Below are positions 1-64,000 of a DNA stretch of 64,000 nt, piece after piece (position 1 is the stretch's first letter; every line of letters begins with the position of its first letter). The DNA lies in contig JBCCAR010000003.1 of assembly GCA_039814715.1 (NCBI GenBank), positions 99,393 to 163,392 of the forward strand, in the 5' to 3' direction. A program made the translations under genes and the position numbers. Below the pieces are notes generated by a model, which ran no database searches, was not told the DNA's origin, and worked only from the letters and a program-made list of their open reading frames with translations. This stretch comes from Pseudomonadota bacterium (lineage in GTDB: Bacteria > Pseudomonadota > Alphaproteobacteria > Sphingomonadales > CAKZYD01).

Positions 1-59
1 GCGTGTAACTTCTACGCTCATTTGTTTCGGCTTTCCGCTTTAACGAGTTTGGCCATGGG

Positions 60-1763
60 TCAAGTTCCGTGGAGCCATTGGCGCACAATGGCAGCTGATT
101 CGTCGGGGTGTTTGTTGATGATGCCGCCAACTTTCTTAAGCGCAGAGCCCTTTAGCCGGCCTTCGACTTGGGCTACGTCAATTTCAGCATCAATGCCGAG
201 TTTTTGCACTTGGGCTTCTGACTCAAGGCGTGCTGCAGCAATAATTTCAGCGGCTTCGTCATCACCGTCCGCTGCTTTCGCAAGCAGCTCAGGCGTAATC
301 TCCGATGCGTCAGGGCTTGGCAGTGCAGGCCGGGCTTCCATGCCCAGTTCCGGGGTTGTCGAGGCGGGCTGCTGGTGCTGTATGGGCGCAGCCTCAATGA
401 CCTTTTTAATGATCGGGCGCACAACAAGGAGGAGCACGAGAATCGAGACGATGCCCAGGACCGCGATTTCAGCGGTGCGTTCAAATGCACTTAGGTCTAA
501 GCCAAAGACGCTGGTCGCCTCCGGCAGTTCCCCATCAATCGCTTGCGTCGTAAACTGCATAGACGCGATTTCGATTTTGTCGCCGCGGCTGTCATCGAAG
601 CCTACAGCGCTTTTGACTAAACGCTCCATCTGCGCAAGTTCTTCAGCCGTACGCGGGGAATAGACTTGGCTGCCATCACCGCCCTCTGCGTAAGACCCGT
701 CAACGAGAACGGCGATTGAGATGCGTTCAACCGAGCCAATTTCTTTGACTCGCGTCGTTTGTGTGCGCGAGTTTTGGAAGTTGGTGGTTTCCTGTGTTTC
801 GTTGCTGTTGGCTTCCGCGCCATCGGCGCCAGCGGCATCGCCGTCAGGTAAATTGTTTGCAACGGAGACGCCGCCGCCTTCTGTTTCTGATTCTGAGCTC
901 GCGCGCTCGGTAATGCTTGTCGACACAACAACTTGCGCTTCAGGATCATAGACTTCTGACTGTGTTGATACACGTTCGTTATTCAGCGCAACGGCAACCT
1001 CAGCGCGAACCCGGCCTGGACCAACTGTCCGCTCTAGCAAGCTTTCGACTTGGCGTTCGAGCGCTGTCTGCATAGCGAGTTGACGTTCATGCATATCTGT
1101 TAGGCTAGCTGAATCACTGGATTCATCAATGCGCGCAAGCAAGCTGCCGAATTGGTCCACGATGGAGATGCGCTCTGGCGGCAATCCAGCAACAGAAGCT
1201 GCAACCAATTGGCGAATGGCGTGAACTTGTTCGACGCCAAGACGGCCTGCCTTTGTGCGTAAAACCACGGAGGCGCTGGGCTGTGTTTGCTCCTGCGCAA
1301 ATAAGGCTCTTTCGGGCATCACCAGGTGAACGCGCGCTTCTCGCACCGTGTTAATCGCTTGAATGGTGCGGGCAAGCTCGCCTTCAATGGCGCGGCGGTG
1401 ATTGACCTGCTGCATAAAGGAAGTGCTGCCAAGCGCGTCTTGTTTGTCTAAGAGCTCATATCCTACGCCGCCGCCGATCCCTTCTGATGCGAATTGAAGG
1501 CGCAGGGTTGCCAATTCATCGCTTGGCGCAAAAATAGTGCGGCCATCGGAGCTCAGCTTAAAGGGCACCTGCATGGTGTTCAGGCGTTCGGTGATTTCCG
1601 CCGCTTCGGACATTTCAAGGTCGGTAAATAAGATGCCTTGGGGCGCGTGGGTGAGGCGCGAGGAGATGAAGCCAAAGAAAATAACCATCCCGCCAATCAC
1701 CATTGCCATAGCGGCAAGGCGGGCAGGACCAAGATTTCTTACGAGTTGAGAGAAACCATCCAC
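60..1763 (-). CDS. fliF: Flagellar MS-ring protein FliF
   Basis: 567-aa ORF. It has an N-terminal TM helix (LAAMAMVIGGMVIFFGFI) and a YscJ/FliF-type periplasmic region (ITERLNTMQVPFKLSSDGRTIFAP; ELARTIQAINTVREARVHLVMPE). A second TM (IAVLGIVSILVLLLVV) and an acidic C-terminal tail follow. It lies in a flagellar cluster. Confidence 0.93.
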   Translation of the reverse strand: MDGFSQLVRNLGPARLAAMAMVIGGMVIFFGFISSRLTHAPQGILFTDLEMSEAAEITERLNTMQVPFKLSSDGRTIFAPSDELATLRLQFASEGIGGGVGYELLDKQDALGSTSFMQQVNHRRAIEGELARTIQAINTVREARVHLVMPERALFAQEQTQPSASVVLRTKAGRLGVEQVHAIRQLVAASVAGLPPERISIVDQFGSLLARIDESSDSASLTDMHERQLAMQTALERQVESLLERTVGPGRVRAEVAVALNNERVSTQSEVYDPEAQVVVSTSITERASSESETEGGGVSVANNLPDGDAAGADGAEANSNETQETTNFQNSRTQTTRVKEIGSVERISIAVLVDGSYAEGGDGSQVYSPRTAEELAQMERLVKSAVGFDDSRGDKIEIASMQFTTQAIDGELPEATSVFGLDLSAFERTAEIAVLGIVSILVLLLVVRPIIKKVIEAAPIQHQQPASTTPELGMEARPALPSPDASEITPELLAKAADGDDEAAEIIAAARLESEAQVQKLGIDAEIDVAQVEGRLKGSALKKVGGIINKHPDESAAIVRQWLHGT

Positions 1764-1847
1764 GGTAACAAACGTCTTTCAATCAAGGCCTCCCCGAAGA
1801 AAAATGGGTCGGCAAACACTGTCTGAGAGAGACGCTACGACTGACGT

Positions 1848-1864
1848 GGTTGAAAAGGTGTTAA
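1848..1864 (-). promoter_or_regulatory. Candidate CtrA-type box (TTAA-N7-TCAAC) upstream of fliF
   Basis: The minus strand reads TTAACACCTTTTCAACC, which matches 8 of 9 positions of the Caulobacter CtrA consensus TTAA-N7-TTAAC. It sits about 85 nt upstream of the fliF start, in the sciP-like/fliF intergenic region. This is a single site matched by eye. Confidence 0.25.
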
Positions 1865-1918
1865 AGCTAGGCAGCTTTTTCCTACTAACGGAGAAAAAAT
1901 TGCCGCCTTGCTATTGTG

Positions 1919-2218
1919 TTACTCCGCGACTGTGCGGGTGCGCTGGTTGCGCCGGTTTTTTTCGCATGTGACTTTGAGGCCTGGAAGGCCGTCCGATTCA
2001 ATGGCGCGCTGCCAGCCGACAAATTCCTCAACGGACAAGCTATACCGCTCACATGCTTCTTCCAAAGTGAGGAGGCCGCCGCGAACTGCTGCAACGACTT
2101 CCGCCTTGCGCCTCACGACCCAGCGCCGTGTTGACGGCGGAGGTAAATCGTCGAGAGTGAGTATCTCACCTGTCGGACCGATCACTTGGTGGGGGACGAA
2201 TTTTTGATTTTCTTTCAT
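1919..2218 (-). CDS. sciP: DUF1153-family small HTH protein, SciP-like (CtrA-associated transcription regulator)
   Basis: 99-aa ORF. The core GPTGEILTLDDLPPPSTRRWVVRRKAEVVAAVRGGLLTLEEACERYSLSVEEFVGWQRAIESDGLPGLKVT matches my recollection of the DUF1153/SciP family. Its position between flagellar genes is typical of alphaproteobacteria. Confidence 0.65.
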   Translation of the reverse strand: MKENQKFVPHQVIGPTGEILTLDDLPPPSTRRWVVRRKAEVVAAVRGGLLTLEEACERYSLSVEEFVGWQRAIESDGLPGLKVTCEKNRRNQRTRTVAE

Positions 2219-2367
2219 TTTTCCACGCGCTCAGATAACCCTGCTTCGAAATGGACAATAGCTCACTGGTTTTAAAAAACGCCTAAGGGCCGCAGTAAAC
2301 AGACCAAAAATATTCCAGAAAATTGTTCCAAAAAAAGACGCGAAATCAATGTTCTGGAAAGGTTTGT

Positions 2368-2396
2368 GGAGACGCTATGATTATTCAAGCGTCCCC
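2368..2396 (-). terminator. Weak hairpin downstream of flgE
   Basis: The minus-strand RNA GGGGACGCU-11 nt-AGCGUCUCC forms a 9-bp stem with one G-U pair, 16 nt after the flgE stop. No U-tract follows, so this is not a canonical intrinsic terminator. Confidence 0.2.
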
Positions 2397-2411
2397 ACCG
2401 AGATTAGAGCC

Positions 2412-3746
2412 CTATCGCTTGATTGAGTTCAGTTCGCTCAGCATCTCATCTGTTGTCGTAATCACACGCGTTGATGCTGAATAAGCCCGCTGTGTCACGA
2501 TAAGGTCTGAGAACTCTTCGGCCAAGTCGACGGTCGACGCTTCAAGTGTCCCTGGTTCCACTGTGCCACTGCCGCCGCTTCCGGCTTCAACCAGCGTCAT
2601 AGAGCCGGAACTGTCGGAGACACCAAAGTTATTAGACTGCAGGCGCGCTAAACCATCTTCGTTGGGGAAAACAGCAAGAGCGATTTTGTAGATGTCCTGC
2701 GTGAGGCCGTTATCGAAAATGGCGGTTGCTGTGCCATTGTCATCCACCGTTAAGCCAATCACGTTCCCAAAAATCGCGCCGTCGACAACGGTCGAAAAGA
2801 GGGTGGAGGGGCTATTAAACTGAGTAAAGCCGTCATCGCCTTGGTCCTCGCCAAGCTCAATATTAAGCACACTATCAGACGCGCCGTTCGACCAATCCAC
2901 TGTCACAGGCGCTTGAAGGGATGCACTTGTATTGGCCAGGTCCAGGCGGCCATCGCGGAAGGCCACTGTTCCTGTTGCAATTTGCCCATCCACAAAGCCT
3001 GGCAATGTGTTCACCTCAGTCGCCGGATCTGCATGAATTTCTAGATGCCATTCATTGGGCACTGAGCTCTTTAAGAAGGAATAAGAGATGATATGGGTGT
3101 TGCCTTCGCGGTCATAGACTTGAACATCGCGGGTAAAGTCGGCGGCGATGGCGCCTGATGCGATGTTAGTCGCGGAGTTGGTTGCGTCATATGTGGCTTC
3201 AAGCGGGTTTACCGGGGTGCTGGACATCAAGTTTGCGCGCAGCCGGATGCGTGTTGTTTCAGATGCAGTGCCGGTGAGGCCTGCTGTGGTCACTGGCTGC
3301 AGCAAGTCTGTGCTGCCCGTGTTAATGACTGACCCATCGGATTCCAGGCGCCAACCCATCAGATAGTTGCCTGCGACATTACGCAAAAAGCCTTCTTCGT
3401 CAGGGGAGAAGGAGCCGGCGCGGGTGAAAGTCACTGTGCCTTCCGCGCCAGACACCGGCTGGTCTTTCACAACGAACATGCCTGCGCCATCAATGGACAG
3501 GTCCGTGTCGCGGCCAGTCTGTTGCAACAAACCCTGCTGGGATACGTTTGTCACCGTGTTGGCGGCAACGCCGCCGGGCGAATACCGCGACCCTTGCGCT
3601 TCTGTCACCAAAGTGGAAAAGCGGGTTTCACTGTCCTTATATCCGATCGTATTCACGTTGGTGATGTTGTCAGAAATCACGCCCATTGCGTTTGAATACG
3701 CTGATAGGCCGGAAACGCCTGAATAAAGTGCTGAATAAAGGCTCAT
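2412..3746 (-). CDS. flgE: Flagellar hook protein FlgE
   Basis: 444-aa ORF. The N-terminus (MSLYSALYSGVSGLSAYSNAMGVISDNITNVNTIGYK) is the flagellar rod/hook basal-body signature. The C-terminus (DLAEEFSDLIVTQRAYSASTRVITTTDEMLSELNSIKR) is the conserved Flg_bbr_C helix. Confidence 0.95.
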   Translation of the reverse strand: MSLYSALYSGVSGLSAYSNAMGVISDNITNVNTIGYKDSETRFSTLVTEAQGSRYSPGGVAANTVTNVSQQGLLQQTGRDTDLSIDGAGMFVVKDQPVSGAEGTVTFTRAGSFSPDEEGFLRNVAGNYLMGWRLESDGSVINTGSTDLLQPVTTAGLTGTASETTRIRLRANLMSSTPVNPLEATYDATNSATNIASGAIAADFTRDVQVYDREGNTHIISYSFLKSSVPNEWHLEIHADPATEVNTLPGFVDGQIATGTVAFRDGRLDLANTSASLQAPVTVDWSNGASDSVLNIELGEDQGDDGFTQFNSPSTLFSTVVDGAIFGNVIGLTVDDNGTATAIFDNGLTQDIYKIALAVFPNEDGLARLQSNNFGVSDSSGSMTLVEAGSGGSGTVEPGTLEASTVDLAEEFSDLIVTQRAYSASTRVITTTDEMLSELNSIKR

Positions 3747-3764
3747 GGCAATAGCTCCTTAGGT

Positions 3765-4460
3765 CTACTCTTGTGTCACTGGTGTGTTTGAAATGTCGCG
3801 AACGGACAAAATGCTCTCCGGTGGCAGGGAGACCCCGCCAACGGTAATGCGTGTATTCGGGCCGGCTTGATCCAGCTCGGTGGCGATGCCTTTGGTATAG
3901 CTTGTGGTGCCAATCCCAAGGCCATCGGCCGTAACGGCTTCAATTTCTAACGTATAGACACCGTCCGGAAGTTGGTTTCCAGACAGGTCTTTGCCGTCCC
4001 ATTGCAGTTCATGAATGCCGGCGTCAGTTGAGCCTTCTGTTTGCGCCACCAGTTGGCCGCTGCTATCGCGGATGCTTAAGGTGGTCGCTTCAGCAGGCGT
4101 GGCCAGGTCATAATACCATTTGGCAGCCCCATCCGACATGCTTACCAGGGGCGTTTGCGCCACAACCTCTTTCCCAAGATAGCCAAGTAGCGCACCGTCG
4201 CTTTGCAGAGACATGGTCGCTATCAAGCTTTCAAGGTTTGTGTTCGTCGCAATTTGCTGCTCCACCGAGGTGAATTGGACAAGCTGGTTTGTGAATTCTG
4301 ACGAATCCATCGGTTCCAGCGGGTCTTGGTTTTGCAGCTGCGTGGTCAGTAAGGTCAGGAACTGGTCAAAGTCATCCGTCAGCTGGGTCGATGCAGCCTG
4401 CGCGGAACTGGCATCGATCTGCGCTTGCGGGTTGTTTAATATGCTGGTGATACCTGTCAT
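3765..4460 (-). CDS. flgD: Flagellar hook assembly/capping protein FlgD
   Basis: 231-aa ORF with the FlgD N-terminal motif DFDQFLTLLTTQLQNQDPLEPMDSSEFTNQLVQFTSVEQ and a FlgD Ig-like C-terminal part (DGKDLSGNQLPDGVYTLEIEA). It lies directly upstream of flgE. Confidence 0.93.
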   Translation of the reverse strand: MTGITSILNNPQAQIDASSAQAASTQLTDDFDQFLTLLTTQLQNQDPLEPMDSSEFTNQLVQFTSVEQQIATNTNLESLIATMSLQSDGALLGYLGKEVVAQTPLVSMSDGAAKWYYDLATPAEATTLSIRDSSGQLVAQTEGSTDAGIHELQWDGKDLSGNQLPDGVYTLEIEAVTADGLGIGTTSYTKGIATELDQAGPNTRITVGGVSLPPESILSVRDISNTPVTQE

Positions 4461-4472
4461 GGGTCGCTTCGC

Positions 4473-6083
4473 TTAAATGATGATGTCAACGGGGCGGTCG
4501 GAGGCGGGGTGTTGCAGGGCTTGCGCCGCGATGACGTCGTCCATGTCATCTAAGCCATCTTCCCCGCCATCGCTTGGGCCGCGTCCAAGGCCGTCAGAGC
4601 CATGGGAGCCTTCTTCCCCTTGTCCAAAACCTTGGTTTTTGAGGCTAAGCTGCAAGCTGTTCTGATCCGTCTTGAGGCCCGCGTCTTGCAAGGCCTTCTC
4701 AAGCGCTTTCATATCGCGCGATAGCAGATCAAATGTTGCTTCACGCTCGACCACAATACTGGCCTGCACTTCCGCTGATTTCGTGAGCGTGAGTTTCACA
4801 TCCAACTTGCCCAGCTCTGGTGGGTCCATGCGGATGGCGAAATGCGTCTCAGATTTTGCTGCTTGGCGAGAAATCTCAAGGCCAACATGCTTGGCCGCCA
4901 CATCCGCGCGTTGCTGCGGTATCTGTACTGTCACTTCAGGTATTGGCTTCATCTGAAGTGTATCAGCGCTTGGCGCAATCGGCGCAGTGGCAGTGATTGG
5001 GGCAGACATGCTGGGGCGTTCGGCCTGGTAGGTCTGCGCAGGTGTATCAACAACCACAGTTTTTGGCGATTTTGACGTCTGCGTTTCAGGTTCTGCATCA
5101 GACACCTTTGGTTGCCCATCCAAATCAGCCGAGTTGATCGCCTGCTCAGATGTTTGCGCCAACGGTTTTTGATCTGCCAGGCCCAAAGCTGTTGGCTGCC
5201 TTGGAACAGCTGCTGGCGCTGGGTTTTGCGCCGGTTTCGCAGCGGCCGCATTTGGTGCAATCAGCGCCGCAGTATCGTTTGCCGTTACGGGAGTGATGTC
5301 AGTGCTTTCGTCACCAGCACCGGGAGTTTGCTGATCTGCTGGCTTCATCGGCTTGGCTGCGGGTTGCGCACTGCTCAGCGCCATAAGTGCCTGCAGCAAA
5401 GGCGGGCTGTCAGATTCTTGTGTATCGGGTGTATCAGGCTGCGCTACTGGCGCTGTTTCAGCCATTGCTCGCGCCACGTCAGCATTTTCTAGCGCGTCAT
5501 TTTCGGCATCAATGCTGGCGACATCTACCGCCTTTGTTTCCGCAACTGGGCGACTGTTTGTGCTTTTGATCTCTGCATCATCCGCCGCTGTGATGTTGAT
5601 AGCAGGCTCCTCCTGCGGCGCTTGGTTTACTCTAAGTTCGCCTTGTACTGGAGACACCTCATCTTCGGTGCTGACTTGCTGCGCCGTTTCCTGGGCTGTT
5701 TCCTGCGCTTTCGGTTTCATGGCGATGGCTGCACTGTTGCCGCTGTCTTTGCGGGTTCCAGGGTCGCTTTCAGTCGGCGTACTCGGTTGCTGCGGACTTT
5801 TTTCCGCGTCGCCCGCTTTTGGCTTATCGTTTGCTTGCGCTTGCTCGTTTGCCAAACTGCGCGCAAAACTCTCGCTCGCGCCGGCCTGGCTTGATCGTGC
5901 CTCGGCAGTCGCCTGAGTACCTGCGCCAGCGGCATTGCCTATCGGTGCCTGCTTGGCAGGGATGAGTTGTGTGATCGCGTCCAAGGGGAGCGGCCCTTTC
6001 TGTCTCTCTCTTTTGGTGCGGTCCAGAAGAGCAATTTTGCCGTCCGGTTGGCCGCCGCATCCATTCAGGAACAGCGTGATCAA
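4473..6083 (-). CDS. fliK: Flagellar hook-length control protein FliK
   Basis: 536-aa ORF. It has a long Pro/Ala/Gln-rich low-complexity N-terminal region. The C-terminal Flg_hook-type domain reads PPELGKLDVKLTLTKSAEVQASIVVEREATFDLLSRDMKALEKALQDAGL. The order fliK-flgD-flgE is typical. The 6083 start is a TTG at the ORF limit. The true start may be downstream, for example the TTG at 5984 preceded by AAAGGG. Confidence 0.8.
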   Translation of the reverse strand: MITLFLNGCGGQPDGKIALLDRTKRERQKGPLPLDAITQLIPAKQAPIGNAAGAGTQATAEARSSQAGASESFARSLANEQAQANDKPKAGDAEKSPQQPSTPTESDPGTRKDSGNSAAIAMKPKAQETAQETAQQVSTEDEVSPVQGELRVNQAPQEEPAINITAADDAEIKSTNSRPVAETKAVDVASIDAENDALENADVARAMAETAPVAQPDTPDTQESDSPPLLQALMALSSAQPAAKPMKPADQQTPGAGDESTDITPVTANDTAALIAPNAAAAKPAQNPAPAAVPRQPTALGLADQKPLAQTSEQAINSADLDGQPKVSDAEPETQTSKSPKTVVVDTPAQTYQAERPSMSAPITATAPIAPSADTLQMKPIPEVTVQIPQQRADVAAKHVGLEISRQAAKSETHFAIRMDPPELGKLDVKLTLTKSAEVQASIVVEREATFDLLSRDMKALEKALQDAGLKTDQNSLQLSLKNQGFGQGEEGSHGSDGLGRGPSDGGEDGLDDMDDVIAAQALQHPASDRPVDIII

Positions 6084-6101
6084 GATGATCGACTAGCTCT
6101 G

Positions 6102-6117
6102 TGCAAAGCCTGGGCCA
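6102..6117 (-). promoter_or_regulatory. Sigma-54 (RpoN) promoter of the fliK-flgD-flgE operon
   Basis: The minus strand reads TGGCCC-AGGCT-TTGCA. This fits the -24/-12 consensus TGGCAC-N5-TTGCA exactly in spacing, with GG and GC in place. TGGCCC is the variant I recall from Caulobacter class III/IV flagellar promoters. It lies 18 nt upstream of the ORF-limit start of fliK. Confidence 0.7.
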
Positions 6118-6307
6118 ATTTGGGCGTTAACGCTGTCTTGCGAGGAAACACAGGGACTTGCGAGAATGCAGCGGGTTGATCGTTAAGGCTAGGCAAGCTT
6201 GGAACGGGCAGTTTGTGCCTGCAGCGATGCTTTACCGGCGGCAACTTCTGCCCAGGGTCAGCCTTTCAGTCGTTTTCGCCCTTTCTATCGGCAGCGCGCC
6301 TGCCTAT

Positions 6308-7447
6308 ATGAGCCCTATGAACGCACTCGGTATTGATAAAGCACCCAGCGAGACGCGGGTTGTTGTGGCGATGTCTGGCGGCGTGGATTCCTCGACAGTT
6401 GCCGCTTTGCTGCATGACCAAGGCTATGACGTGGTCGGTATTACGCTTCAGCTGTACGACCATGGTTTGGCGCTGCAGAAAAAAGGCGCGTGCTGCGCTG
6501 GCCTGGATATTTATGATGCCCAGCAAGTCGCTTCGACCCTTGGGATTGATCATTATGTGCTCGATTATGAGAGCCGTTTTAAAGAAGCAGTGATTGATGA
6601 CTTTGCTGACAGCTACGTGCGCGGCGAAACCCCTTTGCCGTGCGTTCGCTGTAATCAAAGCGTTAAGTTTAAAGACCTCTATGGCATGGCGCGAGACCTT
6701 GGCGCTGATTGTCTGGCAACGGGTCACTATGTGCAGCGCACGTTAGAAGATGGCCGCGCCCAGCTACGCCGCGCTGCTGACCATGGCAAAGACCAGTCTT
6801 ATTTTCTGTTCGCAACGACACAGGAGCAGCTCGATTATCTGCGCTTTCCCCTCGGCGGACTGCACAAACCTGATGTTCGCGCACTGGCTGAAACCTATGG
6901 CTTAGCCATTGCCGATAAGCCCGATAGCCAAGACATTTGCTTTGTTCCCAATGGCAATTATGGGGAATTGGTTTCGCGTTTGCGGCCAGGTGCTGCTGAA
7001 AAAGGCAATATTGTTCATCTCGATGGGACGGTGCTTGGCGAGCACCAAGGGATTTTACACTATACGATCGGCCAGCGGAAAGGCTTGGGCGTTGGCGGCA
7101 TGGCCGACCCGATTTATGTGGTCGGGCTCCGGCCGGAGACGCGGGAAGTGGTGGTTGGCCCGCGTGAAGCGCTTGCTGCAGCGTCCCTTATGATGGATGA
7201 GTGCAATTGGCTCAGCGACGCGGTGACTGGTTCATCCTTTAAGGCGCAGGCAAAGATACGCTCTACAACTGCGCCCGAACCTGTGACGATCCATATGGAG
7301 CATGCAAGCGCCGCGCGCGTGGAGTTCGAAAGCCCGGAATATGGCGTCTCTCCCGGACAGGCATGCGTTGTGTATGATGGAGATAGAGTGCTTGGCGGCG
7401 GCTGGATCCGCTCCGCTCAATCGGCTTATGCCGTCGACGCAGCCTGA
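6308..7447 (+). CDS. mnmA: tRNA 2-thiouridine(34) synthase MnmA
   Basis: It has the PP-loop motif [13 protein letters not shown], the catalytic Cys region (KKGACCAG ... [13 protein letters not shown]) and DQSYFLF. The track ORF opens at 6158, but family-typical N-termini begin about 15-25 aa before the PP-loop. I therefore prefer the ATG at 6308 ([20 protein letters not shown]). Confidence 0.92.
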
Positions 7448-8562
7448 TTGCCTGTATAATTGGGCACATTGTCTGCTAAAAATTCGGCGTTTTCCGCCCT
7501 TAAAGCTGCGCCTGCTTCATCATAAAGAAACGGCAAAAATACAAATCGGTTCCCTTTGGTAACCGGCAGCGCCTCGTGAAGGAGGCAGCAGCCAAACACC
7601 ACGGCGCCTCCGCGCGGCGCGACAAAAACCTGGTCTGAGAACTCAGGGAACCGTAATCCGCCGCCTTCATAGTCCCCCGTATTGAGGTTGATAGTCACAG
7701 CAAAGGAGCGGTGCGCCGTTCCCTTTGTCGTATTGTCGCGGTGCGGAAGGAAGAACCCGCCTTTTTCTTTCGTATAACAGGCGACAATGTAGCGCTCCAT
7801 GCGCGTCGCTTTAAAGTTCAATGAGCGATGCAATATAGGAACAAGACGTCTTTCAACGCGCAGTCGTGCCTCCTTGCGCAGGTCTTCATCGTCTATCTGA
7901 CTGTCGAAGCGGACTTTAAAACTTGGGTTTTCTACATAGACTGTTTGGCCGTCCTTTTCAGACATAACGCCGGAGTATTGTGCGCCTGCTTTTTTGTAAT
8001 AACGGATGAGTTCCTGGCAGAAGTCTTCTTCAAAAACGCGCGGTACGACGAGGACGGGTGGGTGAAGTGGCGCGCCGGCATGCTCATAGGGCGGGGGCAT
8101 GTGCGCAATAACGTCTAACGCTGTGCTCAGCTCTTCAAGCGGCGCGCAATGCAGGACGCGCAGCATGGGATCGCAAACGACGGCCATTGGCCGAATACGC
8201 ATGTCATCACCATTGCCGATCCGCTTACCTAAACGGTAGAGCTCAAAAATCTTGCCGCCAGCATCATCAAAATGCCGGATACCCGGTAAACGTGGCTGCG
8301 ACAAAGGAGTTTGCCCCGTTTTTCCGTCCGCCCAGATCGCGAAGCAACTCGCTGTGTTATCGTCAAAAAGGGAGCAGTTGCGGACCTGTTCCATCACCTG
8401 TTTCGCCGTAGCGTTGTCGTGCGATCCAATGAAAAGCAAAATCACATACCGGCCCGCCGCGCTGCCAAAAGCATAGCGTGGATTTGAGCCGCATTTGCCG
8501 TGAAATAAGGGGGCTAGGGCGCCTGGCTCGGCATAGAAAGTTGGTTGGTGCGCTGGATGCAT
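7426..8562 (-). CDS. 2OG-Fe(II) oxygenase family protein (prolyl-4-hydroxylase-like) with N-terminal redoxin-like region
   Basis: 378-aa ORF. The C-terminal half carries an HxD...H facial-triad context (FFLPHRDNT ... [23 protein letters not shown]). The N-terminal half ([24 protein letters not shown]) resembles a thioredoxin/peroxiredoxin-like fold. It overlaps mnmA convergently by 22 nt. Confidence 0.7.
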
Positions 8563-8741
8563 CGTAGGCCTATATTTTCCCCATTGGCATGACCATTCAA
8601 GATGTAAGTGCGCGACCTTACCGGCGCGTTAACCATGTTAGGAAAGAGCTGCCAAAAGACTATGAGCGCGTTTAGGCTGTCACTGTCAAGCGCAGGCAGA
8701 GGACGCGACAATGAAAGGAAAAGGGGAGGCGGACGCACGCC

Positions 8742-9068
8742 CTACCATTTGGCTTCCAAAGACATGATGCGCTTGGGCTTTAGGCCAACGCTGAGGTCTA
8801 CGTTGACAGAGCGATATTCATCGCCAAAGAGTGAATAACTCGTTTGCGTATCATTCGGCCAGCTCTCGAGATTCCGCATCACATGCAGATCAGCCAGTTG
8901 GCTGGATTGGCCCACTTTTAATTTTGAGGCTGGCAATGCCGGTTTGGGCGTGGGTTCGGGCAAGAGCCACATGGCTTTCACAGGCTGCACGAGCAGCCCA
9001 TTGGCCTGCGCGCTGAAGCACGTCAAAAGCGCGACTGACAGTCCAAAAAGTAAGTGCCTCAAGCGCAT
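8742..9068 (-). CDS. Small secreted hypothetical protein (signal peptide)
   Basis: The internal Met gives MRLRHLLFGLSVALLTCFSAQA, a classic Sec signal peptide. The mature part is about 85 aa and ends in an aromatic residue (EAKW). It lies 125 nt downstream of the TolC-like gene on the same strand. I recognise no family. Confidence 0.5.
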   Translation of the reverse strand: MRLRHLLFGLSVALLTCFSAQANGLLVQPVKAMWLLPEPTPKPALPASKLKVGQSSQLADLHVMRNLESWPNDTQTSYSLFGDEYRSVNVDLSVGLKPKRIMSLEAKW

Positions 9069-9193
9069 AAACTCCCTCCACCAAAGTTTGATGCATATTG
9101 GGGGAGGATAGCGGCGACTTGGTGGATAAGATGTGACCAAATTGGAATTTATTAATGGCAATTTGTTGAAAATTGCGCCGATTATGCAGGAGA

Positions 9194-11902
9194 TTACTCG
9201 TCCGACGTTAAGGCATAATACAGGCTGCCAAGCTGCTGAAGCACGCGGAAAGCGGCTCTGTTTTCTTGGTAGCTGTTGAGCACTTGTTCGAGTTTTGCAT
9301 TGATCAGCGCTTGCTGTGCATCCAGCAAATCAAAGGCTGTGCGGTCGCCTGCGCGAAATTGCTCTTCATACAGCCTTACAACTTCTTTTGCGGCATCTAC
9401 TTGATCGCGAATGGTATCCACCTTCGCGCGGCTGGCATCGATTGCCGTAAAGTCATTGCGAATGTTCTGTTCAACTTCGCGGCGTTGTTTTTCAAACTCG
9501 AAACCAATTTCTTTAATGCGTGCACGTAGACGAGCTGACACTGCGCTGTCAGCGCCGCCGTTGAAAGCATTATAGCGCAAGAACATCATAGCGCGCGCAT
9601 CGCGCGTCTCGCCGGTTTCCCCAGCCACATCCGTCCGCAAGTTGCCTTGAACTTCAACTTCCACTTTTGGCAAGAAATTCCCGCGGTGGCTGCGCAGTTG
9701 GTTGCGAATGGACTTGGTATCCGCCTTCACTTGCAAGAGCCGCGGGCTTTCTTCTACGCTGCGGTCAGCTGCGTCCTGCGGGCTTTGCGGCAGGAGAGAC
9801 AAGTCAAGGAGCGGATCGACCAACAGGCCAGGCGGTGCATCCAAAAGGCGGCGATATTGATCGCGTGCTTGCTGGAGTTTGCTTTCTTCTTCCAACATGA
9901 AGGATTCAGCGTTTGATAAGCTGGAGGCAACGCGGTTCACGTCAGCGGCCGTGCCTTGGCCAGCTTCTTTTTGAGCTGTTACAAGGTTGAGAATGTACTC
10001 ATGCGCTTCTAAGTTTTGATGCGCCAAGGCGACAACTTTTTGCTGCTGCAAAACGCCTAAATAGGCAGTTGTGACTTCGTAAGTGAGGTCTTCCACGCTT
10101 TGCAGCTTTTCCAGCTTGGCCGATTCATAGTTCTGTTTAGCGCGGCGGTAATCAAACTGTGTCAGGCCAAAATCAAACACAGTCTGGCGCAAAGTGGCGT
10201 TGAGTTCACGGCGAATACGGGTGATTTCTTCATTGCCGCTTTGGCGAGAGACTTCTGGTCCGCCGCCAGCGTTGATATCAACTTTCGGCAAGAAGCCAGA
10301 GCGCGCCTCGCGCACAGCATAAAAGGCATCTTCCTGCTGTGCTTCAGCGATTTTTACGTCTGGGTTTGTCGCAATGGCATGTTCCACAGCATCGCGCAAG
10401 GTCTCCAGGCCGCCTTGGCCAATGGGCCGCGCTTCATACTTCGTCGATGTCGTTTTAACAGATGCAACGATGCTGCCGCGGTCTTCATTAGGAACATTCA
10501 AGAGCTTTGCTTCGCCTGGCAAACCGACCATGTCGATCACATCCAATGATTGCTCCCGCGTTAAGAAATCCTGCTGGAGGGTTTGCGGTGTCGCTTCAAT
10601 AGATGGGGCTGTCTCGCCTGCGCCAGCTCGCAAGCTCTCTAAGGCTGTGGATTCCGCGCTGGCCACCTTCGCTGGTTCTTTAAGCTGTTCTGCTGCGATC
10701 GGCGCACTCTCTACAATGGACGCAGACTGCGCGGTCTGCGTCGTTTCGCCAACCAAGCCCTGCCACGCGCCAATGCCTGCCAGTGTAATCTTGGCAGCAG
10801 CGTCACTGGGAGGGTTTGCCGTCCGCTTTTGCTGAACTGAAATGTCATTGTCGGCGTTCGCCGCCGCTGATCGGACAATCTGCGCGTTATAGTCTGCAAG
10901 AGGGTTTTTGGTTTTAGGCAGTGTAGCGAGCTGCTTGCGAACCAAGGCTGGCAGAGGGTCTGGCTTTGGTACTAGGCTTTCAGGCCGCATCAATGGCACG
11001 AGACGTATATCAAATGTGGCAACCTGCTGCGTCGTCAATTGCGCGTTTGTGTGACCGCTTTTAATGGCCGCCATTACTGTGCGTTTTGGCGTCTCCTGCG
11101 TTTCAAAGACAGATATAGGTCTCTTCAGCGCTGCAATCTCAATTGTTTGTATTGGCTCAAGCAGTGCGGCTTGCAGACTTTTTGCGCCTTCCGCGATAGA
11201 AGAGACGCCGCGCTCTAAAGCTGCGACGGAAACTGTCGGGATTTGCGGGTTTAGCGCAGGCGCCAATGACGTTGGTCGTTCAAGACGCTCCAGCGCAATG
11301 CTTTGCGCCTGCGCGAGCTGCGTCCTCATAGCCGTTTTTTCAGCATCACGCGCGCTGAACTCTGCTGCAATTGATTTTATTGCTAAAACATCGCGAGGCA
11401 CGGATGCTACAGTGATATCGCGGCTTGCCTTCAGTTCTTTTGCGGCAAAGGCGCGCTGCCGGGCCAATTCCTTTTGTCTGGTTTTAATTTGCTTTTTATC
11501 AGCCGAACCCAGCAGCGCTTTAGGCCTTTCAAGCGCCTTGAGCGACACATTGAAAGGCGGCGCTTGAACGCGCTGTACGAATTGTGCTTCAGGCTTGATA
11601 ACCGGCAGCATGGGCTGCACCGCTGCTTTTATCACCCGTGCTGGCGATAGCGGCGGCGCGCTGGGTGACTGCGTGTCCCAAGTCTCGGGTTGTTGCACCA
11701 TAGCGTCCGCCGGCCCGGCTGAGGGTTCTATAAAGCGCTCAAAGCCAGGTTGGAGGCCGATCACATCGCCGAAGGTCGCTCGGTCCATATAAATGGGATC
11801 GTCGGAAACGCTGACAATCTTGGGTTTCTTTTTGCCTGCAACCGCAGGGCTCGCCAGCACAATGGCCACTAGGCACAGGCCAGCCAGCCTCAGCACGCGC
11901 AT
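9194..11902 (-). CDS. TolC-family type I secretion outer-membrane protein with ~500-aa N-terminal extension
   Basis: The C-terminal ~405 aa (from GGLETLRDAVEHAIATNPDVKIAEAQQEDAFYAVREARSGFLPKVDINAGG) have the two-repeat TolC/OEP layout. The start is taken at MRVLRLAGLCLVAIVLASPAVAG (signal peptide); the track ORF opens 15 codons earlier. Residues ~40-510 are non-TolC and Ala/Pro/Gln-rich with recurring ALERP-like motifs. Confidence 0.85.
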   Translation of the reverse strand: MRVLRLAGLCLVAIVLASPAVAGKKKPKIVSVSDDPIYMDRATFGDVIGLQPGFERFIEPSAGPADAMVQQPETWDTQSPSAPPLSPARVIKAAVQPMLPVIKPEAQFVQRVQAPPFNVSLKALERPKALLGSADKKQIKTRQKELARQRAFAAKELKASRDITVASVPRDVLAIKSIAAEFSARDAEKTAMRTQLAQAQSIALERLERPTSLAPALNPQIPTVSVAALERGVSSIAEGAKSLQAALLEPIQTIEIAALKRPISVFETQETPKRTVMAAIKSGHTNAQLTTQQVATFDIRLVPLMRPESLVPKPDPLPALVRKQLATLPKTKNPLADYNAQIVRSAAANADNDISVQQKRTANPPSDAAAKITLAGIGAWQGLVGETTQTAQSASIVESAPIAAEQLKEPAKVASAESTALESLRAGAGETAPSIEATPQTLQQDFLTREQSLDVIDMVGLPGEAKLLNVPNEDRGSIVASVKTTSTKYEARPIGQGGLETLRDAVEHAIATNPDVKIAEAQQEDAFYAVREARSGFLPKVDINAGGGPEVSRQSGNEEITRIRRELNATLRQTVFDFGLTQFDYRRAKQNYESAKLEKLQSVEDLTYEVTTAYLGVLQQQKVVALAHQNLEAHEYILNLVTAQKEAGQGTAADVNRVASSLSNAESFMLEEESKLQQARDQYRRLLDAPPGLLVDPLLDLSLLPQSPQDAADRSVEESPRLLQVKADTKSIRNQLRSHRGNFLPKVEVEVQGNLRTDVAGETGETRDARAMMFLRYNAFNGGADSAVSARLRARIKEIGFEFEKQRREVEQNIRNDFTAIDASRAKVDTIRDQVDAAKEVVRLYEEQFRAGDRTAFDLLDAQQALINAKLEQVLNSYQENRAAFRVLQQLGSLYYALTSDE

Positions 11903-12160
11903 GCGTACTGTGGTTGCCAGCAGGTATTTTTTCCCGCTGATCAACACCTGGCCAACCTATTGCGTGTTGCCACTGACACTAAACTCCAAACTCGCGCGAA
12001 AACTTCTTTACGAAATATTTAGATAAGTAAACGAAATGTAATCGTAGACCTCCGCTAAGAAATCACTTTCTAAACAGGCAAGGTAAAGGGTGAGTTAACC
12101 CTAACGTTCTCCAAATAATTTCTACAATTTTCACTATTTGGAAAGCCTGGCGGATGAAAA

Positions 12161-15100
12161 ATGGCAATTCGAAGTATTGTGTCAGTGGCGAATGGGTCTT
12201 CAATGGCTGAAGAGCAGACGGCGGGTTCACCGCCTTCAGAAGAAAATGTGCAAACAGATCAGAACGTTGCACCGCTGGCTGTTGCCGAAGTGGCAGCGGG
12301 CGGTCAGCTTGTGTTCGACTTCCCTTACGAATCGGTTGAACTTGAGTTCATCGATGTCGACGTCCTTTTTAAGTTCCCAGATGGTAGCCAAGTCCTCGTA
12401 CCAGGTCTTGGTTTGCTCGCGCTATCTGACAATCCGCCGACGATTGTGTTTGCTGGCTTTCCAATCCCGGCAGACCAGCTGCTAACCCGCGTTGGCGAAT
12501 TTACGGACATTCCCGAAGCAACACCGCCTTTGTTTAGTTCAGAAGAAACCCTGGACCCGGTGGAGGAGACAGACGATTCCGCTGAGCAGGCTGAGTTTTT
12601 GACGGCTGCTGAGCAACAGGCTCCTGGCGGCATCCTATCAGAGACAATTGAAGAGGCTGCTGCTCAAAAGGCAGTTGAAGAAAGTGAAGCGGATTCCGAC
12701 GCGGAAGAACAAAGCCGCATTATCGAGAAAATCAGCAATGAGAGCGCATCTGCTGCTGCTGCTCCGATGGACCCTGCCTCTAGCCCAGATCCCACCGAAG
12801 AGGTTGGTAGCTCGATTGCTGAACTCACGCCTTCCATTACGATAGAATTGTTCGGCGTCACAGGCCAAACAACCGAAGTCGTAGATGGCCGCACGATCTT
12901 ACGCGGCGCGGCTGCAGCGACGGGTGCTGACGAAGACCCAGCCTTCGGCGCGCAAGTTGAACGCGAACAGATTACTGGCAGTTCAGCGAGTGAGACTATC
13001 ATCGCTGATTCTGAAGTGTTAGCGCCCGAGGGTTTCACAACGCGGATTTTGCGCGTTGTCGCTGATATTCCCCAATCGGGTGTTGAAGTGACCAAGATCA
13101 CTGTTCCAACGCTTCCAGATGGCTTCTCGGTTATTAATGGTGAGCTGACGGACGCAGGCTGGGTCATCGATTTAGACGATCCCCTGGCGAATGCAGATTT
13201 TGATGTTGCAGCTGTGAACATCGGCTCCACTGCGGTCGGGTTTGATATTCAGCTGCAATATGCCATTCCCGAAGATGGGGTGACCCAAACAGAGTCAGGC
13301 TTTCTCAACGAGTTCTTTGTTCCCATTGCCTTTACCTTGAGTTCAGAAAGCGCCCAGAGCGTTTCTGTCGCTTCAGTTCAGGCGCGGATGGCGGTCAATC
13401 CGGCCGCCTCTGAAGAGGACGTCTACCTGGTTGATGAACAATCAGGCGAAGCTATTACGGTTTTGTTTGATGTACCGCCAGGCAACATCATTGATGCTGG
13501 CGCGGGCGATGACTTGATTGTTGCCGGTGCTGGGCAAGACGACATTGACGGCGGAACGGGCGAGGACCTCGTCTCCTATGAAACCTCTGACGAAAGTGTA
13601 GAGGTCAACCTAGAAAACGGCGCTGGTACAGGTGGCTATGCAGAAGGCGATAATTTCACCGGCATCGAAGGCGCCATAGGCTCACGCTTTGATGATGTAT
13701 TGCGCGGCGGAGCCGGTGATGAACGCTTTTCCGGCCGCGGCGGCGAAGACGAATTAATTGGCGGCGCGGGCGTAGATATCGCCGACTACCGCATATCTGC
13801 AGAAGCGATCACCTTATCAACAGACGGCAGCCTTGGCGCCGGCGGCGATGCGCTAGGTGATACACTTACGCAAATTGAAGGCATTGATGCCACCGACTTT
13901 AATGACGTGCTCACTGGCTCTGGCGCCAATGAAATTCTGCGCGGTTTTGCTGGCGATGACACAATCGTTGGCCTTGGCGGCGCAGACGTCCTCGACGGCG
14001 GTGAGGGCTATGACATCACCGATTACAGCGCGTCTTCTGCTGCGGTCACTGTCTTCTTGGACGGTAGGACAGGCAGCGGCGGCGATGCGGCCGGGGATGT
14101 TTTAAGCGGCTTTGAAGAGCTACGCGGTTCCGCTTTTGATGACAATTTGACGGGTGACGCCGCTGACAATTTCCTCGTCGGTGGCCTCGGCGCAGACACC
14201 ATCGACGGCGCCGGCGGGATTGATACAGTTGATTTTAGCGCTTCAGAGGAGGCCGTCACTGTCTTTATGGATGGCCGTGTTGGCTCTGGCGGTAAGGCAG
14301 AAGGCGACGTTATCACCAATGTTGAGCGTCTCTTTGGCTCAGACTTTGACGATACATTGATCGGGGGCGATGGCGAAGACAGCATCTTCGGCGGGCTTGG
14401 GGATGATGTGATCTCCGGCGGCGCTGCGGGCGATATGCTGTATGGCGGCGAAGGCTTTGATGCCGTTTCCTATGAGTTCTCTAGCGCTGCTGTGAATGTC
14501 TCCCTCGATGGCACGTCCACGGGCGGTGATGCGCAAGGCGATCTCTTTTTTGATGTTGAAGCGCTGTTTGGCTCGAACTTCAGTGACACGCTCAGCGGGA
14601 CTGCAGGCAATGATCAGCTCTCCGGCTTGGGCGGTGACGACATCCTGATCGGCGGTGAAGGCGGGGACATCCTGACAGGCGGCGCCGGGTTTGATGCTGC
14701 AGATTATTCAAATTCACGCACTGGTGTCACCGTCTATCTCGATGGCACGATCTCTGAAGGTGGAGAGGCGGACGGCGATACTCTGACTGAAATTGAGCAA
14801 GTCATCGGATCGCGCCGTGCTGACATTATAAACGGTTCGGACAGCGATGATCTTTTAGAAGGCCGGGACGGCGATGACATTCTAGAAGGTGCCAGCGGCG
14901 CTGATACTCTTGAAGGCGGAGACGGCCTCGACACCGCTCGATATGCGTCCAGTGATGTTGGTGTCTTGGTTGATTTGCTAGGCAATGCCGGCACTGGCGG
15001 TCATGCGCAAGGCGACCGACTGCAGGATATTGAAAACCTGACGGGGTCCGGTTTCGCCGATCAGTTGACCGGCTCAGCGGGAAACAACGCGCTCGATGGT

Positions 15101-18100
15101 TTGGGCGGTGATGATATTTTAGAGGGCCTCGCCGGCGCAGATACACTGCGCGGCGGCGATGGGGTTGATACGGTCACGTATGCGGCGTCTTTCGAAGGCG
15201 TGACGATCGATCTGTTTACCTCCACTGGCTTTGGCGGCCATGCTGAAGGCGACCTGATCTTCCAAATCGAGAATGTAATTGGCACCCAGGCAGCGGACCG
15301 CATTACAGGGAACGCTGAGGTCAATCAGCTTGACGGTGCTGGAGGCGATGATGTTCTCGTTGGCGGTATCGGGGCAGATGTTCTTCTCGGTGGCACCGGC
15401 ATTGATACAGCCAGCTATATTAATGCGTTAGCTGGTGTCACAGCATCTTTGGCTCTCGATGGCGGCACCGTCGGTGATGCGCAGGGCGATACGTATTCCT
15501 CGATTGAGAACTTAGAAGGCTCTAACCTTGCCGATACATTGATCGGCGACGACGATGACAACGCCTTATCGGGCCTCGCTGGCGATGATACCCTCATTGG
15601 CGGCGCCGGTGCAGACACCATCACTGGCGGCGGCGGGTTCGACACGGTTGATTTCTCCACTGAGACCGCAAATTTGATCATCCGCCTCAATGGTGATGCT
15701 TCTATTGGCGGAGAGGCAACCGGCGACCGGTTTTTTGAAATCGAACAGGTCATTTCCGGGAGCGGAGACGATCAGCTAACCGGCTCAACAGCAAATGAGA
15801 GCCTTCTCGGCGGCGACGGCAATGACATCTTGGTCGGCGGCGCTGGCGCGGACTTGCTTGATGGCGGCGCCGGCATTGATAGCGTAACCTATGCGGCATC
15901 AGCGACGTCGGTTATTCTCAATCTGGATGGCTCCCCATCGCTTGGCGGTGATGCAGATGGCGATACCATTATCAATTTGGAAATCGTCACTGCCTCAGAG
16001 TTTAACGATCAAGTGTTTGGCGCTGCCGCCAGCGAGACGATCTTTGGCGGAGCCGGTAACGACGATATTTATTCTGGCTTGGGCGCTGACATTCTGGATG
16101 GCGGGCTGGGATTTGATACGGCTAATTATAGCCTGTCAGGCGCTGCCGTCACAGCAAGCCTTGGCGGCGGGCCTGGCTTTGGCGGAGATGCGCAAGGCGA
16201 CACGCTCACTGGGTTCGAGCGGCTTTTTGGTTCTGCATTCGGCGATACGCTTATTGGCGGGGACAGCGATGATACGCTAGAAGGCGGCGCTGGTGATGAC
16301 GTGCTTGCAGGTTTTGGCGGCGCAGACAACCTTGTCGGCGGGGCTGGCCAAGATATTGCCGATTATAGCGCATCTGGGTCTGCGGTTTTTGTCCGATTGG
16401 ATGGGTCATTATCGTCCGGCGGCGATGCAGCTGGCGATACGCTCAATAGCATTGAAGGCGCCATTGGCTCCGTCTTTAACGACAATATCGTTGGTTCCAT
16501 TAACGACGAGATTATTCGCGGCGGTGCTGGCGACGACACGCTTGATGGCGGTCTTGGTGCGGATGAAATCATTGGCGGCGCCGGCATTGATACACTCGAT
16601 TACCGCGGTAGCTCGGCTGCTATCTCCATCCGTTTAGACGGGTCACTCAGTACAGGGGGATTTGCTGAAGGCGACCAAGTCAGCGAAGTAGAGATCGTTT
16701 TTGGATCAAGCTTTGGCGATACGATCGTTGGCGAAACGGCAGCCGAAACACTCGATGGCGGCCTTGGAGATGACATCCTCACAGGGGCTGGCGGCGATGA
16801 CATTTTGCGCGGCGCAACGGGTGAAGATACTTTAGAGGGCGGTCAAGGCGCTGACTTGCTTGAAGGCGATGAAGGAGATGACACTCTTAGCGGCGGCGTA
16901 GGCGCTGACGTCTTAGACGGCGGCGGCGGACTTGATACGGTCACCTACATAACATCTGGCCAGGGCGTAACGGTGGCTTTGGATGGCAGCGCTGGTGCTG
17001 GCGGTGATGCGCAAGGTGATACCTACATTCAGATCGAACGTGTCATTGGCTCAGATTTTGCTGATAGCCTCAGTGGCAGCAGCGACAATGATGTTCTAGA
17101 AGGCGGGGCGTCGAACGATACTCTGGCAGGCCTCATTGGGGCCGATACGCTGCGCGGTGATGATGGCGACGATATCCTTATTGGCGGTCTTGGCGCTGAT
17201 ACTCTAGATGGCGGCGCTGGTATTGACTTGGCCGATTACAGTGGGTCAGCCGCTGGGATCATCGTTTCAACCACAGGTGCACCTGGCGGCGGCGGCGATG
17301 CTGCTGGCGACTCCCTAATTTCAATTGAGACTGTGCTTGGGTCCACTTTCGCGGATGTTATTTCGGGCAGCACGGCAGATGAATTGCTGCGCGGTAACGA
17401 TGGTGATGATGTCTTAGCTGGCGGCGCTGGCGCGGATGATCTGCGCGGCGATAGCGGTTTCGATACCGTCGATTATACCGCCTCCAACGCAGCTGTTGTT
17501 GTAGACATGTTCAACGACACTGCCACTGGCGGCCACGCTGCGGGCGATGTTTTTGACTCCATCGAAGCGGTTACCGGTTCGAGCTTTGATGACGTCTTAA
17601 GCGCAGACACCGGCGCTGGCGCAACGCTTGATGGCGGAGACGGCGACGATGATCTGCGGGGGCGCGACGCAGAAGACACTCTGCGCGGCGGGGATGACAA
17701 CGATATCCTCCAAGGCTTTGGCGGCGCCGATGATTTAGACGGCGGCGACGGTTTTGATACCGCCACTTACGCAAATTCCGCCTTTGCCGTTCGTGCGTTC
17801 TTGGATGGCACAACTGGCGCAGATGGCGACGCTGCTGGCGACCGCTTGACGAGTATTGAGCGTCTCGTTGGCTCAAACCTAGACGATACGCTGACCGGCG
17901 GAACCAGTGATGATACATTAGAAGGCGGGCAAGGCGCTGACTTACTCCTTGGCGGCCAGGGCGTGGATACGCTGCTTGGCGGCCAAGGCGATGACCAGCT
18001 CAATGGCGGCCAGGGCGGGGACACCATTGACGGCGGCGCAGGTGTTGACCTTCTCGATTATTCTGGATCAACCCTCGGCGTTACCGTTAACCTCGATGGC

Positions 18101-21100
18101 AGCGTGTCGACCGGCGGCGACGCACAGGGCGATATTGTTACCAATGTAGAGCAGGTCCTTGGCTCTTCCGTTGATGATGTTTTGACTGGCACCGCTGCCG
18201 ATGATTTGCTTGACGGCGGGTTTGGCAATGATCAGCTGAACGGTGAAGGCGGGGTCGACACTTTGCTCGGCGGTCAGGGCGATGACGTGCTTGATGGCGG
18301 CTTGGGCGGCGATATTTTAGACGGCGGTGCAGGCTTTGACCGCATTTCATATGCGCAATCAACCCAAGCTGTGCAGGTGGTTTTGGATGGCACAGTCTCC
18401 ACAGGCGGCCAAGCCCAAGGGGACCAAATTTCGGACGTCGAGCTGATCATCGGGAGCGATTTCGATGACGTGATGACAGGCGTTGCCAACGATGAGGTCT
18501 TTGAAGGCGGCGATGGCGACGACTTATTGATTGGCAACGCGGGGACAGATACCCTGCGCGGCCAGGACGGCAACGATACCCTCATTGGGGGCGAAGACGG
18601 CGACACGCTGGAAGGCGGCGCTGGCATTGATACAGCTGACTATTCTGCATCGACGGCTGCGGTGACCATTGACCTCAATGGGACTTTGGTTGCCGGCGGC
18701 GATGCCAATGGGGACACCTTAAGCAGCATCGAGCGCCTCATTGGCACCAGCGCGGATGATATTCTGCGCGGCATCAATGTTGATGAAACGCTCATCGGGA
18801 ATGACGGCCGCGATACCCTTGAAGGGCGCGGCGGGGCCGATGTGCTTCAGGGCGGGGAAAACAATGACACCCTTATTGGCGGTACCGGCGCAGATACGCT
18901 CGATGGTGGCGCAGGGCTCGATACCGTCACTTACGCCGACGCCGCGGGCAGCGTTACTGTCTTCTTGGACGGGTCCTTGGGCGCAGGAGATGAAGCCCTG
19001 GGTGATACTCTAACCGCAATTGAAATCCTCATCGGCTCTGACTTTGACGACGTGTTGACAGGCTTTAACGCAGCAGAGCAGCTCGAAGGCGGCGACGGCG
19101 ATGACGTGCTCAGCGGCGGCGATGAAGATGATGATTTGCGCGGCGGTATCGGCCAAGACACCTTGATCGGCGGACGTGGTGCAGACGCTATCGATGGCGG
19201 AGATGGCATTGATACCGTCGACTACACAGGCGCGGAAGGCGGCGTTATTGCGCGGCTCGACGGCGTTGCTGGCAGTAATTTTGAAGCGCAAGGTGATTTG
19301 ATTACCAACGCTGAACGCCTGCTGGGCTCGGCGTTTGATGATGAGTTAGTCGGCAGCGGTCAGAATGACCAGTTAGAAGGCAATGCCGGGGCCGACTTAT
19401 TGCGCGGCGCAAGCGGCGATGATGCCCTCTTCGGCGGTCTTGGCGCTGATACGCTTGAAGGCAGTATCGGGAACGACACGCTAGACGGCGGCGCAAACGA
19501 TGACATCCTGCGCGGCGGCGCAAATGGGGATGTGCTGCGCGGCGATGCAGGTTTTGATACAGCAGATTACTCAGATTCGGCCTCGCGCATTATTGTCAGC
19601 CTGGATGGGTCTGCGGGCCTAGGCGGCGATGCACAAGGTGATACACTCTTTGATATCGAGCGTGTGATTGGCACGTTTGACGATGATGAAATCACCGGTA
19701 TTGGCGGCAATGAGACGCTTGAGGGCGGCCTCGGCAATGATGACTTAGAAGGCGCTGGCGGCGACGATATTCTGCTTGGCGGCGGCGGCGACGACAACCT
19801 GTCTGGCGGCGCTGGTGCAGACGCCCTTGATGGCGGTGATGACATTGACACGGCTGACTATTCCGGTAGTTCCGTTGGTATCCAGCTCACACTAGATGGC
19901 GTGACAGTCGGGCAAGGCGGCGACGCGCAAGGCGATACGCTGATCAACATCGAACGTCTTTTTGGTTCCGATTTCGACGATGTCCTTACTGGCTTTAGCT
20001 TGAATGAAATTCTCGAAGGCGGGGACGGCGATGACATCATCAGTTCCTTAGGCGGTACTGATACCATCCGCGGCGGCGATGGCAATGACACTCTTCGCGG
20101 CGGCGCCGATGCCGATATCATTGATGGCGGCGCGGATTTCGATACCGTGCTGTATGACACATCAGACGCCGGTGTGACCGTTAATCTCAACGGCGTTGCC
20201 GGTATAAACGGTCATGCGCAAGGCGATGTGCTTAGCCTCGTTGAACGTGTTGTTGGGTCAGATTTCGCTGATACGCTTAATGGCTTTAACGCGGCTGATG
20301 TTCTCGAAGGCGGCGCCGAAGACGATGTCATTTCAGGTGGCGCAGGAAATGACACTCTGCGCGGCGATGCTGGCGATGACCAGATCGACGGCGGCGACAA
20401 TGATGACACCATTGATGGCGGGACTGGCGACGACACGATTACCGGCAGCGACGGGACGGATGCCATCGATGGCGGCGACGATTTCGACACCATTGATTAC
20501 AGCACACAAACGACAAATCTGTTCATCTATCTAGATGGAACTGCCAATGCTGGCGGCGATGCCACCGGCGATACGCTATCAAATATCGAACAGGTCTTTG
20601 GTGGGCTACTGAACGATACGATTATCGGTACGGCAGAAGACGAAGTCTTAGAAGGCCGGGCCGGCATGGACCGCCTAGAAGGGCGCGGCGGCGACGACAT
20701 CCTGCGCGGCGGGTCTGAGCAGGACACCCTTATTGGCGGCGCTGGCGCAGACACGCTTGTCGGTGGCGGCGATACAGATACGGCTGATTATAGCGGCGCT
20801 GGCGGCGGCGTGACGGTACGTACGGATGGGATGGCCGGCACGGGCAGCGATGCCGAAGGCGATACGCTTGAGACAATTGAAGTTGTCATTGGGTCTGACT
20901 TTGCAGACACGTTGATCGGCAACGATACATTCGCGACAACGCTAGAAGGCGGCGATCTCAACGATGTCCTCACCGGCGGCGCACTCAGCGATACGCTGCG
21001 CGGCCAAGATGGCGATGATACGCTGATCGGGCTTGCTGGCTCAGACACGCTTGAAGGCGGTATGGGCTTTGATACGGTCGATTATTCCGCATCATCAGCC

Positions 21101-24100
21101 CCAGTTACAGTGTCGCTTGATGGCTCTTTGGGCGCTGGCGGCGACGCCATTGGCGACAGTCTGTCCTCAATTGAGCGAGTTATCGGGTCGACACGCGACG
21201 ATATCATCACCGGTTTCAATCAAAACGAAACTCTTGAAGGCGGTGACGGCGACGATACGCTCACTGGCGATATTGGCGATGACATCCTGCTGGGTGAAGC
21301 AGGAGATGACATCCTTACTGGCGGCGTTGGAGCTGATACGCTGGACGGCGGTGATGACTTCGACACCGTTGATTATTCCGCCTCTGACGCCGGTGTGACA
21401 ATCGTCTTGGACGGGACAACGCTTGGTGTTGGTGGGCATGCGCTGAATGATGCCATCAGCAATGTAGAGCGCGTTATCGGCTCTGATGATGCCGATGTAA
21501 TCACAGGCGTTGGGAATGACGAAACGTTTGAGGGCGGCACTGGCGCTGATACGCTGACCGGTGCTGGCGGAGATGACACGCTGCTTGGCGGCACCGGCGC
21601 AGACGTCTTAACCGGCGGCGCAGGGGCAGATGTGATCACCGGCGGCGGCGACATAGACCGCGTCATTTACAGCGGTTCCGCACTCGGTGTGACCGTCTTT
21701 CTTGATGGAACGGCCAGTACTGGCGGAGATGCGCAAGGCGATATCGTCACTCAGGTAGAAGAATTCGTCGGCTCGGCGCAAGGCGACACTGTCACCGGCA
21801 CCAATATCGGGGAATTGTTCCTCGGCGGCGCCGGCGCGGACACCATCATTGCGGGCGGCGGCGTTGATGATCTTCGCGGCGAGGCTGGCGATGATATTCT
21901 GCGCAGTGGCCTGGGCGCAGATACGCTCGATGGCGGTGATGACTTTGATACTGCCGATTACTCCTTCTCTATTACCGCCGTCACAGCCTATCTAGATGGC
22001 ACCGCCGGAGTGAACGGTGACGCCGATGGTGATACCTTAACGGATATAGAGCGGCTGCTTGGCACGGCGTTAGATGATGCTCTGTTCGGTGCAGGAACAA
22101 ATGATACGCTTGAAGGCAATTCTGGCCAAGATACCCTGACCGGGAACGCAGGCGATGACACGCTCATCGGCGGCGGCGCAGATGATGTGCTCATTGGCGG
22201 CGCGGGCAATGATGATTTGCAAGGCGGTTTTGGGGAAGACACGGCAGACTATTCATCTTCCGTACTTGGAGTCGTCTTAGATCTGGGTGCCAATAGCGGC
22301 ACAGCTGGCGATGCCGATGGCGATACCTTTGATTCGATAGAAATTGTTGTTGGCTCGGATGAAGCTGACGATATTACCGGGTCCGACAATCCAGATACAC
22401 TGTTCGGCGGCGACGGCGGCGATACCTTGCGCGGCGGCGAAGAGGATGACGATCTCTTTGGCGACGATGGGAATGACATCCTCATTGGCGGTCTGGGTGC
22501 GGATGGCTTGAACGGCGGTATTGGCGATGACACGGCCGATTATTCTGGCTCAGGCGTTGGCGTTACGGTCTTTCTCGACGGCAGCGCAGGCCTTGGCGGG
22601 GAAGCCACTGGCGACCGCCTCAATAGCATTGAAGTGGTGATTGGCAGTGCTTCAACAGACTTCATCTACGGCACGAATGCGTCAGAAACACTGCAAGGCG
22701 GTGCATCCGGCGATACGCTAAGCGGCGGTCTTGGCGATGATACCCTTCTTGGTGAGGCCGGCGACGACATGATCGTCGGCGGCGGCGGCGGCGACACCAT
22801 CGACGGCGGCGATGATTTCGATACGGTAGATTACTCAGGCTCAACCCTTGGCGTCACGATCGTGCTTGATGGGACAACGCTTGGCACAGGTGGAACGGCA
22901 GCCAACGACACTGTTGTTAACGTTGAGCGCCTGATCGGGACGTCCGTAAATGATGATTTCACCGGCGTTGGCGCTGATGAAACCCTGGAGGGGCGCGCTG
23001 GTAGTGACACATTGCGCGGCGGTGGCGGGGATGATCAGCTACTTGGCGGAACAGAAAACGACACCCTCATCGGCGGTGCAGGCGCTGACATTTTAACAGG
23101 CGGAGACGGTGTTGATACCGCTGATTATTCTGCCTCATCTGCTGATCTGACCGTTTATTTGGATGGAACCGCTGGTGCTGGCGGGGACGCGCTGGGCGAT
23201 ACGCTGTTTACGGTTGAAACGCTGCTCTCAGGAACCGGCAATGATATGCTTTTCGGCTCTATCGTTGCGGAAACCTTTGAAGGAAGTGATGGTGATGACA
23301 CCATCACAGCGCGCGGCGGAAACGACACACTGCGCGGCCAAGCTGGTGACGATATTCTTATTGGCGGCGAAGATGCCGATGTTATCGACGGCGGCGGCGA
23401 TACTGATATTGCCGATTATAGCGCCTCAAATGCAGGCGTGACGCTGAACCTCGATGCCACCATCTCGACAGGTGGTCATGCCACAGGCGACCAGCTGATT
23501 GACATTGAGCATGTCATCGGCTCCGCTTTCCAGGACACTTTCAACGGCACGGCCGCGGCTGAGACCTTTGAAGGTCGCGGCGATAATGACAGCATCAATG
23601 CCGGCGCTGGCATCGATGTGCTTATCGGCGGGCTAGGCGATGATATTCTGCGCGGCGGCGCTGACGCCGACCAGCTCGACGGAACATCTGGCAATGACAC
23701 CGCGACTTATAGCGATGCTGGCGACAGCGTCACTGTTTATACCGACGGTACGGCAGGCGTTGGCGATGATGCCCAAGGCGATACGCTGCAGAACATCGAT
23801 ATCGTTATAGGCTCGGACTTTGCTGACACTCTGATCGGTCATGCTGGCTCTCAAACACTGCAAGGTGGATCGCAAAATGATGATCTGCGCGGCGGCGAGG
23901 GCGATGATATTCTCGAAGGCCAAGGCGATAATGATACGCTCGATGGCGGCGGCGGCGCTGATATTCTGCGCGGCGGTGATGGAATTGACATTGGTGACTA
24001 TACCAACGCTTTGGATGATGTGACGGTCTTCCTTGATGGAACCGCTGGTGTCGGTGACATCGCCGACGGGGACACGCTCTTTACCATTGAGACCCTCTAT

Positions 24101-27100
24101 GGCTCAGCCTTTGACGATACCCTCACTGGCGCCTTACAAGGCGAGCGTTTGGAAGGCCGTGACGGCAATGATTTGTTGTCAGGTGACTTTGGCACGGACA
24201 CCCTGCTTGGCGGCGATGGGGATGATATTCTTCGTGGCGGTTTAGGCGGTGATACGCTTGATGGCGGCAACGACTTCGATATCGCAGATTATTCTCTCGC
24301 TGGCGGTTCGGTTACTGTTTCTCTTGATGGGTCGCTTGGCACGCAGGGTGATGCGTTAAATGATACCTTAACCGACATTGAGCGTTTGGTTGGCTCCAGC
24401 AACAACGACACACTTTCCGGTTCTAATGCCGCCGACGAAATTTGGGGCGGCGACGGCGAAGACACTATTACCGGCGGACTGCTTGGCGATGATCTGCGCG
24501 GCGATGGCGGTAATGACACAATTGATGGCGAAGAAGGCGCTGATAGCATTGATGGCGGCACCGGCGATGACATCATCTTAGCCAGTGAAGATGGCGACAC
24601 CATCGACGGCGGTGACGATTTCGATACCGTCGACTATAGCGCGTCTACGCTTGGCGTCACAGCATATCTGGATGGTACGCTTGGGGTCGGCGGCTTAGGG
24701 CTAAATGACACGCTCAGCAACGTCGAGCGCCTGATTGGTACGAGCGAAACCGATACCTTCTTTGGCGATACGACCGACGATACCCTTGAAGGCCGCGGCG
24801 GCGATGATGTGCTGAACGGCGGCGCAGGCGCGGATACCATTTTGGGCGGTGCCGGCGCCGATCAAATCGATGCCGGTGATAACGATGACAGCATCGATGG
24901 CGGTACTGGAAACGACATCATTACTGCAAGTGCAGGCGCGGATAACATTGATGGCGGCGATGATGACGACACTTTGACTTACGCCGCCAGTGCGATTGGT
25001 ATCGACATTGGTCTTGATGGATCAGCCGGCTCAGGCGGCTTGGCCCAAGGGGACCGTATCTTTGGTATTGAAACGCTGATTGCGACAACTGGCGACGACA
25101 TCGTACGCGGCATTTCCACCAATGAAACCATTCAGGGCGGCACCGGGAATGACACGCTGCGCGGCGGCGGCGGCGATGATCTCCTTGAGGGCGAAGTCGG
25201 CGATGATATTCTAGAAGGCGGAAGCGGGGCTGATACCCTTGATGGCGGCGCCGGCGGCTTTGATATTGCCGATTATGCCAACTCCTCCATCGGCGTTGAC
25301 GCCCGCCTTGATGGGACAGCAGGAACGCTTGGCGATGCAACCGGTGATACGCTCATAGATATTGAAGCGCTGTCAGGGTCTGCCCTCGATGATTTGCTCA
25401 TCGGCGGCACTGCAAATGACGAACTACGCGGCGTCGATGGCAATGATGAGCTGCGTGGTTTTGACGGCGATGACCGTTTGATTGGCGGCGGCAATAACGA
25501 TCTGCTGATTGGCGGCGCTGGGAATGATTTCTATGATGGCGGCGCTGATTTTGACACTGTGGACTTCTCTGGTGAAACTGATGCTGTGGTGGCCGATCTC
25601 TCTTTGAGCACAATCACGATCGGCTCGGGTTTAGGTCAGCAGGATGAGACCATTCAGAATGTTGAACGCTTGATCGGTACTGCTGAGAATGACACTTTCA
25701 CCGGCAATATCTTTGCTGAAACCTTAGAAGGCCGTGATGGCGATGATACGCTTAACGGTGCGTCCAGCGACGATATCTTAATAGGCGGCATTGGCAACGA
25801 CACGCTCAATGGCGGCTCTGGTGAAGATACGATCGATGGCGGCGAAGGCGACGACATCATTGATGCAGGCAGCGATGCCGATACAATTAACGCTGGAACC
25901 GGCAACGATCTGATCATTTCTTCTAATGACGCTGATGCGATCGACGGCGGCGATGACTATGATACTGTTGACTATAGCAACTCGATTGCAGGCGTTACCG
26001 TCTTCTTAGACGGCACGGCTGGTGAACGCGCGAATGCTATCGGCGATACGCTCAGCAATATTGAATACGTCATTGGGTCTGGTAGTGACGACATTCTCAC
26101 AGGTCATAGTGAAAATGAGCGCCTAGACGGCGGCAATGACGATGACATCCTAGACGGTGCCGGGGGCGATGACATCCTGAACGGCGGCAGCGGTGATGAT
26201 CAGTTCATTGCCAGCTTGGGCGCCGATATCATGGACGGCGGAAGCAACAGCTCCGTCAATACCGGTTTCCCAAATGGCGGCCTATCAACGCGCGATGTCG
26301 TGGATTACTCCGCAGCCACGGGTGAAATTGAAGCCTATCTCGACGGGACAGTCGGCGTCGGTTTTGAAGCTGCAGGCGATACAGCTGTCAATATTGAGTC
26401 GATCATTGGCGGTGATTTTGATGACATTCTAGGCGGCAACGCCAGTGCCAACACGTTCCGCGCTGGTGATGGCGACGACACCATTACTGGTGAAGATGGA
26501 AATGATATTGTTTACGCTGATGAAGGCGCTGATGATTTCGATGGCGGAACCGGCGACGACGCGATCAACTACACTTCGGGCACCGAGGGCATCACCATCT
26601 TCACTGATGGAACCGCAGGGACTGGCGGTTTGGCTCAAGGTGATACGCTCTCAAATGTAGAGCGGGTCTATGGCACTGATTTTGCTGATAGCATGACGGG
26701 CCACACAGGTACGCAGCGTTTCTTCGGCAATGACGGTAACGACACGTTAATTGGCGGTGAAGGCGGTGACCAGCTTGAAGGCGGTAGTGGCGAGGACTTT
26801 ATTGATGGTGGCGAAGGCAACGACACCATTAGCGGCGGAAATGATGATGATGTAATTCTTCTCACGGCGGGGACGGACAACATTAACGGCGGCAGCGGAC
26901 GCGATACGCTTGACGCCTCAGGGCTGGCAAGCCGCGTCCATGTGAATTTTGCCACTGGCAGCGGTACATTGGGCGACGCTTCCGGTGACGATTACGATTC
27001 CATAGAGATATTCATTGGTACCGATTTTAATGACTATGTCTTGGACTCAGGCGCGACAGAAGACTATTACTTAGGTCTAGGCAATGACCAAATCGATGCA

Positions 27101-30100
27101 CAAGGCGGCGGCGGTATTTTCGATGGCGGCGGTGGTGTCGACATCTTGGAATTCAACCGGTTCGATGTTGCTGGCGTTGATGTCGTCATGGACGGCACCA
27201 CGGTTGGTGTGGGCGGCTTTGCCGACGGAGCGACCTTTGAAAACTTTGAACGTATATCGCTAACCGCATTTGATGACAGCTACGTTGGCTGGGCGGGCGA
27301 TGAACAAATTGCTGGTGCACAAGGCGCGGACGATATCGACGGTGGAGACGGCTTCGATTTTGTCGTCTTCCTTGATGATATCAATAGCGGCGGCGGGGCC
27401 AGCACAAACTTCGCTTTAGACGGTCGGATAACCGCCACCGGCCGAGCTGTGGGTGACACCGTAACCAACGTTGAAGGTGTTATTGGTTCCAATAACGACG
27501 ATATACTCGGCGGTGACAGCGGTGATAACGAGCTTCGTGGATCGGGTGGAAATGACACTCTACTCGGTGATCTGGGCGCCGATGTTTTGGATGGTGATAA
27601 CGGCGAAGATACGGTCGACTACTCACTTGCGGGCGCACAGATTAACGTTGCGCTTGGCGTTGGCGGAGTGGGCGACATTGCCGATGGCGATACCTACAGC
27701 GAAATTGAAAACGTTATCGGCTCAGGGTTTGATGACGCCCTGCAAGGGACGTCAGACGCAAACAACCTGAACGGCGGCGAAGGCGACGATATCTTAATCG
27801 GGCTAGAAGGCGGTGACCTCTTGGTTGGCGCTGGCGGTTTTCATGACGTTGCGAACTATAGTGCCTCTAATGAGGGCATCACAATTAGCATGGACGGCTC
27901 TTTCGGACTAGGCGGCCATGCAGCGGGCGACCAGCTTCTCGGTGTCGAGGATGTCATCGGGTCCATCTACGGCGACGATATTACCGCAGATGGCAACATC
28001 AACAGCCTTCAAGGCGGTGATGGCAATGATTTCCTTCAAGGCAACAATGGCGGCGACGTCCTTGATGGCGGGAACAACTTTGATGTCATTCGCTATGAAG
28101 GCTCCGATGCAGCTGTCACTGTAGACCTCGACGCGCAAACCGCCTCAGGCGGCCATGCAGACGGCGATACACTCATCTCAATCGAAGGTGTCTACGGCTC
28201 GGCCAATAACGATATCTTCTCAGGCTCATCCCGAGATGAAGATTTCCGCGGTGAAGCAGGTGACGATAACATTGCAGGGTCTGGCGGAGCAGATGATATC
28301 CGCGGCGGTGAGGATACAGATACCCTTACCTATTTGGCTGCTGGCGCAGGCATCACGCTCACGCTTGATGGCACAACCGTTGGCACGGGCGGCGATGCAG
28401 CAGGCGATACCGTTCGCGAAATCGAAATCCTGTTTGCCACGGACAACATCGATAACATTACCGGCGTCGCCCTCAATGAAACCCTATATGGCCGCGGCGG
28501 CGCCGATGCACTCGATGGTGCTGGCGGCGACGACATTCTGATTGGCGGTGCAGGCGGGGATACGCTGATCGGCGGGGGCGGAACGGATACAGCTGATTAT
28601 AGCGGCTCTGCTGCAATTCAAATCGTTCTCGATGGGTCTACGCTGGGCATTGGCGGTGATGCAGCCGGTGACGTGATCAGCGGTGTTGAGACGATTATCG
28701 GTACTGATTTCAATGACGTCGTCACGGCGACGGTCTTACAAAGCACTTTGCGCGGTGAGGGCGGTGATGACCAACTCACCGGCAGTAATCTAGATGATGT
28801 GCTGCTTGGCGGCGCCGCGCAGGATTCGCTGTTTGGCGGCGAAGGCGATGATGACCTGCAAGGCGAGGAAGGCAATGACATCCTAGAAGGTGGCATCGGC
28901 GAAGATAGCCTGGATGGTGGGTCTGGGAATGATACAGCGAGCTATGCCACTGCTGGAAGCGGGGTCGCGGCTAGCATCGCGGCGGGCGGCGGAACGCTTG
29001 GTGATGCCAATAACGATACCTTCACGGACATCCAGAACCTGACTGGTTCCGGTTTCGATGACACCCTCACCGGGGACAGCAACGACAACACCTTAACGGG
29101 CCTTGCCGGCGTCGATACTCTAGATGGCGGCCTTGGCAACGATACTATTAACGCCGGCGCAGGTGACGACATTATTATCGCCAGCGTAGGCGGCGATAAC
29201 ATTAACGGCGGCGATGATAACGATACCGTCGATTATACCGCCTCTGATGCGTTTACGATTACCATCGGTACTGGTTCAGGTACTGGCGGGATTGCCCTTG
29301 GTGATACGCTGATCGATGTAGAGATCATCCTGGGCGGCGCGCAAGGCGATAACATCACCGGCGATGGTGACAACAATACGCTGACCGGCAATGGCGGCGA
29401 TGACATCCTCGACGGGGCTGGCGGCGATGACTTGCTGCAGGGGAACGCGGGCGCTGACCAATTCACTGGAGGCACTGGTACCAACACCATCGAAGGCGGC
29501 GCGGGCACCGATACGATTTTCGGCGGTACCGGCACAGACCTGATCGATGGCGGCGGAGAAGTCGATACAGTTGATTATTCTGCAGACACTGCAGGCATAA
29601 CGATTGCCATTGATGGCATGGCGGGCAGTGGCGGCCTAGCAGCTACAGATACACTGACAGACGTTGAAAATATTATCGGCGGCAGCGGCGTTGATACGCT
29701 TACGGGAGACGGTGAAGACAATGTGCTCACTGGTAATGGCAACGCAGATATTCTAAGTGGCCTAGGCGGCAATGACACCTTAGAAGGCGGGGCCGGGAAC
29801 GATACCCTGACTGGCGGGACGGGCACAAACACGCTCAATGGCGGTCTAAACGATGACACCTTCACCGGCGGCACCGGAGCTGATCTGATCGACGGTGGTA
29901 GCGGTTTCGATACGGTCGATTATTCAGCGGACTCCGGCGACAATACCATCACGATCGGCGGCGGCGCTGGAACTGGAAGCTTTGCCAGCAACGACACACT
30001 TGCGGGCGTGGAACGAATTTTGGGCGGAACGGGCGTCGATAACCTGACAGGTGATGGCAACGACAACACGCTGATAGGCAATGACGGCAATGACGTTCTA

Positions 30101-33100
30101 ACCGGCATGGGCGGAACCAATACGCTTCAAGGCAATGACGGGGAAGATACATTCATTGCCGGCGCGGGCGCAGATAACATTGATGGCGGCGGCGATGATG
30201 ACACTGTTGATTATTCTCTCTCAACCGCGATCAACATTACGATTGGCAGCGGCACCGGCGCTGGCGGTCTAGCAGCAAATGACCAGCTAACGGACGTGGA
30301 AAGTATCATCGGCGGGGCTGAAGGCGATACCATTACGGGTGATGGCGATGCTAACACGCTGACCGGCAATGGCGGGAATGATATCTTAGACGGCGCGGGC
30401 GGCAGCGATACGCTGGAAGGTGGCGCGGGAGAGGATACGCTGACCGGGGGCGCGGGGACAGATACCATAAACGCAGGCGGCGACAATGACACCATCATTG
30501 GCGGCGCGGGCGCCGATGACATTGATGGCGGTACAGGCATCGACACGGTCGATTATTCGGCTGACACGACCGGTATTACGATTGCGCTAGATGACAATCC
30601 TGGCTCGAATGGCTTGGCTGCAGGCGACACGCTGTTTGATGTGGAAAACATCATTGGCGGATCGCAAAACGACACGCTGACAGGGGATGGCGAACAAAAT
30701 ACGCTGACCGGCAATGATGGGGATGACACCCTCGATGGCGGCGCAGAGGACGATACGCTCATCGGGAACGACGGCGCTGATACGTTTATCGCAAGTGCTG
30801 GCGCCGATAGCGCAACCGGCGGCGCGGGCATTGATACCGCCGATTATTCAAGCGAGTCCTCCTTTGCAATTACGGTCGGCGGCGGTGCTGGCACGGGCTC
30901 AGCCCTTGGCGATACACTCGCTGGTATTGAAATCGTCCTTGGCGGCGCGGGCGATGATACTATTGTTGCAGACACCAGCCTTAATTCCACACTTACCGGC
31001 AATGGCGGCATCGATACGCTCACCGGTGGCTCAGGTGACGACACCTTAAACGGCGGCGCTGGGGATGATGTCCTCAATGCTGGCGCAGGTATCAACGTCA
31101 TCAATGCCGGCCTCGACGATGACACCATTACAGGCGGTGTTGGCCGTGACACCATCGACGGTGAGGGCGGTTTTGACACCGTCGATTACACGGGTGACTT
31201 TGGTGACAATGTCATCGTGATCGGTGGCGGTTTGGGCACAGGTAGCTTTGCCTCGAATGACCAGCTGTCCAACATCGAACGCATTCTTGGCGGCGCGGGC
31301 GCAGACACGCTAACAGGGGACAGCGCTGATACTACCTTTGAAGGCAATGACGGCAATGACGTCCTGACCGGCGGTGCGGGTGACAATACGCTCAATGGCG
31401 GTGATGGCGATGATACATTCATCGGCGGCACAGGTAACGATACTATTGATGGTCAAGGCGATATCGATACCGTTAATTATTCAAACGATACTGCTGGTGT
31501 GACTGTTGTTTTGGATGGATCGCTTTCCAGCGGCGGCCTGGCGGTCGGTGACCGGCTCTCCAATATAGAAAACTTGACGGGCGGTACTGGCGGTGACGAC
31601 GTAACCGGCAATGCTCTAGACAATATCTTACTCGGTGGTGACGGCGCTGATACGCTGCGCGGTGAAGGCGGAAATGACACACTGACGGGCGGCGCTGGGA
31701 CAGACACGATCACAGGCGGCTCGGGCACCAACACAATAAGCGGCGGCGCAAATGTAGATACGATTATTGGCGGCACTGGTACCGACCTCATTGATGGCGG
31801 TGACGGTGATGACATTGTCGACTACAGCGCTGATAGCGGTGACAATACAATCACGATCGGCGGTGCGGCAGGGACCGGCAGCTTTGCGAACACCGATACG
31901 CTAACGGATGTGGAGGAACTGCGCGGCGGTTCGGGCGTCGATACATTTACTGGCGACGGCGACGACAACACTCTGATCGGCAATGCCGGCAATGACGTGC
32001 TCGACGGCGGTGCTGGCAATGATGATGTGCAGGGCGGAGATGGCGATGACCGCATTGTCGGCGGCGTCGGCACAAATACGCTCGACGGCGGCACAACCGG
32101 AGAGGTCAACGGCGACACAATTGATTATACCGCTATCACTGCGGCCTTAAACGTGAATTTAGCAACCAATGCGACGAGCGGTGCAGCAGCCAACGATACG
32201 ATCTCGAATTTTGAGAATTTCCTTGGCGGAAGCGATGTCGACACTGTGACCGGCACATCTGGCGCGAACCGTATTGAAGGTAATGGCGGCGCAGATATTT
32301 TAGATGGTGCGGGCGGGGATGACACGATCCTCGGCGGTAATAATGCCGATACCATTACCGGCGGCACTGGCACCAACACGCTCAGCGGCGGCGGCGGCGC
32401 TGATACCTTTATTGCAGGCACCGGCATTGACTTGATCGATGGCAACAACGGTCAGGATACTGTGGATTACACCGCAGATACCGCCGGTATTACGGTCGCC
32501 ATTGATGGCAGTCAGGGCGTTGGCGGTTTGGCCGAAGATGATACCCTTACGAACGTGGAGACGATCCTTGGCGGCTCCGGCAATGACGATATTACCGGCG
32601 ATGGTGATCAGAACATCCTGCAAGGCAATGACGGTAATGATGTTTTAGATGGCGGCGCTGAGGCGGACCAGCTCTTTGGCGGCGCTGATCAAGATGACCT
32701 CTCCGGCGGAGACGGCAATGACCAGCTCTTTGGCGGCACGGAAGATGATATCTTCCGCGGTGATGCTGGCAGCGATGTCATCGATGGCGGCGGCGGCATT
32801 GATACCGTTGACTACACGGCTTCAGGCACCTTTACAATCACCATTGGCACCGGATCGGGGACAGGCAGCCTTGCGCAAGGTGATACCCTCACCGAAGTTG
32901 AAATCATCAATGCCGGCGGCGGCGATGACACGATTACAGGCGATACCAACGACAACACGCTGAATGGCGGCGCCGGCGATGATACACTCAGCACCGGTGC
33001 CGGCGGGGCGAATACGCTCAACGGCGATGGCGGCGATGATACGGTCATCATTCTCGCAGCGTCTTCCGGTAATACGGTTGATGGCGGCACTAATACAGCG

Positions 33101-36100
33101 GTTGGTGATACGATTGATCTGTCCAACTTCTCTACCGCAGCAACGCTGAACATTTTGTCTGGCGCGGTGGGTGGTGCGTTGGCTGCCGAAACTGTTGTTG
33201 CTAGCAGCTTTGAGAACATTATCGGCGGGACCGCCGGAGATACCCTGACCGGCAGCGCAGCAAGTAACATCATTTCAGGCGGCGCAGGCGGTGATGTCAT
33301 CAGCGGCGGTGCCAGCGGCACGAATACGCTAAGCGGTGAAGGCGGCGATGACACATTTACCGGGGGCACCGGTATTGATTTGATCGATGGCGGTCTTAAC
33401 GTTGACACCGCCGATTATGCCGCAGACACAGCAGGCATGACCGTCGTGCTCGATGGGTCCGTGTCTTCGGGCGGCCTGGCAGCGAGCGACACATTTACGA
33501 ATATCGAGAACTTCATCGCCGGTACTGGCGTTGATGACATCACTGGTAACAGCCTCGATAACACTCTTATTGGCGGCGCAAACAACGATCAGCTCTCCGG
33601 CCTTGGCGGGAATGACAACCTGCAGGGCGGCGACGGCGATGATACGCTGACCGGCGGCTCGGGCATCAATACGCTGACTGGCGGCAACAACAACGATACC
33701 TTTATCGGTGGATCAGGCACCGACAGCATGTTCGGCAATAGCGGGCGCGATACTGTCGACTATACCGCTGAGAGCGCGGACATCACCCTCCAAATCAATG
33801 GCGGCGCGGCAAGCGGCGGCATAGCTGCCGGTGACACCATCGATTCTATCGAGATCATTCTGTCCGGTTCAGGCAACGATACCTTAACCGGCGATGCGAG
33901 CGATGATGAAATCTATGGCAATGACGGTAATGACACCATTGACACCCGCGGCGGCAACGACAGCGCCTTTGGCGGCGACGGCAATGACCGTATTTTTGGC
34001 GGCCAAGGCACCAATACGCTCAATGGTGGCAATGATATCGATTGGATCGACTATTCTGGCGAGACCGTTGCTCTATCGGTTAACCTCGGCACCAATGCGA
34101 CCGCTGGAGCGGCGGCCAACGATACGATTTCGAATTTCGAAAACGTCCGCGGCGGGACCAATGATGATGTCCTGACAGGATCTTCGGCAGCAAACGTTAT
34201 CCAGGGCAATGATGGCGATGACACCATTGATGCAAGCGATGGCGGCGGCGACACCATTGATGGCGGCGCGGGTGAAGATAACATCACCTTGGGCTCTGGT
34301 ATCAATACGGTCGATGCAGGCGGCGATAACGACACCATCATTCTTGGCGCGGGGACTGACAGTGTCCAGGGCGGGGATGGGGTCGATACTGCCGACTATT
34401 CCAATGATACAGCCGGCATCACCATCACACTTGGCAGTGGGACAGGCTCTGGTGGTCTCGCTGCTGGCGACGAACTGCGCGATGTTGAAGATCTAACCGC
34501 GGGCTCGGGCGCGGATGATATCACTGGCGATGGCGGCGATAACACGATCATTGGGAATGAAGACAATGACACCCTCGACGGCGCAGGCGGCAATGATGAC
34601 CTGCAGGGCGGCGATGGTGATGATACATTGACCGGCGGCGCTGGCACCAACACGCTAAGCGGCGGCGCAAATGCAGATACCTTTATCGCGGGCACCGGCG
34701 CTGATGCGATAGATGGCGGCACCGGCACCGACATTGTAGATTACACTGCAGACAGTGATGGTATCACCATCACAATCGGAACAGGTACCGGCACCGGTGG
34801 TCTCGCTGCGGGTGATACCCTGGCCGCTGTCGAGACCATCCTCGGCGGCACGAGCGGCGATGCAATCACAGGCGATGGCAACGACAACCGCCTGGAAGGG
34901 CGCGGTGGGTCAGATACCTTGAACGGTGCGGGCGGTAACGATGTCATCCTGGGCGGTGATTTGAATGATATCATCACCGGCGGCGCAGGTACCAACACAC
35001 TTTCAGGCGAAGGTGGCAACGACCGTTTCGTAAGTGGGTCGGGCGCGGACGCCATCGATGGCGGTACAGGAATTGATACTGCAGATTACACAGGGTCGAC
35101 CGCCATAAACATAACAATCGGCGGCGGTGCTGGCAGCGGCGGTGACGCGCTCGGCGATACGCTGGTCAACATCAACATCGTCGAAGGTGGCAGCGAGGGT
35201 GACACTGTTACGGGCGATGGAAATGGCAACACGCTGCGCGGCAATGGCGGCAATGACATATTGGACGGCGCTGGCGGCATCGATACGCTTGAAGGCGGCG
35301 CAGGCGATGACACACTCACCGGCGGAACGGGCGCAAACACGCTCGATGGCGGCGCAAACGACGATACCATGATCGCTGGCACTGGCGCGGACGCTTTTGA
35401 TGGCGACACCGGCACCGACACTGCCGACTATAGCGCCGACACAGCTGGCATCACGATTACCATCGGCACTGGCACTGGCACCGGCGGGCTCGCCGCTGGC
35501 GATAGCCTCACGGCCGTTGAAATCATCGAAGGCGGCAGCGGCGTTGATACGCTCACGGGCGATGGCAATGATAATACGCTCTTGGGTAATGACGATAACG
35601 ACGTGCTGGATGGCGCAGGCGGCAGTGATGATCTGCAAGGCGGCGATGGTGACGACACTCTGACAGGCGGCGCTGGCACGAATACGCTCAGCGGCGGTAA
35701 CAACGACGATACCTTTATAGCAGGGACCGGGACGGATAGCTTTGACGGCGGGTCTGGCTTTGACACGGTCGACTACACTGGCTCTGCCGCGATTGACATC
35801 AACCTTGGCGGCTCCATGAACACAGGCGGCTTTGCTGCCGGCGACACCTATAGCAGTATTGAGCGCGTTCTCGGCTCAGCCTTCGGCGATACGATCAGTG
35901 GCGGCGGTCTGGATAACACCTTTGTCGGTAACGGCGGCAATGACACCCTCAATGGATTTGGTGGGGCCGACACATTGGACGGCGGAGCGGGGCAAGACAC
36001 ATTAAATGGCGGTGAAGGCAGCGATATCCTCACCGGCGGCGCAAATAATGATACCTTCATTGCCAGCGAAGGCGGCGATGATATTGATGGCGGCGATGAC

Positions 36101-38578
36101 GTGGATACGGTTGATTATTCAGCCGCGAGTGCTGGCATTACTATTACAATTGGCACTGGTACAGGCAGCGGCGATGCCCTTGCAGCAGGCGATCAACTGA
36201 CAAACGTTGAAAACATTATCGGTGGGTCCGGCAATGATGTGATCACCGGCGATGCAAGCAACAATGTAATCGACGGCACCAGTGGCGCTGATGATCTTTA
36301 TGGCGGCGATGGGAATGACACGCTTTATGGCGCGCGCGGCAATTGGACTGTCGATCTTTTCGGCGGCGACGGAGATGATACGTTTATCGTCTTTGCTGGC
36401 GGTGGAACGGAGAACATCACGCCTGGTGCGGGCACTGACACAATGGTGCTTAGCAATGAAGTTGCGGGCACCGATTTTGGCCTGGATTCAAATTTTGGAC
36501 AAACCGGAACATTAGAAATCGTTGATGGCTCGGCCTTAGGTGGAACAGCGCGCTTGTACGAAGGCCCTGGCGGTAATGCGCGAAACTGGGATTTCTCTGC
36601 AGTCACATTAATTCAGATTGACGAGATCGTCGGCAGTAACAGCGGCGACGATATCATCGGATCAGCGGGGAACGATGAGATTTTTGGTCTGGGCGGCAGC
36701 GATACCCTTGAAGGCGAGGACGGAAACGACACCCTTGAAGGCGGTGACGGTTCCGATACGCTCAACGGTGATGCTGGCGATGATATCCTGGATGGCGGCA
36801 CAGGCAACGACGTAGATACCCTCGATGGCGGCGAAGATTCTGACACCTACAACATCTACGGCGATGGTGTTGCGGACACCATTTCCGACAGCGGTTCCTC
36901 TGGGACTGACACGATTGTCTTGCTGTCTGGAACAGGAACAGCTTTCGAACTGGCAAATACCTTCAGCCTCGCGTCAACAGGTATTGAAGCCATTGACGGC
37001 TCGGCTGTTGTTGGTGAAACCTTGCGCGTCCAAAACACTGGATCGGCGGTAAATTGGGACTTCACGGGCATAAGCCTGACTGGGGTCGATGCATTAGAGT
37101 TTGGTGGGCAGGATGACGACTTTACGGCGTCTTCAGGTGATATCACGCTTAACGCAGGGAGTGGGTGGAATGATATTATCACCGGCTCGGGTGATGACGA
37201 CATCACAACGACTGGCTCCGGCAGCAATACAATCAATGTTGGCAATGGCAATAATACAGTCACCACAGGAAGCGGCGACGATACCATCACTAGTGGTATC
37301 GGGAATGACATCATTGTCAGCTCGAGCGGCTGGAACAACATCACCACTGGTGCTGGCGATGACGACGTAACAACGGGTGGGTCCGGCAATAACACGATAA
37401 ATACCGGTGACGGCACAAATGTCGTCTCCACGGGCAGCGGCGATGATACCATCACCTCCGGCGCGAATGACGATACGATTTCGTCTAGTGGTGGCTGGAA
37501 CGATATTACAACCGGCGGCGGTAATGATGATGTGACGATAACCGGGTCAGGCAACAACACGATTAATGTCGGGAGCGGCCTTAACACAGTTTCAACTGGC
37601 GGCGGTGATGATGATATCACCGCTGGAGCGGGGAACGACACCATAACATCCACAAATGGTTGGAACGATATCTCTGCTGGCGGCGGCGATGACGAAATCA
37701 CAATCGGCGGCTCAGGAAACAACACCATCGACGCTGGCGAAGGCACGAACATCATCTCGACTGGCAGCGGCGATGATACCATTACCAGTGGCACTGGCGA
37801 TGATGATATTACCACCACGGGTGGCTGGAACGACATCATGTCCGGCGGCGGCAATGACGACATCGTTGTCGGCGGCTCAGGAAACAACACTGTCGACGCG
37901 GGTGCAGGAAACGACGTTGTTGCGGCGGGAAGCGGGGATGACACAATCAACGGCGGCGCAGGCGATGACACCATCAGCACCGGCACTGGCACAAACACTG
38001 CGAATGGCGGGGACGATAATGACACCATTAACGGCGCATCCGGCAACGACACCATAAATGGCGATGCTGGCGATGATATCCTGAATGGGTCAACCGGCAC
38101 CAATACCGTGCGCGGCGGCGCGGGCGATGATCAGATTAGCAGCTTCGGTGGATCCGATAGCCTCTTCGGCGACGCTGATGACGACGAGTTCATCCTATTT
38201 GAAAGCCACATTAACGGTGATCTGATTGATGCTGATGGCGGGACGGGTATTGATACCGTCCGGGTGTTCAACAACTCTGGTGATGTGAGCGAGAGTAACC
38301 TTGTTGCCGCGCTAACAAATGTTGAAGTCATTGACCTTCAAGCAGCGAATGTGGGTTCTAGCTTGAGCCTAGATGGCAGCCAGGTTGCTGGTATGACAGA
38401 TGCTGGCGATACGCTCAGCTTGTTCATTGATGGGAACGATACCATCACCATCGATGAGCCGACGGATAACTACACGACCAGCATCGATGGCACTGAGACC
38501 ACCTATAGCATCTTTACTGATGCCACGCGCACCACGCTGGAAGCGACACTAATCGTCGATACTGCTGCCGCTGCCTAA
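12161..38578 (+). CDS. Giant RTX-repeat (hemolysin-type Ca2+-binding) T1SS substrate / putative adhesin, 8,805 aa
   Basis: It is a single uninterrupted ORF of 26,418 nt. The protein has a ~444-aa non-repeat N-terminal region and then thousands of residues of GGxGxDxL/I nonapeptides organised in higher-order modules. The C-terminal ~135 aa resemble the LapA/VCA0849-type T1SS target domain ([64 protein letters not shown]). It is highly acidic, and I saw no Cys on reading the translation. TolC-, HlyD- and ABC-type T1SS genes flank it. Confidence 0.95.
13493..28930 (+). repeat. Coding repeat regime A inside the giant gene: ~70-80-aa modules
   Basis: The module is about G(F/I/V)DT(A/V)DYSxSxxxVTVxLDGxxGxGGDAxGDxLxxIExxxGSxFxDxLTG, followed by 2-4 GGxGxD nonapeptides. 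The DYS anchors recur every 210-240 nt (for example ~14020, 14230, 14470, 14700, 14940, 15180, 15415). Span divided by period suggests roughly 60-70 modules, which I did not count individually. The boundaries are approximate. Confidence 0.8.
28931..36260 (+). repeat. Coding repeat regime B inside the giant gene: ~97-115-aa modules
   Basis: The module is about [114 protein letters not shown]. The VDY anchors fall near 29230, 29572, 29920, 30205, 30550, 30840, 31185, 31475, 31820, 32120, 32465 and 32810, and continue beyond. One module counted by hand is 115 aa. Span divided by period suggests about 21 modules. The boundaries are approximate. Confidence 0.8.
37163..37987 (+). repeat. Coding repeat regime C inside the giant gene: five exact-period 55-aa (165-nt) units
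   Basis: The Trp codon of the GWN(D/N)I motif occurs at 37166, 37331, 37496, 37661 and 37826, exactly 165 nt apart. One unit reads [55 protein letters not shown], which is six xGxGxDxIT-type nonapeptides plus one residue. Confidence 0.9.
38171..38575 (+). other. C-terminal T1SS secretion/target domain of the giant protein
   Basis: This non-repeat C-terminus follows the last RTX blocks. [14 protein letters not shown]...[46 protein letters not shown]...[12 protein letters not shown] resembles the TIGR03661-type (VCA0849/LapA class) C-terminal target domain as I recall it. Confidence 0.6.
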
Positions 38579-39117
38579 GCCTGTGGCTTAAGCCAGCCGC
38601 GGTAGCGTACGATTTGCCCTGCCAGTGGAAGGGAGATCGCAACATCGAAGTGGAACAGTCCGTTTTGAGCGGTCTCGCGCGTATCGCTGCGCGGTAACAG
38701 CCAATGCGGTAGCGCTATACCCAAAAGCCAGGCGCGTTTAACAGGAAAGAGAAGCGCTTTATTGTCTTCGCGCAGGCCAAGCTCAGCGCGCAGCAGTCCA
38801 AAGCGCTCAAACACTTTCAGCGGCGGACCCTCCTTCAGCGAGAGATGAGAACGAAAGGTCTGTCCGCCAAAATCGCGCACCCAAGTTTCGCCTTTGGGCG
38901 TTTGCGTGATGATGACGGTGACAGGAATATCGCTGCCCGACTTTGGAAAGCCAATGACGGCTGAAATAATGTGGGACAATAGGGAGGTGCCGCGATCGAC
39001 GCGCGCTTTGCCTTCAAGGCGCAATTGCCCTTCAATGCTGTGGACTGCGCGAACAGCGGCTGGCAAGGCTTGCCACGAAGACCCTAAGAATCGCTGAAAA
39101 AGAGGCTGCTTACCCAT
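38575..39117 (-). CDS. DUF4166 domain protein
   Basis: 180-aa ORF. The pattern [17 protein letters not shown]...GKARVDRG...[28 protein letters not shown]...LPHWLLPR...[22 protein letters not shown] matches my memory of DUF4166. It lies 42 nt downstream of the hlyD-like gene on the same strand. Its stop overlaps the giant gene stop (CTAA). Confidence 0.6.
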
Positions 39118-39159
39118 GTATTCACCTTCTGCATTAGAAGGGGTAACTAGGACGATACC

Positions 39160-40473
39160 TTACTGCCGCAATGCGTTATCGCGCAGCTTTGTGATCGGTT
39201 TGAGCAGATAATTTAAGATGGTATGGCGCCCCGATAGAATATCGATTTGCGCTGTCATGCCGGGGATGACCAGCTTGTCTTCGCCAAAGCTCGTAGTCTG
39301 CGCTTTCACGCGGATACGGTAGTAGCTCTGGCCCTGCTCATCCTGCAGTACGTCAGCTGAAATTTCTTCCAGGCTGCCGTCGAGCCCGCCATAGATGGAA
39401 AAATCATAGGCTGTGATCTTCACCACCGCTGGCAGCCCCGGCCAAACATCGCCCCGGTCAGCAGGGCGCAGCTTTGCTTCCATTAAGACAGAGGTGTCGT
39501 TGGGGACAATTTCGACCAGGTCTTGACCCGGTTTCACAACGCCGCCAAGGGTGGTGACGAACACAGTGTTGACCACGCCCGTGATCGGGGCGCGTACATC
39601 TGTCCGCGCGGAGCGATCTTGAAAGGCAAGTAAGGCCTCTTCCAGCTTTGCGATATTGATTTGCAGCGCCACCACCTCTTCCTGCGCCTGAGATTGGAAC
39701 TCAGCGACGCGTTGACGGCGGCGGTTTTTATTTTCTGATAGAGCTGCGTCTAGCTGTGGGATCTGGTAGCGGGTATCTGATTTGCGCGAAATCAGCTGCT
39801 GCAGCTTGGTTTTCACTTCAATCAGTTGTGCCTCGCTGCCAGCATCCATAGCGACTAGTTTTTGAACCTGGGCCAGGCGCTGGCGAACCAGTTGCTCTTC
39901 TGCTTGAAGGTTTTTCAGGCGAATGCGCGATTCTTGTAACTCGCCTGTCCGTTTGCGGATCTGATCATCCAGAACCGCGAGTTCTCGGCCTAGTTCTCTT
40001 TTGCGAGTTTTGAACAACGCTGTTTGTTCCCGCGTTAAAACAGGCGCTCGCTTTGATAGCGCCTCACTAAAGGTAACAGTCGATTTGCCTTCCGCTTCGG
40101 CGCGGCGGCGCTCTACCTCTGCTTTTTTCGACAAAAGCTCCCAGCGGGTATTAACGAGTTCTGCTTCGCTGATTTGGTTTTGAATGCGGATGAGAAGGTC
40201 GCCTTTGCGCACCACTTGTCCTTCTTCCACTGCGATCTCAGAGATGATGCCGCCTTCATAATGCTGCACCATCTGCTTGCGCGCAGACGGAAGGACGCGC
40301 CCTTCAGCGCGGGTCACTTGATCTAATTCAAAAATGGCGGCCCAAGCTAAAAACAAGGTCACCGCTGAAGCGATGACAATCAGCAACACCGTGCTAGTTT
40401 TGTTTTCCACTCGCTGGGCACGCGCAGAAAAGCCAGTGATGTCGGCAAAGTCGTGGGGATCGCCCGTCGCCAT
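39160..40473 (-). CDS. HlyD/LssD-family type I secretion periplasmic adaptor (membrane fusion protein)
   Basis: It has a single N-terminal TM (VLLIVIASAVTLFLAWAAIF) followed by ELDQVTRAEGRVLPSARKQMVQHYEGGIISEIAVEEGQVVRKGDLLIRI. A long coiled-coil and a C-terminal beta-barrel part (GMTAQIDILSGRHTILNYLLKPI) complete it. The track ORF opens at a TTG at 40551. I prefer the ATG at 40473 (MATGDPHDF), which leaves a realistic divergent promoter region. Confidence 0.9.
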   Translation of the reverse strand: MATGDPHDFADITGFSARAQRVENKTSTVLLIVIASAVTLFLAWAAIFELDQVTRAEGRVLPSARKQMVQHYEGGIISEIAVEEGQVVRKGDLLIRIQNQISEAELVNTRWELLSKKAEVERRRAEAEGKSTVTFSEALSKRAPVLTREQTALFKTRKRELGRELAVLDDQIRKRTGELQESRIRLKNLQAEEQLVRQRLAQVQKLVAMDAGSEAQLIEVKTKLQQLISRKSDTRYQIPQLDAALSENKNRRRQRVAEFQSQAQEEVVALQINIAKLEEALLAFQDRSARTDVRAPITGVVNTVFVTTLGGVVKPGQDLVEIVPNDTSVLMEAKLRPADRGDVWPGLPAVVKITAYDFSIYGGLDGSLEEISADVLQDEQGQSYYRIRVKAQTTSFGEDKLVIPGMTAQIDILSGRHTILNYLLKPITKLRDNALRQ

Positions 40474-40571
40474 GATTGCTAAAACCCTAAGCGTTAATCC
40501 TAAGGGAGTTTTAACGCTTGAAGGGCTAACAAAGCGTTGAGACGGGATCAAACGAGTGCGGATTGCAGCTC

Positions 40572-42731
40572 ATGGGCAGCGAAAATGAAGATATGGAAAC
40601 GGCTAATCGCGCGCCAACTTGGTGCCTGAGCATTATTGCATGCCTGCATCAGCTGTGCCGCCATGCCAAAATTGAAGCCTCGCCGCAGCGTATTACGGCT
40701 GGATTGCCGTTGGTTGAGGGCGATCTCCCAGCCAATGCCGTGCCTATAGCGGCAGCGCGTGTGGGGCTCGAAGCCAATGCTCTAGCCAATAAACCAATAA
40801 AGCTACGCGCTGAAGATTGCCCAGCTCTTGTTCCTCTCAAGGACGCGAAAGCTGCGCTAATCATAAGCGTAAATGAGAAAGACTTTACACTTTGGACGCC
40901 GGACGGTGCGGCCGTGCTGCCGCGCAGCGAGGTTGCCGAGCAGGTGGAGGGACAAGCCTACAGTTTTCATGTCCGGGCATCGGCAATTGATGATGCTCTG
41001 GCCGAGGATGAGGCCGTTGACGCGCACCCCAAGGCTGCCTGGCGTACGCTGTTGTCAGCGTTTTTTCGCCGTAAATCCCTTTGGGTTCAACTGCTTGCTG
41101 CAGGCGTCATTATTAATTTGATGGCCTTGGTCTTGCCGTTGTTTTTGATGGCAGTCTATGACCGCGTCGTACCCAATCTAGCGATGGAAACACTGTGGGC
41201 GCTTGGTATTGGCGTCCTCATCGCAATCTGTTTTGAATTCGCGCTCAAGCTCATCCGCCAATCGCTTATTGAAGCGGTGTCTCTGCGCATATCAACAGAA
41301 CTGCAGCATAGCGCTGCAGAGCGTATTTTAAGAGCGCGCCCAAGCGATGCGCCGCGCCAGGCGGGGGCGGCATTATCAGGCCTGAAAGAAACCGATGCGG
41401 TGACAAATATCGTCCCGTCGGCCATCTTAGCGGCGTGTATCGATCTGCCATTTTTCCTGCTGGTTCTGGCGCTTATTTACTCGATTGCCGGTGTTGTCGC
41501 TGCAGCGCCAGCGCTGGGCGCGTTGATGTTGTTTGGCGTTGGTATATGGGGCAACATCGGTCTCATGGGCGCAGCCAAATCCGGCGTTAAATATCAAGAT
41601 GCGCGCCAAAACCTACTGCATGACATCTTAGAGGGCCTTGGGCATATCAAAGCCTCACTGGCAGAAGGCCAATTCCTGCGCCATTGGGATGTCATAAGCG
41701 ATGAAGCGGCTATGGCGTCCAAGCGCGCGCGGTTTTGGGGCGCGTTTCCCGGTCACGCATCGCCGCTCATTATGCAGCTGGTCACTGTTGGCGTGATCGT
41801 TCTAGGCGTCTTCCAACTGAAAGAGGGGCTGATTAGTGTTGGGGCCATGGTGGCGTGCACGTTGCTGTCCAACCGCGCTATGGTGCCCATCTCAACAGTC
41901 AATGGGCTTGCAAGCCGGGCCCTGCAGTCGCTTGCCTCGTTCCGCTCCGTCTTCCATCTCCTGCGGCTGCCGCAAGAGCGCAGCATTTCAGCCGCCGGCG
42001 TTGGCGCAAGCCGCCTGCGCGGCCAAATCCGAACCACCAACGTGGCTATGGCCTATCAAGCCGAGCAGAAGCCAACGCTTAGCGACGTCAATCTAACCAT
42101 CAATCCAGGCGAGAGCATTGCTATTGTGGGCCCAAGCGGTGCTGGTAAGACAAGCTTACTTACTCTCCTGGCTGGACAAGTACCGCCAAGCCAAGGCGAT
42201 GTGTTTGTGGATGGTTTTCACCTTGCTCAATACGGCGTGAATGATTACCGCCGCCATGTCGGCTTTGCGCCGCAAGACGCCCGTATCTTTAACTTAACAC
42301 TGAAGGACAACATCCTGCTCGGTGTTCAAAGCGTCTCCTCTCAAGCCTTGGTGCAAGCGCTAAACGTGTCAGGTTTAGCAAGTTTTGTGGCGCAGCAAGA
42401 AGAAGGTCTCGCGCTTAAAGTTGGCCCCAACGGTGAGCGCTTGTCAGGCGGACAGCGCCAGGCTGTCTTACTTGCTCGCGCACTAATCCATGATCCTGCA
42501 ATCCTGCTTTTGGATGAGCCAACATCGGCTATGGATTCCGCTGCTGAACAAAATGTCGTGCGCGGCCTTCGCGATTTCATCAACGGGCGTACAACGTTGA
42601 TCTCAACACACCGCACACCGCTTCTAAGCCTGGCTGACCGGATCATTTGGATGGAAGGCGGGCGCATTGTTGGTGATGGTCCGCGTCAAGAAATGATCGC
42701 GCGGATACAAGGCAAAAAACCTGCCGCTTAA
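40572..42731 (+). CDS. Type I secretion ABC transporter permease/ATPase, LssB/LapB-like, with N-terminal C39-like domain
   Basis: The N-terminal ~130 aa (WCLSIIACLHQLCRHAKIEASPQRITAGLPLVEGDLP...ARVGLEANALANKPI...CPALVPLKD) look like the C39-like domain of LssB/LapB/HlyB-type exporters. A 6-TM ABC membrane domain follows. The protein carries Walker A (GPSGAGKTS), the ABC signature (LSGGQRQ) and Walker B (ILLLDEPTSAMD). The start is uncertain: TTG at 40563, ATG at 40572 or ATG at 40593. Confidence 0.92.
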   Translation: MGSENEDMETANRAPTWCLSIIACLHQLCRHAKIEASPQRITAGLPLVEGDLPANAVPIAAARVGLEANALANKPIKLRAEDCPALVPLKDAKAALIISVNEKDFTLWTPDGAAVLPRSEVAEQVEGQAYSFHVRASAIDDALAEDEAVDAHPKAAWRTLLSAFFRRKSLWVQLLAAGVIINLMALVLPLFLMAVYDRVVPNLAMETLWALGIGVLIAICFEFALKLIRQSLIEAVSLRISTELQHSAAERILRARPSDAPRQAGAALSGLKETDAVTNIVPSAILAACIDLPFFLLVLALIYSIAGVVAAAPALGALMLFGVGIWGNIGLMGAAKSGVKYQDARQNLLHDILEGLGHIKASLAEGQFLRHWDVISDEAAMASKRARFWGAFPGHASPLIMQLVTVGVIVLGVFQLKEGLISVGAMVACTLLSNRAMVPISTVNGLASRALQSLASFRSVFHLLRLPQERSISAAGVGASRLRGQIRTTNVAMAYQAEQKPTLSDVNLTINPGESIAIVGPSGAGKTSLLTLLAGQVPPSQGDVFVDGFHLAQYGVNDYRRHVGFAPQDARIFNLTLKDNILLGVQSVSSQALVQALNVSGLASFVAQQEEGLALKVGPNGERLSGGQRQAVLLARALIHDPAILLLDEPTSAMDSAAEQNVVRGLRDFINGRTTLISTHRTPLLSLADRIIWMEGGRIVGDGPRQEMIARIQGKKPAA

Positions 42732-42803
42732 AGCGTTGGTTAATCCTAGGCCGCTACAATTTTACCCTAATAAGCGTAAATTTGCGTGGAGTAGGACCTC
42801 TCT

Positions 42804-43643
42804 GTGGCCCGTAAGCCTGAAGAAGAAGCCAATCACTGGCCAGGATTTGTCGATGCTCTGTCGACGATCGTGATGGTGATTACCTTTCTTCTGATTTTGC
42901 TGGGGCTCACGCTCTTCATCATGATGCAGAAGATACAAGCCGACGCGAATACGGTCACGGATACGCAAGTGAACACCGAAGCAGCAGGCGGCGCTCAGGC
43001 AATAAACGATGAGGAAAGCCAGTCAGCGCTGGAGGAAGCCTCTTCTTCGGCATCGAAGACCAGTCAGGTTTCTGACCTGAAAGAGAAGCTTCAGCAAGCG
43101 CAGCAAGAAATTGAAAAGCTCAAAACCCAGACACAGCAGATGGCTGGCGCGCCCAAAGCACCTGAAGGCCAGTCTATCGCGTCTATGGGCGCGGAGCTTC
43201 GCCAGGAAGAGCAGATTGAGACAGAAGATAAGCTCACTATTCTGACCCGAAAAACCGATGAGAAGGTCAAGGTGGCTATCGCTAGCCAGGAGCCAGTAAC
43301 GGCAGACGGCAAGATTAAGGTGACCTCGGCTGCTGTTGCCCTAGAGCTTAACTATGATTCTGGAACGACAAAGCTGGATGAAGAAGCTGCAACTCAGGTT
43401 GGGGACTATTTTGAAGAACAAGCGCCTAAGTCTGGCACGTCCAAGTTTGAAATTCGCTCCATTGCGTCTTCTGGTGTTGGCTCGATCTCTGAGGCGCGCA
43501 GAAAAGCTTACTTCCGAGCGCTGACAGTACGCAATATTTTGCTCAAGCGCGGTATCCCTGCAGAGCGTATTGTAACCAAGATTTCCATGCCGCAACCGGG
43601 CGAGCAACAAGATCGCGTCATCGTTACCTTAAAGCCGAACTGA
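42804..43643 (+). CDS. MotB/SiiA-like protein: N-terminal Asp-TM plug plus degenerate OmpA-like C-terminal domain
   Basis: 279-aa ORF with a GTG start preceded by AGGA. The N-terminus (HWPGFVDALSTIVMVITFLLILLGL) resembles the MotB/ExbD/TolR/SiiA plug-TM, with an Asp (D17, nt 42852-42854) just before the single TM. A Gln/Glu-rich linker follows. The C-terminus (LELNYDSGTTKLDEEAATQVGDYF...FEIRSIASSGVGSISEARRKAYFRALTVRNILLKRGIPAERI) has the OmpA/MotB-C layout, but I could not identify canonical peptidoglycan-binding residues. Confidence 0.65.
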   Translation: MARKPEEEANHWPGFVDALSTIVMVITFLLILLGLTLFIMMQKIQADANTVTDTQVNTEAAGGAQAINDEESQSALEEASSSASKTSQVSDLKEKLQQAQQEIEKLKTQTQQMAGAPKAPEGQSIASMGAELRQEEQIETEDKLTILTRKTDEKVKVAIASQEPVTADGKIKVTSAAVALELNYDSGTTKLDEEAATQVGDYFEEQAPKSGTSKFEIRSIASSGVGSISEARRKAYFRALTVRNILLKRGIPAERIVTKISMPQPGEQQDRVIVTLKPN

Positions 43644-43749
43644 CCGCGCCGCTATGTTTAGGATATCTTCAACTCTTAACGTTAACGCTCTGTACAAGCC
43701 GCGTCCTTTGCAACGTCAAAGTGCGCGGACAAAGGCGGCTTGAGAGCGT

Positions 43750-45420
43750 ATGGAAAAAGAAGTCAGAACGCAGGCTTTTCGAATGCTATTTGTCTTGCTG
43801 GTATTTGCCGGCTTGGCATTATGGCAGCTCGAATTTGTCGTGCGCTCTGTTGAAGCCAACGTCCATCTTAACTTAACCATTATCTTTACCTTTATTTTCG
43901 GAGCGCTTCTGGCGTTTCGCAGCGTTTGGAACCTTGGCAACGAGATGGTGGCGCTTAAGGCGCTCCAGGTCCAATATAAAGACCGCGGTACGCTGCCTGA
44001 GGGCTGTTACGATAGGCCAGCAACGGTTTTTCAGCCGCCGCAGCTTCTTGGCCACGCCTTCCGGATGATCAGTGATGAACTGACAAAGCCCAAACAGCTA
44101 ACATTGCCAGCCTCGACCGTGCAAATGCTGGTTGAAGGTGTGGACGTCCGCATCGATGATCGTAAATCAACCCTAACTTATATCGTTGGGCTGCTGGTTT
44201 TTCTTGGCCTGATCGGGACGTTCGTTGGTTTGATGCAGACCGTTGGATCCGTTGGCGATATTATTGGGTCGCTAAATTTTGGCGGTGATGGTGGACCAAG
44301 CATTGATGAAGCGTTTTCTGGCCTCATCGCTGATTTACAAGGCCCACTCGTGGGTATGGCGACAGGATTTTCATCATCCTTATTTGGATTGTTATGCTCT
44401 TTGGCTCTTGGCCTTATGGAGCGTTTTGGGACAGCCGCGCACCGCATTTTGCCGATTGAATTTGAGAGCTGGCTAACCAACATCTCGCAGCTGGAAAATG
44501 CATCTCCTGAAGGAGCTGCCCAAGGAGGCGATACCGCAGCGCTTCATAAAATAGCGCGTTTAGAAGCGCGGATGGCCAGCACCGCTCAAAGCGCGGAGAA
44601 GTCTGCCGAAGCGGTCTCTGAGCTCCTGGTTTCCATTCATGCGATTGCCGAAAATTTGTCTCGTGACCAATCACAGACAGGCTTGACAGCGCTGTCTGAT
44701 TTGGCGCGTGAAATGACACATACCCAGCGCGGCTTTATGGAGCAACTCAACCTGATACGTGAGCTCGGGGAAAGCGACCGTGAACACACCCGCGATATGA
44801 CATCGAACATTGCGCAAGGCTTTCATGCGCTGCGCGCAGACCGCGAAACACAAGATGAGATTATGACGGAGCTGCGGCTCGCAATCGAGAAAGTGTCCGC
44901 CTATCAGCCAGAAGCGGCACGGTTGCCGCTGGCTGAAGCGGCGCCTGAAGGGGCTGACGCGCAAGAAAGCAAAGGCTTGATTGCAGCAATGAAACGCAAG
45001 TCCGCAAGCCGGGCCATCGCCCGCCATGACAAGGCGCTGCGCCAAGAATATCATGCCATGGTGCGCGAAGTTCTCGACAAAGCCTTTCGGCGTGACGCGG
45101 AAATTGCCCAAGAGCTTGAAGCCATCAATGACGCCGCTGCGCGCCAGGATGGAGCGCTTGAGACGTTGGTTGAACACAACCGCGCGCTCCAAGCCCAGCA
45201 AAGGGCGCTGTCTGGTCAGGTGGAAGTTCTGGCCTCCATTTTGGCCAATGACCGCGGCGATGATACGGTTTTAGAGGAAATTCGCCGCAGCCGTGTGGGC
45301 ATGGAAATGGCGCTTCGCCAAATCACCTCACAACTATCAGAGGCGCGCGATGATGTGAACACGCAAACGATCTTAGGCACTTTGGTTGCTGAAGATGATC
45401 AAGAGCGAAAGGCGGGATAA
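43750..45420 (+). CDS. MotA/TolQ/ExbB-like proton-channel protein with ~320-aa C-terminal helical tail
   Basis: 556-aa ORF with two N-terminal TMs and a ~90-aa loop. The MotA/ExbB-type core spans aa ~141-226 (nt ~44170-44427): LTYIVGLLVFLGLIGTFVGLMQTVG...AFSGLIADLQGPLVGMATGFSSSLFGLLCSLALGLMERF. A long charged, heptad-like tail runs to the C-terminus. Confidence 0.65.
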   Translation: MEKEVRTQAFRMLFVLLVFAGLALWQLEFVVRSVEANVHLNLTIIFTFIFGALLAFRSVWNLGNEMVALKALQVQYKDRGTLPEGCYDRPATVFQPPQLLGHAFRMISDELTKPKQLTLPASTVQMLVEGVDVRIDDRKSTLTYIVGLLVFLGLIGTFVGLMQTVGSVGDIIGSLNFGGDGGPSIDEAFSGLIADLQGPLVGMATGFSSSLFGLLCSLALGLMERFGTAAHRILPIEFESWLTNISQLENASPEGAAQGGDTAALHKIARLEARMASTAQSAEKSAEAVSELLVSIHAIAENLSRDQSQTGLTALSDLAREMTHTQRGFMEQLNLIRELGESDREHTRDMTSNIAQGFHALRADRETQDEIMTELRLAIEKVSAYQPEAARLPLAEAAPEGADAQESKGLIAAMKRKSASRAIARHDKALRQEYHAMVREVLDKAFRRDAEIAQELEAINDAAARQDGALETLVEHNRALQAQQRALSGQVEVLASILANDRGDDTVLEEIRRSRVGMEMALRQITSQLSEARDDVNTQTILGTLVAEDDQERKAG

Positions 45421-45918
45421 ATGAAGTCGTTCCGCGCGTTTTTGTCTCTCAAGACCCATGTCAGAGCGTTCATCCGCTTTCGCTGGGCCTTTGAGCCGCT
45501 GCACCGGCTCTACAGAAAAATCAAATTAAAATTTGAGAACGCAGCAGATCTGCGGTCTTTAGATCGGTACAGATGCCAAATCGATGGCGCTATGATTTCC
45601 GAGCGTTTGGCGCAGATCAATGGCCGGGTTAAAGATGTATCGGCCGGTGGGTGTTTGTTCCGGCCTGCCAGTTTCTATCTTGTGGACCGTATCGGTGATC
45701 AAGTCTCCATCGAGCTGCCGGAAACGACTTTGAACGGTAAAGTCGTTCGCACGCTGCCAATAGGCTATGCTGTTCAGTTCGAAAAGATTCTTGAGGACGG
45801 TGTTCTCAAGTCTGTACTGGCGCAATCAGCTGTAGAAGCCACGGTGTTTAAACGCACACAGGAAGACGAGACGCGAGATACAAAGCGCAAGGCGAACGAA
45901 AAGAAAAAAGCCGCTTAA
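45421..45918 (+). CDS. PilZ domain protein (predicted c-di-GMP receptor)
   Basis: 165-aa ORF. It carries the canonical PilZ motifs RxxxR (R45-SLD-R49) and DxSxxG (D72-V-S-A-G-G77), 23 residues apart (nt 45553-45651). Its ATG immediately follows the TAA of the MotA-like gene (ggataaATG), with AAGGCGGG upstream, which indicates translational coupling. Confidence 0.8.
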   Translation: MKSFRAFLSLKTHVRAFIRFRWAFEPLHRLYRKIKLKFENAADLRSLDRYRCQIDGAMISERLAQINGRVKDVSAGGCLFRPASFYLVDRIGDQVSIELPETTLNGKVVRTLPIGYAVQFEKILEDGVLKSVLAQSAVEATVFKRTQEDETRDTKRKANEKKKAA

Positions 45919-47009
45919 TGCGCTAAGGGATAGTCATCAGCCCGCGATACTTCAGCGGCCCAAATCTTCAAGATTTTCCATAAACCTGGCAGAGAGTGTT
46001 GCCGGTTTTTGTTCGCTGCTCCGATTGAGAATGCGTGGCGCCACTGGGCAGCCAGCGTTTGATAAGCTTCTTTAACGCCCATGTCGCAGTCCCAAATATG
46101 GGTTGCTTCGGCGCCGACACCGTTGACTTCAACGATGGAAAAATCGCGGCCCTGCTTGAGCGCTTCGAGAGACTTAAAGCGGACATCAAAACGTGCAAAG
46201 TAAAGCTCATCAATATCTTTTGCGATGCCATCAAACACGTCTGTCAACTGGTCGCAAATATAGGCCTGACCATTTCTGAAAATTGAGCCGCGTGCGTGAC
46301 TTCCAGCGAAGTTAAGCGGAAAAACTTGATCTTTTTTGAGCACGTTATTGAGCACTGCGGCATGACGTTCTTTGTAAACGCCTTCCATGCGGCGGCAGCG
46401 CGGGCAATCATCTATGAGCTCTTCGATGGTCTTTTGGCCGTCGCCGATAATGGTGGCTGTATATTTCAGCGTGAGTGAGAAGATTTTACCGCGTTCTTCA
46501 GTGGGGTGCCGGATATAAAACACGCCAACTTCCCCAGCGTGCTCGACCTTTTTTTGCAGCATGATGTTTTGGCCAACGGGAAAATCATTCACATAAGCGC
46601 GTAGTTCATCTTCGCAATTGATTGGGCGCACCCCAGCGCCGCGAAGGCCGGAATCTGGTTTTGCAACAATGGGGAAACCAAGATCGTTGGCCTTTAAGGC
46701 TTCGAGGCACGCTTGGAAGGTCTGGGCGCGCTCCTCCTGTGCCAAGACCGTGGTGTTTGGCGCAATGAACTGGGCTGCATATGGTCCGGCTAGGTCGAAC
46801 ACATCAGACTTTCGCTCTCCCACGGCGCCGCCTGCAAAAATCGATGGATTGGCGAGTGCTGGTAAGGTGATCGAGCGGTGCCGTGCCATCAAAGTGATCG
46901 CGTAAAGCAAAACGGGCACATAAAATAATGCAGGATGCAAGAATTCAAATGGCGATACGCATCCTGGTCCAGGATTGAGCGGAGGCATCCCCTCATTAGG
47001 AGGCGGCAT
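45915..47009 (-). CDS. ATP-grasp domain protein (carboxylate-amine ligase-like) with N-terminal TM segment
   Basis: It has an N-terminal hydrophobic helix (FLHPALFYVPVLLYAITLM). ATP-grasp-like elements follow (FPIVAKPDSGLRGAGVRPI...IMLQKKVEHAGEVGVFYIRHP...FSIVEVNGVGAEATHIWD). The start is taken at the ATG at 47009, which has GAGGAG 10 nt upstream. The track ORF opens at 47072 and would overlap the DedA gene by 77 nt. Confidence 0.6.
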   Translation of the reverse strand: MPPPNEGMPPLNPGPGCVSPFEFLHPALFYVPVLLYAITLMARHRSITLPALANPSIFAGGAVGERKSDVFDLAGPYAAQFIAPNTTVLAQEERAQTFQACLEALKANDLGFPIVAKPDSGLRGAGVRPINCEDELRAYVNDFPVGQNIMLQKKVEHAGEVGVFYIRHPTEERGKIFSLTLKYTATIIGDGQKTIEELIDDCPRCRRMEGVYKERHAAVLNNVLKKDQVFPLNFAGSHARGSIFRNGQAYICDQLTDVFDGIAKDIDELYFARFDVRFKSLEALKQGRDFSIVEVNGVGAEATHIWDCDMGVKEAYQTLAAQWRHAFSIGAANKNRQHSLPGLWKILKIWAAEVSRADDYPLAH

Positions 47010-47613
47010 GGCTTTGGCGCTCCTCTGACGACTGCGCGCGCGCTTTACCCTTTTTGGCAAGGCTCCGCTCAATTAAAAATACAGCAGCGAGCGCCAAGCC
47101 AATCGCAGCATATTTCCAAGGCCCTAAATCCGCCAAGACGCTTTGACCAAGAAAGAACACGGCAGAATAAACACTGACCGTCCAGACGCCGACAGCAAAC
47201 AAAACGGCTTGGAGAAACTTCCAAAAGGATGCGCCGACGTACCCCAAGGATGTGTATGTTGGCAGCCGCATGCCGGGCACGAAGCGTGTTGTGAAGACCA
47301 ACGAAAACGGTCTGTTGGTCCCGATGCGGCGAATGCGTTGGGCGGCGCGCGTATCGACATATTTCCGCAGCATCGGCAAGCGTGCGGCGCCATAACCGAT
47401 GCCGAAAAGGCCAAGATCACCTAGCACAATGCCAACAAGCAAGGCGATTAAACCAGCTGATGGGGCCATCATGTCGGTCGAAGCCAAAAGGGCTGTGGCA
47501 ACAATAGCTACATCCTCTAGAATAAACGTCGCGACAACAACCGCGAGAAATCCCGCTGACGGCGGGAGGCTGCCGATAGCGGACAGCAGGGTGTTGATTG
47601 CTTCTTCTAGCAC
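46996..47613 (-). CDS. DedA/VTT-domain membrane protein
   Basis: 205-aa polytopic protein with DedA-type features (FILEDVAIVATALLA; TTRFVPGMRLPTYTSLGY, i.e. the RF(V/I)PGxR motif). Confidence 0.75.
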   Translation of the reverse strand: MLEEAINTLLSAIGSLPPSAGFLAVVVATFILEDVAIVATALLASTDMMAPSAGLIALLVGIVLGDLGLFGIGYGAARLPMLRKYVDTRAAQRIRRIGTNRPFSLVFTTRFVPGMRLPTYTSLGYVGASFWKFLQAVLFAVGVWTVSVYSAVFFLGQSVLADLGPWKYAAIGLALAAVFLIERSLAKKGKARAQSSEERQSHAAS

Positions 47614-48464
47614 GCTGCGGCCGGTGTATTTATGCTGCGCTCAATGAGCGCCCATAAGCGGTCGATCTCATTCCATGGCAGAAAATGATTCTGACCTTCG
47701 ATCATTTCGATGCTGCAAAGCGCGCTTGGCTGATACTGACGCTTCATAAAGGCTACATTCTCCGCTGGAACCAATTCATCTTCACTGCCGTGCAGAACAT
47801 ATGTTGCAACGGCGGTATCGTTGATTTGGGTTTGGAGATCAACGAGCTCTTGCTCAAGCGTGATCAATTCTGCGTTAGCATTGCGCAATGTTGAGCCAAT
47901 GAGGAACTTGATTGGCTGGTAAGTCGCAAGGCGTTGTGCCCAATGAATTTTCTCTAAAGACGGGTCAAGCGCTGCTGCAACGAGAATAATGGCTGTGATT
48001 TCTTCAGGGTATTGTACTGCAACCTTAGCAGCGATAGGCCCGCCATAAGAATGACCGACAAGGATGGTCGGTGTGTTTTGCCCCTGGACAACCGCCCGCT
48101 TTAGAAGTGCGACTGTTTCAGCATGCTCTTTTAAGCTGGTGACCGCGCCTTTGGGCCGGCTGGAGCCGAATCCCAATCTGTCATAAGCAACACTGGTGAT
48201 GTTTGCTGGGGTCTTGGCCATTGTATCAAGCCATGTATCAGCAGAGCCTGGTGTTCCATGAATAAAAATCACGAAAGCTTTGGGGTTCTGCCTTTCCGCG
48301 CTCATAAGGGTCCGAATTTGATGCGTATTTGGCAGCGTGATTATTTTTTCAGTCACCCCTGCAGTCCCATAGCTTTGGCTGGTGCCTGGCGGCCCGCAAC
48401 CCATAGTGCAAAACGATAAGAACAAGCCTGAAATGAACAATAATCGGCCGATTTTCGATGTCAC
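47607..48464 (-). CDS. Alpha/beta-hydrolase, probable lipoprotein
   Basis: 285-aa ORF. The signal and Cys context (LLFISGLFLSFCTMGCGPP) suggests a lipoprotein. It has an HG oxyanion motif (VIFIHGTPGS) and a nucleophile elbow GHSYG. It overlaps the DedA gene start by 7 nt, which suggests an operon. Confidence 0.75.
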   Translation of the reverse strand: MTSKIGRLLFISGLFLSFCTMGCGPPGTSQSYGTAGVTEKIITLPNTHQIRTLMSAERQNPKAFVIFIHGTPGSADTWLDTMAKTPANITSVAYDRLGFGSSRPKGAVTSLKEHAETVALLKRAVVQGQNTPTILVGHSYGGPIAAKVAVQYPEEITAIILVAAALDPSLEKIHWAQRLATYQPIKFLIGSTLRNANAELITLEQELVDLQTQINDTAVATYVLHGSEDELVPAENVAFMKRQYQPSALCSIEMIEGQNHFLPWNEIDRLWALIERSINTPAAAC

Positions 48465-48622
48465 GATGCTTGCTTCCTTCGCGCTGAAACTGAGGTGGCG
48501 GCTGATTGGAGCTGTTGTTTGGTACCTGTCTTACAAGGCTGCTCTCACGATGAGCTGACGTTGCCACGCTAGCAGTATTTGGCTTTTAGCGTAATTTAAG
48601 GAAATGTCTCTAGTTTGATCGC

Positions 48623-49504
48623 GTGCGTGCATTACAGCGGGTCTACCCACCTATGAGTTATCATGATGTTGAAAGCGCCATTTTTGAAGCCAGCGGCGCT
48701 GAAAGTACCCTAAATAGCGTGAATCACGCTCGTAACCTTGGGCAATCCATTGCTGAAGGAACAGCGACGGGCGCGGACGGGGATGCCCTCGCGCTTTTAC
48801 AAAGTGATATTGCAGAGATACGCCAGAGCCTGGCCTTTGAATTACGCTTGACGTCAAAATTGCCTGAAACATTGGCGAAGACCATTGCAACATCTGAAGA
48901 TCCAGATGTGGCTGGGCCATTCCTTGAATCATCGCCTGTCGTGACCGAGGCGTTCATTCTAGACATTATTTCAGACCTGGGAACAGCCGGTCAGTCTGCG
49001 GTTGCAAAGCGGCCTGATGTTTCCGATGCGGTTGCAGAAGCGCTTGTGGATTGCGGCAATGAAAAAGCGCTTTTGACGCTTGCACGCAATGACAAGGCTG
49101 AGATCGCTGCAGCAATTTTGACGAGTATAGCAGCTAAATTTCCAAACAACGCGCGCCTGTGTAGAACCGTTCAAAAGGCGTGCGAGCATGTTAAAAGACT
49201 GCCAGAAGAAGCGCAGAGTGTTGAACGTCAATTACCCTTCAATGTGCTTGTATCTCGCGCTCGCGCTTTCCAGAAAAATGGTATGCTAACGGCTGCGTAC
49301 ATTGAGGGATGTTTCTTGGATGCGAAACTGGATGAGGCCGAAGCCGCGCTTTGTGTCTTATCAGACATCCAGCGCAAAGACGTTCGCGCCGCGCTACTAA
49401 AATCTGATGATACACGCCGTGCCTTAGAGCAAAAATGCGCCCTGGCGCCAGGCACATTAAACGGTAACGTATCGGCGATACTCGCCGTCTACACGCGGCC
49501 TTAG
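48623..49504 (+). CDS. Hypothetical helical-repeat protein, DUF2336-like
   Basis: 293-aa ORF (GVG start; an alternative ATG lies at 48653). It looks all-alpha and HEAT-like (ALVDCGNEKALLTLARNDKAEIAAAILTSIAAKF). The resemblance to alphaproteobacterial DUF2336 is from memory only. Confidence 0.35.
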   Translation: MRALQRVYPPMSYHDVESAIFEASGAESTLNSVNHARNLGQSIAEGTATGADGDALALLQSDIAEIRQSLAFELRLTSKLPETLAKTIATSEDPDVAGPFLESSPVVTEAFILDIISDLGTAGQSAVAKRPDVSDAVAEALVDCGNEKALLTLARNDKAEIAAAILTSIAAKFPNNARLCRTVQKACEHVKRLPEEAQSVERQLPFNVLVSRARAFQKNGMLTAAYIEGCFLDAKLDEAEAALCVLSDIQRKDVRAALLKSDDTRRALEQKCALAPGTLNGNVSAILAVYTRP

Positions 49505-49772
49505 AGTCAGCATTACAGGTTCAACATGCGCGCAGGTACAGGATGTTTATACGCGGTGCCTACTGCTTCGGTTGACCTTTTTTTAGGTCTGACCAATTAG
49601 CGCCTGAGCTGACCTAAAAGAAGCTGATGCTTTGCCAATGGCGCCCCCAGTTGTCAGATGCCGTATGCTACACGGCTGTTGACACTGGCTTCGAAATTTC
49701 AATGATGTGCAGGCCAAGACGAAAAATAACGACAACAGAACGTGGCGCAGGCGGACATCAAAGCACTTTTCT

Positions 49773-50498
49773 ATGATGGTTTTTTCCAGACTATTGCGAA
49801 TATTTTGCCTTGGTGTTGCGGCGCTGTGTTGCTTGGGCGCCGGACCTGCTGAAAATGCGCCTAGCGATCCTGCTCGATTACAACCGGATCAGAAGCTGCA
49901 TTATAAAATATTTCGTAAAGGCAAGCTCATCGGCGATCATTATGTGGCGCTGCGTGTAAGTGAGGTTCAGGCTCACATCGATATTGAGTTTGCCATTCGC
50001 GTCAAATTCTTAGGTATTACAGCCTTTAAAATGGACCACAAAGCCAGTGAACGATGGGCTTTAAAGCCGCGTACCTTGGAAGCGCTTACCGCAGTGACAG
50101 ACCGCTCGACAGGAACGTTTAAAGTCACTGTCGATGCAGCAGAAAGTGGCTATGAAGTCCTCGTCAACGGCGCTGAAAGCCAAGCGCCAGAACAAGTTGT
50201 TCCAACAAGTTTTACACTTGCAAGCCACTTGTTTGATGAGGCGGATAAAGATGTTGTGTTACTCGACACTTTGTCCGGCGTATTGAGGCCATCACGTATC
50301 CATTACCGCAAAAAAGAAGCCAGCCCGATGTTTGATGGCGCCGTTGGAGCGGTCCGCTATTATGAAATAAAGCGCATGGATACGGGAGACGTTACACATC
50401 GTATTTGGTTTGATGAAACAGAGGCATTCTTCCAAGTCGGCCTCAAAACTAAAGACGGTCATTACGTAGAGTATCGCCGCCAATCCGTTCCGACTTAG
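49773..50498 (+). CDS. Secreted hypothetical protein (DUF3108/DUF6134-like beta-rich)
   Basis: The internal Met gives the signal peptide MMVFSRLLRIFCLGVAALCCLGAGPA. The mature part is beta-strand-rich (KLHYKIFRKGKLIGDHYVALRV...IDIEFAIRVKFLGITAFKMDH). The family assignment is tentative. Confidence 0.45.
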   Translation: MMVFSRLLRIFCLGVAALCCLGAGPAENAPSDPARLQPDQKLHYKIFRKGKLIGDHYVALRVSEVQAHIDIEFAIRVKFLGITAFKMDHKASERWALKPRTLEALTAVTDRSTGTFKVTVDAAESGYEVLVNGAESQAPEQVVPTSFTLASHLFDEADKDVVLLDTLSGVLRPSRIHYRKKEASPMFDGAVGAVRYYEIKRMDTGDVTHRIWFDETEAFFQVGLKTKDGHYVEYRRQSVPT

Positions 50499-50526
50499 CT
50501 GCCTGTTCGCTAAAGATCAGGCAGCT
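50497..50526. terminator. Perfect 9-bp inverted repeat bridging two convergent stop codons
   Basis: AGCTGCCTG-12 nt-CAGGCAGCT. The left arm overlaps the TAG of the 49773-50498 gene, and the loop contains the stop of the 50510-52081 gene. No flanking U-tract is present. It may act as a bidirectional terminator or an RNA-stability hairpin. Confidence 0.3.
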
Positions 50527-52081
50527 CATCCGGATCAAGTCCTTTTTTTAAGTCATCGAGCTTGCTGGACATCTCTTTGGTTGCTTTCTTGGCGCCTTTA
50601 GGGCCGTTTTTCGCGCCAGACGGCTTGCCTTTCAGCACTTCGCGTAGCTGCGCAAGCTGCTGCTCGCCGGTGTTGCCTTCTTTGCCGCCGCTACCCAAAC
50701 CATGCAAGGGAGGTGGGTCGTTGCTGAAGTCTTCATCGCCAACTAGCCTGAGATAGTCTTCGCGCTGCCCGGCTGGCGCCGCCGGGCGCTGGGCGGCGAG
50801 ATGTTCGATGGCGCGCACGAGGCCGCTCATTTCTTGCTGTGTCTGTTTTAAAGCCTGCGCTGTATCTGTCAGTCCACCGCCATAGCTTTCATTCAGTTTC
50901 GCAAGCGCTTCTTTCAGGGTGTCAGCGCTTCCCTGGCTGGCACTTTTCAGTGTATTGGACGCCGCCTCCATGCTCTCTGAAATCGCTTGGTTTAGGCCCG
51001 CCCGCGTCTTGGTTTCATCTTTGAAATATGTGTTCAAAGCCGCGGCGATAGACTTGTCGATGGCTGTGGATTGGCCGCGGGCATACTTTGCAAGTGCGTC
51101 ATGGGCGGCCTCGACTGCCACAGTTGATTTTGTGACCTGCTTTTCTGTTTCTTCGAGTAGTTTGCTGGTTGATTTAATCTGTTTTGTGAACTCGCCCGTT
51201 AGACCCTCTTTGAAGCTCTCTAAGGCCTGCGCCATGGTCTTGGAGAGTTGTTCGCTTCTATCTTCAGCAATAAGCGCCTGTGCATCTGAGAGCGACTTAA
51301 GGGGCTTTTGCAGGGATTCGATCGCTGATTGACCGACATAAAACAGCCCATCCAGCATCACAGTAAACCGGGCTAACTGGCTGCGGCGTAGGTCTACAAC
51401 AAAGCCTGTGAAAAGGCGCGCTAACAAGCCTGCAATGGCCATAATGGCTAGCGCAAATAAGCCCGATTGCAATGCCGGTAGGAGGCCGTTGACGGGGGTG
51501 CGCAAAGAGAGCTGGCTCTGGAACACGACATCATCAACGCCAATCACGAGTGATAAGAGGAACAACGTAAAACCTGCGCCCAAGGCAAAGGTGAGAATAT
51601 TGTCGAATAGCCAAAGATTGAGCCGGCTGCGAACCTGTGATTGTTCATCAAATATCGTTCGAGCAGGCAGCTTGGCGCGCAGTGGCTCCTTCTCAATAGA
51701 TGTGCGGTGCTCAGCATATAAGGCGGACGGCTCTGCATAGTCCCCTGCATCAGCCGATAGCTTTAAAAAGTCTAGGCAGCTCATGGCAGTGTCAGCATTG
51801 CCTTTGCCCGCTCGTTTAGCGATTTGCTGGTGAAAGCGGCGCATTGTTAGGGCGTCGTTCAGAACCTGGCCGCCCAGACTAAGCAGCGTGAAGAACAGCG
51901 TAAAGAGGCCAATCGTAATCGCGCTGCGCACGATACTCGCTCGGCTAAGCAGATCATAAATCCCGTGTGATACACCATCAGCAGAAAATTCGCTGACCAC
52001 AAAGGGGATCAAGGATTTGCCGATAACGGCCAATAGCCCGGCAACGATCAAGCAGCCAATAAACCAAATTACGCGAAACAT
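50510..52081 (-). CDS. Polytopic membrane protein (2 TM + loop + 2 TM) with long C-terminal helical/charged tail
   Basis: 523-aa ORF. The TMs are VIWFIGCLIVAGLLAVIG, AITIGLFTLFFTLLSLGG, ILTFALGAGFTLFLLSLVIGV and GLFALAIMAIAGLLARLFTGFVV. About 290 aa of Ala/Lys/Glu/Gln-rich helical sequence follow. I recognise no family. The topology mirrors the MotA-like protein at 43750. Confidence 0.5.
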   Translation of the reverse strand: MFRVIWFIGCLIVAGLLAVIGKSLIPFVVSEFSADGVSHGIYDLLSRASIVRSAITIGLFTLFFTLLSLGGQVLNDALTMRRFHQQIAKRAGKGNADTAMSCLDFLKLSADAGDYAEPSALYAEHRTSIEKEPLRAKLPARTIFDEQSQVRSRLNLWLFDNILTFALGAGFTLFLLSLVIGVDDVVFQSQLSLRTPVNGLLPALQSGLFALAIMAIAGLLARLFTGFVVDLRRSQLARFTVMLDGLFYVGQSAIESLQKPLKSLSDAQALIAEDRSEQLSKTMAQALESFKEGLTGEFTKQIKSTSKLLEETEKQVTKSTVAVEAAHDALAKYARGQSTAIDKSIAAALNTYFKDETKTRAGLNQAISESMEAASNTLKSASQGSADTLKEALAKLNESYGGGLTDTAQALKQTQQEMSGLVRAIEHLAAQRPAAPAGQREDYLRLVGDEDFSNDPPPLHGLGSGGKEGNTGEQQLAQLREVLKGKPSGAKNGPKGAKKATKEMSSKLDDLKKGLDPDELPDL

Positions 52082-52297
52082 GATGTCGCTTCACCTTTTG
52101 TTGGCACCGTACGCGTGTCAATGTGAACCCAGAGTGTTTATTTGCCCGCGTTAGCGGTGAAGGACAATGGGTTAGCAGCGTCTAGGCTGCTCGCACGTTT
52201 GGGATTTCCTAACAAACAATGCTTAACAGTGGCAAGGATTGCCTCACTTATCGTAATAAAGGTGCTGTGATAACCGCCGTAACAAAAGCGCAGGGAA

Positions 52298-64000: not shown

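Follow-up and report, generated by a model that had tools for sequence, protein, structure and literature searches.

A TolC-family outer-membrane factor with a long, modular N-terminal extension beside a giant RTX-repeat protein

TolC-type channels are usually viewed as compact, self-sufficient exit ducts, and a length of ~430–500 aa and a mature chain that opens with the core are typical of, though not defining for, the family. In the 64,000-nucleotide stretch of alphaproteobacterial DNA analysed here (contig JBCCAR010000003.1; hereafter ‘the window’), a TolC-family gene encodes 917 aa, of which 511 precede the core. Is this a single, genuine protein, what is the additional segment composed of, and what might it do for an export channel? 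The gene is laid out as follows.

9194..11947, minus strand: extended TolC-family outer-membrane factor, whole gene; 917 aa from the first GTG in a single open frame
11837..11902, minus strand: Sec signal peptide MRVLRLAGLCLVAIVLASPAVA, residues 16–37, with an AxA cleavage site and without a lipobox
11543..11788, minus strand: module A, residues 54–135 (M..T.GDVIGLQPGFE ... PARV.KAA. ... QFV..V.APPF), a conserved island
11282..11506, minus strand: helix pair, residues 148–176 and 187–222, Lys/Arg/Glu-rich, a confident AlphaFold prediction
10565..11281, minus strand: hypervariable Ala/Pro-rich middle, residues 223–461, predicted to be disordered, with many indels
10415..10564, minus strand: module B, residues 462–511 (LT.EQSL.VIDMVGLPG....L.V.NEDR..VASVK.TSTKYE..PIG), a conserved island abutting the core
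9197..10414, minus strand: canonical TolC core, residues 512–917, with two OEP repeats, four beta-strands and long helices

The protein is a genuine TolC-family outer-membrane channel with a canonical core. TIGR01844 matched residues 515–910 at 243.7 bits (cutoff 225.15; model positions 3–401 of 414), and PF02321 (OEP) matched two stretches (E 3.6e-50), the first starting at residue 518 and the best spanning 518–702, in agreement with a sequence-only reading of this locus that had placed the core start around residue 512 of the 917-aa ORF. AlphaFold modelling on a 78-sequence alignment returned core pLDDT values above 90 and strands at residues 555–568, 574–591, 761–772 and 780–791; this alignment was used instead of a 6-sequence one, whose model was poor even in the core (mean pLDDT 45.6). 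Foldseek matched the core to E. coli TolC (1ek9/2xmn; E ~2e-23, target TM 0.79–0.80, ~420 aligned columns). The C-terminus coincides exactly with the end of the core, leaving no C-terminal tail.

The probable start codon is Met16 at position 11902, giving 902 aa (917 aa from the first GTG), and the interval 10415–11902 singled out earlier corresponds to residues 16–511 of the minus-strand ORF 9194..11947. As had been proposed, a signal peptide is present at the N-terminus, with its AxA site placing cleavage between MRVLRLAGLCLVAIVLASPAVA and GKKK. The strongest 12-residue hydrophobic stretch starts at residue 21 (mean hydropathy 2.97), and the sole Cys lies in the hydrophobic core (LAGLCLV), not in a lipobox. 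Orthologues carry equivalent signal peptides at their N-termini; the apparent lack of one in the closest relative, P0002, proved to be a start-codon call artefact. No second signal-peptide-like stretch was found upstream of the TolC core in the 917-aa protein, and the arm is exported to the periplasm via this single signal peptide.

It is extremely improbable that the architecture is an artefact, be it genes joined by a frameshift or by assembly, or an overextended start with the true TolC initiating at an internal codon. An NCBI MAG record contains the identical 917-aa protein, as does a second assembly made independently (Logan SRR22824269), and eight further relatives from other assemblies each encode one continuous ORF (617–930 aa as called), which excludes a frameshift or gene-fusion artefact. 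The nine clade members with this uninterrupted architecture come from different samples and assemblers (NCBI MAGs; JGI 3300037604, 3300037603 and 3300022689; several Logan runs). Since nothing resembling a signal peptide precedes the core, a TolC started internally would not be exportable; moreover, module B continues unbroken into the core. The extension follows the same codon pattern as the core (GC1 > GC3 > GC2), and even its variable part has a pN below its pS (0.50 vs 0.81, in comparison with P0002). An origin by fusion with a once-separate gene is likewise unsupported, because a profile search with the extension returned no stand-alone homologue. The continuous frame, lone N-terminal signal peptide and shared architecture of the relatives thus settle the earlier question of one gene or two in favour of one, and long ORFs of such TolCs should be neither split nor trimmed during annotation.

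Between signal peptide and core, up to residue 511, lie ~475 extra residues. These fall into four parts: module A (54–135), the helix pair (148–222), the middle (223–461) and module B (462–511). The segment had been described as Ala/Pro/Gln/Lys-rich, which holds for Ala (15.1% vs 11.9% in the core), Pro (8.6% vs 2.5%) and Lys (6.5% vs 4.0%), but not for Gln (7.1% vs 7.7%); aromatic residues make up 3.2% of the extension and 6.7% of the core. Neither Pfam (whole protein, E up to 1) nor NCBIfam identified a known domain in the extension, including OmpA-like, LysM, SPOR or PG_binding modules in residues 38–511, and a PDB sequence search with the extension gave 0 matches at E up to 1.

Comparison with relatives revealed an uneven pattern of conservation. 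Relative to P0002, dN rose from 0.04 in the core to 0.09 in module B, 0.26 in module A, 0.63 in the helix region and 0.83 in the middle; dN/dS of the extension was not computable because synonymous sites in this closest relative are saturated (pS ~0.8), while dN and the pN/pS comparison remained usable. The seven clade members with long extensions keep modules A and B almost unchanged; the rest of their extension residues are 26–47% identical. Columns M54–E70 of module A are invariant in our alignment (A1), and the two short variants, P0009 and P0010, still retain part of the module; module B is largely invariant in the same alignment and 88% identical to that of P0002. The middle shares 32% amino-acid identity with P0002, compared with 94% for the core, and W395 is its only invariant residue. 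Seven of the nine family members conserve the first helix and the following turn. The other two, P0009 and P0010 (212 and 247 pre-core residues, respectively), lack the helix pair with its turn and the entire middle; both parts are therefore dispensable for a working channel.

In the model with core values above 90, the helices reached 91–94, whereas the remaining extension mostly stayed below 50 (module A, 33–50; middle, mostly 25–45; module B, 40–52), low values that partly reflect a shallow alignment, since only ~9 sequences cover the extension. The two helices, linked by a conserved V.A..PRD turn, were predicted at ~94 and ~91 with 78 sequences and at ~80 and ~75 with six. Neither module docked confidently on the core in the AlphaFold monomer model, as follows for module B from its low pLDDT. 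Taken with its fast evolution and many indels, structure prediction points to a mostly disordered extension with a modular pattern of conservation.

Five similar short motifs had been noted in the extension, and all five are present:

11510..11551, minus strand: motif copy 1, NVSLKALERPKALL, residues 133–146
11261..11302, minus strand: motif copy 2, SIALERLERPTSLA, residues 216–229
11195..11236, minus strand: motif copy 3, TVSVAALERGVSSI, residues 238–251, with Gly in place of Pro
11105..11146, minus strand: motif copy 4, TIEIAALKRPISVF, residues 268–281
10970..11011, minus strand: motif copy 5, DIRLVPLMRPESLV, residues 313–326

They conform to a 14-residue consensus, x-[IV]-x-[LV]-x-A-[LM]-x-R-P-x-[ST]-L. 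Their shared L[EKM]R[PG] core falls at residues 139, 222, 244, 274 and 319. The simpler pattern h-x-R-P-x-x-h was observed four times against 0.25 expected, a count reached in 1 of 2000 shuffles. A 14-residue scoring matrix trained on the window’s five copies alone (threshold 12) detected copies in the extensions of P0002 (4), P0008 (2), P0006 (2), P0003 (1) and P0010 (1), with a shuffle mean of ~0.01. It matched no TolC core and nothing in 38,846 residues of other TolCs; elsewhere in the window’s six reading frames it gave one borderline match (12.2). The recurrence is thus beyond chance. The position orthologous to copy 1 retains the motif in P0002, P0008 and P0004; copy 5 is orthologous to DIRLTAMARPETLV in P0002, and the position aligned with copy 3 in P0002 reads VTLTAMARPETLL. 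Judged by sequence, this is a genuine, clade-specific 14-residue repeat. Clade members carry anywhere from 0 to 5 copies (0 in three of them), so the motifs are no conserved requirement. The idea that L-x-x-L-x-R-P is modified by the neighbouring prolyl-hydroxylase-like 2OG oxygenase, much as the LxxLAP site is in HIF, was judged weak because the oxygenase has no signal peptide and is conserved at the P0004 locus, whose TolC has no matrix-scoring copy.

How widespread is the extension? The clade comprises nine members with cores at least 81% identical and extensions of 212–524 residues. A profile search of 1.84 billion representatives returned no homologue outside it (2 matches in total) and no stand-alone protein, a scan of 185,579 GTDB species genomes returned one locus with the extension, and a scan of JGI metagenome contigs with extension peptides found no relative. 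In a word index of 5.8 billion proteins, full-length and core-only queries recovered the TolC family; an extension-only query returned nothing and missed even the identical protein, presumably because low-complexity matches took up its 8000 candidate slots. A literature search on TolC N-terminal extensions or Pro-rich TolCs found nothing relevant. In these searches, the sequence of the extension was confined to one small alphaproteobacterial clade.

Extension as such is another matter. A pre-core region of 90 residues or more is found in 38 of 49 TolCs at 41–49% core identity (median 132, maximum 285), as opposed to 2 of 23 distant TolCs (median 26 at ≤31% identity); the 511 pre-core residues of the window protein compare with that maximum of 285 outside the clade. 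The earlier statement that type I secretion TolCs lack such an extension therefore applies to distant TolCs but not to the protein’s own subfamily. In this subfamily, whose TolCs occur with giant secreted proteins, Ala/Pro-rich extensions of lesser length and unrelated sequence are the norm.

The window itself fits this setting, encoding a giant protein and the remaining components of an exporter:

12161..38578, plus strand: giant RTX-repeat protein, 8805 aa, with HemolysinCabind repeats at both ends, transcribed divergently from the TolC gene
39160–40551, minus strand: HlyD-type adaptor (TIGR01843, 340.6 bits)
40563–42731, plus strand: LssB-type ABC exporter (TIGR03375, 635 bits, just under the cutoff of 693)

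The 8805-aa RTX protein is presumed to be the substrate of this type I secretion system (T1SS). A giant protein of 5,926–9,275 aa lies beside TolC at all eight subfamily loci examined, and extension length rises with its size (Spearman 0.83, n = 8; p = 0.07 after collapsing close relatives). Also present are an OmpA-like (MotB-like) protein and a MotA-like protein, whose domain matches (OmpA, E 7.7e-05; MotA_ExbB, E 0.004) fall below the Pfam cutoffs. Co-variation of the extension with the OmpA-like/MotA-like/PilZ module, suggested earlier, was rejected: in Sphingomonas deserti the trio is conserved and the homologous module neighbours a TolC whose pre-core region is just 63 residues long, and a further locus with this gene order, its PilZ protein recognised by Pfam, has a TolC with 280.

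Solved structures of TolC and OprM-type factors place the exit of the N-terminus at the equatorial domain, on the periplasmic side (PMC8277102), which makes a periplasmic arm or tether the natural reading of the extension. On balance, we favour its being a periplasmic tether or docking arm on a T1SS TolC channel that serves the adjacent RTX protein. After signal-peptide cleavage, the arm would sit N-terminally at the equatorial belt, outside the helical barrel, with three modular arms per trimer. Module A would form a conserved head and the charged helix pair one rigid element; the Ala/Pro-rich middle would be a long, fast-evolving, mostly disordered spacer bearing 0–5 motif copies, and module B a conserved foot next to the core. 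The islands and repeated motifs may bind an envelope component (peptidoglycan, the inner-membrane translocon or an accessory protein), with the variable spacer supplying reach, such that the arm could hold or position the channel through the long secretion, and possibly surface retention, of very large cargo. Of the tether or spacer suggested by the sequence-only reading, the periplasmic arm is upheld by topology and predicted disorder; its proposed contacts with peptidoglycan, the MotB-like protein or the adhesin are putative. Against our reading stand the failure of Pfam and PDB sequence searches to find a domain in the extension, the lack of confident docking by either module, the loss of the helix pair and middle in P0009 and P0010, the members without motif copies and the homologous S. 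deserti system, which has almost no extension.

That same system is what would be expected if the extension were a low-complexity linker growing and shrinking by slippage and duplication without specific function, permitted by the freedom of the N-terminus in the periplasm, with the islands serving channel export or folding only. Such neutral expansion is a real possibility, if an unlikely one. It would accommodate the 212–524 residue range despite closely similar cores, the deleted middle of P0009 and P0010, the divergence of the variable region (32% vs 94% identity in the core), the lack of detectable sequence kinship between this extension and those of the subfamily, and the changing number of motif copies. 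However, the near invariance of modules A and B amid otherwise divergent extension residues and the pN below pS in the variable part speak against it, and the frequency of extensions in the subfamily (38/49, vs 2/23 in distant TolCs) argues for selection keeping an arm in the giant-protein context.

A more specific alternative, that the arm ties the channel to peptidoglycan either non-covalently or through an N-terminus–meso-DAP link made by an L,D-transpeptidase (LDT), is improbable; pulling on the giant surface protein would then load the channel. An Ala-Asp motif marks the mature N-terminus of Brucella outer-membrane proteins, and the Brucella/Coxiella type is defined by a mature N-terminal Ala-Asp or Gly-Gly motif together with LDT-dependent meso-DAP linkage. 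By manual reading of likely cleavage sites, four of nine members (P0004, P0005, P0009 and P0010) start with Ala-Asp, but the window protein starts with Gly-Lys-Lys, P0003 and P0006 with Lys-Asp-Asp, and P0008 with Gly-Asp-Lys, and Ala-[Asp/Glu] is common after cleavage sites anyway. LDT attachment of outer-membrane protein N-termini is established, namely for beta-barrel proteins of Brucella abortus and Coxiella (PMC12729407), the locus encodes a weakly OmpA/MotB-like protein of the peptidoglycan-binding type, and arm length tracks giant-protein size; yet with close relatives merged this correlation weakens to p = 0.07, Pfam detected no peptidoglycan-binding domain, and a 475-residue arm far exceeds the reach needed, the wall already being level with the equatorial domain. 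Exposure of the extension at the cell surface, also raised earlier, has a general precedent in the N-terminal passengers of some outer-membrane proteins but is very improbable on topological grounds: the N-terminus of the family is periplasmic, at the equatorial domain (PMC8277102), each protomer has the standard four strands and no additional barrel or translocator, and passage of the arm through its own channel would block secretion.

A bolder version of the tether reading would make the arm a hallmark of alphaproteobacterial giant-protein T1SS, a flexible, load-bearing tether whose length scales with cargo size and whose islands and motif constitute an undescribed class of periplasmic docking motifs; we consider this doubtful. 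Three tethers per channel would then fasten to the cell wall or to an inner-membrane translocon such as the MotAB-like pair, keeping the channel assembled and bearing load during secretion or surface retention of a 6,000–9,000-residue protein.

How TolC is positioned, anchored and engaged with the inner membrane is still under study, as the 2025–2026 discovery of YbjP illustrates (PMC13016604). The analysis reveals a TolC subfamily dedicated to giant secreted proteins with N-terminal periplasmic arms, and one small clade within which the arm extends to ~475 residues with docking-like conserved islands. If the arms are tethers, they would offer a simple genetic handle on channel retention during secretion or retention of very large adhesins, with natural short and long variants of a homologous system available for comparison; if neutral, they would be a clear example of free expansion of a periplasmic N-terminus.

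Among known systems, TonB, TolA domain II and the LpoB linker are Pro/Ala-rich disordered spacers that give reach across the periplasm. The arm resembles them in composition and predicted lack of fixed structure; unlike these spacers, which run from the inner membrane, or from a lipid anchor in the outer membrane, to a defined binding domain, it has no terminal binding domain recognisable by Pfam or PDB sequence search. Salmonella SPI-4 (SiiABCDF/SiiE) likewise secretes a giant surface protein by the type I route, but its channel, SiiC, is of ordinary TolC length and no PilZ protein is known to belong to it. The window’s OmpA-like and weakly MotA-like proteins occupy the place equivalent to that of SiiA, a MotB-like peptidoglycan-binding protein with a disordered periplasmic linker, and the MotA-like SiiB (bioRxiv 10.1101/641415), a likeness by domain type and position.

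E. coli TolC, which acts in HlyBD-TolC type I secretion and AcrAB-TolC efflux, has the fold of the window core (TM ~0.8; TIGR01844), a non-lipidated Sec signal peptide, and an ABC exporter and HlyD-type adaptor as partners; in its 471 residues (PMC8277102), however, the mature chain is core from the start, whereas the window protein has ~475 residues inserted ahead of it. In OprM/NodT-type factors, an N-terminal segment from the equatorial domain provides a second attachment point (PMC8277102; PMC13016604), but this is a short tether whose lipidated terminal Cys inserts in the outer membrane, unlike the ~475-residue, lipobox-free segment here; TIGR01845, the model for NodT/OprM lipoprotein factors, gave 66.8 bits against a cutoff of 210.05. 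YbjP, a lipoprotein partner at the periphery of E. coli TolC, is proposed to help anchor or escort the channel (PMC13016604); it is a separate folded lipoprotein without detected similarity to the window arm, which is fused and predicted to be mostly disordered. The YbjP-TolC structures 9tg4 and 9v52 were among the Foldseek matches of the window protein.

The closest core relatives, at 41–49% identity, are the giant-flanking alphaproteobacterial TolCs (P0012–P0060; Sphingomonas, Novosphingobium, Geminicoccaceae and metagenomic). Most have an Ala/Pro-rich N-terminal extension like that of the window protein; all those examined adjoin a protein of 5,900–9,100 aa, and at least two have the OmpA-like/MotA-like/PilZ trio. 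Their extensions are shorter (at most 285 pre-core residues), without detectable homology to this one and without modules A and B, the helix pair or the 14-residue motif, and show other short motifs, among them GP(L/M)PDGTP and DPYA. Since shorter arms are common in this giant-protein-adjacent group, the window protein is an extreme case among them and does not represent a new type of system.

A single ORF on the minus strand (9194..11947; 917 aa from the first GTG, 902 aa from Met16) encodes the window protein, and the interval 10415-11902 corresponds to its residues 16-511. Residues 515-910 match TIGR01844 ("TolC family outer membrane protein"; 243.7 bits, cutoff 225.15) and the first of two Pfam OEP matches starts at residue 518, bearing out the sequence-only reading, which had placed the beginning of the TolC core at about residue 512. 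In an AlphaFold model built on a 78-sequence alignment, residues 511-917 adopted the standard TolC protomer topology with pLDDT >90, and Foldseek returned E. coli TolC (1ek9, 2xmn; E ~2e-23, TM 0.79-0.80); the solved outer-membrane factor chains among the Foldseek matches listed are at most 493 residues long. The N-terminus carries a Sec signal peptide, MRVLRLAGLCLVAIVLASPAVA, with an AxA cleavage site ahead of GKKK and without a lipobox. All sequence and fold criteria tested place the protein in the TolC family, albeit with an atypical N-terminal arm of ~475 residues between signal peptide and core.

An identical 917-aa protein is present in an NCBI MAG record and in an independent assembly from sequencing run SRR22824269. 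Eight further relatives, drawn from JGI metagenomes, other Logan runs and NCBI MAGs (P0002-P0006 and P0008-P0010 of our TolC collection; with the window protein, the focal clade), likewise encode 212-524 pre-core residues and the core in a single open frame, flanked by the same neighbor genes wherever flanking DNA could be compared. A scan of the extended proteins for signal-peptide-like stretches found one at the very start of the chain and none ahead of the core; a TolC translated from an internal start could therefore not be exported. Codon-position GC content follows the order GC1 > GC3 > GC2 in the extension as in the core, and a deficit of non-synonymous relative to synonymous differences (pN 0.50 vs pS 0.81) persists where the sequence varies most. 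The possibility of a separate upstream gene or a frameshift is thus countered by a continuous frame in all nine members with one N-terminal signal peptide, and an assembly artefact is very unlikely. An apparent lack of a signal peptide in P0002, the closest relative, was rejected: its ORF remains open for 57 codons further upstream, where the signal peptide is encoded, the database gene call being ~57 codons too short (5502-5672 of its locus, L010). Both the window protein and P0002 come from run SRR22824269, implying that two related long-TolC species coexist in one sample.

A search of 1.84 billion cluster representatives with a profile of the extension returned two matches only, both long TolCs of the focal clade, and signature peptides of the extension occurred at one locus in 185,579 species genomes, that of an uncultured "Sphingomonadales" MAG. 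Scans with Pfam and NCBIfam revealed no domain within the extension, nor did its sequence match anything in the PDB. At the sequence level, the extension is essentially an orphan. Having an extension at all, however, is nothing out of the ordinary among the nearer members of the family. TolCs with a core identity of ≤31% (n = 23) have a median of 26 pre-core residues, that is, the signal peptide only, with two exceptions. Those at 41-49% (n = 49; Sphingomonas, Novosphingobium, Geminicoccaceae and many metagenomic sequences), here termed the subfamily, have Ala/Pro-rich pre-core regions with a median of 132 residues and a maximum of 285, and the focal clade (core identity ≥81%, n = 9) has 212-524. 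Whether such extensions are common among ordinary TolCs therefore has a divided answer: at least 90 pre-core residues are present in 38/49 subfamily members, yet none outside the clade reaches 60% of the present length and the sequences are non-homologous. The window protein is best classed as the extreme of a tendency toward N-terminal arms that runs through the subfamily and that our literature searches did not find described.

Alignment of the nine clade members, combined with structure prediction, divided the extension into four parts:

Residues 54-135: module A, with an invariant T.GDVIGLQPGFE and the stretches PARV.KAA and QFV..V.AP
Residues 148-176 and 187-222: charged helix pair (pLDDT ~94 and ~91) with a conserved V.A..PRD turn between
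Residues 223-461: hypervariable middle, pLDDT mostly 25-45, many indels, W395 the sole invariant residue
Residues 462-511: module B, LT.EQSL.VIDMVGLPG....L.V.NEDR..VASVK.TSTKYE..PIG, running into the core unbroken

Computed against P0002, dN was 0.04 in the core, 0.09 in module B and 0.26 in module A, as compared to 0.63 in the helix region and 0.83 in the variable middle; in P0009 and P0010, both the helix pair and the whole middle are missing. The middle forms a long, fast-evolving and probably disordered spacer. The extension had been described as rich in Ala, Pro, Gln and Lys; Ala (15.1% vs 11.9% in the core) and Pro (8.6% vs 2.5%) are indeed raised, while Gln is not enriched. Aromatic residues are scarce (3.2% vs 6.7%), and sequence complexity is not extremely low.

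All five short motifs quoted in the sequence-only reading were recovered, and combined they yield a 14-residue pattern, x-[IV]-x-[LV]-x-A-[LM]-x-R-P-x-[ST]-L; h-x-R-P-x-x-h was observed four times in the window protein vs 0.25 expected. A scoring matrix, trained solely on these five copies to avoid bias from the original reading, detected four copies in P0002, two each in P0008 and P0006, one each in P0003 and P0010 (shuffle mean ~0.01) and zero in P0004, P0005 and P0009. The same scan found no copy in any TolC core or in 38,846 residues of other collected TolCs, and a single borderline match (12.2 vs a threshold of 12) in six reading frames of the rest of the window. The motif is a genuine repeated short element, specific to the clade; given its unstable copy number (0-5), it is not an absolute requirement. 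By eye, the shorter Ala/Pro-rich extensions of sphingomonad-type relatives (P0018-P0060) show recurring short motifs as well, among them GP(L/M)PDGTP(L/I)A and (L/V).DPYA, which are unrelated to that of the window protein.

The TolC gene lies within a secretion locus, divergent from a giant gene on one side and followed on the other by a small secreted protein, an oxygenase, mnmA and flagellar genes:

7426-8562, minus: 2OG-Fe(II) oxygenase, prolyl-hydroxylase-like (PF13640), without signal peptide
8742-9068, minus: small secreted protein, 108 aa from Met32 of a 139-aa ORF (called at 108 aa in a clade locus, L011)
12161-38578, plus: giant RTX-repeat protein, 8805 aa
38575-39117, minus: DUF4166 protein, after the giant gene
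39160-40551, minus: HlyD-type adaptor (TIGR01843)
40563-42731, plus: ABC exporter, LssB-type
42804-45918, plus: OmpA/MotB-like protein (279 aa; 42804-43643), 556-aa protein weakly matching MotA_ExbB (E 0.004) and PilZ-domain protein (165 aa), after the ABC exporter gene

The gene of the small secreted protein directly follows the TolC gene at all clade loci seen; the protein matched no known family and has a conserved C-terminus (YSL.G....SVN.D.SV.LKP.R.MSL.A.W). In three loci (L001, L003, L010), the oxygenase gene is conserved a short way downstream of the extended TolC gene; a possible connection of this enzyme with the L-x-x-L-x-R-P motif was weighed and found weak. The DUF4166 ORF ends in a 4-base overlap with the stop codon of the giant gene. 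In the mechanical ORF listing, only 11 bases separate the starts of the HlyD and ABC ORFs, which lie on opposite strands; as two promoters would not fit there, the true starts probably lie internally. In Sphingomonas deserti (L007), the corresponding gap is 96 bases.

A giant protein adjoins TolC at 8/8 loci inspected in the subfamily, the focal clade and with it the window included.

Pre-core length of TolC and length of the adjacent giant protein
P0040: 63 residues; 6182 aa
P0016: 113 residues; 5926 aa
P0010: 247 residues; 6648 aa
P0014: 275 residues; 9054 aa
P0060: 280 residues; 6654 aa
P0004: 502 residues; 8508 aa
Window protein: 511 residues; 8805 aa
P0006: 524 residues; 9275 aa

The two lengths correlated across these phylogenetically dependent loci (Spearman 0.83, p = 0.01, n = 8). 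Collapsing three close relatives weakened the correlation to 0.77 (p = 0.07), so the arm-cargo relation is only a lead. Co-variation of the extension with the MotAB-like/PilZ module, which the sequence-only reading had proposed to look for, was not borne out. The OmpA-like/MotA-like/PilZ trio of the window is homologous to that of S. deserti (blastp E 8e-28, 4e-75 and 8e-16), where it stands with a TolC of almost no extension, and the genes at the P0060 locus follow the same order, a Pfam PilZ protein among them. The accessory module thus accompanies arms of three very different lengths (63, 280 and 511 pre-core residues).

TolC/OprM-type proteins have their N-terminus outside the helical barrel on the periplasmic side, level with the equatorial belt (PMC8277102; PMC13016604). 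Given this position and export by the same signal peptide, a 475-residue arm must hang in the periplasm, in three copies per channel; exposure at the cell surface, the alternative originally offered, is very unlikely. Conserved islands at both ends, a rigid helical element and a probably disordered spacer with motifs are what a tether or docking arm would be expected to show. We infer that it may hold the channel in place or secure it while secretion runs its very long course or while the cargo is retained at the surface, a purpose suggested by the association with giant cargo. Candidate attachment points would be peptidoglycan, the ABC/HlyD translocon, the MotAB-like pair and the small secreted protein encoded downstream. 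The tether or spacer originally proposed is partly supported by the modular architecture of a periplasmic arm, but no partner was found, and the monomer model does not dock modules A and B onto the core.

According to the chief alternative, most of the arm grew neutrally, which a terminus lying free in the periplasm would tolerate. Its plastic length, the deletion variants and the unstable motif count all favor this, and relatives with a short arm or none are evidently functional; however, modules A and B are nearly invariant, and arms persist specifically in the giant-cargo subfamily. It is also possible that the N-terminus of the arm is covalently linked to peptidoglycan, as known for Brucella and Coxiella outer-membrane proteins (PMC12729407), although the predicted mature N-termini are inconsistent across the clade. 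As for the arm itself, the natural series of lengths in related giant-cargo loci (63-524 pre-core residues) makes the mechanism approachable experimentally.

Known systems offer points of comparison. In OprM, a second anchor is provided by a short, lipidated N-terminal segment that begins at the equatorial belt (PMC8277102; PMC13016604). The accessory trio, in turn, looks like a proton-channel pair of the SiiA/SiiB type combined with a c-di-GMP reader; in Salmonella SPI-4, where SiiA and SiiB would be the counterparts of the MotAB-like pair, SiiA binds peptidoglycan and has a periplasmic linker that is disordered (bioRxiv 10.1101/641415).

Follow-up and report, generated by a model that had tools for sequence, protein, structure and literature searches.

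The 64,000-nucleotide stretch of DNA analysed here (the window) encodes a real gene product of the RTX type, 8,805 residues long, which is probably a type I secretion substrate whose body forms a calcium-stabilised β-roll rod, held at the cell surface under the control of a neighbouring MotB-like/MotA-like/PilZ cassette and of c-di-GMP. The features on which this reading draws are collected in Table 1.

Table 1 Features of the giant gene and its neighbours, in order of position
Feature	Position	Strand	Basis or detail
TolC-like outer-membrane channel gene, 917 aa, divergent from giant gene	9194..11947	-	Pfam OEP, E 3.6e-50
Giant RTX gene	12161..38578	+	8,805 aa, 859 kDa
Small folded β domain, aa 38-115 (78 aa)	12272..12505	+	AlphaFold2 block pLDDT 86-94
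Acidic Pro/Ala/Glu-rich linker, aa 119-217, predicted disordered	12515..12811	+	pLDDT < 50
β-rich domain, aa ~220-441, running into first RTX turns	12818..13483	+	pLDDT > 90
Zone A1, modules 1-13, periods 70 and 79 aa (core + 3-4 nonapeptides)	13484..16588	+	module HMM
Zone A2, modules 14-43, mostly 97/98 aa (6 nonapeptides)	16589..25552	+	module HMM
Irregular zone, modules 44-55	25553..28930	+	module HMM
Zone B, modules 56-78, 97/114/115 aa	28931..36337	+	module HMM
Two diverged NWDF(S/T) modules, non-canonical	36338..37162	+	motif positions
Five units, exact 55-aa period, Thr/Asn-rich	37163..37987	+	GWN(D/N)I opens each
Final canonical RTX nonapeptides	37988..38155	+	Pfam and module HMM
C-terminal domain, ~140 aa, ends ...[26 protein letters not shown]	38156..38575	+	family alignment
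HlyD-type periplasmic adaptor	39160..40551	-	TIGR01843, 340.6 bits (cutoff 208.65)
LssB-like ABC transporter	40563..42731	+	TIGR03375, 635 bits full-length, just under cutoff 693
MotB/SiiA-like protein, 279 aa	42804..43643	+	transmembrane helix, coiled linker, OmpA-like C-terminal domain
MotA/ExbB/ZorA-like channel protein, 556 aa	43750..45420	+	PADLOC ZorA1, E 5.7e-8
PilZ-domain protein, 165 aa	45421..45918	+	RxxxR (RSLDR) and DxSxxG (DVSAGG)

Results

A single open reading frame for a cysteine-free RTX protein

The sequence-only reading had described one uninterrupted open reading frame for a cysteine-free protein dominated by Asp, Gly and Thr, and both descriptions are borne out. Translation gives 8,805 codons in a single frame with one stop, the terminal one, and the product contains no Cys over its full length, with glycine, aspartate and threonine making up 21.2, 15.4 and 10.2% of its residues. 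Acidic residues number 1,709 and basic residues 156, a net charge of approximately -1,550, and Lys accounts for 5 of the 8,805 residues (0.057%, as against 3.9% in the neighbouring proteins), all of them within aa 1-712. PF00353 matches spread over the body in a Pfam search mark it as an RTX protein, and regular expressions find 167 nonapeptide motifs when strict and 419-651 when relaxed. A 19-residue Kyte-Doolittle scan revealed no hydrophobic segment, the highest mean being 1.46. Translation may start at Met15 instead of Met1.

One module type arranged in zones

A single HMM detects the same module in all zones of the array, in 78 full copies composed of a 43-residue core and a variable number of RTX nonapeptides, which refutes the earlier claim of three distinct repeat grammars. 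The lengths of 73 of the 78 modules fit approximately 79 + 18k residues (79, 97 or 115), and these steps of about 18 residues indicate that modules differ by the addition of whole β-roll turns. The zone boundaries also depart from those first proposed, in which modules of ~70-80 residues ran from about 13.5 to 28.9 kb: modules of 70 and 79 residues are confined to aa 469-1476 (nt 13565-16588), nt 16589-25552 is occupied by modules of 97/98 residues with the exception of six of 115 and one of 79, and nt 25553-28930 is irregular, with successive periods of 136, 111, 88, 115, 80, 76, four times 79, 89 and 115 residues and the most degenerate cores of the array. The second proposed regime, at about 28.9-36.3 kb, was correctly placed; the zone B core is shortened and rich in Thr and Gly ([11 protein letters not shown]), and the zone carries a three-module super-repeat and contains 11 regular-expression matches to the TGDGxDNTLTGN-type hallmark, with one outside.

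AlphaFold2 modelled modules 29-31, from zone A2, as an unbroken β-roll (pLDDT 97, pTM 0.92) with one strand per 9 residues. Among solved folds, the CyaA RTX blocks and the serralysin β-rolls come closest to it; the S-layer protein RsaA is among the weak matches. The whole body of the protein is predicted to be one long rod, whose length we infer to be approximately 190 nm from textbook β-roll geometry rather than from the model itself.

Age of the array

The module array is old, its amplifications ancient rather than recent, since paralogous modules average 38-49% identity at the protein level (about 45%), the DNA repeats are 60-80% identical with no pair above approximately 80% over 40-300 nt, and an ortholog keeps the module order. 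This ortholog, L001, comes from an independent metagenome assembly and has the same length series for modules 1-15, including that of zone A1, and module by module its positional identity is 65-89%, compared with 47% for non-positional pairs. In zone B, 91% of the modules have their nearest relative in the same zone, where 29% would be expected; the corresponding figures are 77% against an expected 38% in zone A2 and 46% against an expected 16% in zone A1. Taken with the super-repeat of zone B, this upholds the block-wise character of the separate amplification episodes suggested earlier, although these were ancient, the regimes had been misplaced and the segments are variants of one module. 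Misassembly is common in repetitive genes, and draft genomes contain relatives in fragmented or split form, L001 and L003 being examples. Even so, it is extremely improbable that the open reading frame is a decaying pseudogene or an artefact of repeats collapsed or expanded during assembly: 8,805 codons are free of stops, the lack of near-identical DNA copies leaves nothing that an assembler could collapse, the independent assembly reproduces both module lengths and positional identity, and the C-terminal tail is kept in L007.

Termini, distal blocks and protein family

The repeat-free N terminus, earlier put at ~444 residues, reaches about aa 441-468 according to the module HMM. Within it, the domain at aa 38-115 is the best-conserved stretch of the family N-terminal alignment, with the motif DVDxVxxFPDG, and is a candidate plug or retention element, while the β-rich domain is of lower confidence at aa 341-360 (AlphaFold2 block means 53-63). 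No solved structure in the PDB, known retention modules included, is a convincing fold match for the N-terminal model, and the domain returned 0 matches from Pfam and 0 from NCBIfam.

This ~400-residue domain defines a family of giant proteins, so far unstudied. It is kept in 130 cluster representatives and is N-terminal in every one; the same modules are present in most of the large representatives (at least 1,500 aa) that carry it, and the C-terminal domain is common to the large members compared. Among relatives that combine this N-terminal domain with the modules, lengths go up to 7,183, 6,985 and 5,885 aa, Sphingomonas members of the N-terminal-domain family extending up to 7,183 aa, and the protein is accordingly large but within its class, rather than of unusual size even among giant adhesins as had been supposed.

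The distal blocks are as first described. The first NWDF motif lies at aa 8142 (nt about 36584) and the second 156 residues further on, at aa 8298 (nt about 37052), with RTX turns between them; in relatives the motif is altered or missing. The exact 55-residue period of the five-unit block is evident from GW at aa 8335, 8390, 8445, 8500 and 8555 and from the 165-nt period called by TRF. The C-terminal domain is family-specific and presumably contains the signal for type I secretion; it shares 28-35% identity with the extreme C termini of P0121, P0124, P0139, P0167 and P0179, and the tail is nearly identical in L007. A LapA/VCA0849-like secretion domain, proposed for this region, was rejected, as the VCA0849 model does not match. 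For the last 140 residues, NCBIfam gives no match at a threshold as lax as E <= 10 and Pfam a chance-level one only, and matches of the last 206 residues are restricted to RTX-type models.

Secretion genes and the stator-like cassette

The TolC-like, HlyD-type and LssB-type genes beside the giant gene make up a complete type I secretion system. The TolC-like protein scores 243.7 bits against TIGR01844 (cutoff 225) over aa 515-910 only; its first ~500 residues comprise a signal peptide and, after it, an extension of low complexity, and this N-terminal region has no family match. The LssB-like transporter also matches Pfam ABC_membrane and ABC_tran.

The MotB-like protein has an Asp within its N-terminal transmembrane helix (NHWPGFVDAL...) and a Pfam OmpA match under the curated cutoff. 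The MotA-like protein matches Pfam MotA_ExbB at E 0.004, also under cutoff, and its C-terminal tail of ~320 residues resembles a long coiled coil, a trait shared with ZorA. The PilZ start codon directly adjoins the MotA-like stop codon, and both c-di-GMP motifs are present in the PilZ protein of the window, these being partly non-canonical in L003-L005. L003, L004 and L005 also carry the cassette, with MotB-like homologs found in L003 and L004. In a survey of 80 metagenomic loci, with denominators that differ per neighbour test, the immediate 5' neighbour of the MotA-like gene was the MotB-like gene in 55 of 59 loci, and its immediate 3' neighbour was the PilZ gene in 57 of 58. Of 40 loci, 33 had a type I secretion component beside the cassette; of 21 long-flank loci, 12 encoded a giant protein (N-terminal family or RTX modules) near it, and 9 had no giant gene within 10 kb of the trio. 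The three genes travel together across many unrelated loci, usually alongside type I secretion genes and often near a gene for a giant protein. Flagellar or chemotaxis genes adjoin the cassette in the window, L004 and L005 and are missing from its vicinity at L003 and L006, this comparison covering the window and L003-L006.

Discussion

The closest precedent for the cassette and giant protein is Salmonella SiiAB with SiiE. We know of no other studied analogue of the accessory pair, and the likeness of the MotB-like/MotA-like pair to SiiA/SiiB is one of MotAB/ExbBD/ZorAB superfamily level only. SiiAB conducts protons, binds peptidoglycan and is required for SiiE-mediated adhesion (10.1101/641415), while SiiE alternates between release and retention (10.1101/2021.05.14.443827). 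A further report describes stator units bound by a PilZ-family protein (PMC11725899). The sequence-only reading had called the giant protein a fibre-like surface adhesin; its RTX character and its place beside type I secretion genes are borne out and the fibre-like shape agrees with the β-roll model, but no ligand-binding domain is recognisable in the protein and its role as an adhesin is therefore something that we infer.

It is unlikely, though worth serious consideration, that the protein is fully released as a calcium-dependent matrix, S-layer-like or calcium-buffering, with the MotAB-like unit only aiding the export of a long substrate. Many RTX proteins are released, RTX S-layer proteins are known and RsaA is among the weak fold matches; a role in binding ions or cross-linking a matrix would be in keeping with the net charge and with the predicted calcium sites, which number several hundred. 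Retention is unproven by sequence, the N-terminal domain has no fold match and neither LapG nor LapD was found among the window ORFs scanned, which comprise all but the three beyond 57.4 kb. A folded N-terminal domain and a long disordered linker are nevertheless found family-wide, for which a released protein would have no obvious need, and SiiAB affects adhesion and retention, not bulk export.

Improbable, in our view, is an apparatus for surface motility or force in which proton flow through the stator-like unit moves or tensions the fibre, on a principle like that of GldLM-SprB gliding or of Synechococcus swimming with its giant SwmB. MotA/MotB-type units generate force in all the studied cases listed (PMC12204202), stators are regulated by PilZ proteins, and both the ZorA-like tail and the flagellar neighbourhood would fit such a machine; however, no track, rotor or gliding-type components were seen, movement has no known route of transmission via a type I secretion channel and the flagellar adjacency is not universal. 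A pore-forming RTX cytolysin or bacteriocin, which the RTX repeats beside a type I secretion system and partial matches to NCBIfam RTX_toxin might recall, is very improbable, as those matches score 190-230 bits against a cutoff of 1,000 and cover the repeat block only, a hydrophobic pore-forming segment is absent, no HlyC-type acyltransferase was found among the ORFs scanned near the giant gene and the few lysines are all N-terminal.

For the surface-held fibre that we favour, we propose the following mechanism. The giant polypeptide would be exported unfolded, C terminus leading, via the ABC/HlyD/TolC channel, and outside the cell calcium binding would make the nonapeptides fold one turn after another, giving a stiff and strongly acidic fibre of ~0.2 micrometres. 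The domain at aa 38-115 and the ~100-residue disordered linker would be left behind in the TolC-like channel or beneath it, serving as plug and tether, and their retention would hold the fibre at the cell surface as an adhesin or spacer. Its contact end would be formed by the distal blocks rich in Thr, Asn and Trp, namely zone B, the NWDF modules and the 55-residue units. The MotB-like/MotA-like pair may form a peptidoglycan-anchored, proton-driven unit like SiiAB that controls holding versus release, and the PilZ protein could link this control to c-di-GMP, as YcgR couples c-di-GMP to the flagellar stator. The neighbouring genes for type I secretion, the proton-channel pair and the c-di-GMP sensor suggest that what the cell displays is a signal-controlled surface fibre.

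The giant open reading frame and its modules

The giant gene is one open reading frame (ORF) of 8,805 codons with a lone stop at its end, and its product is a protein of 859 kDa in which 1,709 acidic residues stand against 156 basic ones. Gly accounts for 21% of residues, Asp for 15% and Thr for 10%, whereas Cys is absent and the five Lys all fall before residue 713. Because the neighbouring proteins average 3.9% Lys and 0.7% Cys, the depletion of both is specific to the giant gene, and Arg is retained at 1.7% despite the near-exclusion of Lys. An ortholog on a metagenome contig (L001) has 3 Lys in 1,752 residues and a more distant relative (L007) has 2 Lys and 0 Cys in 1,791, while members of the family further removed have 47-95 Lys. 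Avoidance of acylation or of protease attack can only be guessed at as a cause. Comparison with the ortholog suggests that translation could start at Met15; the sequence 5' of Met1 (GGCGGATGAAAA-ATG) is likewise acceptable for a start. Some 30 further ORFs within the gene, together with one at 36856-38103 (-), run antisense or out of frame over 100-415 aa and are by-products of repetitive GC-rich codons, not genes.

Features of the giant gene, its product and its surroundings (nt, positions in the window; aa, residues of the giant protein)
Feature	Position	Strand	Description
Flagellar genes fliF, flgE, flgD, fliK	60-6083 nt	-	
Oxygenase-family gene and neighbour	7426-9161 nt	-	378-aa 2OG-Fe(II) oxygenase-family protein; 139-aa protein without family match
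TolC-like gene	9194-11947 nt	-	divergent, upstream of giant gene; TIGR01844
Giant gene	12161-38578 nt	+	
DUF4166 gene	38575-39117 nt	-	convergent
HlyD-type adaptor gene	39160-40551 nt	-	downstream; TIGR01843
LssB-like ABC transporter gene	40563-42731 nt	+	downstream; TIGR03375-like
MotB-like gene	42804-43643 nt	+	279 aa
MotA/ExbB/ZorA-like gene	43750-45420 nt	+	556 aa
PilZ gene	45421-45918 nt	+	165 aa
VTT/DedA-family membrane protein gene	46996-47613 nt	-	
Glycosyltransferase cluster	52298-57140 nt		downstream; three GT4-family glycosyltransferase genes, one nucleotidyl-transferase gene
Small beta domain	38-115 aa		78 aa; confident in AlphaFold2 model
Acidic linker	119-217 aa		~100 aa; predicted disordered (AlphaFold2)
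Beta-rich domain	220-445 aa		confident in AlphaFold2 model
Zone A1	442-1476 aa		periods 70/79
Zone A2	1477-4464 aa		periods mostly 97/98
Irregular zone	4465-5590 aa		
Zone B	5591-8059 aa		periods 97/114/115; TGDGxDNTLTGN hallmark
Two NWDF modules			C-terminal of zone B; 156 aa apart
Five-unit block			after NWDF pair; exact 55-aa period, each unit opening GWN(D/N)I
C-terminal end			after 55-aa units; few last nonapeptides, then 140-aa non-repeat tail

A module HMM, built from one unit and iterated against the giant protein, found 78 full-length copies of a single module type between residue 469 and about residue 8,060. The 43-aa core of each copy reads D-x-x-D-Y-S-x-S-x-x-x-V-T-V-x-L-D-G-x-x-x-x-G-G-D-A-x-G-D-T-L-x-x-I-E-x-x-x-G-S-x-F-x-D-x-L-x-G; the number of RTX nonapeptides that come after it varies, and the copies fall into length classes of 79, 97 and 115 aa (+/- 1-3). 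In 73 of the 78 the offset from 79 aa is an even number of nonapeptides, and lengths therefore change by whole 18-residue turns of a beta-roll. Every segment past residue 450 matches PF00353 of Pfam (E 1e-15 to 1e-91), and no Ig-like family was detected in the body of 78 beta-roll modules. The sequence-only reading holds for the non-repeat N-terminus and for zone B, as it does for both the NWDF modules and the 55-aa block; its first repeat regime, of ~70-80-aa modules reaching as far as zone B, had the wrong period and the wrong extent when set against the zones of the module HMM.

An assembly artefact was considered as an explanation for the ORF and rejected, both on the divergence of the repeats and on the module order kept in the ortholog. 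In the DNA, Tandem Repeats Finder reported nothing beyond short arrays of 27 nt and a single 165-nt array at 75%, and all direct-repeat families within the gene are 60-80% identical, so that an assembler had nothing to collapse. The closest relative of the giant protein, encoded on the 6,971-nt L001 contig of a Sphingomonadales MAG, is 73% identical across the N-terminal domain, and its first 15 modules follow exactly the same series of lengths (70, 79, 70, 79, 78, eight of 79, 115 and 97). Between the two proteins, identity is 65-89% for modules at matching positions and averages 47% for pairs that do not match in position. The giant ORF is real, its array is old and its modules are conserved one by one.

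Within the array, the identity of module cores averages 43-49% within zones and 38-44% between them, with a maximum of 79% in zone B. The nearest relative of a module lies in its own zone for 91% of modules in zone B (29% expected), 77% in zone A2 (38%) and 46% in zone A1 (16%), and for 0% in the irregular zone. Identity in zone B peaks at module offsets of 3, 6 and 9 (0.54, 0.535 and 0.52, against ~0.47 elsewhere), which points to a super-repeat in this zone with a unit of three modules, ~326 aa. The earlier suggestion that the segments arose in separate amplification episodes thus gains support from the own-zone nearest relatives and from the super-repeat, but the episodes are ancient.

Predicted fold of the repeat body

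Modules 29-31 were modelled with AlphaFold2 on the basis of 59 aligned database homologs; an alignment of the protein's own overlapping module triplets had been set aside, since rows with modules in common with the query were displaced by MAFFT. The model (pLDDT 97, pTM 0.92) has unbroken three-residue strands, one per nine residues, and each core has a short loop and a helical turn. The body of the giant protein is accordingly predicted, with high confidence, to be a continuous beta-roll, and the best PDB matches of the module model in Foldseek were CyaA RTX blocks and serralysin beta-rolls (7usl, 7rah, 6sus, 1go7 and 1kap). Eighteen residues make one turn of a beta-roll, 0.48 nm in height. 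On this textbook geometry the 78 modules would form ~390 turns and a rod of ~190 nm, with an expected rise of ~2.4 nm for every 97 aa.

Zone B and the 55-aa block (window 28931-37987) are rich in G-T-G-T-N/D and T-x-T-like turns, and the calcium-bound beta-helical ice-binding domain of MpIBP (3p4g) is one of the weak fold matches of the module model. It is conceivable that these segments carry a flat Thr/Asn binding face.

Terminal domains and the protein family

The first 440 residues have no match in Pfam, NCBIfam or PDB sequences, and word-indexed protein searches with the N-terminal 450 and the C-terminal 140 residues gave no matches. The family defined by the N-terminal domain was recovered only by exhaustive HMMER search, which returned 130 cluster representatives, 58 of them at E <= 1e-10, with the match always N-terminal. 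Giant proteins of 5,885, 5,875, 5,536, 5,508 and 5,007 aa are among these representatives, and Sphingomonas proteins of 7,183 and 6,985 aa, annotated only as 'Ca2+-binding RTX toxin-like protein', belong to the clusters as well. Most representatives of at least 1,500 aa carry the same modules, with 0-11 Cys; the closest ones have the 79/97/115 spacings and many share a tail motif. In Sphingomonas sp. SORGH_AS_0950 (locus L003, 10001-31553) gene calling splits the giant gene into two overlapping ORFs of 4,720 and 2,516 aa, the second with cadherin-like matches; in a sister strain the protein is in one piece of 7,183 aa, which points to a frameshift or a sequencing error in a repetitive gene.

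An AlphaFold2 model of residues 1-450 (37-row alignment, pLDDT 75.5) falls into three parts (Table), for which Foldseek returned no convincing relative, only weak generic beta-sandwich matches. At the other end, identity between the last 140 residues and the extreme C-terminus of each large family member in the comparison is 28-35%; these proteins and the giant protein have in common a ~140-aa domain with the motif Y-x-(F/Y)-x-D...T-T-x-x-A-x-L-x-V, a putative secretion signal; in the more distant L007 the tail is kept nearly residue for residue. This domain, there of ~135 aa, also recurs internally in some relatives, as at residues 3128-3269 and 3636-3770 of P0139 and at several sites in P0124, and it therefore behaves like a reusable module and not like a terminal signal alone. 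The VCA0849-like C-terminus expected from the sequence-only reading found no counterpart, as the last 140 residues match no NCBIfam model at E <= 10 in a release presumed to include TIGR03661, and the last 206 residues gave RTX-type matches only.

Secretion genes and a conserved MotB-like/MotA-like/PilZ trio

A dedicated type I secretion set of ABC transporter, HlyD-type adaptor and TolC-like genes flanks the giant gene, and the transporter gene opens a tight plus-strand row of four that continues with the genes for the MotB-like, MotA/ExbB/ZorA-like and PilZ proteins. The transmembrane segment of the MotB-like protein, NHWPGFVDALSTIVMV, contains an Asp; the protein matches PRK09039 over its N-terminal part (E 1e-16) and Pfam OmpA at 23.4 bits, under the 27.2 cutoff. 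Its MotA-like partner carries the invariant motif GLIGTFxGLMxTVGSVG and a long tail resembling a coiled coil, and is matched by the PADLOC models ZorA1 (E 5.7e-8) and ZorA3 (E 3e-5), while the RxxxR and DxSxxG motifs of the PilZ protein are intact. Neither for the MotB-like and MotA-like proteins nor for the N-terminal domain of the giant protein did phmmer yield a useful match in PDB sequences; for the MotB-like protein no significant match was found among all PDB chains, in a copy of the PDB from which the SiiA-domain entry is possibly absent.

The same gene set flanks family members in L003, in an ENA metagenome scaffold (L004) and in GCA_947374425.1 (L005), with pairwise E-values of 2e-66 to 2e-19. 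When an alignment of four MotA-like proteins was used to scan metagenomes, 204 relatives were retrieved, and the best 80 of these loci were annotated with custom HMMs. Among these best 80, the MotB-like gene immediately precedes the MotA-like gene in 55 of 59 loci and the PilZ gene immediately follows it in 57 of 58; a component of type I secretion is present in 33 of 40, and a giant ORF, recognised by the family N-terminal domain or by RTX modules, in 12 of the 21 loci with long flanks. A common order in the metagenomic loci is MotB-like, MotA-like, PilZ, TolC, giant gene.

Several features of the surroundings are recorded here for completeness. The TolC-like product begins (aa 1-514) with a signal peptide and a ~480-aa low-complexity, Pro/Ala/Gln-rich extension with recurring A-L-E/K-R-P-like motifs; this extension (~480-500 aa) has no family match and is absent from the TolC homologs of the related loci L003-L006 (483-556 aa). 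The listed start codons of the divergent adaptor and transporter genes (39160-40563) are just 11 nt apart, and since the models first align at residue 54 of the adaptor and 24 of the transporter, both true starts probably lie further inside. The DUF4166 gene, downstream of the adaptor gene, overlaps the giant gene by 4 nt, stop codon to stop codon; it is absent from the related loci L003-L005 and was left out of the system. The oxygenase-family gene and its neighbour lie between mnmA and the TolC-like gene. A VTT/DedA-family gene is found near the giant gene in the window and also in L006 (23063-23644), and the downstream glycosyltransferase cluster is probably a surface polysaccharide locus. 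Flagellar genes adjoin the cassette in the window, as do flagellin and a che operon in L004 (25083-34250) and L005 (19722-28877), an adjacency that recalls the reported SiiAB-CheM link but may be a coincidence.

Discussion

The giant protein is a real and ancient giant RTX protein of an unstudied family, and it sits in a conserved cassette that joins a type I secretion system to a MotAB-like pair and a PilZ protein. It would be a giant RTX protein of the cell surface that leaves the cell by type I secretion and is accompanied by SiiAB-like accessories.

To our knowledge, Salmonella SPI4 has the only stator-like pair of a type I secretion system that has been studied. As in SPI4 (SiiE, SiiCDF and SiiA/SiiB), a giant type I substrate is encoded with ABC, adaptor and TolC-like genes, and a MotB-like protein with a transmembrane Asp and a putative peptidoglycan-binding domain accompanies a MotA/ExbB-like protein, a likeness of features and not of direct alignment to SiiA or SiiB. 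SiiA is itself MotB-like, with Asp13, and binds peptidoglycan; together with SiiB it conducts protons and is needed for SiiE-dependent adhesion, the use of the proton flow having still to be explained (10.1101/641415). Release and retention are alternative states between which SiiE can be shifted (10.1101/2021.05.14.443827), and SiiAB has been counted among the 5:2 motors (PMC12204202). The two systems differ in that SiiE consists of 53 Ig-like domains and the giant protein of beta-roll modules, in the long coiled-coil tail of the MotA-like protein of the window, and in the host, here apparently an environmental alphaproteobacterium. We found no report of a PilZ partner for SPI4.

The LapA-type adhesins (LapA, MpIBP, FrhA and BapA) resemble the giant protein in being very large, acidic and poor in Cys, in carrying RTX repeats towards the C-terminus and in being type I substrates with an LssB-type ABC transporter, and they share an N-terminal element followed by a linker that in LapA holds the protein in the TolC-like channel. 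Their retention is decided by c-di-GMP; the corresponding link in the window, if real, would run through the PilZ protein and the stator-like pair. LapG and LapD were not found among the window ORFs scanned, which stop at 57.4 kb, short of the last three, and may lie elsewhere in the genome. Also unlike these adhesins, the giant protein lacks a match to the VCA0849-type C-terminal model, and its extender is ~7,600 residues of beta-roll and not beta-sandwich repeats; reviews describe the RTX adhesin stalk as tandem repeats of the latter kind (PMC7493085). With the 'calcium-binding protein' relatives of Sphingomonas and other Alphaproteobacteria (for example MDR6116697.1, 7,183 aa, and the SMc04171-family repeat proteins) the N-terminal domain, the 79/97/115-aa core-plus-nonapeptide module and the C-terminal tail motif are all held in common, and with Sphingomonas sp. 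SORGH_AS_0950 the gene neighbourhood as well; the module as such is common in proteins of up to ~500 aa. Against these relatives the giant protein is the longest retrieved (8,805 versus 7,183 aa), carries lineage-specific NWDF and 55-aa Trp blocks and, with its closest relatives, is far more depleted in Lys.

The predicted calcium-binding parallel beta-roll of GGxGxDxUx nonapeptides is that of the Bordetella CyaA RTX domain and of serralysins, but there it forms blocks of 5-40 nonapeptides on a catalytic or pore-forming domain, whereas the giant protein lacks such a domain and the beta-roll makes up its whole body. The reading as an RTX cytolysin was discarded, as there is no hydrophobic segment anywhere in the protein (maximum 19-residue hydropathy 1.46), the few Lys are confined to the N-terminal side of residue 713 and no acyltransferase occurs among the ORFs scanned. 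A Zorya defence system was also considered: of the HMMs, ZorA matches the 556-aa protein best, and both systems pair a long-tailed MotA-like channel with a partner that has a peptidoglycan-binding domain, putative here. The gene content, with a match to ZorA only, and the context of type I secretion genes and PilZ led us to reject it: ZorC/ZorD-type genes were not detected, the 279-aa protein matches no ZorB model, the order is B then A, and the consistent companions of the pair are type I secretion genes, PilZ and a giant RTX protein.

We propose that the giant protein would be exported C-terminus first and would then fold, driven by calcium, into a stiff acidic rod of ~0.2 micrometres, that its N-terminal domain and linker would keep it in the TolC-like channel, and that the stator-like pair and PilZ would let c-di-GMP decide whether it is retained or released. 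The main rival reading is that the protein is fully released and serves as a matrix or S-layer-like component. The modelled N-terminal topology, in which a disordered linker of ~100 aa comes after a folded domain of 78 aa, fits a LapA-type retention module; Foldseek, phmmer against the PDB and family models gave no fold or sequence match between this region and a known retention module. For the PilZ protein there is precedent in YcgR, a PilZ-family protein that acts on flagellar stators. The same role is on record for FlgX (PMC11725899). It is possible, though we hold it to be rather unlikely, that the trio controls type I-secreted megaproteins as a unit gated by c-di-GMP and driven by protons, in which c-di-GMP-bound PilZ would engage the long cytoplasmic tail of the MotA-like protein and switch between holding the ~0.2-micrometre fibre and releasing or tensioning it. 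If this were true, the trio would be a second, mechanistically unrelated answer to the task that LapD/LapG performs for LapA, and the SiiAB class of accessories to secretion systems, as yet unexplained, would gain a function open to testing. In the literature that we covered, which is incomplete, we found no description of a cassette combining PilZ, type I secretion, MotA/ExbB and RTX proteins, no PilZ partner of a secretion-linked stator pair, no account of the N-terminal protein family and no experimental study of any of its members.

The stalks of the giant type I-secreted surface proteins studied so far are chains of Ig-like domains, whereas the N-terminal family uses the calcium-binding beta-roll itself; a beta-roll stalk that grows by whole turns would thus be a natural long, calcium-switchable rod. 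Taken alone, the giant protein is an extreme case within a family that is annotated but has yet to be studied, and it is the conserved PilZ/stator/secretion cassette that most deserves to be followed up. Only for LapD/LapG is it understood how a cell chooses between keeping and shedding such a protein, and a widespread cassette that ties a SiiAB-like pair to PilZ, a predicted c-di-GMP binder, and to a giant substrate family offers a concrete hypothesis that is genetically testable in culturable Sphingomonas.
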